Source: a virus
Virus record (IMG/VR): IMGVR_UViG_3300009514_000017
Span: 11,791-75,790 of that record
Length of the DNA: 64,000 nucleotides
Direction: 5' to 3' (one strand)
The notes under the pieces were generated by a model. It did no database searches. It saw only the letters and a list, made by a program, of their open reading frames with translations, and was not told the DNA's origin. Numbering within the stretch: the first letter of the stretch is position 1; the number at the start of each line of letters is the position of its first letter. Shown here piece by piece: positions 1 to 64,000 of this stretch. A program made the translations under genes and the position numbers.

Positions 1-78
1 GGATCGTGGCATGTTTGGTGCTAGACTCCTGGTTGTGTTTTCACGATGAGCTGATGAGAAAAGTGGAGGAGGTGTCGA

Positions 79-2406
79 GTGTCAATCAGAACCGACATTT
101 CAATCGATTGGAACGCATCTCCACGCATCATCACGGTGGCCGCCCCATCCACCGAATTCAACGCTCAAGACATCGTCGACACACTTCGGTTCGAGGAATC
201 CAGAGTTTGGAACGCCCAATATCGGAAGCTTCTAACAGCGGCAGGTAAAGAAGAGCTAGGTGGTGGCACGGAAGTTGGTGTTACTATAACTCTCCAGAAT
301 TCAGTAGTTGCTTTTGAGGCTCGTAAGACTTCCACATCTGAAGGCACAGCTACAGCTCAAGACACTACTGGTGTCACACTCACAGATTCCGCAGCTGACT
401 TTGTCGCTGACTCGGTAGTTGCTGGGGCCTGGTTAGTTAACCTAACTGATTCTTCAGTTTGTACAGTGTTGGAGGTGGTTGACCTAAACACTTTAAGAAC
501 AGATGGGCTCGGAGACGGTATAGATAATCAGTTTGATATTGGTGATTCTTATTCAATCATCAACGTCATTGGTTGTGATCTGTCGGGTGGAAACGTGTTG
601 GCAGTTGATTCTGGTGGTGCGTTCATTTCTCCTGTGCTTCCTACAGCAGGAACTCAGGTGAGGTTGACAGCGTCGAGTGCCGCCACAACCCAGAACCAAG
701 CACAGTTAGAGCACTCTTCGTTTAACGGGGTGGTGACGTTTGACCAAGCAAACGGCACCCCCGGGTCAATCGGTTTGGCGGGCAGCCCCACACAGCCGGT
801 GAATAATGTCCCGGACATGCGGATTATCGCAACGGCTCGTGGGTTTTCCAAGATTCAGATCATCGGAGATGCGACGTTCGACACGGGTGATGACATCAGT
901 GGGTTCATCATCTACGGAGAGAACCCTAGCAAGACACTACTCACGTTCAACGCAGGGGCGTTGACATCAGGGATTGATGTCAACGATGCAACGGTCACAG
1001 GTACGTTCGACACGTCTGCCAGCTTCACCGACTGCCACTTGGAGACCATTTCGTTCGTGAAAAGTATCATCAACCGTTGTGTTCTGAATGGGCCTATCAC
1101 TCTCGCCGGAACTGGAACGACCATCATAACGAACTCCAGCGATGGGTTGGTCAATACGGCGCCGCCACCGTCTGTGGACTTCGACGGCTCCGGACGGTCT
1201 CTCGCGATTCGCAATTATCATGGAGATATACAGCTCAAGAACAAATCTGGGTCTGAGCGCATCGAGGTCAACATTAACTCGGGTGGGTTGATTGTGTTGG
1301 ATGACACGATAACCGCTGGTGTCATCCGGCTATCCGGGCTGTTGCACGTTCAGGACTTGACCGGACCCGGAGTCACGGTAGACGTGTCGGATGTCATCTA
1401 CCCGGAGCAGCAGCAGCTTTCAGCGTTCGTTGACGCAGTGCATCTCGACGTGGTTGGTGGCACTGCGGGCATCAAGTATCCGCAGGGGACATCGCAGTAT
1501 CCTGTAGACAACCTGGCAGATGCTTTGACGATCTTGAACGAGAGGAATCTGGATGAGCTTCACGTTATCGGGGATCTAACTATTGGTGCGACGGACAACA
1601 TCGACGGTCTACGGATAGTGGGGCAGCACCGCAACAGAACAACGCTAACGTTAGTAGCGGGATGTTCCACGATGGACTCATACATCTCACACTGCACGCT
1701 CACCGGAGTAGTGAATGGGAGCATCGTCGTTCAGTCCTCGGTGGTGTACGGGTTGTTGAACGTCGGTAGCGAAGCGAAGTCGTCCTTCTTCTTAGACACG
1801 TCGCCGATCTCTGACGGCGGGTCAGCTATTACGTTTCGTAACGATCTAGCCAATCCGATGCCGGTGTATGTACTTCAGTGCTTCTCTGGCGAGATCGGGC
1901 ACATGCCAGCCGTGATCGACATGAACGACTCACTACAGACCTTCACGGTTCAGAGTTGGTCTGGCGGGATTGGGTTCAAAAATTGGTCTCAGGGACAGGT
2001 GTGTAGTGTTGATGCAGACTCTGGACACGCCATTCCAGATTCGTCCTGCACGAGCGGAACTCTCATCCTGCATGGCACGATTGTAGTCACCAACAACTCT
2101 ACGGGAGCCTTCGTCGTGGACCAGTCAGAGGCAGTGGGCGCAGGGGGCGCAGAGGGTATTGCGGCAAGTGTGTGGGGGACCTCGTTCGCCGGCGGGTTGT
2201 CTGCGCAGCAGTCAGTAGAGCAGGCGGCATTGGAAGCCAAGATTGGACGTCAGATCTTGCGTAACAACATCACTTGGGATCCTGGAACTGCCGTCATGAC
2301 CATATATGACGACGATGACACGACCATCTTGTTCAAGAGTCTATTTACGGATGCTACGGCTACCCCGTCCGTGGCTAACCCACTCAATAGAGAAAAGGTT
2401 CCGTGA
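79..2406 (+). CDS. Virion structural / tail-associated protein with a tandemly duplicated beta-rich domain
   Basis: 775 aa, rich in G/T/S/D/V. GTG start with GGAGGAGG upstream. Two similar segments (QLEHSSFNGVVTFD..GSPTQPVNN.. and QQQLSAFVDAVHLD..GTSQYPVDN..). Lies in the structural cluster. Confidence 0.6.
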   Translation: MSIRTDISIDWNASPRIITVAAPSTEFNAQDIVDTLRFEESRVWNAQYRKLLTAAGKEELGGGTEVGVTITLQNSVVAFEARKTSTSEGTATAQDTTGVTLTDSAADFVADSVVAGAWLVNLTDSSVCTVLEVVDLNTLRTDGLGDGIDNQFDIGDSYSIINVIGCDLSGGNVLAVDSGGAFISPVLPTAGTQVRLTASSAATTQNQAQLEHSSFNGVVTFDQANGTPGSIGLAGSPTQPVNNVPDMRIIATARGFSKIQIIGDATFDTGDDISGFIIYGENPSKTLLTFNAGALTSGIDVNDATVTGTFDTSASFTDCHLETISFVKSIINRCVLNGPITLAGTGTTIITNSSDGLVNTAPPPSVDFDGSGRSLAIRNYHGDIQLKNKSGSERIEVNINSGGLIVLDDTITAGVIRLSGLLHVQDLTGPGVTVDVSDVIYPEQQQLSAFVDAVHLDVVGGTAGIKYPQGTSQYPVDNLADALTILNERNLDELHVIGDLTIGATDNIDGLRIVGQHRNRTTLTLVAGCSTMDSYISHCTLTGVVNGSIVVQSSVVYGLLNVGSEAKSSFFLDTSPISDGGSAITFRNDLANPMPVYVLQCFSGEIGHMPAVIDMNDSLQTFTVQSWSGGIGFKNWSQGQVCSVDADSGHAIPDSSCTSGTLILHGTIVVTNNSTGAFVVDQSEAVGAGGAEGIAASVWGTSFAGGLSAQQSVEQAALEAKIGRQILRNNITWDPGTAVMTIYDDDDTTILFKSLFTDATATPSVANPLNREKVP

Positions 2407-3350
2407 GCTTTATCTCATACGGGCTGAGAGGACTTCCGAACCCCATGGACGTCACAATCCTGGTTCAAGACGACACCGTTACACCCGCAGCCATAGAAGG
2501 TGTCGTCGTCAACGTTTACGATGGAATCACGAAAGCCTATGTGGCTCAGGCGACAACTGATGCCACTGGACTGGCATCCTTCGTCCTGACTGGAGAGCCT
2601 GACCCCGGCAAGACCTACGAGGTCAGGCTATTCAAGGTTGGGGCGCTGTTCGCCAACCCGTTTACGATTGCCGTGTTCGACAGTGGCACCAACGATTTCG
2701 AGGTAGCTGGAACTCTACTGGACCTCGAGGTGGCGACAGATCCTAACCTTTGTCGTTGCACCGGAAGGTTCATGGGCTTCGATCTACAGCCACGGGCCAA
2801 CAAGTTGGTCAGGTTCTCGGCAGAGGTAGAAAACAAGACGGTTCAGATCGTCAATGGGGACATCGTGGCGGCATCCGACCACGAGGTTCGAACTGACGAC
2901 AACGGCTATGTGAAGGTCGATCTGGTCAGAGGTGCTGTCTACTGGCTCATCTTCGCAGGGGACGAGGACAACTCGTGGAAGGTGACCATTCCAAATAGAG
3001 CCTCTGTGAATCTCATTGAGCTCATCCACCCAGCACCTGGAAGTCTGGACTGGGATGACACTGATGCTCCTGGTGATGCCGTCTCTTTGGCTGTTGGGGA
3101 ATCCAAGGACGTGAGTATGACCCTGACCCTGACCAGCTATGAGACAGACGAGTATGTGGGGAACTGGTTGGACTTCGACAACGACGATACTGATGTTGTC
3201 TCCGCAAGCGTGCAGAAGAACGTTCTAACTCTCTCGGGTCTGACTGCTGGAACAGCCAACATAACGGTCACAGCCAGGACAGATTTGAAACCTGGAAGAG
3301 CTGGAGGATTCTCGGTCAGCTCAACACCTCTAGTCGTAACGGTGACCTGA
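2403..3350 (+). CDS. Virion protein with Ig-like / carboxypeptidase-regulatory-like beta-sandwich domains
   Basis: AIEGVVVNVYD..TTDATGLASF and RTDDNGYVKVDL patterns. C-terminal Big_2-like segment (LSGLTAGTANITVT). GTGA overlap with the previous gene. Confidence 0.55.
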   Translation: MSFISYGLRGLPNPMDVTILVQDDTVTPAAIEGVVVNVYDGITKAYVAQATTDATGLASFVLTGEPDPGKTYEVRLFKVGALFANPFTIAVFDSGTNDFEVAGTLLDLEVATDPNLCRCTGRFMGFDLQPRANKLVRFSAEVENKTVQIVNGDIVAASDHEVRTDDNGYVKVDLVRGAVYWLIFAGDEDNSWKVTIPNRASVNLIELIHPAPGSLDWDDTDAPGDAVSLAVGESKDVSMTLTLTSYETDEYVGNWLDFDNDDTDVVSASVQKNVLTLSGLTAGTANITVTARTDLKPGRAGGFSVSSTPLVVTVT

Positions 3351-3757
3351 TGTTAAGCCTTCAGCAGACGACAGCTCAGAGAGATGTAGGAGTTTCCAGG
3401 TCCTATCAGGGGGTAAGAGCTCTCTGGCTGAAGGTCATAATCAGGGCAGTATTCGACTGGGTTTCCTATCGTGACAGCACGAAGCACGAACGGAGGATGG
3501 ATGCTGAAAGTGCTCACTGGTGGTTGTTCAGAACTAACGACTTCTTCAACAGTTTTGAGAATGTGTGTGTCCAATTAGACCTAGATCCTAACAGGGTCAG
3601 AACGTGGGCGAATGGAGTGACCAAAGACCAAGTGGCAAAGATCGAGCATCTGGATCGTTCATCATCTGCTAGAGGTCGAAGTGATCTAGAGGTCAAATCA
3701 GCTGAACTGTTTCTCGTTTCGACTGAGCCTGATGATGACCTCTTCTTGGAATTTTGA
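3350..3757 (+). CDS. Small helical phage hypothetical protein (possible regulator)
   Basis: LWLKVIIRAVFD..AHWWLF..SFENVCVQLDLDPNRVR pattern, reminiscent of small phage proteins. Translationally coupled on both sides. Confidence 0.5.
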   Translation: MLSLQQTTAQRDVGVSRSYQGVRALWLKVIIRAVFDWVSYRDSTKHERRMDAESAHWWLFRTNDFFNSFENVCVQLDLDPNRVRTWANGVTKDQVAKIEHLDRSSSARGRSDLEVKSAELFLVSTEPDDDLFLEF

Positions 3758-5952
3758 TGTCACTACTGACTATAGCGAACCAATCCAAGGCCCTGCTCCG
3801 GCGGAGCCTTGTTGATGAGAAACTTTCAGGAGGGACAGACCCGAAGGTAGAGATTCGTGCTCTTCTCGATTCCATAATCTTAGGTCTACTGTCTCGACCC
3901 AAGGCAGTTAAGTTCGTAGCCCAACTGGCAAAGCGCAGACTCATTCAGGCACTACAGGATGAGATAGACACAATAGATAGTCTGACTGTAGACCTGGACG
4001 ATCTGAACAACACCTCTTTCAAGGTTCGTGATTCTTCGAGATTGAATAGTGCCAAGTCGGCTCTTCGCAGCATCAACGCTGGGGACGAGCTTAATGTTTC
4101 AGGTACGGCCTTCACCAGATTCAGTAATTCCGTAGACAAGTTTCTCAACGAGCAGCTATCGAAGAGCGTCAGACGTGTTGGCAGCACGTCCATGCTCCGC
4201 CCATCGGACGAGGCCAAGGCTGCCATTCCAACGGACTATGCCGAGCTGTTGTCCAGGCATGAAGATACGATAGACAGGTTTTATTCACTGTCATTGATAG
4301 ACGACGAGTTCACCAAGTCACCTACGGCAGCTGTGTTGGGAAAGACGGTTTTGTCTAGGGTGATGACTGAGATCGATCTCATTCTCGACCAATTAGAGGG
4401 GGACGATTCAGCAAGCGAGGCCCGTAATCAGGTGGTCAGGTTGTTGGCCTCAAGGTCTGCGCTTGAGGTGGTTGGCACTGCTCCTTCTTTGTCTGGTCCA
4501 ATACTATCCACCGTTCTCGAGCTACCGGTTGGGTATGAGCTTACTGGGACCAGTGCCGCTGCCGCTGCGTTTGTCGAAGGGACAGATGGGACTGAAGCCA
4601 ACGATGGGATCATTCGTTTCTCGCTTGGAGCTTCTTCACCGCAGGTAACAGTAGATGTAGATGGAACGACGGTTGGACCTTTAGATTTTCCTCAGTCGAC
4701 TGATTTCGACGTGGACGATAAAGCGATAGTTGTGGGTGCTGTTCCAACTGGAGGATTCCCGGTCACTCTAGGTGCGACGACACAAGATCTATACATAACT
4801 CTGGTGACTAGCGGGACCGCAGTCAGTTACAGGGCAGCAATAGGAACAGGTTCTCAAACCCTGTCAGCAGTTGTGTCAGCCATAAACACGGCGCTGACTG
4901 GGGTTGGAACAGCCGCTGAATTCTGTGCCTCAGGAACGGATAGGATCATCATTCGAGCGACGTCTGCTGATGTCATCAGGATTGATTCTGCCGTTGAGAT
5001 TGCAACAGTGGCTTACACAGATTCTGGTCACGCTCTTCTTGGGTTTCAGGATGGCAAGTACGGGTGGAGTATTGCCAACCCGGATGGAGGAGGAACAGAG
5101 ATAGACATCGTAGTTGATGCCTTCAACGAGCTGTTTGGATCTGTCGCAACGGCTGTAAGAGTCGGGGATGCAGTCAGGGTTGATTCGGTATCAACATCTG
5201 TCGGCGTGACGATGACCATAACTTCTCCATCTTCTCTCGGAATAGATGGGGCCGTAAATGGTATGTCCGACGAGTTCCGACTTCTAGGTCTAGTGCGAGG
5301 AGTAATAACAGACCCAGTCGATCCGCAGGACTTGCTGGATGTCGGGGATGTTGTTACCACCCCAACTGGATCTTCCACTGTAGCTTCGTTGACCAATACG
5401 GCAGTGTTTCTTGCGGCGGAAGTCGACACGTTTAGTGGTAGCTTAACAGTGAACAGCGCACTGGATTCTCCGTTTGCTGCTCTGTCGACTGCTCTAGATG
5501 AGAATTTGGTTGTCTGGTCCAACACCCTATTCGTGGATGACATGAAGAGGCTAGATGCAGCCGTGGCCAAGGTCTACGGGTCGATAGACAGAGCATCCAC
5601 TAACGAGTTCAGGAGATTGCTGGTTCTGCTTAGAGCTTTCATGGCAGATCTGAAGACAGCTATATCCGATTCTTCGACTGACATTCCAGCAGGTTGCGCG
5701 ACTAGAGAGCGAGCGTTGGTGAATGGGATCATAGAGTCCTTCGAAGAGCGTAATATGGACCGGGCTCTAGGTTTGTTCCTGACCGGGAAGTTGATGGACT
5801 TGTTCACAATAGACTTGGATGAGGTCTCCTACGCTGGAAGACTGGCCAAGGGTGTAGAGGAACTAGCCAGGATGGATGTTGAGTTCGAGAAGCAGTTCGA
5901 GGAAGGCGAGAAGAGTAGGCTACGAGGGTATCTAGATAGGACGGGACTATAA
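3754..5952 (+). CDS. Putative virion/baseplate-associated protein
   Basis: 732-aa ORF with helical termini and a central beta-rich T/G/V region (AVVSAINTALTG module). Structural context. Confidence 0.5.
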   Translation: MMSLLTIANQSKALLRRSLVDEKLSGGTDPKVEIRALLDSIILGLLSRPKAVKFVAQLAKRRLIQALQDEIDTIDSLTVDLDDLNNTSFKVRDSSRLNSAKSALRSINAGDELNVSGTAFTRFSNSVDKFLNEQLSKSVRRVGSTSMLRPSDEAKAAIPTDYAELLSRHEDTIDRFYSLSLIDDEFTKSPTAAVLGKTVLSRVMTEIDLILDQLEGDDSASEARNQVVRLLASRSALEVVGTAPSLSGPILSTVLELPVGYELTGTSAAAAAFVEGTDGTEANDGIIRFSLGASSPQVTVDVDGTTVGPLDFPQSTDFDVDDKAIVVGAVPTGGFPVTLGATTQDLYITLVTSGTAVSYRAAIGTGSQTLSAVVSAINTALTGVGTAAEFCASGTDRIIIRATSADVIRIDSAVEIATVAYTDSGHALLGFQDGKYGWSIANPDGGGTEIDIVVDAFNELFGSVATAVRVGDAVRVDSVSTSVGVTMTITSPSSLGIDGAVNGMSDEFRLLGLVRGVITDPVDPQDLLDVGDVVTTPTGSSTVASLTNTAVFLAAEVDTFSGSLTVNSALDSPFAALSTALDENLVVWSNTLFVDDMKRLDAAVAKVYGSIDRASTNEFRRLLVLLRAFMADLKTAISDSSTDIPAGCATRERALVNGIIESFEERNMDRALGLFLTGKLMDLFTIDLDEVSYAGRLAKGVEELARMDVEFEKQFEEGEKSRLRGYLDRTGL

Positions 5953-6303
5953 ATGCCGGTAACCACAGCAGTTGTTAGACGAGTCCTAGCAGACTCCATT
6001 AACCTGCTTCGAAGTGTTGAGGTAGATAGGAGTCTGTCGTCTACTACTCTGGATCATGCCATCCAAGAAGAGATCAAGCTCCTGAAGAGAACTGAAACAT
6101 CAACCCAGGTAGATGATTCTGGGCAAACCAGAATTTCTAGATGGGACGAGTTGAATGCTCTCGAGGCCAACTTGGTTAAGGTCGTTGACGAAATAATGAG
6201 TGCTGGAACAGACAAAGAAGCGTTGGCCAAGCTCGGAATTATAGATGAAGAAGAAGCTGATGATCGTGAGCAGAGTGAAGTAGACAACACGGCAGGGGAG
6301 TGA
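5953..6303 (+). CDS. Hypothetical protein
   Basis: 116-aa ORF abutting both neighbours; acidic C-terminus. Confidence 0.55.
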   Translation: MPVTTAVVRRVLADSINLLRSVEVDRSLSSTTLDHAIQEEIKLLKRTETSTQVDDSGQTRISRWDELNALEANLVKVVDEIMSAGTDKEALAKLGIIDEEEADDREQSEVDNTAGE

Positions 6304-6304
6304 G

Positions 6305-6949
6305 ATGCAGGATTACAGAATCACGCTTGCCAAGACTCAACTCCCCTACCACTTTTATGAACCTCTTCGTGGTTTTCGCCCACCATCTATTCGTGTAGTG
6401 GGCGAGCGTATGCATCAAGCGTTGGAGGTCGTCTACAACGGAATCGTGCAGACTCAGTTCTTTGCGCAATCCAGGAAGAACCTAATCGTCCCAATCCCTA
6501 GCAGCCAGATTGGGAGGCCACTAAACGAGCTGGTCATCATCTCCACGACGAAGCTGACGTTTGAACCTGCAACCGTTGTCTTCCAACTTTCCAGACCACC
6601 ACAGATGGTCAGCGGGATAGATAGGCTGGTTCAGATGTTCCTGATGGAGCTGTTCACGACCCCAGGTTCAGACATCTTCGATCCCAAGTCTGGTGGTGGG
6701 GCTCTAGCGCTAGTCGGCAGAAACAGTGGTGGTGATCGCGGCGCAGTAGTAGGACTCACCAGAGCGGTGGATGCAGCGAAGAGATCGATAGCCAAGAAAC
6801 AGGCTCAGTTCAAGAGAGTTCCAAACGAGGAACGTTTACTGTCTGCTACCCTGTCCAACGTTTCGTTCAATAGCTTGGCGTCTGTCCTGTCGGGGCAGAT
6901 TGAGATAAAGAACATGTCCGGTCAGTCAGCGACGGTTGGAGTGGGTTGA
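6305..6949 (+). CDS. Baseplate wedge protein, gp25/GPW-like C-terminal domain
   Basis: VSGIDRLVQMFLMELFTTPGSDIFDPKSGG matches the gp25-like L-x-T-x-x-G-x-x-x-x-x-P-x-x-G pattern. Directly upstream of the J-like gene. Confidence 0.7.
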   Translation: MQDYRITLAKTQLPYHFYEPLRGFRPPSIRVVGERMHQALEVVYNGIVQTQFFAQSRKNLIVPIPSSQIGRPLNELVIISTTKLTFEPATVVFQLSRPPQMVSGIDRLVQMFLMELFTTPGSDIFDPKSGGGALALVGRNSGGDRGAVVGLTRAVDAAKRSIAKKQAQFKRVPNEERLLSATLSNVSFNSLASVLSGQIEIKNMSGQSATVGVG

Positions 6950-9900
6950 TGCCATCATCAGACGAAATCAGAACGTTCATCGAGGACCGACTTCAGGCTC
7001 TCGACCCGTCGATATCGTTGGAGTCGGGATCGAGAGCACAGACGGATTTCGTCGAGCCAGTCCTTACTTTTCTAGGCACTGATCCGTTCGAGACCGACAT
7101 TGAGGCGTTCATTGTAGACAGGTTCTCTCAAGAGTTTCCTGACATCTACTCAGGAGACCCCAGCGTCGTATCGGATGTGTTTGCCAAGCCACTACAGTTG
7201 ATGCTCGAGCCGTTCAAGCGTGGCGTCAACATCTTGAAGCTACAGCAATCACTGGCAGACCCAGACCTGTTGACAACGGATTCAACGGAATCCTTGGCGG
7301 CGAACTTCTTCTTTGAGAGGACAGCAGGATCTAGGGCTACTGGAACAGCACGGGTCAAGTTCCCAGTGCCAAAGAACGATGAGTTTGAGGTAACGACTCG
7401 GTTCTATTCCAGTGGCGGGTTGAACTTCTATCCGACTGCACCACTCAGTATCTCTGCCGAAGAAATGATCTTCAATCGAGATGGCAGCCTCTTCTATGTT
7501 GATGTTCCTGTCCAAGCAGAGGAGGAGGGGGACGAGTACAACATAGGAGTTGATGAGCTGACGGGCGTGGACGGCGTGTCTGGAGTTGCTGCTGTCACCA
7601 ACTTGAAGAAGTTCAGCAGCGGGGCAGTACGTCTAGACAACGCTGCGTTCGTAGACCAGACGAAGGAGATGTTGAACGAGAGGTCTCTGAACACCAGACG
7701 TGGTGCTCGAGCCCGTCTACTACAGGAGTTCCAGAACGACACGAGAGCAATCCAGGTCATAGGCGCAGGCGACGTTGAGATGCAGCGCGACATACTAGTT
7801 GCGACATCTCCAGGCCACTCTTGGATCACCGGGTCCGTGTCTTTGTATAACAACCTCGCTCTTGTACAGGCTCGCATCATAGACGGTGAAGAGGACGACG
7901 CACCTGCGGCTGAGGACACGCTGTTCCTCTATTTGAATTCCACTAGCTATCCATCATTAGATCAGGATGACAGGCTGGTAGAGCTAACCGTAGAGAGTCT
8001 GGTTTCTGGCCCACTTGCGGACGCAGGGACTGGGTTTCAGCAAGCCTATCTCGTCACTTGGTCAGGGGACTTCCCGACTGGTGTAACGCAGGGAACGCCT
8101 GCTCCTGGTGGGTGGGTAAACGGGCAATCGTTCGAGGGAGGATTCAGGAAGCCGGGCAACGTTCGAGTTTCATCGCTGCCAGACATTGGCGCTGTCTCCC
8201 CGGCGTTGTCCGTCCCGAATGGTGAGACTCACGTCTACGGCCACACGGATGTCTACGTGCGACCGATTTTGCAAGAGGATGCCTATATAACCCTTGATAC
8301 ACTGTCTGACTCTTCACCTCTCGTGGAGCGTTCGACTCTTGATACGAATGGTGCGGGATCACCAGCGAACCGTGTAGTTGACAGCGCCAGCTTCGATTTT
8401 GCTGGAGCAGGGGTTGAAGCTGGACATCTCATCATCATCGACAGTGGTGAAACGGATGAGGGCGTCTACACGATTCAGGAGGTGACAGCAGCAGGTGCTG
8501 GTGCTCCTTACTACCTCTACCTGACTGAAGACCTGACTGTGTCCCAGTCCGGGTTGCGCTACAAGATTCTGTCCAACATCAGGATCGATCCGTTCGACGT
8601 CACGGTGAGCAAGTTCCCGTTCGGCAGCGTCCTGGCAAACGATCTGTCTACTCAGGTCGGCTCCAACCTACTCACCCTGTCTACGAACGACATGCTCAGT
8701 TACTCGGTCGAGGTTGGTGACACGATCAAGCTGACCAGCGGCAACGATAAGGGTGAATACACGATCACGGCATTCGATTCGGTGCTTGGTGGACGGGGTC
8801 TGATTACAGACCAGGTAATGGGTGCAACTGCTTCAGGCATCACCTATGAGGTCTTCAAGCCATTGGATTCATTGCAGAATCCTCTGGTTCGCATCAAGCA
8901 GATCTTGCTCCTAGATTCCAGCGGGCAGTCAACTGGAGTTTCTATTCCACCGGCACAACCGCTTGGAGCCAAACCTACTTCGGATTTCACTTCGGCGAAG
9001 ATCAGAAAGGCCAGCACTAGAAGAACTGGATACGTTCTCCCAGACATCGAGGATTCCTATTTCACCAAGTGGGTGGAGTGGTCGGTATTAGAGACTGCCG
9101 CCGATGCTTCTGGAACCAGGTACTCAGCTGGTATTGATTCTGTGTCGCCTGTAACGACTGGGTCTGCAAGCACATATCAGGCTGTCCTCTTCCCAGACAC
9201 TGGACCAACCGAGTCCGAATTCGACTTCCACGGAAACGCAGTAGGTGGTGGCGAGGCTCAAGGGAAATGCTCCTGGTTCATAGCACCAGCAGAGTCAACG
9301 GATGAGACCGTCAATTATCCACCGATAGATGAGCCGAAGCAGGGGGAGTGCCTGACGATCAAGAATGGTCCCAACGCCGGCAGCTATCTCATCAAGCAGG
9401 TGTACAAATTCAAGAGGTTGGTTGCCACAACTGACTATGAAGTTTGGGACTATTTCATTCAGATCTATGGCGAGTTCCCCGTTGATGTTTTCAAAAGCCT
9501 CATCGACTTCATAAACGAGACTGGGGTCAAAGCATCACTGGATATTTCAGTCCCGGCGAGTGCATCCTTCGACACCGTCATCGAGGCGACATACGCAGGG
9601 GTTCCAGGCAACGCTATCAGTTTAGCAACTGTTGCAGATGGGACTGGGGCTGGAAGTCTGACAAGATCTGGAACTGCGTTCACATTCCATTATGACTCTG
9701 GAGTGACACTGGTCTCAGAATTCGAGGATGCAGTTGATGCGTTGACTGGTGATGACGATCTAATTGCCGTCAGGACAGTTGGAACATCTCCAAGTTATGC
9801 GTTGGCGAGCGGTAGTGGTGATACGTTTGGTACAACCCTACTGACTGGAGGAACCAGTATAGTCTCGGAGCTACCACTGGATGCCTCTTCTAGTGACATA

Positions 9901-11847
9901 GATTGGCCAGGTACATTCATAGGGACAGGAAGCAGTATCTTTGATCAGTTTGGCGCAAGGTTGAATACAGTCCTGACTTCCACCTATTCGATCACGTCTC
10001 CAGCTGCCGCAGCCATACAGACTATCGTCGCTGGCTTGACTCAGTGCTCCTACGAATGGGGTGACCCTGCTCGTGGAGTCTTGAGGACGTACTTCGAAGA
10101 GCCGACGTTCTTCGAGATGGTGACGGGTGGGGCAGATGGTTCAACGGAGTTTCAATACACCAACTCGTCTAGTGAGGTCATCAAGTTCTGGCCCGACCCT
10201 AACAGATACACCAAGTACGAGTTGATTCCTGGAAGACTGATAGGAGATGTAGATCCTACCGACTACCGTCGTGACCTAGATGCATCCAGTCCTACTGCTC
10301 CCGAGTTTACAGACACTGATGAACCAACCATGTTCCAGACCGGAATCAAGGTTGGCGATGTCCTGTCTGTACACGAGGAGGTGGTGGCCACTGGATATGG
10401 AACTCCATCCTATGGGCTTACTGGAGTTCAGCTGTTGCAGGGCTCCAATCAACTGACGGCACCATCATCAGCAGGCTCTCCGTTCTCTGCCGCCCTGGTT
10501 GGCACCTACGTCTTCATCGAAGAGGGGGTGGACAAGGGTGGATACGTCGTCACCGAATATGTTGATGCCAACAACATCAAGATCAGTCATACAGCAACGG
10601 AAACGACTCCAACCATTGTTGAACAGGCTTCTGAGGCGGCCAGCGGCACAGCCAAGTTTGGAACCAGTGGTTCAAACATCAAGGTTACGAGGTCGTCAGG
10701 AACCTTCGCAGCGGGAGATGTTGGCAGATACATTACTGTGTACGGAGTCGATTACAACGACAATGGCTCATGGAAAATTGAGTCCTTAGAAGATGCTGAT
10801 GCCACCGCTGTTTGTACCTTGGTTGGTACGACCAAGGCGTGGGATAACTCTGTTGCTTTCAGGTGGGTCACTACTGCGGCTCCAAGCTCTGCTCCAACCA
10901 ATCCCAGTGCAGGAGGTGGGGACACTGAGCTAGTAGCTCTCAGACCCGTTAGATTCTACGAGGGGACTCCGCAGGATTTCACCATTACCGCAGTTCCAGA
11001 CTTCGACGACCTCTCTACCTCCAGTGTCACAATAGGTGCAGGGCTGAGTGATGGATTCATGCAGCCCTACAGGATCTACAGGACGAATATTCGTAGGGTG
11101 ACCCCATCCGAGATGGATGTTAACCAGGACGACTCCCTGTACTTCGTTGACTCTGAAGTTTTGTCTCTGTCTCCGGGAGTGGACGCCAACATCATCGAAG
11201 ACACATACCTAACTCTCAAGGATGACACCTTCACCACTATTGGGTTCTCTCACAACGTCACAGACCCCGCCTTGACATACTCCACCAAGGAAACTGGAAC
11301 GCTAGATCTACCGATCAAGCTGTTGCCAGTGGGGAGTGAAGACAAGCCAGGGAACTACGTAGACCTTCCGAATAGCCCAATCCAGATCCAGTATGAGAGG
11401 TCTAGCCTAGTCTCTGACTTCCAGGACTTGTTGGATTCGGCGCAAGACAGAATCACATCAGCCAACTTCCTAGCTAGACACTTCCTCCCGGCCTACATCT
11501 CTTATGATGCTACCTATAACGGAGGATCCGTATCCTCAACTGTCGCCAAGAAGATTATCGAGTACATCGACACCCTGCCCATAGAGACGGCGATTGACGT
11601 CTCTGAAATTCAGGACATCATCTCCAAGAACAGTGGAGATGTTGATACTCCAACCAAAGTCATCTCGATCATCCATGATTGGAGCAGGGTCAGATGGGTC
11701 GAGCTGAACGAGAACGAACTTGGTGGGACCACGACCAAAGTTCCATATGATGGAACGGCAAGGGTGTCGTTCTACAGGCCGGGACCAGACGTCTCGGATG
11801 AAGACACCATCCCAGCTGGTGAGAGGATCAATCTGACACGAGAGTAG
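6946..11847 (+). CDS. Large baseplate wedge protein (Baseplate J / T4 gp6-like) with inserted repeat modules
   Basis: N-terminal LAANFFFERTAGSRATG..VDVPVQAEEEGDEYNI..VTN J-like pattern. C-terminal KKIIEYIDTL..IDVSEIQDII. 1633 aa. Confidence 0.75.
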   Translation: MMPSSDEIRTFIEDRLQALDPSISLESGSRAQTDFVEPVLTFLGTDPFETDIEAFIVDRFSQEFPDIYSGDPSVVSDVFAKPLQLMLEPFKRGVNILKLQQSLADPDLLTTDSTESLAANFFFERTAGSRATGTARVKFPVPKNDEFEVTTRFYSSGGLNFYPTAPLSISAEEMIFNRDGSLFYVDVPVQAEEEGDEYNIGVDELTGVDGVSGVAAVTNLKKFSSGAVRLDNAAFVDQTKEMLNERSLNTRRGARARLLQEFQNDTRAIQVIGAGDVEMQRDILVATSPGHSWITGSVSLYNNLALVQARIIDGEEDDAPAAEDTLFLYLNSTSYPSLDQDDRLVELTVESLVSGPLADAGTGFQQAYLVTWSGDFPTGVTQGTPAPGGWVNGQSFEGGFRKPGNVRVSSLPDIGAVSPALSVPNGETHVYGHTDVYVRPILQEDAYITLDTLSDSSPLVERSTLDTNGAGSPANRVVDSASFDFAGAGVEAGHLIIIDSGETDEGVYTIQEVTAAGAGAPYYLYLTEDLTVSQSGLRYKILSNIRIDPFDVTVSKFPFGSVLANDLSTQVGSNLLTLSTNDMLSYSVEVGDTIKLTSGNDKGEYTITAFDSVLGGRGLITDQVMGATASGITYEVFKPLDSLQNPLVRIKQILLLDSSGQSTGVSIPPAQPLGAKPTSDFTSAKIRKASTRRTGYVLPDIEDSYFTKWVEWSVLETAADASGTRYSAGIDSVSPVTTGSASTYQAVLFPDTGPTESEFDFHGNAVGGGEAQGKCSWFIAPAESTDETVNYPPIDEPKQGECLTIKNGPNAGSYLIKQVYKFKRLVATTDYEVWDYFIQIYGEFPVDVFKSLIDFINETGVKASLDISVPASASFDTVIEATYAGVPGNAISLATVADGTGAGSLTRSGTAFTFHYDSGVTLVSEFEDAVDALTGDDDLIAVRTVGTSPSYALASGSGDTFGTTLLTGGTSIVSELPLDASSSDIDWPGTFIGTGSSIFDQFGARLNTVLTSTYSITSPAAAAIQTIVAGLTQCSYEWGDPARGVLRTYFEEPTFFEMVTGGADGSTEFQYTNSSSEVIKFWPDPNRYTKYELIPGRLIGDVDPTDYRRDLDASSPTAPEFTDTDEPTMFQTGIKVGDVLSVHEEVVATGYGTPSYGLTGVQLLQGSNQLTAPSSAGSPFSAALVGTYVFIEEGVDKGGYVVTEYVDANNIKISHTATETTPTIVEQASEAASGTAKFGTSGSNIKVTRSSGTFAAGDVGRYITVYGVDYNDNGSWKIESLEDADATAVCTLVGTTKAWDNSVAFRWVTTAAPSSAPTNPSAGGGDTELVALRPVRFYEGTPQDFTITAVPDFDDLSTSSVTIGAGLSDGFMQPYRIYRTNIRRVTPSEMDVNQDDSLYFVDSEVLSLSPGVDANIIEDTYLTLKDDTFTTIGFSHNVTDPALTYSTKETGTLDLPIKLLPVGSEDKPGNYVDLPNSPIQIQYERSSLVSDFQDLLDSAQDRITSANFLARHFLPAYISYDATYNGGSVSSTVAKKIIEYIDTLPIETAIDVSEIQDIISKNSGDVDTPTKVISIIHDWSRVRWVELNENELGGTTTKVPYDGTARVSFYRPGPDVSDEDTIPAGERINLTRE

Positions 11848-12109
11848 GCGAACGCAGGACCGTAAACGAGTATGGGTCAAACTCTACATGGCACGACTGA
11901 CAAACAGCTACCTTGTTGGACAAAATCTTGCCATCGGAGAAAGGGTTCTCCGGGTTGGTCCTGCTCTCGATGGACGAAGCACTACACGCAGGGCAGGTGA
12001 GCTTGGAGAGAGAAGCCTGCTCCTCTGCTTTTGCGGGAGTGAGGATGTCCTCTTGACCCTCCAGGAGCTCCCAAATCCTGGAGGCAGGCATGGTCTTGAT
12101 ACCTGGCAT
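11828..12109 (-). CDS. Small zinc-ribbon protein, antisense within the structural operon
   Basis: CPAC..CQSC. ATG at 12109 with GGAGG upstream (ORF track extends to 12136). Fills an otherwise non-coding gap. Confidence 0.6.
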   Translation of the reverse strand: MPGIKTMPASRIWELLEGQEDILTPAKAEEQASLSKLTCPACSASSIESRTNPENPFSDGKILSNKVAVCQSCHVEFDPYSFTVLRSPTLVSD

Positions 12110-12142
12110 TCGTTGACCCTCCAGTCTGCTGACCAATATACT
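12110..12142 (+). promoter_or_regulatory. sigma70-like promoter TCGTTGACC-N18-TATACT
   Basis: TTGACC at 12113-18 and TATACT at 12137-42, 18-bp spacer. Same architecture at 41827 and 47859. Confidence 0.65.
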
Positions 12143-12168
12143 GCCACCCGCTTAGAAAGGGTGAAAGC

Positions 12169-15126
12169 GTGACCATCAGACTGTCAAATACGAGGCCCGG
12201 AGACAACGAGTATTCCGTTCCTCCAGAGGGTCAGTTCCGTATGACCCTAGCTTCCAAGCGAGAGTTGGTCAACGTCAGGACATCCAAGATTTTGGTTGGT
12301 AGTACGGCCATAGACTTCGATGGATCTACACTACCAGAGGTTGACGCTAACGTAACGACTGGAGGTGTGACTGTCGAGGTCAAGACTCCAGAGAGAAAGA
12401 CCCCAGTCAACGCAAACACTACTCGAGCAATAGTCTCATCCAATCTCAGGATTACGAAGAACACGAACGATGATGCAGATACCGGAATTTATGAGGTCAC
12501 TGCTCCGATTTCCGAGTTCGAGGATGGAGAGTCTGGGGTAGGAGCAGCTCTGTACGTCAAGTTCCAGGTCAACCCATCCACCTGGAATACGTTCAGTCCA
12601 GGCTGGTGCAGCCTGACAGACATGGCATGTCCATTCTTCCAACTCGAGTATGGTCCCTTGAACACAGCTCTGTCTGTATTGTTCCGGGACAATAGCGGAG
12701 ATGGATCTCTTGTAGTAGGGGGCCCAGAGCAGACGGCAGGTTCTGCTAGACCAGATCAAGCCGAGGTCACAGACTCGTCGTTTCCTTGGTTCACACTCGC
12801 CGACGGAACGACGGTTCACTTGTGGATTGTCTTCGACTTAGGTGAGTCTAGTGCTCGGGTCTATGCGGCAGAGGATGGGCAGGATTTCATCCTCATGTCG
12901 ACTCACGACATCGGTGACCTGTCTGTATTTCCTGTTGCTGGTCAGCATCAGAACTTTCGTGCTGCTGCTTCCAACGTAGTTCGCGCCTACTTCGGAAATG
13001 CTGGTAGGGTCGGAGACGTTCTCGACATCGAGGATTGGTTCCTCCTACCGTACACGTTTTTCCCAGTCAGCATTACGAACCAGTCCCTATCTGGGACTGG
13101 AACGGACATAACCGGGAACAGTCCTGTTCAATACAAGCCTCTTGATAGAAAGGAGCCAGACGCAGATCTCGGTGGCTGGTATCCGTTCAAGTCTGGAACT
13201 TCGGTAAGGCCAGTTCCAAAGTTCGTGAACAAGGGTGGCTTTGCCAAGAAGCCTCACTACCTGAAAGTCACCAGGGAAGATACGGGCGAGGTAGCTTACG
13301 CGAGGAAGATAGATCAGTTCGATGAGTCCTTCGGAAGCACCAAGCTCACCACAGGCGCGATGATAGAGATGACTGCCAGGGCAACCATCAGGTCTGCTTA
13401 TGGCATCTCATCAATGATGGGGATCGAGCTGGACGATGGAGCAGATCTGTTCAGGGCCTTGATCTTGGACGATGGACAGTTCTGTTTTCTGATCGACCCT
13501 CTCAGACACAGCCTGGACTCTGGCTACAGCTTGTCTGGAGTAGCTCACCCACTGGAGATTGAGCATACCTACAGGCTGTTGGTGGACAAGCTTCATGATG
13601 AGATCTGCCTGTTCGTTGACGACATCGATACCCCGGAAACGATCTTGCCACTGTCTGCGGCCCCAGCTTTTGGAACCAGTGCAAGAGCTTTGTTTGGTCA
13701 CATCCTAAACGTAAACACGGATTGTGATCTGGAAATCTCGAGAGTGTTTCTGGCTGAGTCGTTCAGGTCGTGGGATGGGAGATTTGGGATTCTCCCTCAG
13801 TCACCAGCTCAAGACTCAAGAACTAGGATGTCTCTGTACTCCCCAGTTGACTGGATGGATGGGGACCAGGACAGCGTTCGCCTAAACGCCACCGGTTCTT
13901 ATGGTTCAAGAGTGACCATGAGTAGAATTGACAATGAGTTCTGTTCTGACTCAAACGCCTTTGTAGATTTCCGGATGATGATAGTTAGCCATTCCGGTGC
14001 AGACAACGAGCGAGGGGCTATCGGAACGACTGGAGTCGAAGTAGATATGGGTTTCATCAGCCCAGACCCCACAGTTGCTAATGTACAGAGTGTTAGATTG
14101 CTGTTCGTGAATGCAGGTGCTTACGGAAGAAAAGCCTGTTTCGCTTTTGAAGACTATACGGATTCAGACTTTACAGAGCAGACCGCAAACGGGAGGAAGT
14201 ACTCCATAGACGTGGACTGGACTGACTTCCACTCCTACAGAATCCTATATAGAACCGGTGTGGCTCTCGAGCTGTACATAGATGACTTCGAGACCCCAGC
14301 AATGCAGATACTGTGGGGTGTGGGTGGTTTCGGACTGAGCACAGGCTTCGTCTACAACGGTTTGGAGCTTGGCCATATCGATGGTAGCAGGCTGTCAGAT
14401 AGTGAGTGGATGCACATAAGGTGGGGATCTGGCTACGGCGTAGACGTTGGAATGAGACCAGAATTCCCAGCCAGCACTCTGGAAGATTATCTGCTGAATG
14501 GTAAGTCTATCATCGCCGGTGGAGCCACTGAAACAGCATTGCTATCTTATCAGCTCTCGAGCTCAATTCCAGAAGGCTACTCCATATCTGACAGCGATAC
14601 TCTTCTTGTGTCTGTTGATGGTGGCGGAGCCCAGACGGTAACTTTCACTGGAACTGCTGCTAGGCTGTCGAAGACTGGTCTATCTCTAGGGTTCCCGTTG
14701 AGTGGAACCTTGGTCTACTCGATTGATGGAGATAGAAACCAGACGGTGACAATAACGGCGGCTGCTGATTACGCAGACCTGGCCGCACAAGTGGATGCAG
14801 GTCTAAGCAACGCAACTGCTACTGATAACTCTTCCACTGAGCTACATGTAGACTCAGAAATTCTAGGGAGCACGTCTAGTGTCTCGGTTGTTGATGGTAC
14901 TCTTCTCTCCACCATTTACGCCGCCCCGGATTCGGATTCTGGAACTGGTAACATGCCAAACCTGGATGACGCTTCTGCGGATGAAGTTGCATCTGTAATA
15001 TCATCCGCTCTGACTGGGGCTAGTGCTTTGAGACAAAACAGCACCATCATCATCTCAAGTGATACAGGTCTGGGTGGTACAATTGTGGTAACTGGTGGAA
15101 CTGCTCAGGCAGCACTGGGGTTCTAG
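12169..15126 (+). CDS. Large beta-rich virion protein (lectin/ConA-like domains likely)
   Basis: 985 aa with repeated H[TS]YR[IL]L...[LI][FY][VI]DD segments typical of ConA-like sandwiches. Structural context. Confidence 0.55.
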   Translation: MTIRLSNTRPGDNEYSVPPEGQFRMTLASKRELVNVRTSKILVGSTAIDFDGSTLPEVDANVTTGGVTVEVKTPERKTPVNANTTRAIVSSNLRITKNTNDDADTGIYEVTAPISEFEDGESGVGAALYVKFQVNPSTWNTFSPGWCSLTDMACPFFQLEYGPLNTALSVLFRDNSGDGSLVVGGPEQTAGSARPDQAEVTDSSFPWFTLADGTTVHLWIVFDLGESSARVYAAEDGQDFILMSTHDIGDLSVFPVAGQHQNFRAAASNVVRAYFGNAGRVGDVLDIEDWFLLPYTFFPVSITNQSLSGTGTDITGNSPVQYKPLDRKEPDADLGGWYPFKSGTSVRPVPKFVNKGGFAKKPHYLKVTREDTGEVAYARKIDQFDESFGSTKLTTGAMIEMTARATIRSAYGISSMMGIELDDGADLFRALILDDGQFCFLIDPLRHSLDSGYSLSGVAHPLEIEHTYRLLVDKLHDEICLFVDDIDTPETILPLSAAPAFGTSARALFGHILNVNTDCDLEISRVFLAESFRSWDGRFGILPQSPAQDSRTRMSLYSPVDWMDGDQDSVRLNATGSYGSRVTMSRIDNEFCSDSNAFVDFRMMIVSHSGADNERGAIGTTGVEVDMGFISPDPTVANVQSVRLLFVNAGAYGRKACFAFEDYTDSDFTEQTANGRKYSIDVDWTDFHSYRILYRTGVALELYIDDFETPAMQILWGVGGFGLSTGFVYNGLELGHIDGSRLSDSEWMHIRWGSGYGVDVGMRPEFPASTLEDYLLNGKSIIAGGATETALLSYQLSSSIPEGYSISDSDTLLVSVDGGGAQTVTFTGTAARLSKTGLSLGFPLSGTLVYSIDGDRNQTVTITAAADYADLAAQVDAGLSNATATDNSSTELHVDSEILGSTSSVSVVDGTLLSTIYAAPDSDSGTGNMPNLDDASADEVASVISSALTGASALRQNSTIIISSDTGLGGTIVVTGGTAQAALGF

Positions 15127-18100
15127 ATGCCGTCCGTTCCTATTTCAGGTCCAACCCCAGCAACTTCAACCAGGCCAGTTGCCATCGTTGTTGCTACTCC
15201 CTTGGCTGCGACCATTGGATCTCGGGTTCTACTCAACGGCAAGGCCAGCACGAACGCCGCTGGAACTACTCTCACGTACAAGTGGGAGTTCGTACAACCA
15301 CTACCCATTGGGTCCCGGGTTGCCATCCAAGGGTTCATCGAGGTCGAAGACGATTTGTCTGTTGTAGCGTTCACTCCAGACATAGTCGGGGAGTACATTT
15401 TCAATCTGGTGGTAAACGACGGCAATTACGACAGTGATCCGTTCTATCAGCAGATCAGCGTCCGTTCAGTTGTAGTCCCACACGCCAGGGGAATAGTGCC
15501 AGATGGGAAATTCATCTGGAGCTACTTGAGAGATGTGTGGAAGGAGGTTGAGGGTAGAGACCTGTTCGAGACGTTGTGGTCTACCCTCATCCAGATAGTA
15601 GGCTCGGAAGTTCTAAAGCTCTATCAGGCAGACTTCAACAAGAGCATCCGTGATGTTCAGAGTGAAGTGCAGAAGAGGTGGCTTTCATACGCTCCTCTCC
15701 TAGAATTGGACACTGATAGCCTTTCGTTCTTTCTGGGGAACGTGTCGCAGGGACGCGATGGAATAACCGAGCCTTACCCGTTTCAATTGAAGGGCATCAT
15801 AGTTAATGCACAGGAGTTCATCCCTGTTGAAGGAACAGCACTACCCTCTGATGTTGGAACCGACCTGACCATCACATTCAGCCTGGATTCTGGTAACGAG
15901 GCTGACTACAGAATATTGAGCTTGAATGGAAGCAAAGATGGTTTTCTGCTTGCCATAAGCTCGTTCTCCGCCCCAACCGCAGACGAGTCCTACGCATCAA
16001 AGACGTTCTACTTCAGTGACAGATCGACGAGTTGGGCTGCAACGACTGCGGGTCCGTACTCCGTCGGCAACTACATTAGGTTCGTTTCCGGAGACAACAA
16101 GGGCATCTACAGAATCATGACGGTGTCTGGAACAGACATCACTGTCGATAAGCCACCACCGTTTTTGTCGGACGCAGGCAATCCATCTTCCGGTCCAGTT
16201 TATAACCCGGTGGAGTTCACACTACCTAGGGTTCAGACATCGACTGTGACCAGCTTGGCTATTCCATACATTGGTAGGGAGACAGAGTTTGACTCATTCA
16301 GGGTTGGACGACTGTTGACGTTTGGTGGCAAGGATGTGACTGCTCCAGGTGGTACACTACGAGAGGCAGGTCAGCAGACATACGAGCCATCTAGTGCTCG
16401 AGTCGATTATCGTCAGGGGGTAGCAGTAGCCAAGTTTACCATTCCAGACACCAACCAGGCACCCTCTGGATTGTTCGGGCAAGACTGGAGGTTGTCCAAC
16501 ACCCTAATATCTACCTCTCAGAACTTTGACGAGCTGGGTGTCAACCCGGGCGACTTGTTGACGTTCAAGGTTCATCTGGTTGGATCTGATGTCGCAGTAG
16601 ACCTAAAAGCTCTTGTTGTTGGGGTTCGAAAGAAGAAGCTGGCTTTCGAGTTTACTAGCTCAAATCTCACTCCAGGTTCAGCCGTCACGGAGAATGTGGT
16701 CAGAACTCTGGTAGTCGGTTTTGGAATCGATGGTTATTCACTAGCTGATGACGGGACGGATGTTTACGAGGACGATGCGCTGGACTTCAAGAACAGCTAC
16801 GAGTCCATGTTATTCCAAACCTCATACCACAACGTGCTGCTAGATCAGGACAGTACGTTGACTATCAATGGAAAAGGCTACTCGTTCATTCCGTTCTCCA
16901 TTCTCCGTCATCAGACTGTAGGGGTGGACGTAGACCTGAAGTCTGTTCCGATGTTGCAGGAGTTCATCAAGCCTCCTCAGACAGTGACCAGGAGTGGTGT
17001 CACCTATCAAGTCCACAAGGGAGTCGAGTATGCTCTGGAAAGAGCCCCTAGACCATACGTCGAGAACTCCGACTTCACGATAGGTGATGAGAACGCCTAC
17101 AGCGGTAAATTCATATTCGAGTCCGGCTCCAACTACGTCGAAGGTGAGGGGATCGATTTTATAGAGTTGGGAATCAAGGCTGGTGATTCGTTCGAGATAG
17201 TTACCCCTCTGTCCTTGGCGGCGGATTACACAATCTCGGCTGTGGTGTCACAGGACAAGATCAAGCTCAGTCTCCCAGTTCCTCTGTTCCCAGTGGACCC
17301 AGTAGTAGAGGCGAACGTCGTAATCACTAGGCGAAGGTCTGGTAGATTCATGCGGTTCGTTCCCGGCTTGTTCTCAGTAGCTGGCCCAATCGCACCTAAG
17401 AGACTGTGGGCAGAGGTCTCCTTCGTAGACAATAACACCGTCATAGAAGGCAACTTCGGTCTGGCGGTTGGTCTGAAGATAGATGACTTGGAGAATGTAA
17501 CCAAAGACATTACCTATCGGCAGGCAGTGGCAGGATTGATGCGTGCCTATTCCAACTCACCGTCTATAGATAACGTAAGGACTGGTCTAGAGATCTTGCT
17601 CGGTATCCCGTTCGCTGAACATCGCGGAATCATTCGCTCCATAAACCCTGACTATAGAAGAGATTCCTATGGGAGAGTTACCAAGGGGCAGATGATAGTG
17701 GAGGATGTGGATAGCAGTAGTGACCCTCTTGGTACTTTCCGTGTCTACGTCTACCCATTGGATGAAGAGTCAGAACTGTCTGGGCTCGAGGTCAATCCAG
17801 TCACCGATCTACCCTATGTCGTTGGAGACATCGTTGAGGCGTTTGCAACCTTGGCAGTTGGTATTGGAATTCAGGATTACCTCACCCATCCACTGGATGA
17901 CACGTTCTCTGCCGCCAAGAGATTGCAGCAGTTTCACTCGGTCAGAGTGTTAATCAACGACAACATCTACTCGTCAGGAGAGTACGACCTGGTATCGAAG
18001 TTCTTGCGCAACATCACACCGTCGTACATCAAGTATGCACTAACCGTGATGTCAGACTTCGACGAGGATGTTCAGGCTCTTGATGCTCTCCACATGAACA

Positions 18101-19317
18101 TCAGTGGGGAGATCATAGTAGACAACGCTTCGTTCGGCATCGCTCCTGCTCTGATGCTCAACAACAGGATATTCCTGTCGAGCGCTGGTCTGATCTTCAT
18201 AGGTGATGGTGTGTTCAGGGCCATGAGATATGGTCTTGCGACCGTTGCAGCTACAGGAGATAGCAAGTTCACAGTGTCCGAGGGAGGGATTCTAAACCCC
18301 AGAGCGACTGAGGACTTTGAGGCTCCACTGGTTCGTGCTGGAGATACAGTCTGGATCAGGAATGGGATGGCAGGTGGTAAGTACACTGTTGATTCTGGAA
18401 TCACCGACACAGAGATCCCTGTCAGTGATGGTCCGTCTGTTGGGTTTGCTCAAGAGTCCGGTCTTGGATACGTCGTTCTTAGAGCAGTAAATCCAGAACT
18501 AGTTACTGGAGTAACCGCTGATATCTCTACTGGTGTAGATGAGATCTCCATCTCCGGAGGGCAACTCAGGGTTCATGGAGTTGGTCCAGGAGATTGGCTG
18601 ATCGTTGACTCTGCCTCTGTTGGTGCCAGGAGATTTACCATCCTGGATGTCATCAACTCCGGTAGCTCTTGGGACACAGTCAAAGTCACGCCAACACCAA
18701 CCGGTACCGCTACCCCAGCTGCTAGGATCTGGCGACCATCTCTTATGACCAAGGTAGAGGAGACGTTCCAGATTACTGGGAGTGGTGGTACTATCTACAC
18801 TCCGGATGATACATGGTGGATCGGTCTCGCAGATCCTGGAGACGAAATAGAATTGGATGATGACACCCAGAGTAGATTCCTGCTTGGTGATCCATTGGAT
18901 GATTACTCTGTCAGCTCGATCCCAGCTGGTGCAGCAGATTATAAACTGGTCAAGAAGAACAGACCTGGAGCATTCGTCTCTCTGGATCACTTGCGATATG
19001 ATCCGATGGAGCAGATTGATATAGACTTGGTTGAAGATCAGACTCTTGCTTCTTGCTCTGTTGGCAGTACAGATGTGACTCTCCAGGAGGAGAGAACCAC
19101 AGCACCACCATCAGGACCAAGTGCAGTGAACCCAGCAACCATGAACGTCAAGGTAGGCGATTATCTGATATTGACTGGTGGTGCAGCTGGAGCCATGAAC
19201 ATAGGCTACGGTAATGGGGTATTTCCTATCGTGGCTTTTGATGCGACCAAGGTTGTGATCAGTCAGGGCCTACCTGACACTGAGTCAGTGGCTTGGGCCA
19301 TAAGACGGAGACTGTAA
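15127..19317 (+). CDS. Baseplate/tail protein with N-terminal PKD/REJ-like Ig domain
   Basis: PVAIV..VLLNGKAS..LTYKWEFV..FTPDIVGEYIFNLVVNDG is a PKD-like signature. Wedge-like PSIDNVRTGLEILLGIP and FLRNITPSY segments. 1396 aa. Confidence 0.65.
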   Translation: MPSVPISGPTPATSTRPVAIVVATPLAATIGSRVLLNGKASTNAAGTTLTYKWEFVQPLPIGSRVAIQGFIEVEDDLSVVAFTPDIVGEYIFNLVVNDGNYDSDPFYQQISVRSVVVPHARGIVPDGKFIWSYLRDVWKEVEGRDLFETLWSTLIQIVGSEVLKLYQADFNKSIRDVQSEVQKRWLSYAPLLELDTDSLSFFLGNVSQGRDGITEPYPFQLKGIIVNAQEFIPVEGTALPSDVGTDLTITFSLDSGNEADYRILSLNGSKDGFLLAISSFSAPTADESYASKTFYFSDRSTSWAATTAGPYSVGNYIRFVSGDNKGIYRIMTVSGTDITVDKPPPFLSDAGNPSSGPVYNPVEFTLPRVQTSTVTSLAIPYIGRETEFDSFRVGRLLTFGGKDVTAPGGTLREAGQQTYEPSSARVDYRQGVAVAKFTIPDTNQAPSGLFGQDWRLSNTLISTSQNFDELGVNPGDLLTFKVHLVGSDVAVDLKALVVGVRKKKLAFEFTSSNLTPGSAVTENVVRTLVVGFGIDGYSLADDGTDVYEDDALDFKNSYESMLFQTSYHNVLLDQDSTLTINGKGYSFIPFSILRHQTVGVDVDLKSVPMLQEFIKPPQTVTRSGVTYQVHKGVEYALERAPRPYVENSDFTIGDENAYSGKFIFESGSNYVEGEGIDFIELGIKAGDSFEIVTPLSLAADYTISAVVSQDKIKLSLPVPLFPVDPVVEANVVITRRRSGRFMRFVPGLFSVAGPIAPKRLWAEVSFVDNNTVIEGNFGLAVGLKIDDLENVTKDITYRQAVAGLMRAYSNSPSIDNVRTGLEILLGIPFAEHRGIIRSINPDYRRDSYGRVTKGQMIVEDVDSSSDPLGTFRVYVYPLDEESELSGLEVNPVTDLPYVVGDIVEAFATLAVGIGIQDYLTHPLDDTFSAAKRLQQFHSVRVLINDNIYSSGEYDLVSKFLRNITPSYIKYALTVMSDFDEDVQALDALHMNISGEIIVDNASFGIAPALMLNNRIFLSSAGLIFIGDGVFRAMRYGLATVAATGDSKFTVSEGGILNPRATEDFEAPLVRAGDTVWIRNGMAGGKYTVDSGITDTEIPVSDGPSVGFAQESGLGYVVLRAVNPELVTGVTADISTGVDEISISGGQLRVHGVGPGDWLIVDSASVGARRFTILDVINSGSSWDTVKVTPTPTGTATPAARIWRPSLMTKVEETFQITGSGGTIYTPDDTWWIGLADPGDEIELDDDTQSRFLLGDPLDDYSVSSIPAGAADYKLVKKNRPGAFVSLDHLRYDPMEQIDIDLVEDQTLASCSVGSTDVTLQEERTTAPPSGPSAVNPATMNVKVGDYLILTGGAAGAMNIGYGNGVFPIVAFDATKVVISQGLPDTESVAWAIRRRL

Positions 19318-19982
19318 TGGGATTTTCCGAGTCGGTGATAGTGTCAGACAGTGGATTTGCAAGACTAAGAAGAAAGATCGGTGGAGCGATAGCCGGCGTA
19401 GACTTCGACGACCGTAGCGTCATTGAGGTCACTGGTTGGGTTCGAGCAGTCCTGCGAGAGAGGGGAAAGATAGTTCCCGGTTCTCGAAGAGAGGGAAAGA
19501 ACATCTGGACCAACTACGGTAGAGAGCTCATCACCCAACTCATCGCCTACAAGGATACAGGTCTAGTCAAGCATCGAGACGACAGGTTGTTCTACATAGG
19601 AGTGGGGACGGGATCACAGGTAGAGGATGTAGGAGTCACCTCGTTGATAACGCCGGTAGACTACAATGCCTCCTCCGAGTTTCTGGCGCCGCTCGATCTC
19701 TCTCTTGGAGTTTCACCTTCGTTTCCTCTGACACCATCGAAGACAACTGTCAGGTTTCACAAGATCTTTGCGGAGAACGAGATTACTGTGTCGTCATCTC
19801 CAATCAACATTACGGAGATGGGGCTGTTCACGAACGGTGAGCAGACTGCTTTCACCGTCGGTGGAAGAGACATCACGACAGCCAACGGTGGTCTACAAAC
19901 ACCCTGTGCCTACAGAGCATTCGAGCCTATAGGGAAGAGTGACTCCCTCGAGCTGGAAGTAAGCTGGGACATTCGTCTCTAG
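19317..19982 (+). CDS. Tail-collar / fibre attachment protein
   Basis: KNIWTNYGRELI..YIGVGTG..ITEMGLF..LEVSWDI matches the tail-collar/fibre N-terminal pattern. ATG overlaps the upstream TAA (TAATG). Confidence 0.65.
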   Translation: MGFSESVIVSDSGFARLRRKIGGAIAGVDFDDRSVIEVTGWVRAVLRERGKIVPGSRREGKNIWTNYGRELITQLIAYKDTGLVKHRDDRLFYIGVGTGSQVEDVGVTSLITPVDYNASSEFLAPLDLSLGVSPSFPLTPSKTTVRFHKIFAENEITVSSSPINITEMGLFTNGEQTAFTVGGRDITTANGGLQTPCAYRAFEPIGKSDSLELEVSWDIRL

Positions 19983-19991
19983 GAGTCGGCA

Positions 19992-22900
19992 ATGCCAAAT
20001 ATGAAGTACTACAGACGTCCTCAGCTTGTACAAGCCAACCGTCCGCTGCTGACCTACGCGACGGTTAGAGGCTCTGTCTTCCGGTCTGACCCTGATGGCT
20101 CTCACACAGAACCATGGTTCAACGTCTCTGCTTCACAGACGTTTATCGTTACAACTCAGGATGGTGCATCAACAACTACTCTGACTGGTGCCCCTGAGTT
20201 CAACACCATCATCACTGAGATCAACGCTCAGATGGCCACGGATGTTGTTAACGCCGTGGCCTTCAATGCAGATGGCTATCTCGCCATCAAGTCCACAGCA
20301 AAGGGTGCCAACGGATATATAACGATAGGTGCAGGCACTGCCAATACTGCCCTCGGTCTTACCAATGGAGACAAGTCATACGGGGCTGAAGTTCCTTACT
20401 CTCCTCCGGGAACAAACGCAGAGGATTGGGGAACCTTCTTCCCTGGACATGGAGAGAACCTAGACTCATCCGTGTTCAACAGAGGGATGTCGGCCATTGC
20501 AGGAAACGTAGACGTCCTGCATTCGGTCATCTCTCGTCAGGCCCCAACTTTAGAAACGGTTATGACTGGGGTAGATAGTGGTGACACTACTGCTATCGGT
20601 GGTGGAACTGGAGATTACGTTCGCTTGGCAGTTGCTCCGGCCGGCACCAGAGTATGGGTTGGTTTTGGAGATCTGACTGCAACTTCTGGGGAGGCCACGC
20701 TGGAGAAGTTCTTCCGGCTCATCGATCTAGATACCAACACGATGTCGCAGTACAGAGTCGTCGCTGTGGTCAGGAACCCAGCGACGACTCTGGGTGATCC
20801 TCCATCCGGTCACGGCGGGAACTACGCCGACGCAACGACCTGGGCCAACGATGGGAACGTTCTCGGTGTTCGTCTAACCAAGTCGTCTGCCGAAACGATC
20901 ACTGGTATCTCTGGTGGTGACACCATCACCTGTTCTGGGGCCACATTCTCTACCAATGGAGTTGTTGCTGGCGATGTAGCAATAATTGCCAACGCAGACA
21001 ATTTGGATGAAGGAGACAACAACGGCGAGCGCTGGATCATCACTAGCGTGGTTTCTGAAACAGTCATCAAGGTCCGCGCCATGTCAAAGGCGGAGTTGGA
21101 CTACTTCTCCGTCACGAGCAACGAAGTACAGCCAGTTCTGGAGCTTACAGCGCAGAAGACGGGCGGGGAAGTTTACGGTGACGTTACTGTAAAGACCGGC
21201 GTCTTCATGGATGGGTTGGAGCTGATTGTCACTCCAGCTATTCCAGTGGGAACCAATCTTGGCCTCCAGATTCCAACTGATTCCCAGACGCTTGAGTCAC
21301 TAGATCTAAACGCTCCACTGCTAGGCACCACGTCACTGACTGAAGCCTACGGTCCAAATGTTACCCCACTACCTGATGGGTTGATCAAGGCGCCAGAAGG
21401 GTCGTTGGCTGGAGACTTGACGTTCACTGCCGGAACCATGAGGTGGAGAGGGAAGGTAGTTACCATCCCGACTGCCACATTTGCACCCGCAGATCTAACA
21501 GCATCTCAGACCAACTATCTGTATGTGGACGGTGATGAGGGGATCATCAAATTCACTACCACAGTCTCTGATCTTTCAGCTTGGACTGACAACGACCCCA
21601 GTAGCTGGACCGCCGCTAGCAAACCGCTGCTCCTTGGTGTTGCAATCGTCGATGGAGCCCCGGCCATCACGTCATACACGAACGGACAGAGAGTCCTCGC
21701 GGAAGACTCGGTCAACGTCACTGTTGGTTACGGTGGACAGTTCGCAACTCTCGAGGATGCTGCTGTCTACATCAACGCCTTGTCCAGTGCTTCGTCTGAG
21801 ACTTCACCGGCGGCAGATGGAAGCTATCCGCATTTCAACGTTGAGATCGTCAGTGACATCTCCATCGGCGCAGACATCACGTTCTCGGCACCTGGACTAA
21901 AGCTGTATGGAAGGAACCCAAATACTGTCGTCGAGTGGGGAAACGACTACGCCATTACCTATACTGGTGGTGGAACTCTGGTCATCGAAGATTTGAATCT
22001 GACGACTGCGTCCGGAGGAGCAGTCGTCGCTAAGATGTTCTACATCGACAGTAATGATTCTCGAGTTGTCGTTGACAATGTCATACAGACTCACGCTGGA
22101 ACCAATTACGTCTCCAACTTCATCAACACTTCTGCAACCGACGGAATTTCAGAGTTCCGAGCGTTGAACAGTACGTTCAACGTTGTTGGTTCAGTGTGTC
22201 GTGGTGATGGAGCAGGTGGGGTTGGAACAGGTCCTGGTAAGGTCTTGTTCTACGGATGTAATGTTACAACCACAGATGCAGGGAACAACCAATTTCGACT
22301 CGTCTGGCCAACTGGTGGAACTTGGGGAACCGCGACGAGTACGTTTACCGTTCGAGATTGCGTGTTGGACATAAGTACGAATGACACTACCGGCTACATG
22401 ATTGTCTCATTGGTTGCCGGTGGTGCAGTCGTAGTTGATGGTTGTGTAATTACTATAGCAGCGACTCTTCCAGAATCTGGAGCAGCCGCAAGAACTACAC
22501 ACCTCATCGACATGAACAACGTTGCAGGCGCATCTCTTGTCTTCACCAACACATCTGTTGGGACCATGCCAAAGGCCATTGAGGCTGGGGCCACAGATCT
22601 AGTAAAGGTTGATAATTGTATATTCTCAGTCAGGGCTCATGGAAACACAGCAGTTGCATTCCTTGAGGATGTAACCCAGGTCTCGAATTGCTTCTTTGAG
22701 ATTGTAAACTCAGGAGACGTAGGCAGAGTTGCACCAACCACTGCAATCAAGCTGGATACAGGCGGCAACGCGAGCGGTAACTTCATCTCAGGCACAGGCA
22801 ATGGGATAGAGATGGGTGCTCGCAGTTCTGCGGATTCCAACTTCATTGAAATCAGTGCTGGTGCCAACTCTCTTCCGACGTCTGCCATCTTGATGAACAG

Positions 22901-24518
22901 TTCGTCCATGGTGACTGGGAACTGGATTCAGAACACTCTTGGCAGCCCAAACAACGGGGTCATCGAGTGTTTGACTCAGACCGGTGGAACTATCGCGAAC
23001 AACATCATCGATAACACTGGTGGCTCAGCTACGTCGTCTGCCATCTACTTGTCAGCTTCCAGCCGTATTAATGTGACTGGCAACTACATTGTATGTCCCG
23101 GAACTACATGGACTGGTATAGAGCTCATCAACGGAGATGAGATCACAATCACAGGTAACACGATCTACTCCACGAGTGAGTGTATCCTCGTAGATGTCTC
23201 GTCTGCCAATGTGACTATCTCTGATAATAGACTAGATTCATCGGTTCTTTACGGTGTCAACCTGGACCAGTGTACTAAGGTAGCCGTTTCCAACAATGTT
23301 GTCACCGCAGCTGGACATGGCCTCTATCTCAATGTTGCCCTTGATGTATCACTGACTGGAAACAATGTTGTTGTTGGCGCTGGTGACAGTGCTGTGTACC
23401 TCAATGGTGCCTGTATCGATGTTATCGTAAACGATAACTACCTAGAGGGAACTGACACCGCAGGTGTTGAAGTTAGTGCTACGTCTCAGAACATCATCGT
23501 CTCAAACAACAGGATAGACACAGCAGGTGGTGATGGCATCAACTGCGCTGGTGACGATTACGTTCTGAATGGAAATCGAATCGTTACGACTACTGGACAC
23601 GGTGTTGATATCTCTGGTGATAGAGGTACCGTTGTTGGAAACAAAATCACAACGACGACAGGCACTGGGGTGCAGGTTGGCGGAACCAATGTAGGTGCAA
23701 CCATCGGTAATAATCACATCGTCACGTCTTCTGGTCAGGCTATTCAGTACGATGGTGATGATGGTTCCATTGCGAACAACAACATCACCAACTCGTCAAA
23801 CGTCACTGGCGGGGTGATTGAGCTTAGTGGTGCCAACCATGTAGCTATCACTGGTAACGTTCTAAGCTTGTCAACTAACAGCTACGGAATATTTCTGACG
23901 GGGACTACTTCCTATGTCAACATCTCTGGAAACAAAATTGAGAACGTGACGGTAGGAGGTGATGGAATCGTGCTTGGTACAGGAGCTGGATGCACTGACA
24001 TTACTGTATCTAACAACACAGTAATTGTCGCAGAGGCAAAGGCTTTTATTCTGACATCGGCTCATAGAATAAACGTCTCAGGCAATTTCTTTGAGAACAC
24101 TGGAGATGGTGGAACGAACAAGCACGTTGTTCATATTGAAGGTACTAGTGGAACCAAGCCGCAGGATTTCTTGTTTACAGGGAATACTGTAAAGCTTGGT
24201 GATTCAACTAATGATGATGACAATCTTCCGATGGAGATTCTCTACGCTTTGAATGCGATAGTTGCCAACAATATGCTCATTCGAGACTCTGGGAATGGGG
24301 CTGGACGTATATTTATCCGAGTTGGAGCCACCGGTGGTGATGCGGCGGACTCAGCGCATGGAGTTCTTGTTTCACACAATCTCTTCTCGGGTGGTACAGG
24401 TGGTGTGGTAGATAACGTTAACTCTGTTGGGACTGGTAGGACTAGAACACATCGTCCAGTCACTCCTGTTGAAGAAGGAGGGGCAGGGACCTTCAGTACC
24501 GGCCAAGCGTTCGAGTAG
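19992..24518 (+). CDS. Tail fibre/tailspike with long right-handed parallel beta-helix (pectin-lyase-like; possible depolymerase)
   Basis: GGQFATLEDAA entry motif followed by many I[TS]GN/V[TS]NN/GIEL repeats. 1508 aa; last gene of the structural operon. Confidence 0.8.
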   Translation: MPNMKYYRRPQLVQANRPLLTYATVRGSVFRSDPDGSHTEPWFNVSASQTFIVTTQDGASTTTLTGAPEFNTIITEINAQMATDVVNAVAFNADGYLAIKSTAKGANGYITIGAGTANTALGLTNGDKSYGAEVPYSPPGTNAEDWGTFFPGHGENLDSSVFNRGMSAIAGNVDVLHSVISRQAPTLETVMTGVDSGDTTAIGGGTGDYVRLAVAPAGTRVWVGFGDLTATSGEATLEKFFRLIDLDTNTMSQYRVVAVVRNPATTLGDPPSGHGGNYADATTWANDGNVLGVRLTKSSAETITGISGGDTITCSGATFSTNGVVAGDVAIIANADNLDEGDNNGERWIITSVVSETVIKVRAMSKAELDYFSVTSNEVQPVLELTAQKTGGEVYGDVTVKTGVFMDGLELIVTPAIPVGTNLGLQIPTDSQTLESLDLNAPLLGTTSLTEAYGPNVTPLPDGLIKAPEGSLAGDLTFTAGTMRWRGKVVTIPTATFAPADLTASQTNYLYVDGDEGIIKFTTTVSDLSAWTDNDPSSWTAASKPLLLGVAIVDGAPAITSYTNGQRVLAEDSVNVTVGYGGQFATLEDAAVYINALSSASSETSPAADGSYPHFNVEIVSDISIGADITFSAPGLKLYGRNPNTVVEWGNDYAITYTGGGTLVIEDLNLTTASGGAVVAKMFYIDSNDSRVVVDNVIQTHAGTNYVSNFINTSATDGISEFRALNSTFNVVGSVCRGDGAGGVGTGPGKVLFYGCNVTTTDAGNNQFRLVWPTGGTWGTATSTFTVRDCVLDISTNDTTGYMIVSLVAGGAVVVDGCVITIAATLPESGAAARTTHLIDMNNVAGASLVFTNTSVGTMPKAIEAGATDLVKVDNCIFSVRAHGNTAVAFLEDVTQVSNCFFEIVNSGDVGRVAPTTAIKLDTGGNASGNFISGTGNGIEMGARSSADSNFIEISAGANSLPTSAILMNSSSMVTGNWIQNTLGSPNNGVIECLTQTGGTIANNIIDNTGGSATSSAIYLSASSRINVTGNYIVCPGTTWTGIELINGDEITITGNTIYSTSECILVDVSSANVTISDNRLDSSVLYGVNLDQCTKVAVSNNVVTAAGHGLYLNVALDVSLTGNNVVVGAGDSAVYLNGACIDVIVNDNYLEGTDTAGVEVSATSQNIIVSNNRIDTAGGDGINCAGDDYVLNGNRIVTTTGHGVDISGDRGTVVGNKITTTTGTGVQVGGTNVGATIGNNHIVTSSGQAIQYDGDDGSIANNNITNSSNVTGGVIELSGANHVAITGNVLSLSTNSYGIFLTGTTSYVNISGNKIENVTVGGDGIVLGTGAGCTDITVSNNTVIVAEAKAFILTSAHRINVSGNFFENTGDGGTNKHVVHIEGTSGTKPQDFLFTGNTVKLGDSTNDDDNLPMEILYALNAIVANNMLIRDSGNGAGRIFIRVGATGGDAADSAHGVLVSHNLFSGGTGGVVDNVNSVGTGRTRTHRPVTPVEEGGAGTFSTGQAFE

Positions 24519-24530
24519 TATAGAACAGAG

Positions 24531-24572
24531 CTAAAAGAGAAAGGGCCCGGTGAAGTTCACCGGGCCCTTCTC
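24531..24572. terminator. Probable bidirectional intrinsic terminator between convergent operons
   Basis: Perfect 14-bp inverted repeat AAGGGCCCGGTGAA-G-TTCACCGGGCCCTT (24541-24569). TCTCTTTT tail on the minus strand. Confidence 0.75.
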
Positions 24573-24779
24573 CTATCCCAACAGCACCCCATCTGGGATG
24601 ACGACTGCCGAAGCTATGATCTTCTGCAAGATCTTGGTTCGTTTCTCACCTGGAGGAAATCTCAGTCCAAGATGTTGATCTGCGAACCACCTGAGTTGTT
24701 CATCGCTCCACGAAACAAGATCTTCGCTGCTTACAGCTATAGTTTCACTCGGCAGCACAGTGTTTGGGCGACGAACCAC
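24573..24779 (-). CDS. Small protein with HeH/Rho-N-like helical motif (start uncertain)
   Basis: SDEQLRWFADQHLGLRFPPGEKRTKILQKI. Weak GTG start; frame open upstream to 24845. Confidence 0.45.
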   Translation of the reverse strand: MVRRPNTVLPSETIAVSSEDLVSWSDEQLRWFADQHLGLRFPPGEKRTKILQKIIASAVVIPDGVLLG

Positions 24780-24802
24780 AGCAGCTTCTTCGGCTCTCGC
24801 CC

Positions 24803-25804
24803 CTACGAAGGGTTGGGCGCAAACACCTTCAGGTAGCCCATGAACTCAGGCAGGGTGTTCTGCTTTCCAGCCTTGTTTAGGGACTCGACCATAGCCTGGC
24901 CAACTCCCGGCGCAGCGCCGTAGATGTGATGCATGGCGACGCAGAGGAGGAGTACATTCTGGCCGACCTCGTCGATGTTGTCCTTGACTTCGTCGACCTT
25001 CTTGTTCAGGTCCGAGTAGCCCTTCTTGAGGGCTGCAATCTGCTTCTTTAGATCTTCGAGCTCACCTCCAGACTGAGCAGGGGCTGGCTGTACCTGCTGT
25101 GGGGCAGGAGGGCTGAACTGAGGCGCTGGAGGGAAACCAGGAGCTGTGGGCGGTGGCTGGAAGCCTGGGGCGACCGGTGGCCCACCATTGGGTGGAGGAG
25201 GAGCATACTGCTGTGGCGCAGGAGGCGGCGGTGGAGCGGATGCAGTACCACTGGCAGCTCCCTTTGATCCTTTCGATCCCTTCCTCGGCCCACGCTTCGT
25301 TGGGGTTGTCTGGGGCGGTGCCTGCGGAGGCGGTGCATACCCACCTGTGGGAGGACCTGGAGGTGGCGCGAACCCGGGAGGGGGAGCGAATCCAGGAGGC
25401 CCAGGAGGCGGCGGTGGAGGCTGAAATGCCTGTGCCTGCTGTGGTGGCGCTGGTGGAGTCGGGTAGGCTCCAGGAGGCGGAGGAGGTGCGGGAGGATGTG
25501 CCATTGACTGCGCTCCTTGCGGTGTTGGAATCACCTGTGAAATGCTGCCTGAAAACTGTGGTATTTCTGGATTGTTAGGGTCATCTGGTGCCAACTGATT
25601 GCCTTCTACATCTTGACCCACTTTGATTTCATGGTTCAGCACCATTTGTCGTATCTGGTGCTTGGGGGTTTCAAACCCCTTCTGAAAATCGACCAGCTCA
25701 TACACGAGCTGGGCCAGATTCCTGACACGCAAAAACGTGTCGGCCTGTAGCTCGTTGAATCTTTGGCTCCAGAGTTTTACTGGGGCCGCCGGTCCTGCCG
25801 TCAT
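24803..25804 (-). CDS. Proline-rich low-complexity protein with C-terminal coiled coil
   Basis: About 150 aa of P/A/G/Q/F/Y repeats (GFAPPP), then LEDLKKQIAALKKGYSDLNKKVDEVK heptads. Confidence 0.7.
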   Translation of the reverse strand: MTAGPAAPVKLWSQRFNELQADTFLRVRNLAQLVYELVDFQKGFETPKHQIRQMVLNHEIKVGQDVEGNQLAPDDPNNPEIPQFSGSISQVIPTPQGAQSMAHPPAPPPPPGAYPTPPAPPQQAQAFQPPPPPPGPPGFAPPPGFAPPPGPPTGGYAPPPQAPPQTTPTKRGPRKGSKGSKGAASGTASAPPPPPAPQQYAPPPPNGGPPVAPGFQPPPTAPGFPPAPQFSPPAPQQVQPAPAQSGGELEDLKKQIAALKKGYSDLNKKVDEVKDNIDEVGQNVLLLCVAMHHIYGAAPGVGQAMVESLNKAGKQNTLPEFMGYLKVFAPNPS

Positions 25805-26037
25805 TCCTTGCTTTCTCCTTTCTTACCACTATCCAGGATGGCTTGGACTCCCATGCTTCCAATGAGATCGATGACTGCCATCCTGGCTATAAAAGACGAC
25901 TCCGTGGTGGGGCTAAATAGGGGACAAGTTCCTCCCTCGTTTACCATCTCGATGGTGACGTGTGTGCAAGTTTCTAGTCTGTCACACGAGATACAGTCCC
26001 CTGCCCTCAAAGTTCCATCATGTTCGGTGCGAAACAT
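25801..26037 (-). CDS. Small Cys-rich hypothetical protein
   Basis: CISC..C..CPLF. Start inferred at ATG 26037. ATGA overlap with the next gene. Confidence 0.5.
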   Translation of the reverse strand: MFRTEHDGTLRAGDCISCDRLETCTHVTIEMVNEGGTCPLFSPTTESSFIARMAVIDLIGSMGVQAILDSGKKGESKE

Positions 26038-26351
26038 GACCCGTGCTTCCCTTCGGTGCAGTCGAAGGTTGTGCACTTACCGTTGCATCCCGGAAGTTGT
26101 GGTCGGATGCGCTGGATGTGTACGTCGATAAACCCTTCTAGTCTAGTTCGCGTGAACGTAGTTCCAGAGAGCTCAACTGGGTGGGGTTCCCTTTCTCCCA
26201 TCACCAAAGACACCAAGACTCCCTTTGGCAAGTGTCTCTTCAACCTACAGCCGTTCTGTAAGAAGGCGAGTCTAAGTAGCTCTGTTGGATTGCATCGTTC
26301 CAGAACTTCTCTCATCTCTACTTCTGAGCTTGGCTCCATCTCCTGAACCAC
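26007..26351 (-). CDS. Hypothetical Cys-rich protein
   Basis: CNPTELLRLA helical start; C-terminal CNGKC..C..H..C. Confidence 0.5.
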   Translation of the reverse strand: MVQEMEPSSEVEMREVLERCNPTELLRLAFLQNGCRLKRHLPKGVLVSLVMGEREPHPVELSGTTFTRTRLEGFIDVHIQRIRPQLPGCNGKCTTFDCTEGKHGSCFAPNMMEL

Positions 26352-26773
26352 CCATCCTTTGCCTTGTCGATTCCTAGTTCTAGCAGGTCCTCCTGTTTCG
26401 GGCAGGATGGACAGAAATCATACGGTTTCTCTTCACAGATCTCGAGAGTAACCTCAGTGTAGTGCTCCGGCTGTTTTTCGTTGATCCTGTCTGCTAATCC
26501 AGTCCATACCGGACACATGACCTTCTGTAGTCTACGGGTAGGGTCGGACACCAAGATCAGGGTGAAGACCCGGTGCGGGCAGTATGTACATGCTTCGTAA
26601 GGTCTGACGGCACATACTGCCCTGTCCTGATGCTGAATGACTTCCGGGTCTTCAACTACTGGTCGGCAGATTACTGTCCTGCCGTTGCCCAATACTCCTG
26701 TTTCATTCTCTCTTAGTCTCCTATCCTCATCCCTCTCCGGTGTTAGAGTCTCCGGGTTGAGGTGCATCCTCAC
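26318..26773 (-). CDS. Hypothetical Cys-rich (metal-binding) protein with duplicated C..PY..C..CP motif
   Basis: CAVRPYEACTYCPH and CEEKPYDFCPSCP. Confidence 0.55.
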   Translation of the reverse strand: MRMHLNPETLTPERDEDRRLRENETGVLGNGRTVICRPVVEDPEVIQHQDRAVCAVRPYEACTYCPHRVFTLILVSDPTRRLQKVMCPVWTGLADRINEKQPEHYTEVTLEICEEKPYDFCPSCPKQEDLLELGIDKAKDGWFRRWSQAQK

Positions 26774-27197
26774 CTCCGAGGTAACGTTCAGGATCTATTG
26801 CCTCAAGGAATACCTCTACCCTTTGGTTGCTAGGATCCTCGAACTTGTCCTGCCCGGCCGCGAAGATCTGACTATCATCTATGCCGATGGCGGTCTTGAT
26901 GCTGTCGACGATGATCTTGACGCGGTTGTCCAGGTCGATCTTCTTATACCGGGATTTGGGACGTTTTCGTGGATCTGGATGGTTCCAGTTCTTGTTCTGT
27001 AGCGCTTTGAAGTAGAACCTGAGGTAAACCCAGTAAGCACTGTTTGGGTCTAGCTTGTTGATCTCAGGTCCATGTTCTCGAATGACCGTTGAGACAAACT
27101 GGTTCAGATATATTCTTGCAGCCTGAGTCTTGATGGTTCCGCGAATGTACAGCTTGTTTGAGGTGGGTGGGATCTCGGGGTATACGATGTGTATCAA
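26727..27197 (-). CDS. rusA: RusA-like Holliday junction resolvase
   Basis: PPTSNKLY..DLDNRVKIIVDSI..IDDSQI contains the RusA DxDN..K...D and DD catalytic motifs. Confidence 0.8.
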   Translation of the reverse strand: MIHIVYPEIPPTSNKLYIRGTIKTQAARIYLNQFVSTVIREHGPEINKLDPNSAYWVYLRFYFKALQNKNWNHPDPRKRPKSRYKKIDLDNRVKIIVDSIKTAIGIDDSQIFAAGQDKFEDPSNQRVEVFLEAIDPERYLGGEDAPQPGDSNTGEG

Positions 27198-27201
27198 ACC
27201 T

Positions 27202-27441
27202 TCACCTTTCGTCCTCCTCCTGCATTCTGTCTACCATCTTTCTTAGGTCGTCAGCGGATGGCTGCCCGTTGTGCAACGCCTGGTGTGGAGTCTTGGAGTG
27301 CTTCCCTGCTTTGTGTACCAGCACGAAAGCAAGCTCTCCACCCTTGGCAAGCCTGACCACAGCTTTGGTCTTTCCCTCACGCACTACCTGTGGGCTGAAC
27401 TCCTCGAACTTGCTTCCGTAGTACCGCTCCAGCCATCCCAT
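27202..27441 (-). CDS. Hypothetical protein
   Basis: 79-aa ORF with GGAG upstream, in operon orientation. Confidence 0.5.
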   Translation of the reverse strand: MGWLERYYGSKFEEFSPQVVREGKTKAVVRLAKGGELAFVLVHKAGKHSKTPHQALHNGQPSADDLRKMVDRMQEEDER

Positions 27442-27479
27442 GACTCCATCCTTTTCTTAGGACACCCCTCGAGAGTCCA

Positions 27480-28082
27480 TCATCTGGAGGTTGGTGCCCA
27501 CCTCTGACCGGGGAACGACGGTGCTCTAGCAGACCCTGTCCTTTTCTGCCTGTCCACGTCCTGCCCTCTCTGCGTGATTCTACGAGAAACCGTTTCCCAG
27601 TTTCTCTTGGCGCGGTTCCTGGCGGCAGCAACGTAGTTGTGGATGCCCTTTTTGACTAGGACATCTTGCTGAGCAGCCAATAGCCTTACATCCGTTACCA
27701 CGTAATCTTGCGCAGCAGGGATGGTCAACTTTTTCTTGGCTGTAGCTGCGGAGTTTCGAAGAGACACTCTAAGTCTGGCCTGGACGAACTCGTAGTTTGC
27801 TTCTGCGGTTCGCAGGTTATTTTCGGCGATGACCAACTCATACTCGAGCCACCCAAGCCAACGGTTGATGCATTCAAGCAGGTCCCCAAGCTGGTCGTCG
27901 GTGAGGAGGTTGGTGTCTCTTGGGTCTTCACCACTGTAATCAGTTGGTCTTGTTGCCGATGGAAGACCTCGCTCAGTGATGAGCTGGAATACGTTGTCGT
28001 GGACGCCTTGGAAAGCAGAAGTTCCGGACGCCAAGTCGTTGACATGCTCATCTAGATCTTTCGTCAGATCGAACTTGTTCAC
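27480..28082 (-). CDS. Coiled-coil protein, possibly a UvsY-like recombination mediator
   Basis: Long helices (KKLTIPAAQDYVVTD..VSRRIT). Located in the recombination cluster. Function inferred. Confidence 0.45.
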   Translation of the reverse strand: MNKFDLTKDLDEHVNDLASGTSAFQGVHDNVFQLITERGLPSATRPTDYSGEDPRDTNLLTDDQLGDLLECINRWLGWLEYELVIAENNLRTAEANYEFVQARLRVSLRNSAATAKKKLTIPAAQDYVVTDVRLLAAQQDVLVKKGIHNYVAAARNRAKRNWETVSRRITQRGQDVDRQKRTGSARAPSFPGQRWAPTSR

Positions 28083-28084
28083 TT

Positions 28085-28975
28085 CTACCTCCGCGCTTTC
28101 TGCTTACGCGAGATATAGTCGTTGTAGCCGTGGCAGTTGAAGCTGTATCCGCAGCTCTGGCAGTTGAAGCCTGGAGTAGGTGGTGGTGGGTCATCATTGT
28201 CGTATCTCCTGACCAGGTCTTGAAGCTTTATTTTCACAGCCTCCCAGAGAGGTAGCTCGAATGGGATTGTGAAATCCTTCAGCATCGACGTGTCTTTGTT
28301 CATGTATAGGAACCAAGTTATAGGTCTCTGCGTCACGGCTCCATAGACACATGCTTGCTGTTTGTGCTCCGGCTTCGGCTTGTTTAGCTGCCCAAACCCG
28401 TGGGAGTTGATCGTCTTGTACTCATGCACGACGCCAACCTCAAAGATTGGCGAGTTCGGTATGTTCTCTACCACGGCGATGTTGTCTGCATCTGCATGAC
28501 CTTCGATGTAGAAATCACTGGCAAGGTCATGTGTGTCGCCGTTAATCGAGATTTCTGGAACGTAGTAGTCTCCCCATGCACCCATCATTCCGTATGTCTG
28601 AAACAGCCCATGTAGCTCGTGGCCAAGATCGAAGATGAGCCTCAACCTGTAGTCTATACTCTCGTGGGCATCCGCTCCAATCATGGTCCAGTAGATCTTG
28701 AGCATGCATGGGTCTGCGATTCCGGATGGGTGAATCCCCGGATAGCGAGGCTCGTGTAGTACCCAGCCTCGCTTGTCACAGCTATGACATGGAACCCATT
28801 CAGGCTCTTCCTTGGCCTGCTTCTTTCGTTTCGTTAGATCAGTTAGGAATGTCTCAAGCTTCTCCTTCAAGCCGAGATTCTTTGCGATGATGAACCTTGC
28901 GTTCTGATTCATCTCCTCCCACTGCTCTATGGTGTGCAGTTTTATGATCTCCCGTTTCGGGACGATGATGTTCAT
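28085..28975 (-). CDS. Cas4-like / PD-(D/E)XK exonuclease with Fe-S-type cysteines
   Basis: HPSGIADPC..LGHELH..E..GHAD..EYKT..QACVY..CQSCGYSFNC. Start at ATG 28975 (ATGA overlap). Confidence 0.8.
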   Translation of the reverse strand: MNIIVPKREIIKLHTIEQWEEMNQNARFIIAKNLGLKEKLETFLTDLTKRKKQAKEEPEWVPCHSCDKRGWVLHEPRYPGIHPSGIADPCMLKIYWTMIGADAHESIDYRLRLIFDLGHELHGLFQTYGMMGAWGDYYVPEISINGDTHDLASDFYIEGHADADNIAVVENIPNSPIFEVGVVHEYKTINSHGFGQLNKPKPEHKQQACVYGAVTQRPITWFLYMNKDTSMLKDFTIPFELPLWEAVKIKLQDLVRRYDNDDPPPPTPGFNCQSCGYSFNCHGYNDYISRKQKARR

Positions 28976-29424
28976 CCCGTGTACTCCTTGAGAGCTACAT
29001 CGAAAACCCACCACGGAACTACCACTAGATTGAAGTCCTCCCATTTCAGGAAGTGGCTCCCTCCATGAATCTTGAACGACTTGGACGTGATGATTTCTGG
29101 AGTCATCTCTAATAGATTTGCGTAATCTTTCAGCCAGTTGTAGTCGCAAACCACCAACCGATCATCTCCATCCAACAGGTCTATCTGGAAGAACCAAACA
29201 TCGACTCCACTCTCCATGGCCTCCTTCCTGATCTTGCGTATGTCGGCCAGCTTGAGAGAGTAGAAGTTCTTGGACGTGGTCTTTGCTTCGCCTTTGACGA
29301 CTCCACGAACCTGCACATCACTCTTGGCGCTGAACTTGGAGCCAGAGCCGGGCATGACCCGGCCCCCAATACTCCTAGCCAACCTTCGCTCCTGTTCTTG
29401 GCTCTTCTTGTGGACCCTACTCAT
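28972..29424 (-). CDS. Hjc-like Holliday junction resolvase (PD-(D/E)XK)
   Basis: QERRLARSIGGRVMPGSG..SDV..EAKTT. Confidence 0.7.
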   Translation of the reverse strand: MSRVHKKSQEQERRLARSIGGRVMPGSGSKFSAKSDVQVRGVVKGEAKTTSKNFYSLKLADIRKIRKEAMESGVDVWFFQIDLLDGDDRLVVCDYNWLKDYANLLEMTPEIITSKSFKIHGGSHFLKWEDFNLVVVPWWVFDVALKEYTG

Positions 29425-30733
29425 CGACCCACCGAGATAGGTCTATGTCGATGCTCTTCTTTGCTAGAGCTCTAGCTCTGATCTCGTTCATCAATGTGTC
29501 ACTCCTGCCTTCATTCGAGGCTTGTACTGCATCCTGCACCAAGCCATCGACGAATTTGTCTCTGCCCTGAGCCTTCAACAGGATGTTCCCATCCTCGTCG
29601 GCCAGTGTGTACCAGGCTCCGGCTACCTCTATGATTCCGTAGTTCACACCAGCCACTAGGGCATCGGTGTAGAAGTCAGCGTGGCCATTCTCGAATGAGA
29701 AGATGAACGAGCCATTACTCCCTTCGTGGATTCCGGCTTTGCCCTTGTCGATGTTCCAGTAGACCAGCTTCCGGTCGAAGATTCTTCTGTCTTCCATTCC
29801 GGTTGGGGTCATCTGAGATCTTCTGAAGTCCTTGTCGGGGGAGGCCCCACCTTGTAGTTCAACGCTCGTGAACTTCGTGTGCTCCAGAGCTTTCCCGCCG
29901 ACGCTTCTGAATAGCCCGGGATTGTTCATCTGTTCCCGGATCTGATTGATGGCGATGATGCAGGACGTTCTGGACTGACCGTAGGCATCCTTCTCGATGA
30001 AGAGTGACGACAGGTGCTGGCAGAACTTCGTCATAGCAACCGACACTCCACCGTACTTCTTCTCACCAATAGAATCCACTTGGGACTCTGAATCTGATAG
30101 CAGTGAGCCAATGGAGTCTATGATTATAAGGTGATAGACATTGGCTTCCACTGCTTCCAGTACCCCATCGAGTAGATACTCTGCGCTGCGTCCGTACATC
30201 TCGTCTATTTGACCAACAGTAGTCGTTAGGTCTGCCCACTGCTCCTTGGTGAAGGACTCCCCACCTCTGGCTACCTCAGCTCGTTCCATGGCGGCAACGT
30301 CTTCGCTGCTGTAGCCAACCACTACTCCGGCTTTTCGGCCTTGTGTGATGTCTAGACGCATCTCCGAGATGGCGAACAAGACCTTCATCTTCTCCCGTAG
30401 CAAGTACTGAAGTTGGCGAACCACCTGCCACGTTAGATAGGATTTGCCAACGCTGAATCTTCCTTTGATCTCAGAGATGCCAGCACAGGGGAAACCTCCC
30501 ATCATCTCGGTGTCGAATGAAATGAGCCCTGTCTGTAATCTCATGTGTCTCCAGACCAGTTCTACATCGGAAGAAGACATGAGCTGGATGCCTTTGTTCT
30601 TCGCAACCTTGGCGAAGACAGCATCTCTCCGCTCATTGCGTGAAGGCATCTTGGCTTCCTGGGTTTTTGCAGCTCCAGGAGTTCTCTTTGCTGAAGCTTT
30701 TTTGACCGCTGCCTTCTTTCTAGCTGCCATCAC
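29417..30733 (-). CDS. recA: RecA/UvsX-like recombinase
   Basis: TGLISFD..GGFP..EIKGRFSVGKS (Walker A), IIIDSIG (Walker B), INQIRE, GGKALEH, IEVAGAWY. Confidence 0.85.
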   Translation of the reverse strand: MMAARKKAAVKKASAKRTPGAAKTQEAKMPSRNERRDAVFAKVAKNKGIQLMSSSDVELVWRHMRLQTGLISFDTEMMGGFPCAGISEIKGRFSVGKSYLTWQVVRQLQYLLREKMKVLFAISEMRLDITQGRKAGVVVGYSSEDVAAMERAEVARGGESFTKEQWADLTTTVGQIDEMYGRSAEYLLDGVLEAVEANVYHLIIIDSIGSLLSDSESQVDSIGEKKYGGVSVAMTKFCQHLSSLFIEKDAYGQSRTSCIIAINQIREQMNNPGLFRSVGGKALEHTKFTSVELQGGASPDKDFRRSQMTPTGMEDRRIFDRKLVYWNIDKGKAGIHEGSNGSFIFSFENGHADFYTDALVAGVNYGIIEVAGAWYTLADEDGNILLKAQGRDKFVDGLVQDAVQASNEGRSDTLMNEIRARALAKKSIDIDLSRWVDE

Positions 30734-30905
30734 TCTCCCTTACTTCTGGTCTCTTCTCAAAGGGTTCGGTTCCACAGTTGGGGCAGTATGTTGGAGGCTG
30801 TGAGTTGCCAAGCTTGACCCCACACTTTGGGCACCTGTACTCGCCAAGCTTTTCAGCCTGCTTTACCAGTTCGTCATCAAACTCCACTCCGTACTTTTCC
30901 ATCAT
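30720..30905 (-). CDS. Small zinc-ribbon protein
   Basis: CPKCG..CPNCGTEPF. Confidence 0.6.
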   Translation of the reverse strand: MMEKYGVEFDDELVKQAEKLGEYRCPKCGVKLGNSQPPTYCPNCGTEPFEKRPEVRESDGS

Positions 30906-31149
30906 GTCTTCTAAACTCCCTGAACCGTATGACGTTCGTCTTTTTCGATTCCACTTTCAACCCAAACAGCATCTTAGGGGCTATGACAACAGAGTAAAAG
31001 CATCCAAACCCTGTCAGCCTAACGTTCCTGTCTCCGTTGTTTAGTGCGGCTCTCACTGTCTTGATGGTAGACAGGAGAACCTTTTTCACATCAGCCCTGG
31101 TCAGATTGGAATCCCTAGCTACCTCTGCAATCAGATCGGAGAAAGTCAT
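30877..31149 (-). CDS. HU/IHF-family DNA-binding protein
   Basis: MTFSDLIAEVA..LTRADVKKVL..VRLTGFGCF..IRFR. TGATG coupling to the polymerase gene. Confidence 0.8.
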   Translation of the reverse strand: MTFSDLIAEVARDSNLTRADVKKVLLSTIKTVRAALNNGDRNVRLTGFGCFYSVVIAPKMLFGLKVESKKTNVIRFREFRRHDGKVRSGV

Positions 31150-33143
31150 CAGTGACACTCCGCCCAATTGTATCCACTGACTGGGCTTACCGGCAGTGGA
31201 ACTAGAAGTGGTTGATCAAACGGGTTCTCCATGTGTAGCTTGATTCTTTCACTTGCAGTCTCACAGACCGAGTCATCGTCTGGGATTTCAAAGATCAGTT
31301 CATCGTGGATCTGCAATAGCAGCCTGCAACCAACCTCGTTCAAGGTTGAATCCCAGAAGCACTTGAGCATGGCCATCATCGCTATGTCGGCAGCAGACCC
31401 CTGGATTCGTGCGTTTACTCCTTGTCGTTCTGCGAGAGCACGTTCCCTCTTTCTCATGGTTCGTACATCACCGAATCTTCGGAACCTACCCATTACAGTC
31501 TGAACGTACCCGACCTTGTTGATCATCTTCTTGTCGTACTCAATGAACTCAAACACTCCTGGGAAGACGTTGAACCACTGGTCGATTAGATCGAACCCGT
31601 CTCTCTCCGAGTAGACCACTGCACCCTTGCTTTCCTTCGTGAGGTTTGCTGCCAGCAGCCTGCCACCGATGCCGTAGATGATGCCAAAGCCAACAGCCTT
31701 CGCACCTTGTCGTCTCTGAAGTAGGTCACGTTCAGTGCTTGTCAGTTCTCTATTCAGTTTGCCAGACTTGATAGCATCGTCTGCTGTCTTGGCTGCAACC
31801 ACCTCTTCATAGCTGACTCTCCCGTTGCTCATCTCAGCGACGGTCAGACAGTGGATATCAACTCCATCGATGATCGCTTGAATCATCTTTCGGTCTTTGG
31901 AGAAGTGCGCCATCAGCCGCATCTCGAGCTGCGCGTAGTCAGCCACCAGCAATCTCATAGCTATACTGGCTATGAACGCTTTCCTGATCTTGAACTCGTC
32001 TCCACCTGGACGAGGGATGTTCTGAAGGTTTGGTTTCGAGCTGGACAATCGACCCGTGACAGTGCCGTGCTGATTTAGGGTGGTGTGCATCCTCCCATCG
32101 TCGGCTACGATATCTCTCATCCCCTTTACATAGGTGCTGTGGATCTTGCTCAACTTCCTATGACGCATGAGGATGTTGGACAGCGGGTCTCCCATGCCTG
32201 CCCACGTCTCCAACGTGTCCTTGTCCAGAGATGGCTTCTTGATGCCAGAAGCCCCTCCGCTCGTGTACTCGATTGGTGTGTACCCGAGCTTGTCGAAGAA
32301 CAGAGTTCGTAGCTGGTCTGTGGAGTTCAGATTTATGATTTGACCGGCAGCCTTGCCAAACTCCTTCTCTATCGACTCAATCTCTTTGAGCATTCCTGGA
32401 GCGATGGCATCCAGGTGTGCAAGATCGATATTGAATCCAGTCCGCTCCATACTGAATAGGACCTTAGTGAATGGAACGCATACGGTGTAGAAGAACCGTT
32501 TGGCAGTCATGCCAGAGTACAGCTCTATCTCTTCCAGTACTTCGTCGTACTTAATGCGAAGGGTGGTGTGGTTGTACGCATCTATAGATGCGTAGTCTGT
32601 TGCGGGAACTACCTTCTCCGGGTCTGCCAGTGCCGTGTAGATGAGCTCCCCTTCTGTCTTTTTCTCCTCACCCTTCTTCTTGATGTTCTTCCCAAAGATC
32701 TCGGCAAAGGTAGGTGGCATCCACCCGAACCACGCGAAGATGTTCTCCTTCAACCCGTGTCTGCCCTGCTTGTTCTCGTCGTGTAACCACGACATGACAC
32801 TGGTGTCTCGCAACTCTCCTGCCTTGGTTATATCGATTCCACGATTGGCGAGCATGTGGGCGTCGAACTTGGCATTGGATATATCGAAGTTGGTTTGTGG
32901 GCTTTCGAGAAGAGGCCGAAAGATTGGTAGGAGCTCTGCTGTTAGACAGATCCTGGTGTTCACATCCGATAGCGACCAGATGATTGGATAGGACCTCATA
33001 TTGTTTATGCCGGTCGTTTCCGTGTCTAGTCCCAGCCCGTTGTTAACGAACCTCGATTGCATGTAGTAGTCGAGCCACTGCTCTGCGTCCTGTTGGAGGC
33101 AGACGAAATGGGATGGCGGAAGCTGAATATTGAATGCTTGCAT
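31149..33143 (-). CDS. polA: Family A DNA polymerase with 3'-5' exonuclease (no 5' nuclease domain)
   Basis: ExoI LDTETTG, ExoII NAKFD, motif A ADYAQLEMR, motif B RQGAKAVGFGIIYG, motif C QIHDEL, and TGRLSS..PNLQNIP. Start placed at 33143 because 33153-33183 is a hairpin. Confidence 0.95.
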   Translation of the reverse strand: MQAFNIQLPPSHFVCLQQDAEQWLDYYMQSRFVNNGLGLDTETTGINNMRSYPIIWSLSDVNTRICLTAELLPIFRPLLESPQTNFDISNAKFDAHMLANRGIDITKAGELRDTSVMSWLHDENKQGRHGLKENIFAWFGWMPPTFAEIFGKNIKKKGEEKKTEGELIYTALADPEKVVPATDYASIDAYNHTTLRIKYDEVLEEIELYSGMTAKRFFYTVCVPFTKVLFSMERTGFNIDLAHLDAIAPGMLKEIESIEKEFGKAAGQIINLNSTDQLRTLFFDKLGYTPIEYTSGGASGIKKPSLDKDTLETWAGMGDPLSNILMRHRKLSKIHSTYVKGMRDIVADDGRMHTTLNQHGTVTGRLSSSKPNLQNIPRPGGDEFKIRKAFIASIAMRLLVADYAQLEMRLMAHFSKDRKMIQAIIDGVDIHCLTVAEMSNGRVSYEEVVAAKTADDAIKSGKLNRELTSTERDLLQRRQGAKAVGFGIIYGIGGRLLAANLTKESKGAVVYSERDGFDLIDQWFNVFPGVFEFIEYDKKMINKVGYVQTVMGRFRRFGDVRTMRKRERALAERQGVNARIQGSAADIAMMAMLKCFWDSTLNEVGCRLLLQIHDELIFEIPDDDSVCETASERIKLHMENPFDQPLLVPLPVSPVSGYNWAECH

Positions 33144-33152
33144 GGGGTAGAA

Positions 33153-33183
33153 AGGTGGTCCCCGCTTTTGGCGGGGACCACCT
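33153..33183 (-). terminator. GC-rich hairpin (attenuator or processing site) between the SSB candidate and polA
   Basis: Perfect 13-bp stem AGGTGGTCCCCGC/GCGGGGACCACCT with a 5-nt loop; short U tail on the minus strand. Confidence 0.55.
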
Positions 33184-33194
33184 CTCATTACCTC

Positions 33195-34550
33195 CTAGTA
33201 TGGAACGTCCTCTTCTTCTCCCTCATCGTTGTTACTGAACTGAGGAGGGGGAGAGAACTGAGGGGGAGAGGGGAAGGGAGCCGGCTGTGGTGCGTACCCA
33301 TTGGTAGGGGATGGTCTCTGTGGCTGCTGCGCGTACATCTGCTGCGGAGCCATCTGCTGCCCTTGTGGGAATCCCATAGGCGGTTGACCATAGCCTGGAA
33401 CCGGGGCTCCATACTGTGGTGCCATGTGGGAGAGATTGAGTTCCATCCGATCTGCGTGTGCCTTTGGGTCTAGCGGCTTGTGGATTTCGCGGAAGTCGAA
33501 CGGCTCTGCCGTCAACTCCTCCAATCTCTGCTGAAGAGTCTGTTCGTGTAGCAGGGCCGGGTTGACCCTCTTCGAGAACTCCTCTACGGACTCGAACTTG
33601 CTGAGGACCATGTGACTGTTGGTTCCCTCACCCTGACGCAGACCGTGCAGGACTACGTCAAACATCGACTGAGAGGTTCCGGTCTGATTGCAGGATGAAC
33701 AGACCGAGTACTCCTTCAGTGCAACCATTGTCCGACAGGTTGGGCATGGATGCCTCTGAACGACGATCTTTGCCAGTTCATCATCCGATCCCGGATACGT
33801 CGCTGCATCGATGATCGCGGTGTTGCAGGTGGGGCAATAGAAGCAGACTGCCTTAACTTCACCACCACACTGACAACGAGTTGATACGAGCTGGTCCCAC
33901 GCTTCTAGGTCTGCAAGGTGACCACTCCCGATCTCGAAGTAGCGCTTCTTCCCCAGCACGTCCACCACGCTGTCTCCGTAGTTCGGCCAGTATTCTCCCT
34001 GCTGTAGGTTGGCCGGTGGGTGACCAGCCCTGACTCGGCAGAAGTTGCAGGCTCTGCCAACACACTCGTCATCCACCATGACGAATTCATTGGTCTCCTT
34101 CTTCTGCACCCACTGATTGTCCTTGGTTCCCCACAGAGGGTGCCGGTGATAGATCCCGAGGTGAGCCACAGTGAAGTAGAACTTGTCCTTCAGGTTGATG
34201 GTCTTGTCACCCTGGTCCATGTGCATGCAGGACAGGCAGGGCTGTGGATTGTATGGGTCGGTTCCTGCGGAGCACGGAACATCTCTGAACTTGACCTGAC
34301 TGATCTTGCGAGTGTGGGTCGGTATCCGACAGAACGGTAGCCTCACGTCCTTTGGCTGCCCGGTGGCTGGGTCTAGCTCCACCAGGTCCGGAGACGGGTT
34401 CGTCTCCACGTAATCACCATTCACGATGATGATCGGAGTAGGGCTCGAGGGTAGACGCAGGCGGTCCCTCCAACTCCCATACTTCTTCTTCCTGCCACCA
34501 GCGGCATTGATGGCACGAGCGCCTCTCCGGAAGTTACTTGTTAGGGACAT
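33195..34550 (-). CDS. Putative single-stranded DNA-binding protein with multiple Zn-finger motifs
   Basis: Lies between primase and polymerase. gp32-like H..C..CxxC early segment plus several more CxxC pairs. P/Q-rich linker and acidic EEEDVPY C-terminus like SSB tails. Confidence 0.55.
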   Translation of the reverse strand: MSLTSNFRRGARAINAAGGRKKKYGSWRDRLRLPSSPTPIIIVNGDYVETNPSPDLVELDPATGQPKDVRLPFCRIPTHTRKISQVKFRDVPCSAGTDPYNPQPCLSCMHMDQGDKTINLKDKFYFTVAHLGIYHRHPLWGTKDNQWVQKKETNEFVMVDDECVGRACNFCRVRAGHPPANLQQGEYWPNYGDSVVDVLGKKRYFEIGSGHLADLEAWDQLVSTRCQCGGEVKAVCFYCPTCNTAIIDAATYPGSDDELAKIVVQRHPCPTCRTMVALKEYSVCSSCNQTGTSQSMFDVVLHGLRQGEGTNSHMVLSKFESVEEFSKRVNPALLHEQTLQQRLEELTAEPFDFREIHKPLDPKAHADRMELNLSHMAPQYGAPVPGYGQPPMGFPQGQQMAPQQMYAQQPQRPSPTNGYAPQPAPFPSPPQFSPPPQFSNNDEGEEEDVPY

Positions 34551-35634
34551 ACAGTTTTCCTCTCTTCCTCATTACTGCGTTCAAGTGCTCTATGTACAAC
34601 ATGGAACTTATAACGAACTCGCGAATGCCTTCTGGCTCGTAGTCGTCTGGTTGAGTGTTGGAGTCATCCTCAGGATACTGCATGACCATGACCTTGCCTC
34701 TCGACACCTCCCATAGTTGATCTCCTATGGTGAGTGCAGCCTCTATTCCGGCGCTGTCGTTGTCTAGACAGAGGACGAAGGTAACTCCCAATCTCTCCAG
34801 TATTCGTTTCTGGTAGCGCGTCAAGGAGCTCCCCATGAGTGCCACAGTGTTTGAGAACCCAGACTGAATCATCCACAGGCATGCCTTGAACCCTTCGGTG
34901 ATGAAGAGCGTACCCTGCCCGTCGGACATCCCAACTAGGCTTGGATAGATGCGGTTCAAGTTCCAGATATACTTACGGTTTTCCAGGTGGTAGGTCGGGA
35001 ACATCTCATCGAACCAGCTCCCATAGTCACTTGGGATGACAGTTCCATCTCGTCGTTTTCTGCACCCTTCGTAGACGTGGTACTTGGGTTGCTGGCTGCT
35101 GATGGTTGCGCCACCTGAATATCCGACCAAGCCGCCGTACACATCCCTGATTGGATACATGATTCTTTGGCGTTTCTTGTCGTACCCAATCTCCATGTCG
35201 GCCAAGAGTTGAGTATCAAACCCTTTCTCTGTCAGGGCGGTGGGTGTGTGGTCGTATACACCCACCAGTGCTTCCGGTAGAACTACGTCCGCCTTGTAGG
35301 GATCTTTGTCAGAGAAGAAATGCTTTTCTGTGAAGTCGTGTATCTGACGATTGCGATCCAGTACAGGCTGGATGGTGCTCGTCTCTGCATCAATGATGTG
35401 CCTAGCAACTCCAAGGAGCCGCAGCAGTCGTTTGATGTCTCCGCCCTTGGAGGCTGGACATCCTTCCGTGAAGCAGTGGAATAGTCCCTTCTCGAGGTTG
35501 ACTGAGAATGACGGTCTATTCTCGGACCCACCCTTGTGAAACGGGCACTTCGTCAGGACGTTCCCCATCATCCCGCCACGGAAGTGCGACGTAGGCATGT
35601 ACTTCTGAATGAGTGACAGAACCTCCTGCTGCAT
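34534..35634 (-). CDS. dnaG: DNA primase (CHC2 Zn finger + TOPRIM)
   Basis: CPFH..PSFSVN..FHCF..C; RIMYPI; PKY; ITEG; CLDNDSAG; QPDD. Confidence 0.9.
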   Translation of the reverse strand: MQQEVLSLIQKYMPTSHFRGGMMGNVLTKCPFHKGGSENRPSFSVNLEKGLFHCFTEGCPASKGGDIKRLLRLLGVARHIIDAETSTIQPVLDRNRQIHDFTEKHFFSDKDPYKADVVLPEALVGVYDHTPTALTEKGFDTQLLADMEIGYDKKRQRIMYPIRDVYGGLVGYSGGATISSQQPKYHVYEGCRKRRDGTVIPSDYGSWFDEMFPTYHLENRKYIWNLNRIYPSLVGMSDGQGTLFITEGFKACLWMIQSGFSNTVALMGSSLTRYQKRILERLGVTFVLCLDNDSAGIEAALTIGDQLWEVSRGKVMVMQYPEDDSNTQPDDYEPEGIREFVISSMLYIEHLNAVMRKRGKLYVPNK

Positions 35635-35653
35635 TAGTCTTCCTCATGGATGA

Positions 35654-37048
35654 CTACCTTCGACCAAACTGTGGTGGTGGAATATGTGCTGGCAGGTTGT
35701 TGGACCCGCCGGGCAAGTTTCCACTGGTCTTCTGTTGCTTCTTCTTCTCACCATACTCACGCATCTCTTCAACGCTGGAGTAGGACTTGATGAAGCTGAA
35801 GTCAGTCGATGGAATTGCGTTTATGATGAACCCGTCTATGTCGGTCTCACGAGTTCCAGGCATACCAACGATGATCTCATTGGCATGAGTTTCAGGATTC
35901 TTGACCTTGTTGATTTTGTAGACAACGTCTGCATCTTGGCCAAGAGCATCTGCATATCCAATCTCGGTCAGGTCTTCACCACGAGATCCTTGACTACCTC
36001 TGTTCGCCTGAGTGATCCCAACCACTGGGATGCTGAAGTCTCTGGCTAGACCTTTCGCATCCTGTGAGATGTTGGTGATGTTCTTCCAATCCACGGACTT
36101 GGTCTTAGATCTGTCGTCCTTCATCAGGTAGAGGCCATCGATGAACACGATGTCTGGGTCCAGCTCTTCTATCTTTGATCGAATCCACGACATCCCACCA
36201 CCATCTGCTACTCCCCTATCCGACAACAGAATGAGGAATGGGCGTTTGATCCCATAATAGGATGCTGCTTCCTCGTCCTCTTTCAAACTGGAAGCCATTG
36301 TCCACACATAGTTGAGGATGTGCGGTTGCAGTTGACCCTTCTTGAACGCCGAGTAATCAACACGAGCGAGAAGAGTGATGATCCTGCGTCTGAGTGCAGC
36401 AACACTCATCTCTCTGGAGAAGAAGATCACTCTCTTCCTGGCCATCGTGTAACAGAAGGTCGCCATCATAAGGGCAACCCAAGTCTTCATGCTCTTAGGT
36501 CGTCCGAAGATGACGATGAACTCTTCCGGGTTCATCCCTAGTAGTTCCTGGTTCAACACGTCCCACGGATAAGGGATGCCGGTTATTCCACCACCAACTA
36601 CTATATCTTCATACTCTTCGCGGATGCTTTGGTATGCATCAGCCATGGACAGGTCTTCACCGCTTGTGTAGGACCTGTTGATAGAGAGGACTCTCTCCCT
36701 CGCTATCTCAAGAAGTTCTTGTGGATCTCCACTAGCCCCGGTTATCAACTCCTGTCCGAGGTTGTACAGATCAATCTTCTGTTTTTCTCTGCGAATGTGG
36801 TCACAGAGAACCGGAACCGAGTCTGGTGCGTACATCAACTGGAAGGATGGAAACGTTTGTCTCAGCATGTCGATGCTGGGAACTTGTCCAGATGTTGCTG
36901 GAGATCTATAAATCCTTCTCAGGTGCCTGTAGATCTCTTTGGCTTCCGCTGATGAGAAGAAGTCCTCGTCGATCTTCGCCCTGTCCAGTGACCGGAAATC
37001 CGAATCTTGTATAACCCTCGAGATGAGGGCGAATTCGATATTGCTCAC
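35654..37048 (-). CDS. dnaB: DnaB-like replicative helicase
   Basis: GITGIPYPW, GRPKSMKT (Walker A), FFSREMS, VFIDGLYLM, ITQANR, QDADVV. Confidence 0.9.
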   Translation of the reverse strand: MSNIEFALISRVIQDSDFRSLDRAKIDEDFFSSAEAKEIYRHLRRIYRSPATSGQVPSIDMLRQTFPSFQLMYAPDSVPVLCDHIRREKQKIDLYNLGQELITGASGDPQELLEIARERVLSINRSYTSGEDLSMADAYQSIREEYEDIVVGGGITGIPYPWDVLNQELLGMNPEEFIVIFGRPKSMKTWVALMMATFCYTMARKRVIFFSREMSVAALRRRIITLLARVDYSAFKKGQLQPHILNYVWTMASSLKEDEEAASYYGIKRPFLILLSDRGVADGGGMSWIRSKIEELDPDIVFIDGLYLMKDDRSKTKSVDWKNITNISQDAKGLARDFSIPVVGITQANRGSQGSRGEDLTEIGYADALGQDADVVYKINKVKNPETHANEIIVGMPGTRETDIDGFIINAIPSTDFSFIKSYSSVEEMREYGEKKKQQKTSGNLPGGSNNLPAHIPPPQFGRR

Positions 37049-37131
37049 ATTCCTCCCGTCTCAGGGTGTGTTGAGCATCTCATAACACTCTGGGTCGTAC
37101 CTTGTCTCAGATTTTGGTTGGTTCTTGAAGG

Positions 37132-37458
37132 TCAAAGACTGGGGATACCATCACTAGAGCCGTCGTTCAGTTCGGACTCTAGTCCTTGTGGTCTAACAAC
37201 CAGCTCACCAACGGACACGAACAGGTCAGCAGCTATGTCCAATTCCATAGATCTGACTAGCTCGCTCATGATCTCCAGAGTTCTATCACTCCACCCGACC
37301 AGCCTTGTGTTTGGGCCAACTCGGATGTGTGATTCCTCGTTCTGATCTGATGCTAGATAGTAGGTAGACCCGAGGCTGAACGCCTCGCTGTTGAGTTGTG
37401 AAAACGTGATGTTGGCTATCGACACGTTCGTGAGCTTGCATCCAGAGCCTGGAGTCAT
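37132..37458 (-). CDS. Hypothetical protein
   Basis: 108-aa ORF with AGGAG upstream, in operon orientation. Confidence 0.45.
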   Translation of the reverse strand: MTPGSGCKLTNVSIANITFSQLNSEAFSLGSTYYLASDQNEESHIRVGPNTRLVGWSDRTLEIMSELVRSMELDIAADLFVSVGELVVRPQGLESELNDGSSDGIPSL

Positions 37459-37466
37459 GTTCTCTC

Positions 37467-37847
37467 CTAGAACTTGTAGGCGTCGGGACGACCGCGCTGA
37501 GCCAGCATCTGTCTCAGCTGACTCTCTGCTTCTTCAAATGCCTGCTGCGCTAAGGCCCCAGCATAGTACTTGACCAGGGTCGCAGCCTGCTGGAATGAGG
37601 AATCGTCTTCGTCTCCTTCGTTGCATGCAGCAGACACAGTGAAGGAACCAGATACTCCTGTACCAAAGTCCTTCATGCTGAAGTCCTTTGTAGAAGAAAC
37701 TCGTAGCTGTGCGTTTCCGATCAACGGCTGAAATCGTGACATCATTTCCTCGTCAGGTTGCTGGTCGATAGCAAATGGATACATCTCATCACCGAGGATG
37801 ATCTGCACCCTGCCAGAAATTCTTGGCTCAACCAGGATAGCGTCCAC
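37467..37847 (-). CDS. Hypothetical protein
   Basis: 126-aa ORF coupled to the upstream gene. Confidence 0.55.
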   Translation of the reverse strand: MDAILVEPRISGRVQIILGDEMYPFAIDQQPDEEMMSRFQPLIGNAQLRVSSTKDFSMKDFGTGVSGSFTVSAACNEGDEDDSSFQQAATLVKYYAGALAQQAFEEAESQLRQMLAQRGRPDAYKF

Positions 37848-38449
37848 TACTTGATCTCACCAAGAAATAGAACTGGCCTAGCTCCAGATACGACAGCCGT
37901 GGATTCCATCTCGTCGTAGGCTTCATCAATCACTTTCTCGAGGTTGTGCTCCTCCAGCCAGACCAGAACGTTCGGGAAGTCGATGTTCCACTCGTATGAA
38001 ACCAGGGACTTTTCATTCCCGCTCTTGTCATAGGTCTTCAGTGCCATGAGCTCATCGAGCTTGCCCAATTTGCGCAGCTCATCGAACAACTCGTCTGAAG
38101 AGAACCGCCTCTTGGTTCTTGACTCCACTTTCAGAGTTCCTACCGTGAGCCTGGTAGCGTTTCCTCTAGGTCCCCGAAGGTTATCCGGGTCCAGCTTGAT
38201 GGCATCTCTCAGCTTGATTTTAGCTTTAGCCAACTCACCGTTTCGCCGCTCTACCAATCTGGCAATGTGGTCAAGCGCAAGGACGTGCTGAGACATCAAG
38301 TGATTGATGTCTGGCATGGTGTTCCAAGCAGGTATCAAGTATCTACCGGTCTTGAACTCTTCGATGAAATCCTTCATCTCCTGGTCTGCATCCTCGAATG
38401 CAGCAACAGCTATTTCATGTTCCTTCTGTTCAATTATAGGCTGTTCCAT
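37847..38449 (-). CDS. Hypothetical protein (coiled coil + beta hairpin, loosely Gam/gp157-like)
   Basis: 200 aa; helical N-half followed by TVGTLKVESRTKRRF. Confidence 0.5.
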   Translation of the reverse strand: MEQPIIEQKEHEIAVAAFEDADQEMKDFIEEFKTGRYLIPAWNTMPDINHLMSQHVLALDHIARLVERRNGELAKAKIKLRDAIKLDPDNLRGPRGNATRLTVGTLKVESRTKRRFSSDELFDELRKLGKLDELMALKTYDKSGNEKSLVSYEWNIDFPNVLVWLEEHNLEKVIDEAYDEMESTAVVSGARPVLFLGEIK

Positions 38450-39269
38450 CTACCATCCTGATTGGCATTGGGGTGCCAAAGTGTTGGTAACGAATTACAT
38501 CTACTATAGTCATTGCACTCCTCCACTCGTCTATGGTGGAGGTCCAAGCACCTTCTTTCCTGTTCCAGTCTGCAACTCTGAGCAGGTAGGCTGGGTGGAA
38601 TGTGGCCATCACTGGGTATATGATGGGTGCAATGTTTCCACGAATCTCGACCTCGAAGATCTGACCGTGCTTCTTGGTGATCTCCATCTTCTTTCCCGTC
38701 AGCGTTTCCAATGCGACCTTGCCTGACGAGATGATCAGTATCGGATCAACGATGTAGATCAAATTCCTGACCCGCTCCCAACAAGCCTTGGCCCAGGCAG
38801 CTACCGGTGTGACGTTGTCTTCTGGACGACATGCCACGATGTTGGTCACGAAGAATTGTTCTCTTCGATACTCGAACATCTTCTCGTGGAAATGAGTCTC
38901 GGCTTGACGAGACGCTCGCTTCATTGGCTTGAACCACTTCCACAACTCCTGGATGCCAGAGTCGTCTGAGGTCATGGCTATGAGCTTGTTCATCAGCCGA
39001 CCAGAATCTCCAACGAAAGGGATTCCCGTCTGGTCTTCCACTTCTCCAGGAGCTTCACCGATGATCATTACGTCGGCGTCTGGGTTACCGTCAGCAAACA
39101 CAATTCCGTGTTCGCGCTGCTGGTGCAGTGGACATGCCATGCAGTTTTCCCACTGCGAGTACAACTCCTGTAGCTGTTGTGCCTTGTCACCGCTGAAGAT
39201 TCCCAATGGGAGTCCGTCGTACTTCTTCGCCTTCAGCTTTCTTGGGCTTCTGGTTTTAGCTGTTGTCAT
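38430..39269 (-). CDS. Family 4 uracil-DNA glycosylase (4Fe-4S)
   Basis: CMACPLH, VFADGNPDADVMIIGEAPG, PFVG, TNIVACRP..C, TFHPAYLLR. Confidence 0.9.
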   Translation of the reverse strand: MTTAKTRSPRKLKAKKYDGLPLGIFSGDKAQQLQELYSQWENCMACPLHQQREHGIVFADGNPDADVMIIGEAPGEVEDQTGIPFVGDSGRLMNKLIAMTSDDSGIQELWKWFKPMKRASRQAETHFHEKMFEYRREQFFVTNIVACRPEDNVTPVAAWAKACWERVRNLIYIVDPILIISSGKVALETLTGKKMEITKKHGQIFEVEIRGNIAPIIYPVMATFHPAYLLRVADWNRKEGAWTSTIDEWRSAMTIVDVIRYQHFGTPMPIRMVDGTAYN

Positions 39270-39689
39270 TCAACCTCTCGTTCCCACCCTCGGTGGTAGG
39301 GTGAGACCAGCGTTAACCGCAGATCTCATCTTCTTATCCTCGAAATACTGGATGAGATTGACGGCCAACTTCATCTGGTTCTCAGAGCTGAGACTAGTCG
39401 CCCACTGCGCAGCGACCGGAGCTATCTGTACAACCTCGTCATCTATGAATGCCAGGCTCATAGTGACAGCAGTCTCTATCATGCCCTCCGGACGCATCTG
39501 CCTAAGTATTGAGAACCTGATGGGGTTCTTCAGATCGATGGCCTGACCAGCGAGTGAAGCCGAACGCTCCACTTGCATAACCTCTCCTATCAAGAAATCA
39601 CTCCCATTGAAGTACGCGATTATAACTCGGCTGAAGTTGCAACCGTAGTCGCAGCTGAGAGTTTCAATTAGCTCTTTAACCCTCCTCAT
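39270..39689 (-). CDS. Hypothetical protein (Sm-like beta pattern possible; start uncertain)
   Basis: GSDFLIGEV..IDLKNP pattern; fills the gap between helicase and UDG. Confidence 0.5.
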   Translation of the reverse strand: MRRVKELIETLSCDYGCNFSRVIIAYFNGSDFLIGEVMQVERSASLAGQAIDLKNPIRFSILRQMRPEGMIETAVTMSLAFIDDEVVQIAPVAAQWATSLSSENQMKLAVNLIQYFEDKKMRSAVNAGLTLPPRVGTRG

Positions 39690-41145
39690 CTCTGAGATCT
39701 TGTTCTGATAGTCTTCTGAGCTCATCGTCATACAATCCTTGTAGTTCTGGGGGTAGTGTTTGAGGTTGTATAGAAGGATTCACTTGGTTGAATGTGTACC
39801 CCCAATGCTTCAGATCTCTTCTGACTGACTGACACATACGTTTCAAGGTAGGCATGGTCCAGTCTTCGAAGATTACGAAGATGGGGTTGGGTTTGCCAGG
39901 CAGGAATCTCTGTATCCTGCCCATTGACTGCTGAAGAGACGTCTTGGCTTTGAATGGTGTCAACCAGAACAACAGATCTAGCTCGTCATCATCTACGCCT
40001 TGAGATCCTAGTCTCGAGATGGCAAAGCACACTCGACTGTTCCGAAGCACGTCTGTTCTCTCATGCTTCGGAGTTTCCTGAATGATGATCCCAGACTCCG
40101 GGAATATGGCGTGCATCAATTTCAACTGCGCTTTGGAGTGAGATAGGCAGAGAACCTTCCTGCCCTGATCCAACGCTGTCTTGATGTGCCAATAGCGGTA
40201 GATGTTGCTGGTTAAGTCCACCCCTAGTGCGCTTCGGACGAGTGAGATGTTTCTCGTTGCTCCGATCAGACCGACGTTCGGATCCAACATGACTGGGGTG
40301 CGCTGGAAGAAGATGTCTGGAATTAGATCTTGAGTCAGGTCCGTGTAGAACGGGAGACCGATGTTGCTGGTATAGATTGGATCTAGTCCATCTTCTCTCT
40401 TGACTGTTGCTGTTAGCCCAATTCGGTTTCCAAAGAACGGTGGTGCGGTCAGGCTGAACTTCGGAGCACCAATCTGGTGAACTTCATCGTAGACGATCAG
40501 TCCGTAGTAGCGGAACATCTCTTCTGGAACTTCCCCCTTTTCTATCTTCTGCCAGAGCGTGGTGACCAAAGCTATGACTAAGGGTTTTTGCCACTCGAAC
40601 TTCTTCCCACTGATGATCCCGACACGACCCTTGAAGTTCAACCCTGGATCTTGCTCTCTCCCCTCGGTGTCGTCACCATAGATCGCACGCTCCCATTGGT
40701 CCATGATCCCCCCATCAGGAACAACGACTAGGGTTGGGGCTCCAACCTGTGCTATTTTCTTCAGTGCTAACTTAGTTTTGCCTTTCCCACAAGCCAGATT
40801 GAAGATGCCGTTGTCGTGAGTAGCTAGTGCCTGCCACGCCTTCTCCTGATCTTCGTTTCGAGGGATAACAAGATCTTGGAACTCGACTTTTTGGAATGTA
40901 GGACGTAGATCTACAAACTCGAAATCGTATTTGGGGTAGTCAGCAACTGATACGAATTCTCTAGGAGTGATAATGTGGTGCTCGGATTCCTCCCAGAGAT
41001 GTATTACTATCTGTCCATCAGGAGTTGGGACCGAGAACTCGAGCGCAGACTTCACCCAGTGAGGTCTGATGTGCCTCTTTGGTAGCCACAATCTATTGGA
41101 GATGTAGGCTTTATCAGGGTCCTTGCGGTAGAACTCCAGATTCAT
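39676..41145 (-). CDS. Superfamily 2 DNA helicase (UvsW/XPB-like)
   Basis: Q motif (PRNEDQ), LACGKGKT, LVVVP, DEVH, GLTAT, QSMGRIQR. Confidence 0.9.
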   Translation of the reverse strand: MNLEFYRKDPDKAYISNRLWLPKRHIRPHWVKSALEFSVPTPDGQIVIHLWEESEHHIITPREFVSVADYPKYDFEFVDLRPTFQKVEFQDLVIPRNEDQEKAWQALATHDNGIFNLACGKGKTKLALKKIAQVGAPTLVVVPDGGIMDQWERAIYGDDTEGREQDPGLNFKGRVGIISGKKFEWQKPLVIALVTTLWQKIEKGEVPEEMFRYYGLIVYDEVHQIGAPKFSLTAPPFFGNRIGLTATVKREDGLDPIYTSNIGLPFYTDLTQDLIPDIFFQRTPVMLDPNVGLIGATRNISLVRSALGVDLTSNIYRYWHIKTALDQGRKVLCLSHSKAQLKLMHAIFPESGIIIQETPKHERTDVLRNSRVCFAISRLGSQGVDDDELDLLFWLTPFKAKTSLQQSMGRIQRFLPGKPNPIFVIFEDWTMPTLKRMCQSVRRDLKHWGYTFNQVNPSIQPQTLPPELQGLYDDELRRLSEQDLRDEEG

Positions 41146-41180
41146 TGAACCTCCAACACTCCCCCCCGGAGTGTCGGACT

Positions 41181-41744
41181 CTACTTCTTGGGGATGACAA
41201 CTGCTGGAAACAGGGTCGCCTGCCTGAATGCTAGCAGGGCTTGTTCACAGATGGCTTCTCCAACTCTCAGGGCGATGTTCTTAGAAACCCTAGCCATGAA
41301 CGTCTCACCCTGAAACTGCGGCCGGAAGGGTGGAGGAACAGAATAGATGGCATGAAACATCGGATCTTGTACCGACCCGTAAATCCCGATGCCTCCACCG
41401 TATGGAGGCTGGACTCCGGGCATCGCACCGAAGTTCTGAGTTGGAACCGGCTGTAGGCGGTTCGGAATCTGGACCGGGACCATCTGGCCATACTGCTGCT
41501 GTGGCGCTACAGGAGGCGCTCTGTATGGTGCAGGTGGAGCGTACAGAGGTAGCCTCCGTTGCTGAGGAGGCTGTGGAGCTATGGGAGATGGTGCGGGTCG
41601 AAATGCCTGTGATTGGTACATGGATTCCTGTACCTTCGCGCGGCATTCCGAGTTTACGTCACAACTCTCACACACTCGGGAATCATTCTCGTATGATCCC
41701 CAACACTGTGGTCTTTCAGCGGTTTGGTACTTCCAGTTCGGCAT
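41181..41744 (-). CDS. First gene of the replication operon: Cys4 domain + P/Q/Y-rich region
   Basis: CWG..CESCDVNSEC. ATG at 41744 with AAAGGAG upstream. Confidence 0.6.
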   Translation of the reverse strand: MPNWKYQTAERPQCWGSYENDSRVCESCDVNSECRAKVQESMYQSQAFRPAPSPIAPQPPQQRRLPLYAPPAPYRAPPVAPQQQYGQMVPVQIPNRLQPVPTQNFGAMPGVQPPYGGGIGIYGSVQDPMFHAIYSVPPPFRPQFQGETFMARVSKNIALRVGEAICEQALLAFRQATLFPAVVIPKK

Positions 41745-41772
41745 GACTCTCCTTTCGGTTGCTAATCTGCCC

Positions 41773-41786
41773 ACTCCTTATACCCT
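41773..41786 (-). promoter_or_regulatory. Candidate phage-specific promoter AGGGTATAAG
   Basis: About 30 nt upstream of the first gene of the minus operon. Near-identical AGGGCATAAG at 47834-47843. No sigma70 -35 element. Confidence 0.45.
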
Positions 41787-41826
41787 CGAACTGAGCAGTC
41801 TTGTTCGTCGGTTTTCCCATGTAGCG

Positions 41827-41859
41827 TCGTTGACTGTAGACTATCCAGCTGCCTACACT
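41827..41859 (+). promoter_or_regulatory. sigma70-like promoter TCGTTGACT-N18-TACACT
   Basis: TTGACT at 41830-35 and TACACT at 41854-59; start of a + strand unit. Confidence 0.65.
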
Positions 41860-41871
41860 CGGACCTGATGG

Positions 41872-43005
41872 ATGGCTCATGTCCTGGAGATCAAGATGAA
41901 AACTGCCGGTGTTGTGTTCGACTTCTACGATGACCCTTCCGGAGAGATTCTGAAGACGGCTTTCCCTACTCAGGAAGCACTACCAGGTTTGATCAAGACG
42001 GCGCATATCCTCAACGATATGGAGAGGAAGGTTCTTAGAGACGAAGCTTACGCGCTCGTGTTTGAAAACGATGGAGTTACTCTTCGCAAGTTTGCCTGTA
42101 TAGACCCAGGAAACACCCTGATGTCAGCTGTCTATTTTGAGAAGACGGCTTACAAGCTTCCAGAGGAGCTTAGAGAAGAGGCTCGGACCAAGATAGCTTC
42201 GAGGCTGAAGGAGTTCTTTCCGCCAGATCCACTGGACAAGCTGGCAGTTCATCTTGGGATGTCAAAGAAGCGCGACCCAAGGAAGATGAAGGACGACAAC
42301 TCTGGCCAGAAAGATTGGGAGGATAGGACAAATATGGTTCAGGGGTTCGTTGAGGGAGATGATTCTCCTGGTGCAGCTCAGACCAAGACTTCTATGCCGG
42401 TAGCATACGATGAGGTTAAGGCAGCGGTTCAGTATTTCAATGATCTGTGGCCAGAGATGTCACCGCTACAGAGGCATGAGTTCGCAGAGAAGACTGCATC
42501 TCGAGCTGATGAGCTAGGCATCGAGGTTTCTGACAGGATGCGTAGGTATGGGTCTACATCTTACGCAGAAGATGTAGACGATCACCTGACGTCCCGCGCA
42601 GCCCATGCTCCTGTATACAAGGAGGTGTATGCCTCCTTGAAGGAGAAGAGGGCCAGTCTGGAGCCAGAGGAGTTTGCAGTTCTGCTTCAGACGGCTGACG
42701 ACTCCGCAGACCTAGTTCGGTTCTACGGCGGTGTTATTCAAGACCCGTACTTCTCGACCTTTGGATACGTTGACAAGCTGGCATCTTGGTCATGGACTGG
42801 CCCGACCGGGGACCATGTGAACTCCGAACAGTTGGATCGTCTGGCGCGCAATGCCAGGCCGCTGCTGAAGAAGCACTTCAGTGACGAAATGGTAGATGAG
42901 TTTTGTAAGAGCCCGGTCGAGATCTTCGAGTCTCTTCCAGATGACATGAAGATCATCTTGTCCAGGTTGGGGAGTGACGAGTTCACCAACTTCGGTGAGA
43001 ACTGA
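41872..43005 (+). CDS. Putative head/scaffold-associated protein rich in K-x-A sites
   Basis: 377 aa containing KTAG, KTAF, KTAH, KTAY, KIAS, KLAV, KTAS, KRAS and KLAS. Upstream of the portal-like gene. Confidence 0.5.
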   Translation: MAHVLEIKMKTAGVVFDFYDDPSGEILKTAFPTQEALPGLIKTAHILNDMERKVLRDEAYALVFENDGVTLRKFACIDPGNTLMSAVYFEKTAYKLPEELREEARTKIASRLKEFFPPDPLDKLAVHLGMSKKRDPRKMKDDNSGQKDWEDRTNMVQGFVEGDDSPGAAQTKTSMPVAYDEVKAAVQYFNDLWPEMSPLQRHEFAEKTASRADELGIEVSDRMRRYGSTSYAEDVDDHLTSRAAHAPVYKEVYASLKEKRASLEPEEFAVLLQTADDSADLVRFYGGVIQDPYFSTFGYVDKLASWSWTGPTGDHVNSEQLDRLARNARPLLKKHFSDEMVDEFCKSPVEIFESLPDDMKIILSRLGSDEFTNFGEN

Positions 43006-43006
43006 T

Positions 43007-43240
43007 ATGGAGACTGTATCTCTCCACTCTTTTGCAGATGAGCTTCAGCAGATCTTGGAGAAGGATGCGGGACTCAAGGATTTTTTCATCCGAAAGGTTG
43101 CACCTGAGTCCAGCAAGAGGTTAGCTAGAACAAAAGTCGTATCAAACATCACTGGAGCTTTTCCTAGATCAGTCAAGCCGGTTAAACCGATAGACATGGG
43201 TGATACGTGGTTGGCAAAAGCTGGACTTCGACCTGCGTAG
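43007..43240 (+). CDS. Small basic protein with N-terminal SFADELQQILEKDA tag
   Basis: ATG at 43007 directly after the upstream TGA; carries the recurring motif. Confidence 0.6.
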   Translation: METVSLHSFADELQQILEKDAGLKDFFIRKVAPESSKRLARTKVVSNITGAFPRSVKPVKPIDMGDTWLAKAGLRPA

Positions 43241-43247
43241 GTAGTCT

Positions 43248-44180
43248 ATGAACCAGCCAGAGATCGAATTCTACAAGCGCTTGACTGAATTCGTTCCGAC
43301 TGCTCCTACTGAAGGCAGTCCTGTAGAGGAACGTTTCAAGGCTGTTCCAGATTACAAGATCCCAGTTAGCCCTAAGAACCTCTTCACTCATCAGGAAATC
43401 CACCCCATCGTTCTAGACCTATCTCTACTAAAGGCTTTCGGTGAGGAGTGGTACTACTGGGAAGTTCCGACTCTGTGGAAGTCCATCCACGACGAGTTCA
43501 AGTCCAAGGTGTCGGAGTCGAACAGAGCCAAGATCAACGCTGTAAGAACTGCAAGAATCACCACCCTACCGTGGGATAGCTGGCACGTTTTCGAGAATGT
43601 GGTACTAGCACTAGATGGATTTGTTCCACGGTGGGACATCCTACAGAAAGTAGATCTTGAGTCACTGTTCGTAGGAGTGGACATCCTGGAGCAGATCAGA
43701 CCTGAGGACTATTCGGAAGATGTCCGCAACTACATAGCTGCTGTCTTCTTGGATGATGATGTCTTCTTCACCCCTCCACCACTAGAGTTTTCACAGGCAG
43801 AAGTCTCGCAGCCCTATTACCTTTGCAAGGATTGTGGAAATGAGGAGTGGGCGCTACATCACGATGGCATCTGCTCCGTGTGCTCTGGTAGATACGATCC
43901 AGAGAACGGTTTGTCGATGCGGCCTTCCCAAGAAGCCATAGACAAGAAGCTCGGGCAGAACACCGTGTTACGATACAAGTTCGACCCTGGGCCTGAGCAG
44001 AGAGTCTGGGATCTAGTGGCCAGGTCCAAGAATGAGCAGTCGATTTTGAAGGTGGCTGGTCCAGCAGAGATAGGTGTGTCAAAGCTGCTGGATGCTAGAG
44101 ACCTCATGAACATCAGGCGCAGACAGCTCAAGAACCAGCTGACCGCTCTCAAGTCTTGGCTGAACTCGAGGTCTTCATGA
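43248..44180 (+). CDS. Hypothetical protein with CxxC..CxxC insert
   Basis: 310 aa; CKDC..CSVC. Confidence 0.6.
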   Translation: MNQPEIEFYKRLTEFVPTAPTEGSPVEERFKAVPDYKIPVSPKNLFTHQEIHPIVLDLSLLKAFGEEWYYWEVPTLWKSIHDEFKSKVSESNRAKINAVRTARITTLPWDSWHVFENVVLALDGFVPRWDILQKVDLESLFVGVDILEQIRPEDYSEDVRNYIAAVFLDDDVFFTPPPLEFSQAEVSQPYYLCKDCGNEEWALHHDGICSVCSGRYDPENGLSMRPSQEAIDKKLGQNTVLRYKFDPGPEQRVWDLVARSKNEQSILKVAGPAEIGVSKLLDARDLMNIRRRQLKNQLTALKSWLNSRSS

Positions 44181-44713
44181 TTGATTATTCAGCCTTCACT
44201 GATGAGCTGGAGAAGATTGGTGGAGTAGGAACCTTTCTTCAGAAACAGATCAAAAACGTTGGCAACACGATTAATGACTTTGCTAATCCCATAAAATCCA
44301 TGAAGGCTGGATGGGAGTCTGGTGCTGCCGGTAGATCGTTTGGTGGATGGGGCGGTAAGCTACTGACAGACAAAAATAAGCCGTCGTTCTGGCGTCATCT
44401 ACCTGTAGGACCCAAGGCTCAGATAACAGGCTTTACTGCACTTGAAGCTCCAGGCGCCCTCGCCAAAGAAGACCCTAGTGGCGAGGGGCGATCTCGTCTG
44501 CGTCGTGTATCTGGAACCCTTGGTGGGACCGGAGGTTTTTTGGTCGGTGGTAGACATGGACTCCTTGGCTCTCTGGTTGGTGGAGCCATTGGCCAGAAGA
44601 TGTTGAGTGGGTCTGTAGGATTAGGGGAGAGCACTGTAGAAGCTGTCAAGCAACTCAAACGTCAGAGAAAGTTTAATGCATTGAATACAACGCAGACCCC
44701 CGTGGGGCCGTAA
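44177..44713 (+). CDS. Gly-rich (glycine-zipper) protein with N-terminal AFTDELEKIG tag
   Basis: ATGA overlap at 44177; GTLGGTGGFLVGG..GLLGSLVGGAIG. Confidence 0.65.
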   Translation: MIDYSAFTDELEKIGGVGTFLQKQIKNVGNTINDFANPIKSMKAGWESGAAGRSFGGWGGKLLTDKNKPSFWRHLPVGPKAQITGFTALEAPGALAKEDPSGEGRSRLRRVSGTLGGTGGFLVGGRHGLLGSLVGGAIGQKMLSGSVGLGESTVEAVKQLKRQRKFNALNTTQTPVGP

Positions 44714-46719
44714 TGTCGTCAGATCTAGACTTCTACAACTCCCTGTCTGGCGTATCCAGATTCTCTGGTGTTCGTGGTCGGCTCTCGCAAGGTGGGTCGT
44801 TTCCAGCTCGCTATCCATCCCCATTCTTCGATCTCGGTCATACTTGGCTACCACACTCGATTGGCAAGCTGCATCAGTGGTGCCGCTACTATTACCTAGT
44901 CAATCCACTGATCAATGCCGTCATTCACAAGATGGCGGAATATCCAATCACTGAGATTGTCGTCAACGAGGTAAACAAGACCACCAAGGAAAAGTGGGAG
45001 CACATTCTAGGACAGCATCTTCGTATTCGTGCGTTCCAGGTAGAAGCTGGCCTCGACTACTTCACTTACGGGATCTGCATTATCACGATGCACTTCCCAT
45101 TCGAGAAGTATCTCGCTTGCACGAACTGCAAGTTCGAGGACAAGGCCAGCAACCTCAAGTACAAGTGGCGCAACCTGAACTACATCCTTCGTTGTCCCAA
45201 GTGTGACCACGAGGGGCCAACCAAGGTTCGAGACCAGTACCTGAAGGACTTCCGTCGAATCAGGTTGATGAGATGGAATCCAGAGTACGTCTACATAGAG
45301 CAGGGGTTTGCTGGCGCGGAGCCCATCTACACTTTTATGGTTCCGAAGGGTCTCAAAAACGAGATCATGATGGGCAAGACCCGCGTTCTCAACACGGTTC
45401 CAGATATCTACATTGAAGCGTTGAAGCGCAACAGGAATATAGCGTTCGCTCCAGAGAACATGTTCGTGATGAAGCGGCCAATCATCTCTCAGAGAGAGAC
45501 GGGTTGGGGTATGCCTCTCATCCTTCCTGTTCTGAAGGACGCTTTCTACCTTCAGATCTTGCGCAAGTCTCAGGAAGCTATAGCTTCTGAGCATATCGTT
45601 CCACTTCGTGTTCTGTTCCCTCAGGCAGGAAGCGGAACGAGCGATCCATATACCTCAATCCCAATTGAGTCTTGGAGGTCCCGTATAGAGCGTGAGATCA
45701 CCAAGTGGAAGTACGACCCAAACTACATTCCTGTTCTTCCTCTACCTATTGGGTCTCAGTCCATTGGTGGAGATCAGAAAGCTTTGAATCTGCACCAGGA
45801 GATCAGCCTCTGGTCTGAGCAGATCGTTGCAGGAATGGGAGTGCCGAGAGAGTTCGTGTTCGGCGGCCTTACATTCTCTGGCTCCAACGTGTCGATGAGG
45901 ATGTTGGAGAACGCTTTCATCAACTACCGTATCGACCAAGACAACCTCTTGAATGAGTTCATCATCAGGAGAGTTGCAGACTACATGGGTTGGCCATCGG
46001 TGCGCGTATCTATGCGCAAGTTCAAGATGGCAGACGATCTACAGAGGATGAGCTTCCAGTTCCAGCTCAACCAGGCAATGAAGATCTCAGACGAGTCTCT
46101 GTTGAAGGAATGCGACCACGATCCAGTAGTTGAGAAGGAGCGCAAGGAGCGTGAGGTTGGAGCTCAACTCGAGTACCAGCGCAAGATGCAGCTATCACAG
46201 GCTGAGACTCAGGGTCAGATGTTGCTTGTTCAGTCTCGCTATCAGGCTGCTGCCCAAAGCATGTTGGCTCCGGCTATGCCTGTGCAGCCTGGAGCTCAAC
46301 AGGGTGCAGCACAGCTCGGTGGCCAGCAGGGTGAGATGGTTTCAGGAGACCAACTTGGAATTCCTGGAGTTCCTGGTGACGTTTCTGTCTCTCCAGAGAA
46401 TGCTCAACAGCAGCCAGTTGAAGGAGTTCCGACTGAAGCTCAGAGTCCTCTCAGCATGAACACACAGGGTGCTGGGATAGACATTAGGTACGTTGCTAAG
46501 AGGGTACTGGCTCAAATCCAGAAGCTGTATGCCCAAGATCCACAGCAGGCGAACATGAAGCTTGAGGAGATCAGGGCATCCAATCCACAGCTATATAGTC
46601 TTCTCATCCAGATGGCTAACAGTAGGGTTGGCTCTCAAACCGATCCACTAAATCCGGTTCAGTCTCCGCAGCCACAGGTGAAGCCACCTCGTAGCCCCAA
46701 GTCTCCAGCGGCTGCGTGA
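44713..46719 (+). CDS. Portal protein (putative) with Zn-ribbon insertion
   Basis: CRYYYLVNPLINAVIHKMAEYP, GWGMPLILP, IVAGMGVPREFVFGG..SGSNVS and a Q/P-rich tail give a portal-like layout. CTNC..CPKC insert. Confidence 0.7.
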   Translation: MSSDLDFYNSLSGVSRFSGVRGRLSQGGSFPARYPSPFFDLGHTWLPHSIGKLHQWCRYYYLVNPLINAVIHKMAEYPITEIVVNEVNKTTKEKWEHILGQHLRIRAFQVEAGLDYFTYGICIITMHFPFEKYLACTNCKFEDKASNLKYKWRNLNYILRCPKCDHEGPTKVRDQYLKDFRRIRLMRWNPEYVYIEQGFAGAEPIYTFMVPKGLKNEIMMGKTRVLNTVPDIYIEALKRNRNIAFAPENMFVMKRPIISQRETGWGMPLILPVLKDAFYLQILRKSQEAIASEHIVPLRVLFPQAGSGTSDPYTSIPIESWRSRIEREITKWKYDPNYIPVLPLPIGSQSIGGDQKALNLHQEISLWSEQIVAGMGVPREFVFGGLTFSGSNVSMRMLENAFINYRIDQDNLLNEFIIRRVADYMGWPSVRVSMRKFKMADDLQRMSFQFQLNQAMKISDESLLKECDHDPVVEKERKEREVGAQLEYQRKMQLSQAETQGQMLLVQSRYQAAAQSMLAPAMPVQPGAQQGAAQLGGQQGEMVSGDQLGIPGVPGDVSVSPENAQQQPVEGVPTEAQSPLSMNTQGAGIDIRYVAKRVLAQIQKLYAQDPQQANMKLEEIRASNPQLYSLLIQMANSRVGSQTDPLNPVQSPQPQVKPPRSPKSPAAA

Positions 46720-46721
46720 GG

Positions 46722-46952
46722 TCATCTGCCATCTTCAGGAAACCAATCCTGAAATTGGTTTACTATTTCCCAAGTCTCTCTCAAAGTCTCACTAGCTCGG
46801 GAGAATGCTTGTTGTACTTCTTCCGGCGCCTTCTGAAACGACATCTTCATCCACAGATCGTATTGAGTCATCCATAGCGCTCGGATGTCTTCGCAATGGC
46901 TTTCTATGTCGTCGCGATAAACTGGTTCTAGATACGGGTTTATACGCGCCAT
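46722..46952 (-). CDS. Hypothetical protein
   Basis: 76-aa ORF, TGATG-coupled to the upstream gene. Confidence 0.5.
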   Translation of the reverse strand: MARINPYLEPVYRDDIESHCEDIRALWMTQYDLWMKMSFQKAPEEVQQAFSRASETLRETWEIVNQFQDWFPEDGR

Positions 46953-47401
46953 CAGCCATCATCTCCCAACAGTTTCTCTGAGCAGTCGTAGCACACGGAG
47001 TCAATCTCACATCCACATGCCTGACACACTCCGTTGGTCATCTCTTCTAGCTCAGTCATGAATCCATCGTCGACGTTACTGATGATAAACTCACACACGC
47101 ATTCCGGATGTAGGTTGACTCTACCCTCGGTTTCATTTGCGTAGTCGACGATAAGATCCCCAGTCTTCTTGTTTCTGAATACTGCACCATGAAACAACTC
47201 GACTGCTTCCTCACCTAATTCAATCTCATTGCTACACCACTGACACTTCATCATCGCCGCTTGTGGAGGTGGTGTAGGTTGGATCTGCTGCTGGTATGAT
47301 TGTTGGTAACTCGGCTGATACGACTGCTGTGGCGGCTGCGGCTGTTGGCTTCCGTACTGTAGGAAGTTAGGGTCGAAGGTAGGCCATTGAGATTTGCTCA
47401 T
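46952..47401 (-). CDS. Q/P-rich N-terminus + Cys/His metal-binding domains
   Basis: CQWC..HPEC..CQAC..CYDC. ATG at 47401 overlaps the upstream TGA. Confidence 0.6.
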   Translation of the reverse strand: MSKSQWPTFDPNFLQYGSQQPQPPQQSYQPSYQQSYQQQIQPTPPPQAAMMKCQWCSNEIELGEEAVELFHGAVFRNKKTGDLIVDYANETEGRVNLHPECVCEFIISNVDDGFMTELEEMTNGVCQACGCEIDSVCYDCSEKLLGDDG

Positions 47402-47688
47402 CGGATCACCAATTGTAGAAAGGCACTTTGGCTGCCACACCTAGTGCAGCCATCAAGTCCTGGCGAGTCTGGGTCTGAGTCATCACCGCTGTTAAACATC
47501 CCTGGTAGTTCTCGCAACTCACCTGCTGTTTCTTTCAAGCACCTCAAGCATTCCCATCCAACATGACTCACGTTTTTCAATTCCTCCTGTAGATACATGC
47601 ATTTGGCACAGTCAAACGCTGTACACAATCCCCTATCCTCGTTGTCAAGCATTAGCTGGCAGAACGCTATTCGATTGGCATATGGCAT
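47398..47688 (-). CDS. Cys-rich hypothetical protein
   Basis: CAKC, CLRC, CTRC. Confidence 0.55.
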   Translation of the reverse strand: MPYANRIAFCQLMLDNEDRGLCTAFDCAKCMYLQEELKNVSHVGWECLRCLKETAGELRELPGMFNSGDDSDPDSPGLDGCTRCGSQSAFLQLVIR

Positions 47689-47702
47689 TTGGTTTGCCTG
47701 TC

Positions 47703-47737
47703 AATTAAAGGAAGGACGGGATCTACCCGTCCTTCCT
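47703..47737 (-). terminator. Intrinsic terminator-like hairpin
   Basis: Perfect 12-bp stem AGGAAGGACGGG/CCCGTCCTTCCT (47709-37) followed by TTAATT on the minus strand. Confidence 0.6.
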
Positions 47738-47747
47738 GCGGGACTCC

Positions 47748-47795
47748 CTAGAGACCGAGGGAGTCCCACAGCTCGTCGATGGCGTCATCGAACAT
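47748..47795 (-). CDS. Candidate 15-aa peptide MFDDAIDELWDSLGL
   Basis: ATG at 47795 with AAAGGAGG just upstream; TAG at 47750-47748. Too short for the ORF track. Confidence 0.45.
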   Translation of the reverse strand: MFDDAIDELWDSLGL

Positions 47796-47828
47796 TGACG
47801 CCTCCTTTCGGGGACGTTATGTCCCTCT

Positions 47829-47843
47829 ACTCTCTTATGCCCT
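47829..47843 (-). promoter_or_regulatory. Candidate phage-specific promoter AGGGCATAAG
   Basis: Matches the motif at 41777-41786; heads the second minus-strand unit. Confidence 0.45.
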
Positions 47844-47858
47844 AAAATCGCTGTCTTT

Positions 47859-47891
47859 TCGTTGACCTAATCAGCACCTGACCTGTACTCT
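47859..47891 (+). promoter_or_regulatory. sigma70-like promoter TCGTTGACC-N18-TACTCT upstream of the RNAP gene
   Basis: TTGACC at 47862-67 and TACTCT at 47886-91. Confidence 0.6.
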
Positions 47892-47966
47892 CAGCATCGT
47901 CCAGGCTCGAAAACCCAAGGCGCTGGGTAGAGCCTCTCTTCACCGAGCGCGTCTTAGGTGAGGTAC

Positions 47967-50900
47967 ATGGCACGCATATCCCCGACTGAGGTCTTTGATG
48001 GCCTCAAGAAAAACACAGTCGAGTCCATCAAGTCCTACTTCCCGTTTGAAGAGGGAGGTAAGAGGCTTGAGGTCGAAGACGTTTGGGTCGATGACAAACT
48101 GGACGTCAACGATATTCAATCACAACAGAAGGCCAAGCTCGATGACAAGACCTGGGGTGTAAAGGTCAAAGCCAAGATGAAGCTCACCGATATCAAGACC
48201 GGCAAGGTCTTGGATCGAGCTACGTCCAGTGTGGCCACTCTGCCGAAGATGACGAATCGCTTCGGCTACATCGTTGGTGGAAACGAGTATCAGGTAGACA
48301 ATCTCTTCAGATTGAAGAGCGGTGTCTACACCCGAATCCAGAACAACGGCGAGTTGGAGTCTGAATTCAACTTGGCCAAGAGCCCTGTGGGTGGTCGCGG
48401 GTTCTCGGTCCACTTCGATCCAGAACGCAAGAAATTCTCGCTTCTCTACAAGACAGCCAAGATTCCACTCCTCCCAATCCTCAAGAGCATGGGGATGGCA
48501 GACGATGACATCAAGAAGAACTGGGGCAAGGAGATCTACGAGGCGAACTCCCCCAAGTCTCAGAAGGCTTATGACCAAGCACTGTTGGATTTCCAGACCA
48601 AGACCAGTGGAGATGCCACGTTCAAAGGGTCGAAAGATCCTAAGGAGTACATCAAGGAGTTCTTTCATCAGTCTGAGTTGCGACCAGACACGACCTCCAT
48701 CACTCTAGGAAAGCCATTCGATAGAGTGAGCCACGAGGTTCTATCGATTGCAGCCAACAAGGTTCTCGGTGTGTCTCGAGGAACCAACGAGCCTGACGAC
48801 CGTGACAGTCTGGCGTTCAAGGAAATCACCTCCACCGAGGACTTCATTCCAGAGAAGATCGAGAGGTCTGCTAGGGCTATCCGGGGCAAGCTTCGTCAGA
48901 CTATGGGGAGGAAAGACAAGATCAAGGAGATTATCCCTTCCGGTGAAAGAGGTCTGTTTGGTCAGCCAGTACATGACTTCTTTACCAAGGGCGGGTCTGT
49001 TGCTGAGTTGTCTGACCAGACCAACCCATTGCAGATCTTGTCTGCACATCGCAAGACTACCTTGATGTCAGAGCAGTTCGGCGGCATGAAGTCCGAACAC
49101 TCTCTCACCCCAGAGATGAAGGTGGTCAACCCTAGCCACATAGGGTTCCTTGACGTGATGAAGACTCCCGAAAGCAGTCGCTCGGGTATCACCGTCAATC
49201 TATCGCTACAGGCACAGAAGAGAGGTAAGGAGCTCGAGGCTCCTGTCTTTGATCTGAAGTCAAAGAAGTTGAAGTACGTCTCAGCCCACGAGTTTCATGG
49301 ACGCAATTCTGTATTGCCAGACCAAGTCAAATGGGTTGATGGCAAGCCGGTGCCTATAGCCAGCCGTGTCAAGATGAAGGTCGTTGGCGGGGCGATAGAA
49401 GAGCGTCCGTGGACCGACGCAGATTCTGTAATGCCAACTGCCAAGGGCATGTTTGACTTCACCTCGAACATGATTCCTTTCTTGCCGTCAGACCAGGGCA
49501 ACCGTGTGTCGATGGCAGATAAGCAGATGGAGCAGGCTATTAGCCTGAAGCATCGAGAAGCTCCACTCGTTCAGACCAAGACCGAGAAGGAAAAGACGTT
49601 CGACAAGGTGTTGGGAAACTTTGCCTCTCAGAGATCACCCGTTGCCGGGAAAGTAACCGCAGTTAGAGGTAATCAGGTTACGGTCAAGGACGCGAAGAAC
49701 AAGAGTCATAATGTCCACTTGTACGATCACTTCCCTACCAATGACCCAAAGGGAATGTTCCATTCCGAATCGTCTGTGAAGGTCGGAGACCATGTCTCAA
49801 AAGGCGATACTCTGGCGGATACCAACTTCACAAAGGGTGGAAACCTAGCACTTGGAACCAACCTCCGAGTTGGTTACGTGCCATTCAAGGGCTACAACTT
49901 CGAAGACGGTGTCGTCGTATCTGAGACGGCATCTAAGAAGTTGACCTCCGAACATCTGTACAAAGAGTCACTATCTGTGTCCCCAAACGATGGGGATCGT
50001 ATTGACAAGAATAGATTTGTTGCGGTGGCCAAGCGCAAGATCGCTCAGATGCAGCCAGGAGAGCTGGACGCCATTGGTAGTGATGGTGTGGTCCGCGTTG
50101 GTTCACATGTTCAACCAGGTCAGGTGTTGGTTACTGCGGTTGGTAAAAGCAACCTGGACAAGAGAGATCATGCTCTAGGTTCATTCGGTCGTAGAGCCAT
50201 GTCATTGGAGAAGGACAAGTCTCTGGTTTGGAACCACTCCAGTCCTGGAAAGGTGGTTCGTGTAGTCAAGAGCCCTAATGGTAAAGAGATAAAGGTTCAC
50301 GTCAAGACTGAGGAACCTTTGGTCGTCGGCGATAAGGTGGCCGGACGCCACGGTAACAAGGGCATCGTCACTAAGATTCTTCCCGATGACGAGATGCCAT
50401 TTACTGTTGATTCTAAGACCAAGGAGAAGAGGCCCATACACGTCCTTCTCAACCCGACCGGCGTGCCTTGCTACGACGATAAGACTGAATTCTTGACCGA
50501 CACTGGATGGGTTCAAGCTCCCAAGATCCATGAAGAGCATCGGTTCGCTACGATCAACCCGAAAACTCTAACTCTTGAATTCCAAGATCCAGAGGAGGTT
50601 TACCACATACCTTACACGGGTAAGATGTACAGGATTCAGAACCAGCAGCTTGACCTACTAGTTACTCCTCACCACAAGCAGTTCACTGCCAAGAGAGGGA
50701 ACCAGAAGCTGTATGGAGCGTTGGATTTAGATGACCAGGAGCTTCCGTCTCTGTTTTCATTGGATGAAGCACAGGAAATCATAGGCCAACCAAGGCGGTA
50801 TCTAAAGGCTGCTAAGTGGAAAGGTGATAGCGCGGCTTTCTACTATATAGAGCCTGGAACTTACGCTGGAGTAGGGCCTAAGCCTACTCATGGAATGAAC

Positions 50901-53900
50901 ATCCCAGCATCTATCTGGGCTGAGTTCATGGGATGGTTCTTGTCTGAAGGAAGCACGTACTTCAACAAGGCTAACTACAGCTACGTTACAGAGATTTCCC
51001 AAGACAAGAATGTAAATCCAGAAAACTATGATCGCATTCGTACGGTCATGGAATTCTTTGGGCTTACGTTGGAGGAGACGGACTCTGGTATTCGCGTTAA
51101 GCACAAGGGCTTATTTGAACGACTGGCTTTGTTGGGTAAGGCTCGAGAGAAGTATATTCCTAGAGAGATCTTGGACATGGAGCCACGGCATTTAAGGCTA
51201 TTCCTAGATGCTGCTGTACGAGGTGATGGATCTGAGACTTGGGATGCAGAGACGGGTCACTACGGTAACAAGAAGTATTGGACTGCTTCTAAAAGGTTGG
51301 CTGATGGGATTCAGGAAGTAGCTGCCAAGCTTGGAATTGCAGCCAATATAAAGCGTGAGAGTCGTAGAGGTGATGACGCTTGCTACTACATTTCTTTGAG
51401 TGGGAGTCGTTTAGCGCCATGGGTAAATTGGTCATCAACGACTAAGTCTAACCAGGTTGAAGAGTGGGAGGACTACGACGGAGTAGTTCACTGCGCTACA
51501 GTTCCGAACGGAACTCTCTTGGTTCGTAGGAATGGAAAGGCAGTCTTCAGCGGGAATACAAGAATCAACGTTGGTCAGGTTCTAGAGACAGCAGCAGGGA
51601 AGATTGCTGAGAAGACTGGTAAGCCTTTCATAGTCGACAACTTTGGTGACCCCAAGTCCAACAATCGCAAGATGGTAGCGGATGCTCTTAAGGCACACGG
51701 GCTCACTGATGAAGAAGATGTCTACGACCCGAGCAATGTGAAGAAGCCAATCGGTTCCGTCCTGGTTGGTCCACAGCACATACTCAAGTTGCAGCACCAG
51801 GTTGAAAAGAAGCTTACCTCCCGTGGTGGTTCAACTACTGCTGGTGGAGCTGGACTCAAGTTCGACAGTGACAGGCAGCCACAGAAGGGTGGGGAGCACG
51901 GGTCTCAGGGATTTGGTCAGCTGGAACTCTACTCGTTGCTTGCACATGGGGCCAAGCACAACATCCGTGAGTTTGCCACGTACAAGTCCGACGAACAGAA
52001 TGAGCAGTTCTGGGCGCAACTACAGTCCGGTAGAGAGCCGCCACCTCCAAAGGTGCCATTCGCTTACAACAAGTTTGAAGCTCTCCTAAAGGGGTTGGGT
52101 GTCAATGTAGAGAAGCATGGAACTGAGATTCAACTTCTACCATCAACAGACAGGCAGACTATTGCTGCTGCTGGTGGAGCGTCTGGGGAATTGAAGAAAG
52201 CCAACTTGACGTTGCAGTCAAAGACCCTCAGGGAAGAAAAGGGTGGTCTGTTCGACAAGATGGTGACAGGCGGCAAGGATGGAAACAACTGGAGTTACAT
52301 CAAGCTTACAGACCCAATGCCAAATCCAGTGTTCGTTGGCAGTGGAAACCTACCAGGTCCAATCCCTGCACTCCTAGGCATGAAGATCAAGGATGTCGAA
52401 GACGTGATGAAGGGCAAGACCAAGCTTCATGGGAAAACTGGCGGAGAGGCAATCAAGGAGGCTCTTTCCAAGATCAACGTGACTGCCGAGTTGGCAAAGA
52501 CTAAGGGCAGGCTTCATGGGTTGACGGGATCTGAGTTGGATAGGGCCAATAAGAGGTTCAAGTATCTGTCTGTACTCAAGGACAAGAACCTTCGTCCCGA
52601 AGACGCTTACATGATGTCGGCAGTTCCGGTTCTTCCACCGAAGTTCAGACCGGTTCAGGAGTTGCCAACAGGTGATCTCAGTGTCCACCCACTCAACGGC
52701 ATGTATAAGAACATCGCCATCCTCAACCAGAAGCTGGTGCAAGCAAAGGCGGACAAGAATCTGGATGATGATCGCACGGAGTTGGCTGCTGATCTGTACG
52801 ACAAGATGAAAGCGTTGCAGTCCGTTGGTGGTTCTTCTGCTTTCGATCTGGATTCCCCAAACAGCAAGCGTAAGTTGAAGGGAATCATGGAGACCATTGC
52901 TGGAACCAATGCTCCAAAGGAAGGCTACTTCCAGGACAGGTTGGTAAAGAAGCGTTTGGGTATGTCGATGAGATCTACCATCACTCCAGAGCCACGATTG
53001 AGCCTGGATGAGGTTGGCATTCCTAGAAACGCTGCCATGGAGATGTACAAGACTTACGTTCAGGCAGAACTAGTGAAGCATGGTATCTCGAGGCCAAGAG
53101 CTGACTTGATGATTCGTCAGAATGATCCTGTTGCTCATAAAGCTCTAGAGACAGTGATTGGTGATAGACCTGTAATCTTGAAGAGAGACCCAGCCCTACA
53201 CAAGTTCAGTGTAATGGGATTCAAGCCAAAGATCGTTGAGGGAAAATCTATTCAGATCCACCCTCTCGTGACCGGCGGTTTCAACGCGGACTTTGACGGC
53301 GATCAACAGCTTGGATCAGTACTTGTGAACGTTTCAGAGGAGATATACAACTCCGACTTGGACTTTTGGAAGCCAAGGCGGTGCAAGGTGAGTGCAAGGT
53401 TTGAAGAGGTAGTTGGGTTTGAGTTCAACGGTTATTTCGCAGTGTGTAACTTGGAGGACTTTCCCCGTAGTGAGCTAGTGGGAACCAAGGACCACATTGA
53501 ATTTTGGACTGTTCCAGAAGGGGTCAAGGTAGCAGCTGTAGATGAAGCTTCTGGCAAGGTGACGCTGACTAAGGTGTCCCATTGGTCTCTTCATCTTGCG
53601 CGCAAGATTGAGATCGTCAATCTGGGAAGTGGGCGTCAGATTATTACTGACGACGATGAGCGCGCTGTCTACGGGCTCGATGCTTCTTCACTCGAGTGGT
53701 GCCGCCGTCGACCCAAGGACGCAAAGCTTCAGTTCGTGCCAGTGGTTGATGAGTCACCTCGTCTAGAGTCTTTCCTATCTGAGGTCCCTCTTCCCAGCAG
53801 TCCAAGGCTCAAGGCGACAGCTACCCTAGACGAGTCCTTCGGTTACTTCATGGGGGCTATGGTTGGAGATGGGTGGGCCTCTTTTGCTGAAGGCACTCCA

Positions 53901-56846
53901 AGGGCTATCAATATTGCGTCTAGCTACGGAGATGTAGATACAGCTTGGAAGTCCTCGCTTCTATCCATCTTCAAGGACGCTCCAACAGTTACGAGATCTG
54001 AAGCTACTGAGGGCAAGTTGGGTAACTCCACTGGCTCTACTCGTTTTACAGTCAGCTGTGTTGCTGCGGCTAAGTTCATTGCAAAAACCTTAGGACGGTC
54101 AGCGCAGAAGAAGCATCTCCCAACCTTTGCTACGGCGGCTCCGAAGAGTTTCATCCTTGGACTCCTAGGTGGGCTTTGGGATACCGATGGTTCGATGTCT
54201 TGGTCAAAAGCTAAGGCTAAGAAACAGTTCATGTGCTCGTATTCATCTACAAGCATTCGACTTGTCCAAGAGATTCAGTATCTCCTAAGGATGTTGGGGG
54301 TCTCTGCATCTATTACCCCAACAGAAACTCCAGCAGGTGGACCAGCTTGGGTGTTGACGGTGTCAACTGTCGACCTTTACCGAATAGGTGGGTTTCCAGT
54401 TCACCATTCGGATAAGAAGGCACATCAGACTGAGTTCTTGAACGGTGCCAAGCCAGATGATCGGATGGCGTACAGCCGTTACCGTCTGGTTCCTACCCCT
54501 TCCGCTCTAGCCTCAGAGATGAGGTCTGTCATTGGCTCAAAAGAAGATCGAAGCTTGTACATCACGCTCTCAAAGGCCATTGAGCGTCAGTACATGTCGA
54601 AGAACATGGCGGAGAAGCTTCTCGATATCGACTGCTCGCATCCTCTGTTCAACAAGTGGAAGTCTATAGTTCAGATGCCTGGGGTTCACTTCGAGAGAGT
54701 TGATAGCGTTGAGGTCACGAATATTAGAGAGGATGGGTACGACCTAACGGTTCCTGATCATGAGACTTTCATGTCCATCGACGGAATTGTTCTCTCCAAC
54801 ACGATGGCTGCAACCATTCCAATGACTCAGGAGGCGGTAGCCGAAGCACGGAAGATGTTCCCATCGAAACACCTTTTCTCCTCCACGAACTTTGGTGTGA
54901 TGCACACCCCAGGTCAGGAAGCCATCATCGGCTTGAACCTTATGACACGTTGGGGAAAGAAAACTAATAAGAAATTCAGGGACATAGCCTCTGCAAAGAA
55001 GGCTTATAAAGGTGGGTCTATAGAGCTGACCGACGTCATCGAGCTGACTGGGTCCAAGGGTCCAACCACTGTTGGCAGGTTGATGATTGCTGAGAAGATG
55101 CCTCATGGTTTCTCTGGCAACCACGGCATCATGCACGACTCCAAGTTCGAGTTCACCAAGAAGTCCATCAAGCAAACGGCTACCAAGATTGCCAATGAGA
55201 AGCGTGGTCAGTTCGCCAATGCGATGGACAACTTGAAAGACCTAGGAAATGAGTTCTCGTACTCTCAGGGGTTCTCGTTTGGGCTGAAAGATCTGGAGAC
55301 TCTACCAAGGAGGGATTCCATCCTTGCAGCGGCAGACAAGAAGGCGGCGGTCGTCAGGAAGACAGTCAAAGATCACAAGAAGCAGGAGTTGATGCTGGCC
55401 AAGATCTATGAGGACGCCACCAATCAGATGGAGAAACACGCCGTCGAACACTTCGTCAAGGGTGGAAGAAAGAACCGATTGATGTCCATGGTGTACTCCG
55501 GCTCTCGTGGTTCGGAGTCACAGCTAAGGCAGATGATCGCGGCTCCTATGATGATGATCGACCACAGTGGAAAGGTGATCACCAACCCAGCAAGGAAGAG
55601 TTATTCCGAAGGTCTGGATATCGGTGACTATTGGAAGACCCAGCACGGAGCCAGGAAGGGGACGTTGGATAGGGCAGTAGGAACTCAGGAGCCCGGGGCG
55701 CTTACCAAGGACATCCTCAACTCAACTATGAACATCCATGTAGTCTCCAAGGACTGCATGACTACACAAGGTGTTCATATGGCTCTAGAGTCTAGTGACG
55801 GCAGTACACCTCCAGACATCTTCGACCGATACACCTCTGTTCCGTACACATTGAAGTCAGGAAAGAAGGTTCCAGCAGGCTCAGTCATCACTCCGGCGCT
55901 GGTCGATCAGTTGAAGGAATCCAAGATCAACAAGATCTTGTGCAGGTCGCCACTGAAGTGCCAGCACGGAAAAGGAATCTGCTCGAAGTGCTTTGGTTTG
56001 AACGAGAACGGGGAGCTACATTCTGTTGGAACCAACATCGGTGTGCTGGCTGGTCAGGCATTGGGTGAGCCTGTTACTCAGATGGCGATGGATGCCTTCC
56101 ATTCGGGTGGTGTTGCTGGAGCAGCAGGTGCTCAAAAGGTTGACAAGTTCACCAGACTGAAGCAGCTCTTGAACGTGCATCAGACGTTGAAGGACTCAGC
56201 CACCCTGGCTCGAGTGTCTGGAACTATTACGTCCGTCAAGAAGGATGCAGCAGGTGGTCTAGATATTTTCATTGGTAAGGAGCGCCATTACGTTCCAGCC
56301 AAGCTAGTGAATGATGGCATCAAGGTTGGAACCAAGATTATCAGAGGTCAGTCACTTTCCCACCCGTCATCTCCAGTCAACCCACACCACCTACTTGGCG
56401 TGACTGGAGATATGAGTAGAGTCCAGAACTACATCACTGAAGAGTTGGCTGAGGGACCTTACAAGGGGAGGCTGCGTCGTCGTAACGTTGAGGTAGCAGT
56501 TCGTGGCCTGACGAATGTGGCTACAGTGACTGGCAGTGGAACCAACAGCCCTTGGCAACCTGGTGATAAGGTTCCGCTGTCGGTTATTGAGATGCACAAC
56601 AGGAAGTTGAAGAAGAAGGACAAGCCTGTGGAGTTCTCTCCACAGTTGGTTGGCTCTCAGCAGGTTCCTCTCACCTCTACGGATTGGATGGCTCGCTTGA
56701 ACTATCAGAGGTTGCCATCAACAATCATGCAGGCGGCATCGCAGGGATGGAAGTCTGATATTCACGGCCAGCATCCGATCCCTGGCATAGTGTACGGTGC
56801 AGAGTTTGGTAAACCACCCAAGGGCAAGCTGCCGGGGTCGTACTGA
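47967..56846 (+). CDS. rpoBC: Fused beta-beta' DNA-directed RNA polymerase precursor with two inteins
   Basis: Beta motifs: DQTNPL, GYNFEDG, GDKVAGRHGNKG, NPTGVP/TRINVGQ, GFGQLE. Beta' motifs: PVLPP, KRDPALH, NADFDGD, GARKG, CQHGKGICSKCFG, GEPVTQ. All in one frame. ATG 47967 preferred over GTG 47958. Confidence 0.95.
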   Translation: MARISPTEVFDGLKKNTVESIKSYFPFEEGGKRLEVEDVWVDDKLDVNDIQSQQKAKLDDKTWGVKVKAKMKLTDIKTGKVLDRATSSVATLPKMTNRFGYIVGGNEYQVDNLFRLKSGVYTRIQNNGELESEFNLAKSPVGGRGFSVHFDPERKKFSLLYKTAKIPLLPILKSMGMADDDIKKNWGKEIYEANSPKSQKAYDQALLDFQTKTSGDATFKGSKDPKEYIKEFFHQSELRPDTTSITLGKPFDRVSHEVLSIAANKVLGVSRGTNEPDDRDSLAFKEITSTEDFIPEKIERSARAIRGKLRQTMGRKDKIKEIIPSGERGLFGQPVHDFFTKGGSVAELSDQTNPLQILSAHRKTTLMSEQFGGMKSEHSLTPEMKVVNPSHIGFLDVMKTPESSRSGITVNLSLQAQKRGKELEAPVFDLKSKKLKYVSAHEFHGRNSVLPDQVKWVDGKPVPIASRVKMKVVGGAIEERPWTDADSVMPTAKGMFDFTSNMIPFLPSDQGNRVSMADKQMEQAISLKHREAPLVQTKTEKEKTFDKVLGNFASQRSPVAGKVTAVRGNQVTVKDAKNKSHNVHLYDHFPTNDPKGMFHSESSVKVGDHVSKGDTLADTNFTKGGNLALGTNLRVGYVPFKGYNFEDGVVVSETASKKLTSEHLYKESLSVSPNDGDRIDKNRFVAVAKRKIAQMQPGELDAIGSDGVVRVGSHVQPGQVLVTAVGKSNLDKRDHALGSFGRRAMSLEKDKSLVWNHSSPGKVVRVVKSPNGKEIKVHVKTEEPLVVGDKVAGRHGNKGIVTKILPDDEMPFTVDSKTKEKRPIHVLLNPTGVPCYDDKTEFLTDTGWVQAPKIHEEHRFATINPKTLTLEFQDPEEVYHIPYTGKMYRIQNQQLDLLVTPHHKQFTAKRGNQKLYGALDLDDQELPSLFSLDEAQEIIGQPRRYLKAAKWKGDSAAFYYIEPGTYAGVGPKPTHGMNIPASIWAEFMGWFLSEGSTYFNKANYSYVTEISQDKNVNPENYDRIRTVMEFFGLTLEETDSGIRVKHKGLFERLALLGKAREKYIPREILDMEPRHLRLFLDAAVRGDGSETWDAETGHYGNKKYWTASKRLADGIQEVAAKLGIAANIKRESRRGDDACYYISLSGSRLAPWVNWSSTTKSNQVEEWEDYDGVVHCATVPNGTLLVRRNGKAVFSGNTRINVGQVLETAAGKIAEKTGKPFIVDNFGDPKSNNRKMVADALKAHGLTDEEDVYDPSNVKKPIGSVLVGPQHILKLQHQVEKKLTSRGGSTTAGGAGLKFDSDRQPQKGGEHGSQGFGQLELYSLLAHGAKHNIREFATYKSDEQNEQFWAQLQSGREPPPPKVPFAYNKFEALLKGLGVNVEKHGTEIQLLPSTDRQTIAAAGGASGELKKANLTLQSKTLREEKGGLFDKMVTGGKDGNNWSYIKLTDPMPNPVFVGSGNLPGPIPALLGMKIKDVEDVMKGKTKLHGKTGGEAIKEALSKINVTAELAKTKGRLHGLTGSELDRANKRFKYLSVLKDKNLRPEDAYMMSAVPVLPPKFRPVQELPTGDLSVHPLNGMYKNIAILNQKLVQAKADKNLDDDRTELAADLYDKMKALQSVGGSSAFDLDSPNSKRKLKGIMETIAGTNAPKEGYFQDRLVKKRLGMSMRSTITPEPRLSLDEVGIPRNAAMEMYKTYVQAELVKHGISRPRADLMIRQNDPVAHKALETVIGDRPVILKRDPALHKFSVMGFKPKIVEGKSIQIHPLVTGGFNADFDGDQQLGSVLVNVSEEIYNSDLDFWKPRRCKVSARFEEVVGFEFNGYFAVCNLEDFPRSELVGTKDHIEFWTVPEGVKVAAVDEASGKVTLTKVSHWSLHLARKIEIVNLGSGRQIITDDDERAVYGLDASSLEWCRRRPKDAKLQFVPVVDESPRLESFLSEVPLPSSPRLKATATLDESFGYFMGAMVGDGWASFAEGTPRAINIASSYGDVDTAWKSSLLSIFKDAPTVTRSEATEGKLGNSTGSTRFTVSCVAAAKFIAKTLGRSAQKKHLPTFATAAPKSFILGLLGGLWDTDGSMSWSKAKAKKQFMCSYSSTSIRLVQEIQYLLRMLGVSASITPTETPAGGPAWVLTVSTVDLYRIGGFPVHHSDKKAHQTEFLNGAKPDDRMAYSRYRLVPTPSALASEMRSVIGSKEDRSLYITLSKAIERQYMSKNMAEKLLDIDCSHPLFNKWKSIVQMPGVHFERVDSVEVTNIREDGYDLTVPDHETFMSIDGIVLSNTMAATIPMTQEAVAEARKMFPSKHLFSSTNFGVMHTPGQEAIIGLNLMTRWGKKTNKKFRDIASAKKAYKGGSIELTDVIELTGSKGPTTVGRLMIAEKMPHGFSGNHGIMHDSKFEFTKKSIKQTATKIANEKRGQFANAMDNLKDLGNEFSYSQGFSFGLKDLETLPRRDSILAAADKKAAVVRKTVKDHKKQELMLAKIYEDATNQMEKHAVEHFVKGGRKNRLMSMVYSGSRGSESQLRQMIAAPMMMIDHSGKVITNPARKSYSEGLDIGDYWKTQHGARKGTLDRAVGTQEPGALTKDILNSTMNIHVVSKDCMTTQGVHMALESSDGSTPPDIFDRYTSVPYTLKSGKKVPAGSVITPALVDQLKESKINKILCRSPLKCQHGKGICSKCFGLNENGELHSVGTNIGVLAGQALGEPVTQMAMDAFHSGGVAGAAGAQKVDKFTRLKQLLNVHQTLKDSATLARVSGTITSVKKDAAGGLDIFIGKERHYVPAKLVNDGIKVGTKIIRGQSLSHPSSPVNPHHLLGVTGDMSRVQNYITEELAEGPYKGRLRRRNVEVAVRGLTNVATVTGSGTNSPWQPGDKVPLSVIEMHNRKLKKKDKPVEFSPQLVGSQQVPLTSTDWMARLNYQRLPSTIMQAASQGWKSDIHGQHPIPGIVYGAEFGKPPKGKLPGSY
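50469..51557 (+). mobile_element. Intein 1 (363 aa, class 1, LAGLIDADG homing endonuclease) in the beta region
   Basis: GVP|CYDDKTEFLT..VTPHH..FMGWFLSEGS..AVRGDGS..VHCATVPNG..FSGN|TRINVGQ. Removal restores the conserved NPxGVPSRMNxGQ motif. Confidence 0.9.
53304..54800 (+). mobile_element. Intein 2 (499 aa, atypical Gln1, LAGLIDADG) directly after catalytic NADFDGD
   Basis: NADFDGD|QQLG..FMGAMVGDG..LWDTDGS..GYDLTVPDHETF..IVLSN|TMAATIP. Removal restores a NADFDGD-xMA-like active-site loop. Confidence 0.85.
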
Positions 56847-57991
56847 TGGCAGTCAGGACCACACCATTTAGGGTTGGCTCTCGACTAGTAGAGGTTGAGA
56901 AGTGTCGAATCATCGACGTTCACCCTTCTCGTTATACCGTTACGTTTGCCAACTATGGAGCCAACACTAGAATTCAGACCGTCTCTTTCGCGACTCCCTA
57001 TCAGCATTCGTACAATGGTGAGGGGATATACTTCATGCCAGAGGTTGGATCGGAAGCTTGGGTCTGCTGGCCATCGGAGGGTAACAAGCCATTCATCATG
57101 GGGTGGTGCCCATCCAGGCAGGTAGATGCTGGAGGCAACAACTACAAGAACAACAAGAAGGATTTGATCCCAGGAGACATCTTCCTGGGATCACGGGGTG
57201 GAAACTTCATTTATCTTCGTAGGGGAGGAATCATTCAGATAGGTGGTAGCCCTCTAGCGCAGAGAATGTATGTCCCCATAAACCACATGATTCGTGACAT
57301 CTGTGGTGTCTACAAGCTCCACACGTTTGCTGGAGACCTGGAGTGGGGAGTCCAGAGGGAAGAGAATTCGTCTACGGTGGAGACAGACAGGGCTTCTACT
57401 ACATCTGACGCCAAGAGACCGGCTACATTAACGTTGAAGGCCAGGGAGTATTCTGGAGACCCAAACCCGATTGCCACTCTTCGGGTAGGCTCTCATGAGG
57501 TTTCCCAAGGAGCCCCATCCAACACTATCCTGAGTTTGGAAATCAGAGACACTGGGTCTGCTGGCTCTACTCAGCAGGTCAAGCTGGAAATAGGCAAGGA
57601 TGGATCTGTTGTGTGGGACATTGAGCAAAACATCGCATGGACGGTGTCTGGCACAGCCTCTCTGTCTTCTGAAGGACAGTTGTCCCTTAGTTCTAAAGGA
57701 CAACTGTCCTTGTTCGGTGATGACGTCGTCTTGAATGCTACCGGAACTGGAAAGGATGTTTTGATCAAGTCCGACAGGGCTGACGTGGACATCCAGGGTA
57801 AGAACATCAAGGTTGGCAAGAAGGCGATAGCATCAGATCTCCCACCTGTAGGTATAGGTTGGAACCGGGTAGTGATAGCAACTCCAGCATTTATTAGTTG
57901 GTTGATCTCCCACACCCACGCTCCAGGTGGACCTCCACTCCCGTCTCTAGCTGCGTCTCTACCTACCGCTTCTGGACTATTTGCGAAGTGA
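56846..57991 (+). CDS. Baseplate central spike (gp5/gpV-like OB fold + beta-helix, HxH tip)
   Basis: GEGIYFMPEVGSEAWVCW..PFIMG OB-fold pattern, short beta repeats, and C-terminal SHTH. Confidence 0.75.
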   Translation: MAVRTTPFRVGSRLVEVEKCRIIDVHPSRYTVTFANYGANTRIQTVSFATPYQHSYNGEGIYFMPEVGSEAWVCWPSEGNKPFIMGWCPSRQVDAGGNNYKNNKKDLIPGDIFLGSRGGNFIYLRRGGIIQIGGSPLAQRMYVPINHMIRDICGVYKLHTFAGDLEWGVQREENSSTVETDRASTTSDAKRPATLTLKAREYSGDPNPIATLRVGSHEVSQGAPSNTILSLEIRDTGSAGSTQQVKLEIGKDGSVVWDIEQNIAWTVSGTASLSSEGQLSLSSKGQLSLFGDDVVLNATGTGKDVLIKSDRADVDIQGKNIKVGKKAIASDLPPVGIGWNRVVIATPAFISWLISHTHAPGGPPLPSLAASLPTASGLFAK

Positions 57992-57999
57992 GGCAATAA

Positions 58000-60018
58000 A
58001 TGAACCTGTTCCTCGATACCCCACAGACCGAGAAGAGTGCTGCGTTCGTGGCTCGCCTCTCAGAACAGCCAGAGAACTGGGGTCCTGAAATCCACAGCGA
58101 AATACTACGACAGGTTCCATACCTGTCTGAGTATGACCTGAACGTCCACCTGGATAAGGTGAATCCACAGCGTGGTTATGGCTTCGGCTATGTGGATGTC
58201 ACGAATAGGACGACCCGACCGCTGACGGAACAGACAGACGGGGTCGATGCCCCACACATCAAGCTGCCAGTCATCGTCGAGGAAAGGTCGTTGAAGCCTT
58301 TCACTGTGTTCCTTGATGGAACGGATGTCCTACCTCTCACGGAGGAACGTCTGAGAGAGGCGCTATTCAATCCGGCGACCTTTGATCTGGTAGACAATCA
58401 GCCAAAGGATCAGGGGCTGATTGATAGCCTTACCCCACCAGCAAGAGGAGGTGAGATCGGTAAGGGTAAGACCTCTTCAGCCAAAACCGTCTCTGCGGAG
58501 GATAGAGCATCTATCCTCCTCGATATCGCTCCGACCATCTCTGAGTCCGATGCTAGGGACTTTCTGAGGAAGGTGGCGTCAGATCCATCCATCGCCGCAG
58601 GGTTTAGGAGATCTGGCCTGACCCCTAGACTGGAAGAGGTTTTCGTCAAGACGAAGAGGGCGTCGGCTGATGAAAGACTCGAGTCGTTGCTGGATGGAAT
58701 CCTTCCAACAGTTACAACCCTACACAAGTTGCCTGGCGGAAACTTCCTCGTGAAACAGGCTGCCACCAACGCTTTCGTCGATGGTCAGGGCGCTCAGGGA
58801 CAGGTTGTACCACAGCAGCAGGTTGGACAGGCAATCGGGCAGGAACAAGCAGCAGCCATTCAGCCCGGAGATACTGTCACGGCAACTGCCAATCCTGTAG
58901 AACAGCCTGCTCCAGAGCCAGTCGACAACTCGAAGGTTGTTGAAGAGTTTGGCGAGTACAAGATCAGGGATTCCCTAGGAAACGAGATTTTGGGTTGGGT
59001 GTTTCCACAGACTCTAGCTTGGGATGGGCAGTTTACTCCAACTGAGGTTGCGCTGTTCACGAACGGCTCTTCTTACGCCGTCAAGGATGGGGGAATCGTA
59101 GGTGAGTTGGTTGGTAAGGGAACCAACTTGCCAAAGTCTGACGATCCCAGAGGAGAAGGCACCTTCTATTCCATCGAGCATGGAAACGCGATAGCAACCG
59201 CACCAGTTACCATCAGCTCGACAGTGGCTGGAGTCGATGGCCAGCACAAGCTCATGGGCACTGACCTGTTTGGTACTCCTGTTTCTGTCAGCATTGTCGC
59301 TGGACTCAAGACGCCGATGTCGGTTGGAGAGGGGGAGTTCTCTCTCCCCGATTCATGGAAGTTCATGCGGCTGAACAATCAGACGGAGTTGGAAGCAAAC
59401 CCGGAGATGGAGGGAGGAGCTCCACCACCAGCAGCAGCGGCAGAAAAGAAGCTGGCTTCGGTGAACAACTCCGCCGAGTTGTTCTGGAACGGGTCGTACA
59501 ACATCAAGGGTGGCTGTGGTCTACACAAGATTGCTTCCTCTTACAGGCACGATCTTGACTCAGTAGGAGCTGAGTTTGTGCTTGGCCTACTTGGCGTCGA
59601 TGGTGGTAGAGCGCAGAGCTTGGTGAAGGAAGCTAGGAAGAAGGGATGCGTCAAGCTATCAGGACTGAAGACCATCAAGACTGCTGGGGAACGCTTCAGT
59701 GAGTCAGTCAAGACGGCGTCAGCCATTCTCTCGAGCCTTCCCAATCTGAAGAGAGACTTGGTGAAGATTGCTGCGGAGATGGGTGATGAAAGTACGGCTG
59801 ACCATATCCTAGCTCTGAACTTCATCAACCCAGAGAACTTGGCCGAGTTCGTTGGTTACATTCCAGACCTGGATGCAACCAGCAAGAAGCTTGCTGAGAT
59901 GCATCTGTCGTCACAGGTTGGACAGAGAGATCTACCTGGTGACTCTATCAAGACAGCCATGGAGAACCTAGAAGACGTCATTCTCGGACTGAAGTCTATC
60001 CAGCATGCAGAGTCCTAA
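58000..60018 (+). CDS. Putative virion protein rich in K-x-A sites
   Basis: 672 aa containing KSAA, KVAS, KRAS, KQAA, KLAS, KIAS, KTAG, KTAS, KIAA, KLAE and KTAM. Confidence 0.55.
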   Translation: MNLFLDTPQTEKSAAFVARLSEQPENWGPEIHSEILRQVPYLSEYDLNVHLDKVNPQRGYGFGYVDVTNRTTRPLTEQTDGVDAPHIKLPVIVEERSLKPFTVFLDGTDVLPLTEERLREALFNPATFDLVDNQPKDQGLIDSLTPPARGGEIGKGKTSSAKTVSAEDRASILLDIAPTISESDARDFLRKVASDPSIAAGFRRSGLTPRLEEVFVKTKRASADERLESLLDGILPTVTTLHKLPGGNFLVKQAATNAFVDGQGAQGQVVPQQQVGQAIGQEQAAAIQPGDTVTATANPVEQPAPEPVDNSKVVEEFGEYKIRDSLGNEILGWVFPQTLAWDGQFTPTEVALFTNGSSYAVKDGGIVGELVGKGTNLPKSDDPRGEGTFYSIEHGNAIATAPVTISSTVAGVDGQHKLMGTDLFGTPVSVSIVAGLKTPMSVGEGEFSLPDSWKFMRLNNQTELEANPEMEGGAPPPAAAAEKKLASVNNSAELFWNGSYNIKGGCGLHKIASSYRHDLDSVGAEFVLGLLGVDGGRAQSLVKEARKKGCVKLSGLKTIKTAGERFSESVKTASAILSSLPNLKRDLVKIAAEMGDESTADHILALNFINPENLAEFVGYIPDLDATSKKLAEMHLSSQVGQRDLPGDSIKTAMENLEDVILGLKSIQHAES

Positions 60019-60041
60019 ACCTCCAACTCGTGAGCACTTGA

Positions 60042-60905
60042 GTGAAACATCCAGCTGAAAGATTCATCAAGTACCTGCTGCTCAAGACTCCTAACATCGA
60101 GTTCCACTCGATCAGGACCACCTTGATCGAGTGGCATTTTCTGTTGCCTCTGGAAGATGGAGAGCAGGCTCAGTACTTCAACTTTCTGAGAGCAGAGCTG
60201 GAACAGGGTAGGCCGCAGGACTTCGACCCATCCAACAGGGTTCACAGACCCTCTGTCAGATTCCTGCGACAGCATGGCATCTATGGACTGTTCTTCCCAA
60301 CATCATCTGTTGAAGAAGCCTGGGACATACTGGGTGACCCAGAGAAGAGAGCAACCGTTGAACAGTTCCTGTTGGCCAGGCTGAATCTCAAGCGTGACCT
60401 AGCCCACCTCAACAGACAGACAGGATGGAGATTGTCTTCTACTGGTGTGGAGGCATACCAGAAGTTCTTCTGGGACGTTAAGGCACTCTCGTTCGATGAA
60501 TGGGGAAGATTTTTGTATGGCAGAACCATGCTGTACGAGAGGGCATTGACCCTTCTTCAAGCGCCGAAGAAGCTCGCCTACTTCCATATGAGATTCGAGC
60601 AGGAGAATGACTCGAAGTCTATGATCTTGCGTGCCCAGCAGATCGCCTACCACACCCTTGAAGAAGTATCGATGCAGCCTGGTGTTGGACCGCAGAAGGT
60701 CAAGGCTATCGGTATCCTGGCTAAGTCGGTTCTGGATTGCCATGAAGCCTTGATGACCAGTGATCTCGCTCTTCGTGAAGTCATCGACAAGTTCAAGCAG
60801 TTTCAGATGGAGCGTGACAACTCTCGACCAAAGTCGATTCATGAACTAGCTGCTGCTGGCAACTACTCCGGAAGCGGGGTAGATGATGATGAGGTGGTTC
60901 ACTAA
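60042..60905 (+). CDS. Hypothetical helical protein
   Basis: 287-aa ORF in operon orientation. Confidence 0.6.
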   Translation: MKHPAERFIKYLLLKTPNIEFHSIRTTLIEWHFLLPLEDGEQAQYFNFLRAELEQGRPQDFDPSNRVHRPSVRFLRQHGIYGLFFPTSSVEEAWDILGDPEKRATVEQFLLARLNLKRDLAHLNRQTGWRLSSTGVEAYQKFFWDVKALSFDEWGRFLYGRTMLYERALTLLQAPKKLAYFHMRFEQENDSKSMILRAQQIAYHTLEEVSMQPGVGPQKVKAIGILAKSVLDCHEALMTSDLALREVIDKFKQFQMERDNSRPKSIHELAAAGNYSGSGVDDDEVVH

Positions 60906-61345
60906 TGGGTGCAATATCTAAAGGTATTGCTTTCGGAGCATTGGCTGGAGCAGGGACTGGACTGACTGGTGGACCTGGTGGAAGAGATAATAATGCAAGG
61001 GTAAAGAAGGTTTTGAGAAATGCTGTTGGAGGAGCATTTATCGGTGGAGCGATAGGTGGGGGTGGTTCACATGCGTTAAAAGCTGGGCGTAAAGCATACA
61101 GACAGGAATCTGCTAAGGCCGCAGACAAGATGGAAAAGAGTTTACAGAGAGTCTCAGACAAAACTCTTGCTGGTGCAGAAGCATTGCCAGGTAAGGTAGT
61201 AGAACGAGCCAAAGGATCTATTGCAGACAGGTTTAGGAGAATCCCTCTTCTAGGAAGACTGGTTCCGAAAGCTAAGACGGCAGGGGTGGATTACACTGCA
61301 TTCACCAATGAGCTGTATGAGATTGTAGGAAGGGGGTACCGCTGA
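60905..61345 (+). CDS. Gly-zipper basic protein with C-terminal KTAG-VDYTAFTNELYEI tag
   Basis: GIAFGALAGAGTG and AVGGAFIGGAIGGG segments; TAATG coupling. Confidence 0.6.
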   Translation: MGAISKGIAFGALAGAGTGLTGGPGGRDNNARVKKVLRNAVGGAFIGGAIGGGGSHALKAGRKAYRQESAKAADKMEKSLQRVSDKTLAGAEALPGKVVERAKGSIADRFRRIPLLGRLVPKAKTAGVDYTAFTNELYEIVGRGYR

Positions 61346-61380
61346 GTGATTTCGCGCCAGGACTTCCAAGCAAGGGGAAC

Positions 61381-62763
61381 ATGGGCGACTTCTCTCGATT
61401 CAGAGAGGGAGACACCTTGGACCTGGTGGTCCAGGAACATCGCGCGGACAGGGCGGGGAAACACTTCGACGTTCGTATAGGCACGAAGGACACCGGACTT
61501 CTTTCATGGGCTACTCGAAAGGGAATCCCAGGACCGAGTGGTAAGGTTGCCTTGTTTCAGCAACCAGTTCATCGGCATGAGTATGGTCAGTTCGAGGGTG
61601 AGATAGCTTCCGGGTACGGAAAGGGAACTGTCAGGAAACACGATTCGGGAAAGCTTCTGGTCACAAAGGTGGACAAAGGTTCAATCCATCTGACGCGATC
61701 AGACAAGAGGTTTCCCGAGCGATTCGTCCTGGCAAAGCCGAGAGGGGACAACAAGCGTTGGTTGTTGATCAACTCTACTCCGACCGAGAAGGTGCCTTAC
61801 GACAAGATCAGGTATCGATCTGTGGCTCCCAAGGATGCCAAGAAGGTGTTGGACAACCTTCAGCCCGGTTCCTCTGTGCAAGCCAAGATAGATGGCGCAG
61901 CCGCGTTGACCAAGCTTTTGAAGGGCAGGGCAGAGGTTGTCTCTTACAGGGTGTCGAAAGAGACTGGTAGACCTATTGTCCACACGGAGAGGATGTTCAA
62001 GGGGAGGCCAACCATCTCGATCCCGAAGAAGTACGTCGGCTCAGTTCTGCGCGGAGAACTCTATGGGACCAAGGGGGGTAAGGTCATTCCGCCACAGGAG
62101 CTTGGTGGTATTCTCAACTCTTCCGTGGACAAATCTATCAGGCAGCAGGTAGAGCGTGGGGTAGAGCTCAAGAAGTCACTGTTCGACATCCAGCAGGTTG
62201 GTGCGGAGTCGACCAGAGCAATGGATTACCAGAGCAGGAGTAAGGTTCTCGAGGACATCATCCGGCATCTTCCTGAGGACAGGTTCGAGCTGTCTGAAGG
62301 AGTGTTGACTCCAAAAGACGCCAACGCTCTTCTCAAGAAAGTACTTTCAGGAAAGCATCCACTCACTCGTGAGGGTGTGGTAATCCACCCACCGATGGGT
62401 AAGCCAACCAAGATCAAGGCGCAACAGGAGCACGATGTCTATGTCACCGGAACTTTCCCAGGAAAAGGACGACTCCGAGACTCTGTTGGAGGAGTCACTT
62501 TTTCAACCTCTCCAGGTGGCAAGACGGTTGGCAAGATCGGAACAGGATTTTCGGATGCTCTTCGTAGTGAACTCGCTAGGAGTCCATCCGAGTACATCGG
62601 AAGAATCGCTCGTGTACGCAGCCAGGAGAGACTACCTTCAGGAGCTTTGAGAGCACCATCTCTCATAGCGCTTCACGAAGACTACCCGATGAAGAAGTCA
62701 GCACATCTTCTAAACGCTGCTAAGCTTCTGGGATTCGTAGACGAGCTACAGAAGGAGATTTGA
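61381..62763 (+). CDS. LigD-type 3'-phosphoesterase fused to ATP-dependent DNA ligase
   Basis: PE domain: VVQEH..HFDVR..SWA..H..Y..FEG.I..GYG.G.V. Ligase motifs: KIDG, LRGE, FDI, EGVV, KIK, GTGF, LRAP. Confidence 0.85.
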   Translation: MGDFSRFREGDTLDLVVQEHRADRAGKHFDVRIGTKDTGLLSWATRKGIPGPSGKVALFQQPVHRHEYGQFEGEIASGYGKGTVRKHDSGKLLVTKVDKGSIHLTRSDKRFPERFVLAKPRGDNKRWLLINSTPTEKVPYDKIRYRSVAPKDAKKVLDNLQPGSSVQAKIDGAAALTKLLKGRAEVVSYRVSKETGRPIVHTERMFKGRPTISIPKKYVGSVLRGELYGTKGGKVIPPQELGGILNSSVDKSIRQQVERGVELKKSLFDIQQVGAESTRAMDYQSRSKVLEDIIRHLPEDRFELSEGVLTPKDANALLKKVLSGKHPLTREGVVIHPPMGKPTKIKAQQEHDVYVTGTFPGKGRLRDSVGGVTFSTSPGGKTVGKIGTGFSDALRSELARSPSEYIGRIARVRSQERLPSGALRAPSLIALHEDYPMKKSAHLLNAAKLLGFVDELQKEI

Positions 62764-62764
62764 A

Positions 62765-63223
62765 ATGGTCTGGTACAAGCAGTTTGAAACAGGGGTTGAG
62801 ACCATCGAGGACAAGGCTCTTCTCGACGAGCTAGATCGCGATAGCAAGGTGGTGACGGACGAGGAAGAGTTCTCGACGACCGCCAAGATCATAGAGCCCA
62901 TTCAGTTTCAACCAGTCAAAGCACCCGGTCACTACGAAGCAGAGACTGCTGTTCGAGGACAGGATGTCATCTTCCACATCTGGCCTTGGGGGTATCACCA
63001 GGCTGTGGCGGAAGAGGCCAGACCACCAAGCTTCAGGCCCAAGTTCCAGGATTGGATTTCAACTGCCTTCCTGTCTGAGTATCCCGACGCAAACATTTTC
63101 ATCGATTACGACGCAGACATGGGATCGTTCTTCGTCAAGATACACGGTGTTGGAGTCAGTCAGTTCTGGATGAAGCGTGCCATCCAGTGTCTTGAGAACC
63201 TCTACAACCTACTGGCTAATTGA
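62765..63223 (+). CDS. Hypothetical protein
   Basis: 152-aa ORF with AAGGAG upstream. Confidence 0.6.
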   Translation: MVWYKQFETGVETIEDKALLDELDRDSKVVTDEEEFSTTAKIIEPIQFQPVKAPGHYEAETAVRGQDVIFHIWPWGYHQAVAEEARPPSFRPKFQDWISTAFLSEYPDANIFIDYDADMGSFFVKIHGVGVSQFWMKRAIQCLENLYNLLAN

Positions 63224-63224
63224 T

Positions 63225-63956
63225 ATGATATCTTCCTCCTTTGTTGATGAGCTAGAAAAGATTGCTATTTCTATCAATCAGATTCGAGCAGCATCTAAAA
63301 GAATAGGGAAGACAATTACTCCAGAGAAGGGGTCGATCATAGATGCGTTTGGTGCCATTGCAACCCCTACCAAAGCTCAGGTCGGAAAGAAGAATCTTTC
63401 TTCAGCTAGATCTATTGCTCGTATGCAGTCTAAGATCCTGCCGAAGGAGGTCACGTATTCGATGAAGAAGGCTTTGAAACCTATCTATTCGGACAAGTCC
63501 AAGAGAGGAAAGATTTATCTATCCGATGATATTGGCGCGAGGCTCTCTCCTTCAGCTAGCCCTAAAACCCAGAAGCGGGTAGGGAGTCTAACTAAGATTC
63601 ATGAGAGGCAGGAGACAAAGGTCAAGATGAAGCCGGGTAGCCTTCATCTATCTCCAAAGGTGATGATGGATGAGATGAACATGGCCAACAACATCACTGG
63701 CCACGGTTCGAAGGTTCTATCTAAGGAACTTCAAGGGCTTCGTAAGGCTGAATTTGGTCATCTTCGTAAACAGATTGTAAAGGGTGTGAAAGATAAGCGA
63801 GCCCTTCAGTATACGAAACCTGGAAGAAAGATTCCGAAGGCGATGAAGAAGCATCTGCTGAAAAAGAGGATGCGAATGACGCCCAGGGAAGCTATAAATA
63901 TCATGACGGAGCAAGGGAAGGTTCTTCAAGAACGTCACATGAAGGCAGCTAGATGA
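63225..63956 (+). CDS. Very basic protein with N-terminal SFVDELEKIA tag
   Basis: ATG at 63225 after the upstream TGA; K/R-rich. Confidence 0.65.
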   Translation: MISSSFVDELEKIAISINQIRAASKRIGKTITPEKGSIIDAFGAIATPTKAQVGKKNLSSARSIARMQSKILPKEVTYSMKKALKPIYSDKSKRGKIYLSDDIGARLSPSASPKTQKRVGSLTKIHERQETKVKMKPGSLHLSPKVMMDEMNMANNITGHGSKVLSKELQGLRKAEFGHLRKQIVKGVKDKRALQYTKPGRKIPKAMKKHLLKKRMRMTPREAINIMTEQGKVLQERHMKAAR

Positions 63957-63971
63957 TATTTCAGGATTAAC

Positions 63972-64000
63972 ATGATCCCTATATCTTTCGTAGATGAGCT
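63972..64000 (+). CDS. Start of a truncated gene beginning MIPISFVDEL
   Basis: ATG at 63972 with AGGA upstream; carries the recurring tag. Confidence 0.5.

Follow-up and report, generated by a model that had tools for sequence, protein, structure and literature searches.

What is one short peptide, hardly varying in sequence, doing at the ends of proteins that otherwise appear unrelated? The question is raised by a 64,000-nucleotide stretch of viral DNA (positions 11,791 to 75,790 of IMG/VR record IMGVR_UViG_3300009514_000017; hereafter the window), in which an initial annotation had read the peptide as an address label that loads diverse cargo into the phage head. All seven of the peptide copies quoted in that annotation are present at their positions.

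Definition and conservation of the tag

In its short form the tag reads F-x-D-E-L-x-K-I-A, and it forms one end of many strongly basic proteins that are not otherwise related. The clade-wide consensus from 82 distinct copies is M-N-x-x-T-L-x-A-F-x-D-E-L-E-K-I-A, in which F is usually residue 9 (the spacing from Met to F is 8 codons in 39 of the 82) and F, D, E, L, K and I are each kept in 68–80 copies. We number the tag from the phenylalanine as F0, D2, E3, L4, E5, K6, I7 and A8, with hydrophobic positions at −3, 0, 4 and 7. The regular expression F.[DN]EL..[IL] matches 6 times in the ORFs of the contig, against a mean of 0.07 and a maximum of 3 in 2000 residue shuffles. A profile HMM of the tag finds 7 significant copies in the 75.8-kb contig and 40 in six genomes, with 0 matches in the reversed-sequence controls. 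The sequence is nearly invariant across genomes whose portals are just 42–66% identical.

Copies in the window differ from one another by synonymous codons, so that selection is on the peptide, as had been proposed, and not on the DNA. An RNA-level explanation of the motif was rejected on the same ground, together with the unremarkable fold of 43000–43080 (z = −1.8). No paper containing “DELEKIA” was found in the literature searched, and to that extent the earlier remark that the motif had not been described holds, the principle itself being known from the T4 capsid-targeting sequence (CTS).

Tagged genes of the window

The genes on which the argument rests are the following.
30720–30905, minus strand: zinc-ribbon protein of 61 aa with Zn-ribbon Pfam matches
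43007–43240, plus strand: 77-aa basic protein, pI 9.8, N-terminal tag METVSLHSFADELQQIL (HMM E = 2e-6)
43248–44180, plus strand: conserved Cys4 protein of 310 aa, 43–49% identical in relatives
44177–44713, plus strand: 178-aa Gly/Ala-rich basic protein, pI 10.2, N-terminal tag MIDYSAFTDELEKIGG (HMM E = 2e-7)
44713–46719, plus strand: portal protein, weakly matching phrog_16240 and 33% identical to the portal annotated in Salmonella phage Arash
60905–61345, plus strand: 146-aa Gly-zipper-like basic protein, pI 10.6, C-terminal tag VDYTAFTNELYEIV (HMM E = 1.6e-4)
61381–62763, plus strand: LigD-type 3′-phosphoesterase and ATP-dependent DNA ligase of 460 aa (LigD_N, DNA_ligase_A_M and OB_2 in Pfam; phrog_114), pI 10.0, C-terminal tag (HMM E = 7e-3)
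63225–63956, plus strand: 243-aa basic protein, pI 10.6, N-terminal tag MISSSFVDELEKIA (HMM E = 1.6e-5)
63969–64000, plus strand: start of a further tagged ORF, MIPISFVDEL, which ends at the contig edge

The 77-aa protein carries the core SFADELQQIL at 43028–43057, with S at 43028 and F as residue 9; it belongs to no Pfam or PHROG family, and its syntenic position in relatives is also occupied by a small tagged gene. In the 178-aa protein the peptide quoted earlier, IDYSAFTDELEKIG, is at 44180 and the core at 44192–44221, and its gene adjoins that of the portal, immediately upstream. These two tagged genes flank that of the Cys4 protein, whose AF2 model (mean pLDDT 55) was too poor for use. 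The tag of the 146-aa protein, at 61286–61327, is degenerate (D2 = N, K6 = E, A8 = V); the quoted peptide VDYTAFTNELYEI, at 61286, lies 14 residues ahead of the stop, and an extended (I/V)DY(S/T)AFT(D/N)EL is common to this tag and the N-terminus of the 178-aa protein. The 146-aa protein has no ortholog in G001 or G002. The 243-aa protein, again without a Pfam or PHROG family, has the core SFVDELEKIA at 63237–63266, and in the ORF that follows SFVDEL is at 63984. The contig is not circular, a stop codon arising at the end-to-start join.

Three further copies lie in the same contig upstream of the window (L079:1133, 1369, 2222): two are good N-terminal ones, and the third, on a sigma factor, is degenerate and conserved in orthologs. 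Significant copies are found on the structural strand of the contig only, and the profile HMM finds none in its replication-block proteins. The initial annotation had also counted a weaker copy, EFDDELVKQA at 30855–30884 on the minus strand, within the zinc-ribbon protein. With an HMM E of about 1, and lying in the minus-strand replication block, it was judged not to belong to the tag family; in the G001 protein the homologous stretch lies internally.

The ligase and the use of the C-terminus

The conserved body of the ligase ends in LHEDYP and is followed by an appended tail of ~25 aa ending in GFVDELQKEI (62731–62760). Its closest orthologs, P0243, P0245 and P0246, likewise end in G-[FL]-[VL]-D-E-L-x-x-I. 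That the tail is kept in three close orthologs supports the use of the tag at the C-terminus. The earlier suggestion that either end may be used is thus supported, with the qualification that the N-terminus is the rule (37 of 40 copies in six genomes), the only C-terminal copies among these genomes being the two in the window. The two kinds of copy differ at K6, which is present in 76 of 82 N-terminal tags and in 1 of 5 C-terminal tags (Fisher 4e-4).

Carriers and their shared basic character

Most carriers are small Gly/Ala-rich basic proteins without an enzymatic family, and in many of them the segment just after the tag is Gly/Ala/Leu-rich and weakly hydrophobic. In relatives the tag is also found on an SNF2 helicase, a MazG and P-loop NTPase, an NlpC/P60 amidase and a C39 peptidase, which bears out the claim of a portable terminal peptide on unrelated proteins; even syntenic carriers of different genomes give no BLAST match to each other. 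It had been said, too, that the carriers share nothing else, and this was not borne out: 39 of 40 have a pI of 9.3–11.6, against 24–31% of all ORFs, and those of the contig are all strongly basic (pI 9.8–11.6). Similarly, the K-x-A/G site that had been placed between the tag and the protein body proves to be part of the tag, namely its conserved end, K6-I7-A8. The portal and the RNA polymerase (RNAP) both lack the tag.

The tagged clade

Relatives were collected through loci matched to a portal alignment, the portal serving as the anchor for the clade; a single-sequence search for related loci had found none. There are 1583 portal homologs at E ≤ 1e-10, on contigs of up to 210 kb, and 2376 homologs of the capsid protein were found in searches. 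The tagged clade is a large group of uncultured phages of ~200 kb and is not T4-like. Its links to the cultured phages Arash and D69 are distant portal and RNAP matches only. All 8 complete related genomes have the tag, in 2–13 copies each, and there is no copy in the whole genomes of Arash and D69. We found no paper on phage Arash in the literature searched.

In most relative loci with tag matches a tagged gene ends right before the portal, at ~9.2–9.5 kb of the locus. The initial annotation had expected that an HMM scan of relatives would return many terminal hits in late genes. Nearly all of the hits are terminal, and tagged genes cluster beside the portal and, in relatives, beside the head block; some tagged genes of relatives lie elsewhere, in small minus-strand gene blocks away from the head genes (12.6–13.4 kb in G001). 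Two other products of the contig were considered: the 672-aa protein at 58000–60018 gave no usable match in the ESM Atlas, and L079:3835–4767, a candidate capsid protein, was set aside because it looks tail-like (ESM Atlas).

The head module and the end of the tag

The contig, about 40% of a ~200-kb phage genome, lacks the capsid, protease and scaffold block, so the evidence on the head module is drawn from relatives. The gene order there is protease, p259, p150 (with the tag), p461, the coiled-coil protein p124, p160 and MCP, after which come four consecutive tagged genes. The head maturation protease has 536 aa, matches phrog_18299 at 1.3e-7 and is 47–53% identical across G002–G005; the MCP (phrog_2522, 3.6e-10) was located by way of Arash gp226. 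No protease of the T4 gp21 type was detected, and none of the five genomes searched has a match to the Pfam prohead proteases S77 and S78, though the S77 control also matched nowhere, which makes that result uninformative.

The end of the tag recurs in this module. In G001 the pattern [DEQ]-K-[IVL]-[AGS] occurs 12 times per 3138 aa of head-module protein against 8 times per 13554 aa of portal, RNAP and tail (Fisher 5e-5), and the enrichment was replicated in G002–G005 (p from 5e-4 to 2e-9). The counts were made on defined proteins (the greedy ORFs of the GC-rich relatives include antisense ORFs). Overall the E-K-I-A tag end is enriched 6–10 times in the head-assembly proteins of the five genomes, a measure defined post hoc in one genome and then repeated in the four others, and the enrichment could reflect a binding motif instead of a cleavage motif. 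Two copies of the pattern fall within the first 27 residues of the MCP, and tag-like motifs occur in p150 and p259, both encoded between the protease and the capsid genes. The C-terminus of p124, a candidate scaffold by its gene position and coiled-coil character, reads [AS]-F-A-A-x-L-A-S-L-D, with the F-x3-L-x2-L spacing of the tag. The N-terminus of the MCP, VLNDLFFEKIG, was also considered as a homolog of the tag and rejected, the tag-less phage Arash having a similar N-arm. A prediction of the complex between the G001 capsid protein and a 40-residue tag N-terminus scored 0.00, in a run made without controls, and weighs neither for nor against binding.

What the tag may do

On balance we favour, with some reserve, the reading that the tag is a docking tag like the T4 CTS, which would load proteins into the head and would probably be clipped by the head protease. 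As a predicted amphipathic helix, the tag would have L−3, F0, L4 and I7 along a hydrophobic seam and D2, E3 and E5 on an acidic face. During prohead assembly this helix would bind one conserved head-assembly component, the best candidates being the scaffold core and the inner surface of the MCP, and docking would bring varied basic proteins into the head, from the small Gly/Ala-rich proteins to enzymes such as the phosphoesterase-ligase. In N-terminal tags E-K-I-A is probably where the head maturation protease of the clade cuts; once rid of the label, the basic proteins would remain with the DNA and be ejected into the host. C-terminal tags would retain the docking core F-x-D-E-L-x-x-I only. 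Binding, packaging, cleavage and ejection are all inferred here from sequence patterns. Part of the earlier address-label proposal survives in this reading, namely its terminal portability, to which the head-gene neighbourhood, the protease of the clade and the head-enriched tag end are added; the statement that the carriers share nothing else and the copy at 30855 do not.

The DNA and transcription proteins among the carriers (phosphoesterase-ligase, SNF2 helicase, MazG/NTPase and the sigma factor with its degenerate tag) invite a different view, in which the tag docks to another hub of the phage, be it the single-chain RNA polymerase, the replisome or an intracellular compartment that imports DNA-handling proteins. 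The helicase, ligase and sigma factor would fit equally well as cargo of such a compartment or hub, the giant RNAP gene belongs to the same gene block, and some tagged genes stand outside the head modules. We nevertheless think this view rather unlikely. Most carriers belong to no enzymatic family, cell-wall and peptide hydrolases (NlpC/P60 and C39) are tagged as well, the replication-block proteins of the contig are without a significant copy, and it is between the protease and capsid genes that tag-like motifs appear, in p150 and p259, and at the N-termini of scaffold and capsid that the tag end is shared. We give a similarly low probability to the idea that the tag has no separate receptor and is a hetero-oligomerisation helix bundling the basic proteins and a few enzymes, for instance into an ejection or membrane-channel complex. 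Positions −3, 0, 4 and 7 have the a/d spacing of a coiled coil, tagged genes stand in tandem clusters, and the weakly hydrophobic segments that follow many tags would be in keeping with such a complex. A core of 9 residues is, however, short for a stable bundle, and a soluble enzyme and its orthologs keep the same core at their C-termini. The near-invariance of the tag despite the divergence of the portals is also more in line with a single fixed receptor than with mutual pairing.

A third possibility, a double-glycine-type export or processing leader cut by a C39 cysteine peptidase, we regard as very improbable. The tag has a loose resemblance to E-L-x-x-I-x-G-G leaders, one window copy reads ELEKIGG, and 2 of 5 complete relatives have a gene with a Peptidase_C39 domain. 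Yet Gly occupies position +9 in just 14 and position +10 in 9 of the 82 copies, the C39 domain is absent from the contig and from G001, G004 and G005, all of which bear the tag, and where present it has no attached ABC transporter. The C39 protein of G003 itself begins with a degenerate tag and so looks like a carrier and not a processing enzyme, and C-terminal copies cannot act as leaders; given this distribution, the leader reading is largely refuted.

Within the docking-tag reading, a more specific scheme can be put forward tentatively, and we hold it to be possible though doubtful. The address code would have two parts and be flexible in position: a core usable at either terminus, mimicking a C-terminal capsid-binding peptide of the scaffold, and an E-K-I-A clip site, confined to N-terminal tags and common to the propeptides of capsid and scaffold. 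It would load and inject a changeable basic toolkit (phosphoesterase-ligase, SNF2 helicase, MazG/NTPase, wall hydrolases and possibly the sigma factor). If it is true, a peptide of 9–17 residues would be enough to package any protein into these heads.

Should the docking-tag reading hold, the T4 capsid-targeting principle would have a second example, unrelated in sequence, in a clade abundant in metagenomes, and the use of the tag at either terminus and the separation of docking core from clip site would be new features. Because the tag is sharply defined and recognisable by an HMM, the repertoire of injected proteins of hundreds of uncultured phages could then be listed from sequence, and would suggest candidates for anti-defence and takeover functions (helicase, end-healing ligase, MazG, sigma factor). 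Such a code could also serve protein loading in laboratory phages. Even if packaging is not its role, the tag remains a linear motif of near-invariant sequence that calls for an explanation and must bind some conserved partner.

Comparison with known systems

The CTS of T4 is MKTYQEFIAE, and the T4 internal proteins IPII and IPIII are basic. The tag has no similarity or alignment to this peptide, and no L/I-x-E (T4) or S/A/G-x-E (phiKZ) cleavage motif follows it consistently in the 82 copies, the candidate site being E-K-I-A. The likeness is one of arrangement. Diverse internal proteins of T4 share only the CTS, which takes them into the scaffolding core (PMC3012670), and the prohead protease removes propeptides of 10–20 residues (PMC5694885). 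In both systems a short N-terminal peptide is the sole common part of diverse, fast-evolving proteins (IPI–III and Alt in T4; PMC3012670; PMC5694885) and ends in a motif also present in capsid and scaffold propeptides, those of the tagged clade being putative, and both phages encode a head maturation protease. The tag differs in being found at C-termini too and on large enzymes (ligase, SNF2 helicase), and is known here from sequence alone.

Cargo-loading peptides of encapsulins, portal-less nanocompartments whose shell has the HK97 fold, are likewise short terminal peptides on unrelated cargo enzymes and occur at either terminus, as does the tag, which is mostly N-terminal and C-terminal on the ligase. 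They direct the enzymes into the shell by binding a pocket on the inside of the shell protein. Their consensus is unrelated, and with portal, scaffold-like, protease and tail proteins encoded in the tagged genomes we are dealing with a tailed phage and not an encapsulin. The C-terminal coat-binding helices of the scaffolding proteins P22 gp8 and herpesvirus pre-VP22a and the C-terminal targeting tail of the HK97 protease are amphipathic with a key aromatic or hydrophobic residue and dock into the capsid protein, as is proposed for the tag, and that of the herpesvirus scaffold is released by the maturation protease; these helices are found on one or two assembly proteins, whereas the tag is on a dozen unrelated cargo proteins. 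The systems of MuF-domain polymorphic cargo and of the P1 Dar proteins fill phage heads with enzymes and anti-defence proteins that are to be injected, as the tag may do, but targeting there is by whole domains or helper proteins, the tag being a linear motif of 9–17 residues.

Distribution and anatomy of the tag

All of the peptides quoted in the initial annotation as copies of a short tag, F-x-[DN]-E-L-x-K-I (F numbered 0), are present where it placed them. The window covers bases 11791-75790 of a linear viral contig of 75,790 bp, the ends of which do not join into a circle, and its main features are as follows.

Upstream of the portal, + strand: tail-type giant proteins
About 24.5-41.8 kb, - strand: replication block (DnaB, helicase, DNA polymerase)
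44713-46719, + strand: portal
47958-56846, + strand: single-chain beta-beta' RNA polymerase with intein, downstream of the portal
After the portal, together with the RNA polymerase, + strand: small-gene block

Upstream of the window, the same contig (own coordinates, L079) carries two further good N-terminal copies, at L079:1133 (MINLDSFVDELTKIS) and L079:1369 (VTRFEAFADELSKIS), and a degenerate one on a sigma factor at L079:2222 (phrog_351, 1.8e-12). The tag as a regular expression matches 6 times in the contig ORFs, where residue shuffles predict 0.07. Scanning the contig and its relatives with a profile, as had been proposed, gave 7 matches in the contig and 10, 7, 2, 6 and 8 in five complete relatives (G001-G005); this profile (A2, built from 50 copies) found none in reversed sequences. 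Three more complete genomes have 5-8 matches each. The closest cultured phages, Salmonella phage Arash and Vibrio phage D69, have only the portal and RNA polymerase in common with the contig (~33% identity), and their whole genomes gave no profile match. At E<=1e-10 the portal has 1583 homologs, and many of these sit on contigs 130-210 kb long; the complete relatives in IMG/VR measure 193-210 kb and mostly have terminal repeats. The "weak copy" on the minus strand, at 30855, lies within a zinc-ribbon protein, is not significant to the profile and was dropped.

The consensus of 82 distinct copies from the clade is M(-8) N T(-4) L(-3) x A(-1) F(0) x D E L E K I A(8), with F, D, E, L, K and I each found in 68-80 of them and the start Met exactly 8 codons ahead of F in 39. 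As read from this consensus, the hydrophobic positions -3, 0, 4 and 7 line up as one seam, with an acidic face made up of D2, E3 and E5. Codons differ synonymously between copies, so the constraint acts on the peptide, as had been claimed. Within portal loci every copy (42/42) is on the strand of the portal, and in six genomes 37 of 40 copies are N-terminal and two, both in the window, C-terminal. No clear Shine-Dalgarno sequence precedes the start codons of the window's tagged genes at 43007, 44177, 63225 and 63969; at two of the four, TGAT lies directly 5' of the ATG (stop-start coupling).

Carrier proteins

By BLAST the carriers match neither one another nor their syntenic counterparts in other genomes. 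Most have no family assignment, and those with families are mutually unrelated:

Window: LigD-type phosphoesterase and ATP ligase
Relatives: SNF2 helicase, 748 aa
Relatives: MazG and P-loop NTPase, 459 aa
Relatives: NlpC/P60-type amidase
C39 peptidase with a degenerate tag as its N-terminus

The earlier view that the carriers share nothing else needs amendment, as 39 of 40 have a pI of 9.3-11.6, compared with 24-31% of all called ORFs.

The sigma-70-type factor (L079:2222-3094), encoded among tagged genes, starts AFDEIMEKLA. Its orthologs in G001-G005 start A-[FLI]-[DEQ]-W-[VL]-[LF]-x-K-[IL]-A-A-A, conserved in four of the five inspected (G001, G002, G004 and G005). The spacing of F0, a hydrophobic residue at 4, K6, I7 and A8 is retained and D2-E3 is replaced; these starts are not significant to the tag HMM. 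A Peptidase_C39 domain occurs in two of the five complete relatives (G002:86749-87129 and G003:102857-103249) and is absent from the window's contig; the G003 protein starts VTTPLFTAFSDEFQQIQ, a degenerate form of the tag in which F is residue 9.

Gene neighbourhood and a candidate clip site

In the window, the stretch directly upstream of the portal consists of a conserved 310-aa gene with a tagged gene on either side, and the compared relatives have the same arrangement. The contig is ~40% complete (CheckV) and lacks the capsid block, which was located in relatives through Arash gp226. The order there is p347, p206, head maturation protease (phrog_18299, 1.3e-7), p259, p150, p461, coiled-coil p124, p160 and major capsid protein (phrog_2522, 3.6e-10), followed by three small genes and then four consecutive tagged genes, including the SNF2 helicase. 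Within the block, p150 is itself tagged, internally in its long form and N-terminally in the short forms (G002, G005); the sole conserved block of p259 contains the tag-like SYVNELRSIEK; and the candidate scaffold protein p124 has [AS]-F-A-A-x-L-A-S-L-D at its end in 4/5 genomes, with an F-x3-L-x2-L spacing identical to that of the tag. In some genomes an extra 80-residue N-terminal domain (MPEWIH..AIATQQ) precedes the tag of p150, and p150 (G001, L087:9610-10062) and its orthologs have a second conserved short motif, PPPVT, at their C-terminal end.

The motif [DEQ]-K-[IVL]-[AGS], defined after inspection, occurs 12 times in 3138 residues from head-module proteins of G001 against 8 in 13,554 residues from portal, RNA polymerase and tail proteins (Fisher 5e-5), and the contrast recurs when homologous segments from G002-G005 are compared (p 5e-4 to 2e-9). 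The capsid protein has two copies within its first 27 residues. This pattern fits a candidate protease site, although the motif could instead be a binding element.

C-terminal copies

The conserved body of the ligase ends at LHEDYP and is followed by a tail of ~25 residues with GFVDELQKEI at its end. Among the five orthologs closest to the ligase (57-58% identity), three likewise terminate with G-[FL]-[VL]-D-E-L-x-x-I-x, so the ligase tag is maintained and the proposed use of the tag at C-termini is supported. K6 is present in 1/5 C-terminal tags versus 76/82 N-terminal ones (Fisher 4e-4), which suggests a tag of two parts, a docking core F-x-D-E-L-x-x-I and a K-I-A part required only at N-termini.

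The C-terminal copy of the 146-aa protein (60905-61345), VDYTAFTNELYEIV, is more degenerate than that of the ligase, and the protein has no ortholog in G001 or G002. It has an extended (I/V)-D-Y-(S/T)-A-F-T-(D/N)-E-L in common with the N-terminal tag of the 178-aa protein at 44177-44713, and both bodies are Gly-rich; the two look like circularly permuted relatives, or a tag segment may have moved through recombination.

Possible function

In T4, a capsid-targeting sequence (CTS) is all that diverse internal proteins have in common and directs their entry into the scaffolding core (PMC3012670); the prohead protease cuts off propeptides of 10-20 residues (PMC5694885). The tag resembles the CTS as a portable N-terminal peptide on diverse proteins. 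Membership of the T4 CTS family proper was rejected, since the sequence is unlike and no L/I-x-E motif consistently follows the tag; judged on these grounds the tag would be an analogue rather than a homolog.

The simplest account would be a capsid-targeting tag in the T4 sense, because the peptide is portable and N-terminal, its cargo is basic, its genes lie beside those for portal, protease and capsid, and head propeptides have the terminal motif in common with it. In the series of steps that we infer, the tag would be bound, the cargo packaged, the tag cleaved and the cargo ejected. Docking to another hub or compartment is an alternative suggested by the carriers that are DNA or transcription enzymes and by the variant on the sigma factor, and ejection proteins might possibly bundle with one another through the tag. 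A double-glycine leader is largely excluded, as Gly-Gly is rare after the tag and the distribution of C39 is patchy. The capsid-targeting principle is already known; the literature searched gave no description of this motif, its clade, its C-terminal use or its apparent division into a docking core and a clip site.

Other observations

A conserved protein of 672-862 aa is encoded downstream of the RNA polymerase (window 58000-60018; G001 135596-138184). In relatives it has 2-4 motifs of the E-K-[IVL]-A type, including a conserved internal A-F-[VIL]-[EDQ]-K-[VI]-A, and may be a processed head protein; the window protein has AFVDGQGA at that position, so the internal motif is lost there. Phosphoesterase-ligase homologs (P0243-P0361) are common on large viral contigs and often carry additional fused domains (NUDIX, SET, GNAT acetyltransferase, LysM), a pattern suggestive of a modular family of end-healing enzymes in big phages.

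Follow-up and report, generated by a model that had tools for sequence, protein, structure and literature searches.

Phages that encode RNA polymerases (RNAPs) of the cellular type have been described with three architectures: split enzymes, as in phiKZ and AR9; divergent single chains, as in the crAss-like phages and YonO; and separate β and β′ proteins, as in the mReC phages. Among cells, natural rpoBC fusions occur in Helicobacter and Wolbachia, and the Helicobacter fusion still uses α. The phiKZ and AR9 enzymes are two-barrel RNAPs made of four to five polypeptides, encoded as two paralogous sets and lacking a sigma70-type factor; they have no α or ω, and virions contain one of the two sets (PMC7598289, PMC7824862). 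In the crAss-like gp66, in YonO and in the TMP-fused RNAP of P23-45, some of them virion-delivered, both barrels lie in one polypeptide, but nearly all cellular accessory domains have been lost, together with any Pfam-level similarity to RpoB/RpoC. The mReC phages, which are metagenomic tailed phages, have cellular-type β and β′ that branch outside Bacteria. A comparison by gene architecture, covering part 10 and the first rows of Supplementary Data 2, shows only separate ORFs for β (900–1560 aa) and β′ (900–1390 aa) in the roughly 50 of 97 mReC rows covered, and the text of that paper mentions fusion for crAss-like phages only (PMC7481178).

The closest known enzymes are those of the Salmonella phage Arash (Gp206, 1525 aa, and Gp216, 606 aa; OQ632216, PMC10585845) and of the Vibrio phages D69, D148 and D181. 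The Arash paper labels the two proteins 'beta' and 'beta-prime' and makes no mention of a fusion (PMC10585845). The family of the locus analyzed here represents a fourth solution, in which a near-complete bacterial architecture is kept in one chain and is accompanied by a sigma70-type factor.

A fused β-β′ gene and its exteins

The DNA under study (the window) is a 64,000-nt stretch, given as one strand, that spans positions 11,791–75,790 of the IMG/VR record IMGVR_UViG_3300009514_000017. The contig, about 40% complete, is that of a phage, on the basis of its IMG/VR origin, its portal, spike and replication genes, and its relatives of 197–210 kb with terminal repeats; the source is an uncultured tailed phage with a genome of roughly 190–200 kb. 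The RNAP gene occupies positions 47967–56846 (+), a stop-free frame of 2959 codons from ATG. Counted from an in-frame GTG at 47958, the open frame (47958–56846, +) has 2962 codons; however, the ATG is the likely start, because AGGTGAGG stands 5′ of it and the resulting 2959 aa match the length of the identical database protein P0002. Pfam recognizes Rpb2 domains 2, 3, 6 and 7 followed by Rpb1 domains 1–5, in the cellular order (E values of 4e-47 for Rpb2_6 and of about 1e-22 for Rpb1_2 and Rpb1_5), as well as two LAGLIDADG/intein insertions. The single-chain, bacterial-like β-β′ RNAP that the earlier note had read in this DNA is thus borne out by one stop-free gene with collinear domains on a phage contig, and its sequence predicts that the chain would be an active polymerase.

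The limits of exteins and inteins were fixed by alignment to 23 intein-free relatives and phage Arash. Extein 1 (47967–50468, +) comprises the N-terminal two thirds of β, with the lobes, the Rif region, the flap and the catalytic GRHGNKG, and ends in LNPTGVP; it is 33% identical to residues 14–829 of Arash gp206, and its alignment with E. coli β reaches P1104. Extein 2 (51558–53303, +), aligning with gp206 residues 828–1438, contains the C-terminal clamp part of β and the N-terminal part of β′, including the zipper, lid, clamp helices, rudder and NADFDGD. Extein 3 (54801–56846, +) supplies the remainder of β′, with the bridge helix, the second Zn site, a trigger loop devoid of SI3 and the C-terminal region, and aligns with gp206 residues 1438–1524 and then with gp216 residues 7–605. 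For extein 2, identity to at least 120 fused relatives is 47–63%. Altogether the exteins amount to 2100 aa from the GTG or 2097 aa from the ATG, compared with 2749 aa for E. coli β plus β′, in agreement with the earlier estimate of about 2100 against about 2750.

The passage from β to β′, GLGVNV-EKHGTE-IQLLPSTD, lies at 52107–52127 (+; RNAP residues 1384–1390). Residue 1384 corresponds to E. coli β 1337, the alignment resumes at about residue 20 of E. coli β′, and the linker, here EKHGTE, measures only 4–6 residues throughout the family as well as in Arash, so that the end of β does run straight into the start of β′, as had been proposed for the interval 52100–52140. An AlphaFold model of the junction segment, only moderate in quality (mean pLDDT 63, pTM 0.50), places two adjacent strands at the junction (segment residues 182–187 and 190–195), and it serves solely to show the bacterial-like fold of the β′ part, where pLDDT is 70–93 and bacterial β′ chains are the closest folds in the PDB. 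The top 60 PDB sequence matches are likewise all bacterial β′ chains.

With bacterial RpoB/RpoC the fused protein shares the domain order and the catalytic, bridge-helix, trigger-loop, lid, rudder, clamp-helix and flap elements, and the catalytic landmarks proved as recognizable and collinear with cellular enzymes as had been claimed: NADFDGD, the β GRHGNKG, the bridge helix and the trigger loop are present and invariant in 24 family members, and the family alignment also shows Cys2600, Cys2668, Cys2675 and Cys2678 to be invariant. It differs from the bacterial proteins in being virus-encoded with no α or ω genes, in lacking the 19 N-terminal residues and the N-terminal zinc-binding domain of β′, and in its strongly altered Rif cluster I; the clamp helices and the flap tip are kept, yet they have strongly diverged from the bacterial consensus. 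In a MAFFT alignment of 21 rows with E. coli landmarks, only 9 residues and no Cys stand opposite E. coli β′ residues 61–95, a region of 35 residues in all bacterial rows of the landmark table. The alignment with E. coli also reveals the absence of SI1, SI2 and SI3, which are missing from Firmicutes and CPR bacteria too, and one CPR bacterium in the comparison set has a β plus β′ of only 2261 aa. Therefore, the enzyme is indeed shorter than that of E. coli, as noted earlier, but most of the difference is the common absence of these insertions, and only about 160 aa are truly saved, loss of the β′ zinc-binding domain included.

The Arash-like enzymes have their β/β′ junction fused in the same way and also lack the β′ zinc-binding domain; in these phages, too, a portal gene lies just upstream, an orthologous sigma factor is encoded and there is one RNAP per genome. 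However, they are only about 33% identical, and their β′ is cut at E. coli position ~551/573, the C-terminal third being encoded 4.7 kb away in Arash and only about 0.6 kb downstream in D181, whereas the fused RNAP continues without interruption over residues 2364–2371. The phiKZ and AR9-type enzymes are more distant, with 24–25% identity over 39–45% of the β query, and the contrast with these split enzymes held: against their four to five polypeptides stands a single chain, with one RNAP set in each genome and a sigma factor. Compared with the divergent single-chain RNAPs, the fused protein retains nearly the whole bacterial architecture. The Moraphages (PMC12619734) encode no RNAP and were discarded as unrelated. 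A search for the Gp23 capsid family (PF07068) gave no match anywhere, controls included, and is uninformative on a link with the mReC phages.

Two inteins and a large, probably deep-branching family

Intein 1 (50469–51557, +; 363 aa, residues 838–1200) carries a LAGLIDADG homing endonuclease (Pfam Hom_end and LAGLIDADG_3) and lies between P837 and R1202, two invariant residues that fix its limits. It interrupts the motif GVP/SR, between the positions of E. coli β P1104 and S1105, and runs from C838 to N1200, followed by T1201 (GVP/C...GN/T). It displays the features of class 1 inteins, that is, Cys at position 1, a Gly-Asn end with the C-terminal Asn, Thr at +1 and insertion in a conserved motif. 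It is missing in 92 of 120 relatives, and the protein P0097 has at the same site an intein that is 55% identical. Intein 2 (53304–54800, +; 499 aa, residues 1783–2281) also contains a LAGLIDADG endonuclease (Pfam LAGLIDADG_3). It begins with Gln-Gln and ends with Ser-Asn followed by Thr+1 (NADFDGD/QQ...SN/TM), between the invariant D1782 and T2282-M2283, which places its insertion point right after the third catalytic Asp. The RNAP gene is an intein hot spot, with an unusual Gln-starting type in the catalytic loop, and splicing of both inteins would yield an enzyme of about 2100 aa.

When the alignment was used as the query, the full fusion was retrieved at no fewer than 523 IMG/VR loci, and it is present in at least 120 protein clusters; 92 of 120 clusters consist of intein-free proteins of 2040–2140 aa. 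Four relatives are complete genomes (197–210 kb, with terminal repeats in three of the four), and each of them, like Arash, has one Rpb2_6 and one Rpb1_2 locus. A literature search found no paper describing the full fusion. The suspicion that the lineage might be partly catalogued was correct as far as unremarked database entries and the Arash genome paper go, and nothing beyond those came to light; the family is very large and essentially undescribed.

The earlier note had named a phylogeny of the exteins as a check on its reading. In this tree, which is unrooted, has no outgroup and leaves many bacterial phyla unsampled, the fused family nests inside no sampled bacterial clade: a long branch of 1.37 substitutions per site, with an SH-aLRT of 100, separates the phage clade from all 30 bacterial rpoB plus rpoC pairs, and Arash and the Vibrio phage D181 form the sister group. 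The family would add a new deep branch to the phylogeny of RNAPs.

Two other readings of the locus have to be weighed against these data. Two family members occur in MAGs labelled as a cyanobacterium and as Bacteroidales, as would be expected if a bacterial rpoBC had been captured recently or had been mis-binned. However, the two MAG contigs are 162–204 kb long, and genes of the phage family flank their RNAP (the portal and most other neighbours in L091, the portal in L092). The best identity to a bacterial sequence is 27–33%, which, together with the length and the support of the branch just described, leaves this origin effectively refuted. The gene might also be a dead copy, in which intein 2 cannot splice and its 499 aa stay in the active-site loop. 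This idea stems from the Gln start of the intein and from its missing block B His: it departs from class 1 in having Gln-Gln in place of a nucleophile at position 1 and TDDD in place of the block B TxxH, and its Pfam Intein_splicing score (29.9 bits) falls under the cut-off of 35.8. Against it, the 8.9 kb frame is unbroken, and all extein residues invariant among 24 members are retained. Moreover, five other clusters have Gln-starting inteins at the same site, 31–44% identical, in intact genes, which argues that this type has long persisted under selection. We regard a dead copy as very improbable, and a spliceable intein 2 as the better reading.

Sigma factor, gene neighbourhood and the proposed virion enzyme

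At Pfam sensitivity, no α, ω or sigma gene was found within the 64-kb window, as the earlier note had stated, but a sigma70-like factor is encoded elsewhere on the source contig, by a gene of the sigma70 family located 8.7 kb ahead of the first window position. The ORF, which has an orthologue in each of the five genomes formed by the four complete relatives and Arash, matches NCBIfam sigma models over regions 2–4 (E of 1e-11, short of the curated cut-offs). In the Arash record, the orthologue has the position of the second Sigma70_r2 match and, from this location near the genome start, is taken to be Gp10. The other Arash sigma factor, Gp196, had no match in the source contig or in the four complete relatives; the window ORF at 41872–43005 was considered as its counterpart and rejected for lack of similarity. 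Models for α (PF01000/PF01193) and ω (PF01192), which recovered 14 of 14 controls but would miss a divergent analogue, had no match in any of the five genomes. A predicted complex of sigma residues 56–290 with the N-terminal part of β′ (RNAP residues 1400–1782) reached a median of 0.61, one control gave 0.42, and the prediction counts neither for nor against an interaction. We infer that the RNAP uses this phage factor for promoter recognition.

The gene resides among virion-structural genes. Upstream, a portal-like gene (44713–46719, +), with a weak PHROG portal match, is 32–33% identical both to the annotated portal gp204 region of Arash and to the unannotated region just upstream of the D181 RNAP gene, and 73 of 84 related loci have this gene 5′ of their RNAP gene. 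Downstream, a gene resembling the gpV/gp5 baseplate spike (56846–57991, +), whose start codon shares one base with the RNAP stop codon, follows in 69 of the 84; its ESM Atlas features score 0.95–0.96 to Phage_base_V clusters, with a structural TM of 0.6–0.68 depending on the target. The two downstream neighbours had no tblastn match among isolate phages, and a 672-aa neighbour gave no usable ESM Atlas result.

These observations could be integrated in a model in which β and β′ would be made as one polypeptide from a gene located in the virion-structural operon, between portal and tail-spike genes, and two inteins would splice out to leave about 2100 aa of enzyme. Covalent linkage of β to β′ would take over the assembly role of the α dimer and ω, neither of which is encoded, and promoters would be recognized by the phage sigma70-family factor, docked on the clamp helices and the flap that the enzyme has kept. 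By analogy with Arash, RNAP and sigma would probably be packaged in the particle and injected; with a particle-borne enzyme, phage transcription could start without the host polymerase. In Arash virions, mass spectrometry detected the RNAP proteins Gp206 and Gp216 and the sigma factor Gp10, with 89–100% peptide coverage (PMC10585845), although these data stem from a phage whose RNAP is only 33% identical to the fused one. On balance, we lean towards a sigma-dependent, α-less RNAP that is the sole one of the phage, probably virion-delivered and thereby presumably independent of the host enzyme. A stronger version, put forward only tentatively, is that the family represents the smallest self-sufficient machine of the cellular type, a chain of about 2100 aa plus a sigma of about 290 aa that would transcribe promoter-specifically with no α, ω or zinc-binding domain, and that would travel inside the capsid and leave it together with the DNA. 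If true, a large, globally distributed group of ~200 kb phages would be independent of host RNAP from the first minute. The family also offers a natural test of whether a β-β′ tether can substitute for the α/ω assembly platform and a compact model of an orthogonal sigma-dependent RNAP for structural and synthetic biology, and the cultured relatives Arash and Vibrio D69 make virion delivery directly testable.

Two alternatives concern how far the host takes part. The enzyme might be a hybrid that still needs host α/ω to assemble or a host sigma to initiate, with the phage sigma redirecting the host core instead. Phage sigma factors that serve the host core are common, and cellular rpoBC fusions such as that of Helicobacter still depend on α. 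This notion is nonetheless improbable, considering that the clamp helices and flap tip have diverged so strongly from the bacterial consensus, that one conserved sigma accompanies phages whose hosts, deduced from binning only, belong to very different groups, and that the phiKZ and AR9 enzymes function without α (PMC7598289, PMC7824862). A more serious contender, though still unlikely in our estimation, is a non-virion polymerase, whose gene would be transcribed by host RNAP and which, with its sigma, would take over middle or late transcription in a T7-like manner, its presence in Arash particles being mere carry-over of abundant proteins, as the authors of that work considered possible (PMC10585845). 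Each genome has a single RNAP, while phiKZ has separate virion and non-virion enzymes. Besides, the element TCGTTGACC-N18-TACTCT (47859–47891, +) upstream of the gene reads TTGACC-N18-TACTCT, near a sigma70 promoter, so that host RNAP could transcribe the gene and leave only the middle or late phase to the phage enzyme. A loose version of the TCGTTGAC element was kept 5′ of the RNAP gene in only 5 of 76 relatives; a minus-strand motif, GGGCATAAG, was rejected for lack of enrichment (7 found, 8.5 expected), and nothing could be read from a crude count of intergenic k-mers. Virion delivery is preferred over this scheme given the high peptide coverage of RNAP proteins and sigma in Arash virions and the location of the gene inside the portal–spike structural block across the family. 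Finally, the pattern TCGTTGACN-N18-TANNCT has three exact copies in the window (12110, 41827 and 47859, all +; 0.01 expected by chance), each before a block of + strand genes, and the extended motif TCGTTGAC stands before all three structural blocks, that of the RNAP among them, which suggests a phage-specific class of promoters.

Architecture of the fused polymerase

The RNAP gene lies in a single open frame on the + strand (47958..56846; 2962 codons from a GTG). Its likelier start is the ATG at 47967, which is preceded by AGGTGAGG and gives a protein of 2959 aa, identical to the entry for this contig in the public collection (P0002). The Pfam domains RNA_pol_Rpb2 2, 3, 6 and 7 are followed by Rpb1 1, 2, 3, 4 and 5, which is the cellular order, and LAGLIDADG, Hom_end and Intein_splicing signals fall in two insertions. 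BLASTP against Salmonella phage Arash returned four colinear blocks, in which window residues 8-836, 1198-1782 and 2281-2363 correspond to gp206 residues 14-829, 828-1438 and 1438-1524, respectively, and residues 2371-2957 to gp216 residues 7-605. The intein flanks were set by a 24-sequence alignment with intein-free relatives (slashes mark the boundaries). Intein 1 (residues 838-1200, nt 50469-51557, +; ...LNPTGVP/CYDD...VFSGN/TRINVGQ) falls between E. coli β P1104 and S1105, and intein 2 (residues 1783-2281, nt 53304-54800, +; NADFDGD/QQLGS...IVLSN/TMAATIP) between β′ D464 and Q465. The exteins total 2100 aa, or 2097 counted from the ATG.

In intein 2 the first residues are Gln-Gln, TDDD stands in place of the block B TxxH, and the terminal Ser-Asn precedes Thr. 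Among relatives, three intein types were found at this NADFDGD/TM site: S[IV]DLDT...HN/T (~360 aa), [CST][CVA]LG...WD/T (~500 aa) and Q[QM]LG...SN/T (~500 aa). The Gln type shows 31-44% identity across five other clusters but its first 44 residues do not align with the Cys/Ser type. Because relatives of intein 1 (28-32% identical) occupy a second β site, near residue 400, in seven other family proteins, the family RNAP has at least three intein hot spots; some members carry three insertions and reach 3367-3387 aa.

When the chain was aligned with the rpoB+rpoC pairs of E. coli and other bacteria, the end of the β part (...GLGVNV) fell at E. coli β 1337, and only EKHGTE separates it from IQLLPSTD, the counterpart of β′ IKIALASPD (~residue 20). 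A junction of 4-6 residues is common to every family member examined and to Arash. The AlphaFold model is of moderate confidence in this segment (mean pLDDT 63), whose two sides form adjacent strands; in the β′ part pLDDT is 70-93, and the best fold matches are bacterial β′ chains. The same alignment showed that the flap, with a shortened tip, is kept in β, and that β′ keeps the zipper, lid, clamp helices, rudder, NADFDGD, bridge helix and trigger loop, together with the second zinc site (Cys2600, 2668, 2675 and 2678) and the C-terminal conserved region. The enzyme is a catalytically complete, single-chain RNAP of bacterial type. Missing from it are β SI1 and SI2 and β′ SI3 (lost in the Firmicute and CPR rows as well), the β′ zinc-binding domain (9 residues without Cys vs 35 residues in the compared bacterial rows), the first ~19 residues of β′ and part of β′ 96-250.

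The earlier note had stressed the compactness of the protein. It is smaller than the bacterial pairs compared, but the saving is ~160 aa rather than 650 aa, since the smallest bacterial pair seen, that of the genuine CPR bacterium L158 (flanking genes PNPase, TsaD, SHMT and RtcB), totals 2261 aa (β 1071 plus β′ 1190). The bacterial rows are otherwise very uniform, and the phage departs strongly from them in the clamp helices, the flap tip and Rif cluster I. From this divergence we infer that the phage RNAP is probably insensitive to rifampicin and that the clamp helices and flap tip may have co-evolved with the phage sigma factor described below. Rif cluster I lies at window 48900-49050 (β residues ~340-375), and the whole phage family is altered there at several resistance-mutation positions (E. 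coli Q513, F514 and the H526/S531 region).

A phage family outside the sampled bacteria

With the junction-spanning extein as query, a protein search found at least 120 clusters at 47-63% identity. Among the clusters listed, 92 are intein-free (2040-2140 aa), while one, two and three insertions occur in 20, 4 and 2, respectively; the contigs bearing them reach 210 kb. At least 523 IMG/VR loci hold a relative, of which 80 were retained. In most of these, query residues 1 to ~2080 were matched in one stretch, and in 77 of the 80 a single frame stays free of stops over 1800 aa or more. It is almost certain that this is a family of functional RNA polymerases. Two further members (L091 and L092, on contigs of 162 and 204 kb) come from MAGs labelled Leptolyngbyaceae and Bacteroidales, labels that reflect either binning contamination or weak hints of the host.

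The tree comprised 48 rows. The phage rows are 16 family members including that of the window, plus Arash and Vibrio phage D181; the 30 bacterial rpoB+rpoC pairs represent Patescibacteria, Planctomycetota, Bacteroidota, Bacillota and further groups. A single branch (SH-aLRT 100; length 0.48 + 0.89 substitutions per site) splits all phage rows from all bacteria, and the fully fused family is sister to Arash plus D181 with support of 100. The earlier note had named nesting within a bacterial clade as one result that would overturn its reading; in this unrooted tree the phage rows stand outside the 30 sampled pairs. The family is thus placed outside the sampled bacteria, a claim that does not extend to deep branching, the tree having been built with IQ-TREE under the site-homogeneous LG+G4 model (2024 columns), with no outgroup and many phyla unsampled. 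Identity to bacterial sequences is 27-33% at best, and no single phylum is prominent. Subunits of the phiKZ/AR9 type lie further away still, at 24-25% over 39-45% of the β query.

Genomic setting, partners and proposed mode of action

The source record is a 75,790 bp IMG/VR sequence, ~40% complete according to CheckV, of which the window covers bases 11791-75790. A portal-like gene lies directly upstream of the RNAP gene, whose stop is overlapped by the start of a gpV/gp5-like baseplate spike gene, and the order portal, RNAP, spike and 672-aa protein is kept in ~70 of 84 related loci. A replication module on the - strand (28085-41145), its transcription divergent from that of the structural blocks, comprises a family A DNA polymerase bearing a 3'-5' exonuclease, two helicases (one DnaB-like, one of SF2), a DnaG-like primase and a RecA/Rad51-like protein. 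The structural-strand block also holds a LigD-type 3'-phosphoesterase fused to an ATP-dependent DNA ligase, without a polymerase domain (61381-62763).

The window contains three copies of a 33-nt element, TCGTTGAC[CT]-N18-TA[TC][AT]CT, against 0.01 expected by chance. The exact TCGTTGACN-N18-TANNCT copies (12110-12142, 41827-41859 and 47859-47891, all +) each head a block of + strand genes, the third 76 nt 5' of the RNAP start codon. Because the element is common to these blocks, the RNAP gene is predicted to be co-regulated with the structural genes. It is probably a phage-specific promoter class; conservation was looked for in relatives and not found. The element resembles a sigma70 promoter, and reading by either the host or the phage polymerase is compatible with its form.

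Partners were surveyed in Arash and in four complete relatives of 197-210 kb, three of which have direct terminal repeats. Each of the five genomes has a single Rpb2_6 locus and a single Rpb1_2 locus, in contrast to the two RNAP sets of phiKZ. Neither alpha (PF01000, PF01193) nor omega (PF01192) was matched in any of the five, while 14 of 14 control genomes were matched. A sigma70-family gene of 290 aa was found on the contig at 2222-3094 (locus L003, 1198-2070), 8.7 kb before the window start. Its region 2, 3 and 4 motifs are recognisable, NCBIfam sigma models match regions 2-4 with E about 1e-11, under the curated cut-offs, and each of the five genomes has an orthologue (E 5e-60 to 2.5e-14). 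The statement that the window lacks alpha, omega and sigma extends, for alpha and omega at Pfam sensitivity, to these genomes, but the phage does have a sigma gene just outside it. The fused enzyme is the sole RNAP of the complete relatives, accompanied by a family-wide sigma factor and with alpha and omega undetectable. The close sigma orthologues have an N-terminal amphipathic motif in common (AFDEIMEKLA, ALEWVLAKLA, AIQWVLEKIS); no such tag was found on the RNAP.

An artificial β to β′ tether is tolerated by E. coli, and a natural one exists in Helicobacter. In the phage, both inteins would splice out, and the tether would substitute for alpha-mediated assembly. The phage sigma factor is likely to be used by the RNAP, docking, as we picture it, on the flap and clamp helices that the enzyme has kept. 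Packaging and injection of the holoenzyme might then start transcription; for such virion delivery of the RNAP the chances appear evenly balanced. The Arash sigma orthologue (11919-12320) is taken to be Gp10, given its position near the genome start and a second Sigma70_r2 match in the record. Gp10, named 'RpoS', was detected with 100% coverage in purified Arash virions. The same study also detected Gp216 and Gp206, the latter more than any other protein (PMC10585845).

Relation to described phage polymerases

No account of a fully fused phage RNAP of canonical type turned up in full-text searches, which did not cover most subscription journals. The paper on the metagenomic mReC phages mentions fusion solely for crAss-like phages, and the table rows examined hold only separate β and β′ ORFs (PMC7481178). 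A comparative jumbo-phage review describes phages with split RNAPs but no sigma, or with sigma factors but no RNAP. Arash, whose Gp206 and Gp216 were named 'beta' and 'beta-prime' (PMC10585845), is still unclassified. In D181 (L002 11962-19944) and D148, the RNAP gene is cut further, at a position corresponding to E. coli β ~681, by an inserted region that contains a free-standing gene for a homing endonuclease; in D69 there is no such cut.

What the first reader, a model, noticed from the sequence alone, without database searches (positions are those of the whole stretch)
53283..54803. Gln-starting intein at the RNAP catalytic aspartate that fits none of the known splicing classes
The downstream extein TMAATIPMTQEAVAEAR aligns without gaps to E. 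coli QMAVHVPLTLEAQLEAR, so the insert begins at Gln right after the third catalytic Asp. It lacks a Cys/Ser1 nucleophile (class 1), the block-B His (ITDDDERAVY in place of TxxH), the penultimate His (ends S-N), the block-F Cys of class 3 (GYDLTV has Asp), and the Ala1/Cys+1 pair of class 2 (here Thr+1). It keeps blocks F/G and both LAGLIDADG motifs, and the polymerase presumably cannot work unspliced. Inference: an undescribed splicing route, such as direct Thr+1 attack or activation through the -1 Asp, or conditional splicing gating RNAP activation.
Basis: partly seen in the sequence, partly recalled or inferred. Interest (0 to 1): 0.85.

Follow-up and report, generated by a model that had tools for sequence, protein, structure and literature searches.

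The report
Nucleophile-less intein in phage RNA polymerase
A self-removing protein insert (intein) sits right after the magnesium-binding DFDGD loop of a large phage's single-chain RNA polymerase. It belongs to a big, conserved, apparently undescribed family that lacks the first-residue nucleophile and all the histidines that studied inteins use, so it probably splices by a route not yet described.

Summary
A 499-aa insert (nt 53304-54800) lies exactly between the third catalytic Asp of NADFDGD and a Thr in a 2962-aa fused beta-beta' RNA polymerase of an uncultured phage. A 54%-identical homologue lacks exactly these residues and reads DFDGD|TMAATIP. The insert is modelled with confidence as a HINT domain plus a LAGLIDADG endonuclease, with Gln1 in the place of the usual Cys1/Ser1.

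It is one of at least 115 diverged metagenomic members, all at this site and all ending (L)SN|T. Residue 1 is unconstrained: 14 residue types, at least 61 changes on the tree. His97, Asp116, Asp118, Asp480, Asn499 and Thr+1 never change.

A sister family at the same site keeps Ser/Cys/Thr at residue 1 and ends in Asp. The nucleophile loss is therefore a real, derived, single-clade trait. It travels with a D-D-D-(P/E)-R block B, Glu for the block-F His, and a penultimate Ser, as in class 2 KlbA inteins.

The sequence criteria of classes 1, 2 and 3 all fail. My best mechanism, which is inferred and not shown, is direct attack by Thr+1 helped by His97 and Asp480.

"Gln1" itself is incidental. I found no paper describing the family. 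This scan had already noted the same family on other genomes.

The parts
47958..56846 (+). Host gene: single-chain (fused beta-beta') multisubunit-type RNA polymerase, 2962 aa including two inteins and about 2100 aa without them
   Evidence: ORF list and translation. Pfam Rpb2_6 at 4e-47, plus Rpb1 domains 1-5. Collinear with the intein-less L010 at 54.3% identity.
53283..53303 (+). N-extein end: catalytic NADFDGD loop; Asp-1 codon GAT at 53301-53303
   Evidence: D-x-D-G-D precedes all 116 aligned inteins.
53304..54800 (+). Intein 2: 499 aa, Gln1 to Asn499
   Evidence: Absent, to the residue, from L010 and L014. AF2 model pLDDT 88, pTM 0.88. Best structural matches are TliVMA, PI-PkoII, PI-PfuI and PI-SceI.
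53304..53333 (+). Block A strand (Q-Q-L-G-S-V-L-V-N-V); residue 1 sits where Cys1/Ser1 sits in known inteins
   Evidence: In structural alignments, model residue 16 (Gln1) pairs with residue 1 of 4e2t, 5o9i, 2lcj and 1lwt. Family pattern x-Q-[IL]-[GN]-x-V.
53334..53432 (+). Variable loop (residues 11-43) inserted in the first hairpin
   Evidence: Low pLDDT. Length varies by up to about 90 aa in the family.
53583..53594 (+). W94-S95-L96-H97: invariant His97 (NX-type) and Ser/Thr95
   Evidence: H97 is 116/116 and S95 is S108/T8. H97 aligns to the R-H histidine of two archaeal PolB inteins, one of which (the YAD|TDG insert) starts with Ser1.
53631..53675 (+). His-less acidic block B: G-R-Q-I-I-T-D-D-D-E-R-A-V-Y-G
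   Evidence: D116 is 115/116, D118 116/116, R120 115/116, and position 119 is P93/E20. It aligns to T-E-D-H of a PolB intein as D116-D117-D118-E119.
53817..54458 (+). LAGLIDADG homing endonuclease domain; motifs at 53841-53876 and 54159-54191
   Evidence: PF14528 at 1.5e-18 with two stretches. Model residues 187-400 match I-DmoI and I-Tsp061I at Z 16-17. G-D-G-W and D-T-D-G are conserved.
54717..54800 (+). Blocks F and G: invariant Asp480 (F:4), Glu487 in place of the block-F His, Ser498-Asn499 at the end
   Evidence: Weak matches to blocks F/G of the Pho RadA and PI-PkoII inteins.
54801..54803 (+). Thr+1 (ACG), first C-extein residue
   Evidence: T in 116/116 family members. Intein-less alleles carry T, A or K here.
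50469..51557 (+). Intein 1 (363 aa) in the beta part, with ordinary Cys1 and T-P-H-H block B, ending G-N|T; serves as an internal contrast
   Evidence: Absent, to the residue, from L010.

Best explanation
This is a genuine, selection-maintained, mobile intein (HINT splicing domain plus LAGLIDADG homing endonuclease). It interrupts the RNA polymerase immediately after the third Mg-binding Asp.

It belongs to a large, apparently undescribed clade that has lost the residue-1 nucleophile. It also lacks the block-B His, the block-F His and the penultimate His. It therefore cannot begin with the class 1 N-to-O/S acyl shift.

Most likely route (inferred):
1. Thr+1 attacks the Asp-1 carbonyl directly, as Cys+1 does in class 2 KlbA inteins.
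2. The invariant NX-type His97, backed by Asp480 (F:4), acts as general base in a protease-like Thr-His-Asp arrangement.
3. The acidic block B (Asp116/Asp118, with Arg120) strains the scissile amide and protonates the leaving amine.
4. Asn499 then cyclises, helped by Ser498, Glu487 and Thr488.
5. An O-to-N shift gives DFDGD-TMAATIP, as in intein-less alleles.
6. The freed intein homes into empty alleles.
For: Shown here:
- Exact insert borders against two intein-less alleles.
- A confident HINT plus LAGLIDADG model whose first residue pairs with residue 1, and whose Asn499 pairs with the terminal Asn, of solved inteins. Examples: TliVMA Z 20.8; PI-PkoII Z 19.8; PabCDC21-1 Z 17.3 at rmsd 2.0 A.
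- At least 115 diverged members, all after D-x-D-G-D. H97, D116, D118, D480, N499 and T+1 show zero changes on the tree, while residue 1 changes at least 61 times.
- Members that happen to carry Cys or Ser at residue 1 keep every other family motif.
- Thr+1 is invariant although empty alleles carry T, A or K there. This argues for ligation chemistry rather than mere cleavage.
- A reciprocally monophyletic sister family at the same site (split support 0.999) keeps S/C/T at residue 1 in 48/48. It shares S95, H97, D118 and D480. It lacks D116, D117, R120, E487, S498 and N499.
- The intein is as conserved as the polymerase core and is patchily distributed. The closest relative, L014, is empty; P0003 shows intein identity 58% against extein identity 43%.
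- H97 aligns to the R-H (NX) histidine of two archaeal PolB inteins; the one inserted at YAD|TDG starts with Ser1.

From the literature:
- The NX His lies about 3 A from Ser1 and 3.3 A from the F:4 Asp, and is essential in Ser1 inteins (PMC10189870).
- Class 2 inteins have Ser at G:6 and use direct +1 attack (PMC4031507).
- The block-B His can be dispensable (PMC10189870, PMC6333167).
Against: - No splicing, intermediate or product has been observed.
- I could not read atomic distances from the model. The placing of His97, Ser95 and Asp116/118 around the scissile bond rests on alignment to known inteins and on the literature.
- Direct attack of a Thr hydroxyl on an amide is chemically harder than the Cys+1 attack of class 2.
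- Ser95, His97 and Asp118 are also invariant in the sister family that keeps a residue-1 nucleophile. They were therefore not acquired to compensate for the loss.
- Asp-1 is invariant for polymerase reasons, so its participation cannot be excluded.
Confidence: 0.55

Rival explanations
1. Class-3-like relay. The invariant internal Ser95, activated by His97, attacks the Asp-1 carbonyl first and forms an internal branched ester. It then hands the N-extein to Thr+1. Asn cyclisation and the acyl shift follow.
For: Position 95 is Ser or Thr in all 116 members, and sits two residues before the invariant His97 on the same strand. Class 3 sets a precedent for an internal nucleophile replacing residue 1 (PMC2807308). 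S95T co-occurs with the only two S498H changes, on separate branches, which suggests Ser95 lies at the catalytic centre near the C-terminal junction.
Against: Ser95 is equally invariant in the sister family, which has its own Ser1/Cys1, so it is not specific to the nucleophile-less state. An O-to-O transfer has no energetic drive, unlike the S-to-O transfer in class 3. F:4, the class 3 nucleophile position, is Asp here. I could obtain no distance data.
Confidence: 0.15
2. Substrate-assisted start. The side chain of the catalytic Asp-1 attacks its own peptide carbonyl and forms a succinic anhydride, releasing the intein's N-terminus. Thr+1 then opens the anhydride. The reaction may be tuned by Mg2+ bound between the extein DFDGD and the intein D-D-D cluster, which would gate polymerase activation.
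For: Every member of the family, and of its sister family, follows an Asp. The block B next to the junction is unusually acidic. From my own knowledge, not checked here: anhydride formation at Asp-X bonds, and Asp-1-promoted N-cleavage in inteins, are known chemistry.
Against: Asp-1 is fixed by polymerase function and by the homing site, so its invariance carries no information. The sister family has the same Asp-1 yet keeps a residue-1 nucleophile. An anhydride could give a beta-linked junction, which would destroy the Mg ligand. No residue-1 preference such as Pro is seen.
Confidence: 0.08
3. No ligation. The insert only cleaves itself out, leaving a two-chain beta', or it stays in the enzyme, or it is a decaying remnant in a dead gene.
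For: No splicing data exist. All the usual N-terminal catalytic residues are missing. Split beta' subunits occur in other phages (my own knowledge).
Against: Thr+1 and Asn499 are invariant, whereas empty alleles vary at +1. The 2962-aa frame is intact. The intein is as conserved as the polymerase core across at least 115 lineages, with endonuclease motifs retained. The site lies in the active-site barrel directly after a Mg ligand. Only one beta' gene is present on the 75.8-kb record, which is about 40% of the genome.
Confidence: 0.12
4. Artefact or RNA-level removal. Either a sequencing or assembly error sits at the first codon, or an intron with an in-frame endonuclease gene is removed from the mRNA.
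For: The record is a single metagenomic contig, and no sequencing run could be listed to recheck it.
Against: The same non-nucleophilic start appears in 115 independent sequences. CAA is at least two substitutions away from any Cys or Ser codon. No Rfam intron or any other RNA family reaches significance in 50000-55500. The HINT fold and blocks F/G are conserved at the protein level.
Confidence: 0.01

Closest known systems
Cysteine-less class 1 'oxyester' inteins with the NX-motif His, especially the PI-PkoII / Tko Pol-2 type at the PolB YAD|TDG site (2cw7; PMC10189870)
   Same: - HINT plus LAGLIDADG architecture; 2cw7 gives Z 19.8 at 19% identity.
- The NX-type His aligns with His97.
- Asp at F:4, Thr+1, and all-oxygen chemistry.
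- Insertion directly after a catalytic Mg-binding Asp and before a Thr.
   Different: Those inteins start with Ser1, keep block B T-x-D-H, and end His-Asn. Here residue 1 is free to vary, block B is D-D-D-(P/E)-R, the block-F His is Glu, and the end is Ser-Asn.
Class 2 inteins (Mja KlbA orthologues; PMC4031507)
   Same: No residue-1 nucleophile. Ser at G:6 before the terminal Asn. Asp at F:4. A plausible shared logic of direct attack by the +1 residue.
   Different: KlbA inteins have Ala1 and Cys+1, sit only in archaeal KlbA, and (from memory) keep the block-B His. Here +1 is Thr, residue 1 takes 14 different residue types, the host is a phage RNAP, and no sequence relation was detected.
Class 3 inteins (WCT triplet; MP-Be DnaB; PMC2807308)
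   Same: Non-nucleophilic residue 1. Thr/Ser at +1. Phage-associated, monophyletic origin.
   Different: The defining Trp (B:12), Cys (F:4) and Thr (G:5) are absent; here they are Ala or Arg, Asp, and Leu. Class 3 keeps the block-B His.
Sister family of Asp-ending inteins at the same DFDGD| site
   Same: Same insertion site, about 30% identity, the same S-x-H motif, D118, D480, T482, P484, T488-F489 and Thr+1.
   Different: Residue 1 is Ser, Cys or Thr in 48/48. Block B is S-x-D-(H/Q/E). The end is (Q/W/F)-Asp rather than Ser-Asn.

Membership tests
Intein (HINT protein-splicing element) | In-frame insert in a conserved host protein, absent to the residue from homologues | tested here: met
   L010 lacks exactly aa 1783-2281. 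L014 is also empty.
Intein (HINT protein-splicing element) | HINT fold with N- and C-termini at the canonical positions | tested here: met
   AF2 model pLDDT 88. Foldseek E 4.6e-21 to TliVMA. VIA Z 14-21 to many inteins, with model residues 16 and 514 pairing with residue 1 and the terminal Asn.
Intein (HINT protein-splicing element) | C-terminal Asn followed by a Cys/Ser/Thr +1 nucleophile | tested here: met
   Asn499|Thr+1. N in 115/116 and T in 116/116 of the family.
Intein (HINT protein-splicing element) | Actual protein splicing (excision with ligation) | not testable with these tools
   Only inferred, from conservation and patchy distribution.
Class 1 inteins | Cys, Ser or Thr at residue 1 | tested here: not met
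   Gln1 here. In the family a nucleophile occurs at residue 1 in 7/116, and it is incidental because all other motifs are unchanged.
Class 1 inteins | Block B Thr-x-x-His | tested here: not met
   T-D-D-D-E-R here. There is no His under either register.
Class 2 (KlbA) inteins | Ala1 | tested here: not met
   Gln1 here. Ala occurs in only 13/116.
Class 2 (KlbA) inteins | Cys+1 | tested here: not met
   Thr+1 in 116/116.
Class 2 (KlbA) inteins | Ser at G:6 | tested here: met
   Ser498 in 113/116. Feature as stated in PMC4031507.
Class 2 (KlbA) inteins | Orthologue of the archaeal KlbA intein | tested here: not met
   The host is a phage RNAP beta'. All relatives sit after D-x-D-G-D.
Class 3 inteins | WCT triplet: Trp B:12, Cys F:4, Thr G:5 | tested here: not met
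   B:12 is Arg120 or Ala121 depending on register. F:4 is Asp480 (116/116). G:5 is Leu497. Definition from PMC2807308.
Cysteine-less Ser1 inteins with NX motif | NX-motif His | tested here: met
   His97 is invariant and aligns to the R-H histidine of two PolB inteins. The residue before it is K/R in only about 40% of members.
Cysteine-less Ser1 inteins with NX motif | Ser1 | tested here: not met
   Gln1 here. Ser occurs in 2/116.
LAGLIDADG homing endonuclease | Two LAGLIDADG motifs with acidic residues, and the fold | tested here: met
   PF14528 at 1.5e-18 with two stretches. I-DmoI and I-Tsp061I match at Z 16-17. G-D-G-W and D-T-D-G are conserved. Cleavage activity was not tested.
Bacterial intein-like (BIL) domains | No +1 nucleophile | tested here: not met
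   Thr+1 is invariant. Definition from PMC4031507.

The most novel reading that the evidence does not exclude
The clade is a fourth mechanistic class of inteins. The reaction is started with the help of the polymerase's own catalytic Asp-1 (anhydride, or a metal ion held between the extein DFDGD and the intein D-D-D cluster), so that splicing chemistry is coupled to Mg2+ or pH and gates activation of the phage RNA polymerase.
Probability: 0.1. Interest if true: 0.95.

Novelty: new variant of a known kind. Interest (0 to 1): 0.75.

Why it matters
All studied inteins start splicing with one of three things: a residue-1 Cys/Ser (class 1), Cys+1 in the KlbA lineage (class 2), or a block-F Cys (class 3).

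A large, conserved family with none of these, and without the three canonical histidines, would give a naturally cysteine-free and histidine-poor splicing chemistry. That would be a new test case for how a HINT fold activates an amide bond. It could also be a redox-insensitive protein-ligation tool that tolerates any first residue.

The paired sister family, at the same site but with Ser1/Cys1, is a ready-made natural comparison for finding which substitutions replace the lost nucleophile.

Biologically, the insert sits in the Mg-binding loop of the phage's only visible RNA polymerase gene. Its removal should therefore be obligatory for phage transcription, and it could be a control point.

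Tried and rejected
- Profile-profile alignment of the family against the ordinary intein 1 family. The global run aligned only the endonuclease domains. The N-domain run put block A at residues 51-60 (E 0.028, probability 1.7%). I rejected that reading because structural alignments start at Gln1, and because a PolB intein profile alignment matches the N-L-E-D-F stretch to the usual I-x-E-L-F stretch after the first hairpin.
- An N-junction at a downstream Cys (Cys27 or Cys48). Rejected: these positions are not conserved, and the empty alleles fix the border.
- Sequencing runs. None was listed for nt 53100-55000, and no RNA holder was listed, so the reads could not be rechecked.
- GenBank phages (INPHARED). 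No member of the family was found by tblastn, only two weak endonuclease matches.
- PDB sequence search. Only weak block F/G matches, E 0.3 or worse.
- Rfam scan of 50000-55500. No intron or other RNA family.
- Literature searches for intein with DFDGD, DxDGD, rpoC, class 4 or missing N-terminal nucleophile. No description of this family was found in the searchable library. Subscription journals are not covered.
- Atomic distances in the AF2 model. Coordinates are not exposed to the script box, so active-site geometry could not be measured.
- Pfam on nine other large ORFs of the window. The only hits were a beta-helix/NosD match on the ORF at 19992-24518 and a below-cutoff PKD-like domain on the ORF at 15127-19317.
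Full report
**What is there**

The window comes from an IMG/VR virus record of 75.8 kb, estimated about 40% complete. ORF 47958..56846 (+) encodes a 2962-aa protein. Pfam places RNA polymerase beta domains (Rpb2_6, 4e-47) in front of beta' domains (Rpb1 domains 1-5), so it is a single-chain beta-beta' polymerase. It also carries LAGLIDADG and partial intein-splicing matches.

Two inserts interrupt the protein:
- aa 838-1200, which reads NPTGVP|C...GN|TRINVGQ;
- aa 1783-2281, which reads NADFDGD|QQLGSV...GIVLSN|TMAATIP.

**Borders**

Eight related viral loci lack the second insert and read DFDGD followed by T, A or K and then M. The best of these, L010, aligns to the whole protein at 54.3% identity over 2078 residues. 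Its only two long gaps are window aa 838-1200 (363 aa) and 1783-2281 (499 aa). A degenerate search for the empty-site DNA found a still closer empty allele, L014, at 57.5% identity and reading DFDGD|TMAATVP.

The insert therefore starts at Gln (CAA, 53304-53306) directly after the third catalytic Asp. It ends Ser-Asn before Thr (ACG, 54801-54803). The junction cannot be moved to a downstream Cys or Ser.

**Fold**

An AlphaFold2 model was built on 51 family sequences (pLDDT 88, pTM 0.88). It shows a HINT splicing domain with a nested LAGLIDADG endonuclease.
- Foldseek's best hits are TliVMA, PI-PfuI, PI-PkoII and PI-SceI, with E down to 4.6e-21.
- VIA-align gives Z 20.8 to 7qsu and 19.8 to 2cw7.
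- It also gives Z 14-17 to many mini-inteins at rmsd 2-3 A. Examples are PabCDC21-1 (6rpp, Z 17.3, rmsd 2.0) and the cysteine-less Aes123 PolB1 intein (9hth, Z 17.3).
- The alignments begin at model residue 16 (Gln1) against residue 1 of 4e2t, 5o9i, 2lcj and 1lwt. They end at Asn499 against the terminal Asn.

Gln1 therefore occupies the place of the usual Cys1/Ser1. Residues 11-43 form a low-confidence loop of variable length inserted in the first hairpin.

**Family**

A full HMMER scan of 1.84 billion representatives gave 760 hits at E<=1e-3 and 208 at E<=1e-30. All are metagenomic. None was found in GenBank phages.

Among the best 150 hits I could delimit 116 complete inteins. One of them, P0140, later proved to belong to a sister family. 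Every one follows D-x-D-G-D of an RNAP beta' homologue, and 115 end Asn|Thr, mostly L-S-N|T.

- Residue 1 is Q47 D14 E14 A13 L8 C5 G3 F3 S2 and others. Its entropy is above the intein's mean. It changed at least 61 times on a 115-tip tree.
- His97, Asp116, Asp118, Asp480, Asn499 and Thr+1 never changed.
- Position 95 is always Ser or Thr.
- The few members with Cys1 or Ser1 keep all other family motifs.
- Block B reads Q-I-x-T-D-D-D-(P/E)-R-A-V-Y-G. The block-F His position is Glu487. The penultimate residue is Ser.

The unusual start is thus a family trait under purifying selection. It is neither an error nor decay. Gln itself is incidental.

**Sister family and polarity**

The most divergent hit, P0140, led to 48 further inteins at the same site. 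They start with Ser (30), Cys (17) or Thr (1), and end (Q/W/F)-Asp|Thr.

In a joint alignment both groups share S95, H97, D118, Y479, D480, T482, P484, T488, F489 and Thr/Ser+1. D116, D117, P/E119, R120, E487, S498 and N499 are specific to the nucleophile-less group. The two groups are reciprocally monophyletic, with split support 0.999 under midpoint rooting. The loss of the residue-1 nucleophile therefore defines one clade and travels with a remodelled block B and C-terminal site.

A profile of both groups aligns, weakly (10 bits), to the Ser1 intein that sits in the YAD|TDG motif of a Thermococcus PolB. His97 pairs with the His of M-R-H, which is the NX motif. D116-D117-D118-E119 pair with T-E-D-H. 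On that register the block-B Thr has become Asp and the block-B His has become Pro, or Glu in this window.

**Comparison with the known classes**

According to PMC4031507 and PMC2807308:
- class 1 needs Cys/Ser/Thr at residue 1: not met;
- class 2 means KlbA orthologues with Ala1, Ser G:6 and Cys+1: only Ser G:6 is met;
- class 3 needs the Trp-Cys-Thr triplet: not met, because F:4 is Asp.

The closest described relatives are cysteine-less Ser1 inteins with the NX His. That His lies about 3 A from Ser1 and 3.3 A from the F:4 Asp, and is essential there. In one of them the block-B His is dispensable (PMC10189870).

**Mechanism (inferred)**

Thr+1 and Asn499 are invariant, while empty alleles carry T, A or K at +1. 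This argues that the element ligates the exteins through the usual branched ester and Asn cyclisation. The first step cannot use residue 1.

I favour direct attack of Thr+1 on the Asp-1 carbonyl, with His97/Asp480 as a base pair and the acidic block B acting on the leaving amine. This is a class-2-like route carried out with oxygen, and the shared Ser G:6 fits it.

Two rivals remain. One is a relay through Ser95. S95T accompanies both independent S498H changes, which hints that Ser95 lies near the C-terminal junction; but Ser95 is equally invariant in the Ser1/Cys1 sister family. The other is substrate assistance by Asp-1, whose invariance is uninformative.

**Mobility and other rivals**

The intein is as conserved as the polymerase core. 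The two identity rankings are only partly concordant: P0003 shows intein 58% against extein 43%, while P0011 shows 46% against 53%. The nearest relatives of the host gene are empty. The endonuclease motifs are kept. Together these fit an active homing element.

No intron-like RNA is detected. Only one beta' gene is present on the record. No sequencing run was listed for a read-level recheck.

**Novelty**

Seven literature searches found no description of this family. Recent reviews still list three classes.

Earlier notes of this same scan describe the same family on other genomes, and the Asp-ending family at the same site. My tests agree with them. They add the direct comparison of the two families, the tree, the block-B register and the Ser G:6 parallel.

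I rate it a new variant of a known kind, of high interest to intein biochemistry. The mechanism remains open.

Noticed in passing
window 50469-51557 (+): A second, ordinary intein (363 aa) lies in the beta part at NPTGVP|TRINVGQ. It has Cys1, block B T-P-H-H and a LAGLIDADG domain, and ends Gly-Asn|Thr with no penultimate His. Homologues occur in many related polymerases.
   Followed up: partly
window 47958-56846 (+): The polymerase is a single-chain beta-beta' fusion of only about 2100 aa once both inteins are removed. Intein-less relatives lie on 177-196 kb viral contigs (L010/L013, L014).
   Followed up: partly
P0100, P0118, P0123, P0125, P0129, P0132, P0137, P0142, P0144 (relatives, not the window): A subgroup of polymerases carrying this intein reads D-F-N-G-D instead of D-F-D-G-D, so the second Asp of the metal triad is encoded as Asn.
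   Followed up: no
P0154-P0203, P0140 (relatives): A sister intein family sits at the identical site. It has Ser/Cys/Thr at residue 1 and a C-terminal Asp ((Q/W/F)-D|T) instead of Asn. One member is deposited in NCBI as a hypothetical protein of a Pseudobutyrivibrio MAG (P0184).
   Followed up: partly
P0044, P0088, P0053, P0008, P0004, P0062 (relatives): Related phage polymerases carry several inteins each, and proteins reach 4739 aa. The phmmer hit tables suggest four or more HINT/LAGLIDADG inserts in some of them.
   Followed up: no
P0209, residues about 1443-1834: The Ser1 PolB intein most similar to this superfamily sits between Asp and Thr of the catalytic YAD|TDG motif. It has the same Asp-1/Thr+1, metal-ligand context as DFDGD|T in the RNAP.
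   Followed up: partly
window 19992-24518 (+): A 1508-aa ORF carries a right-handed beta-helix/NosD region (7e-21), which suggests a tail fibre or depolymerase. The neighbouring large ORFs (775-1633 aa) have no significant Pfam match; one has only a below-cutoff PKD-like domain.
   Followed up: no
family alignment, positions 95 and 498: The only two members with a penultimate His (P0096, P0121) both have Thr instead of Ser at position 95. They lie on separate branches, which hints at coupling between these two positions.
   Followed up: partly
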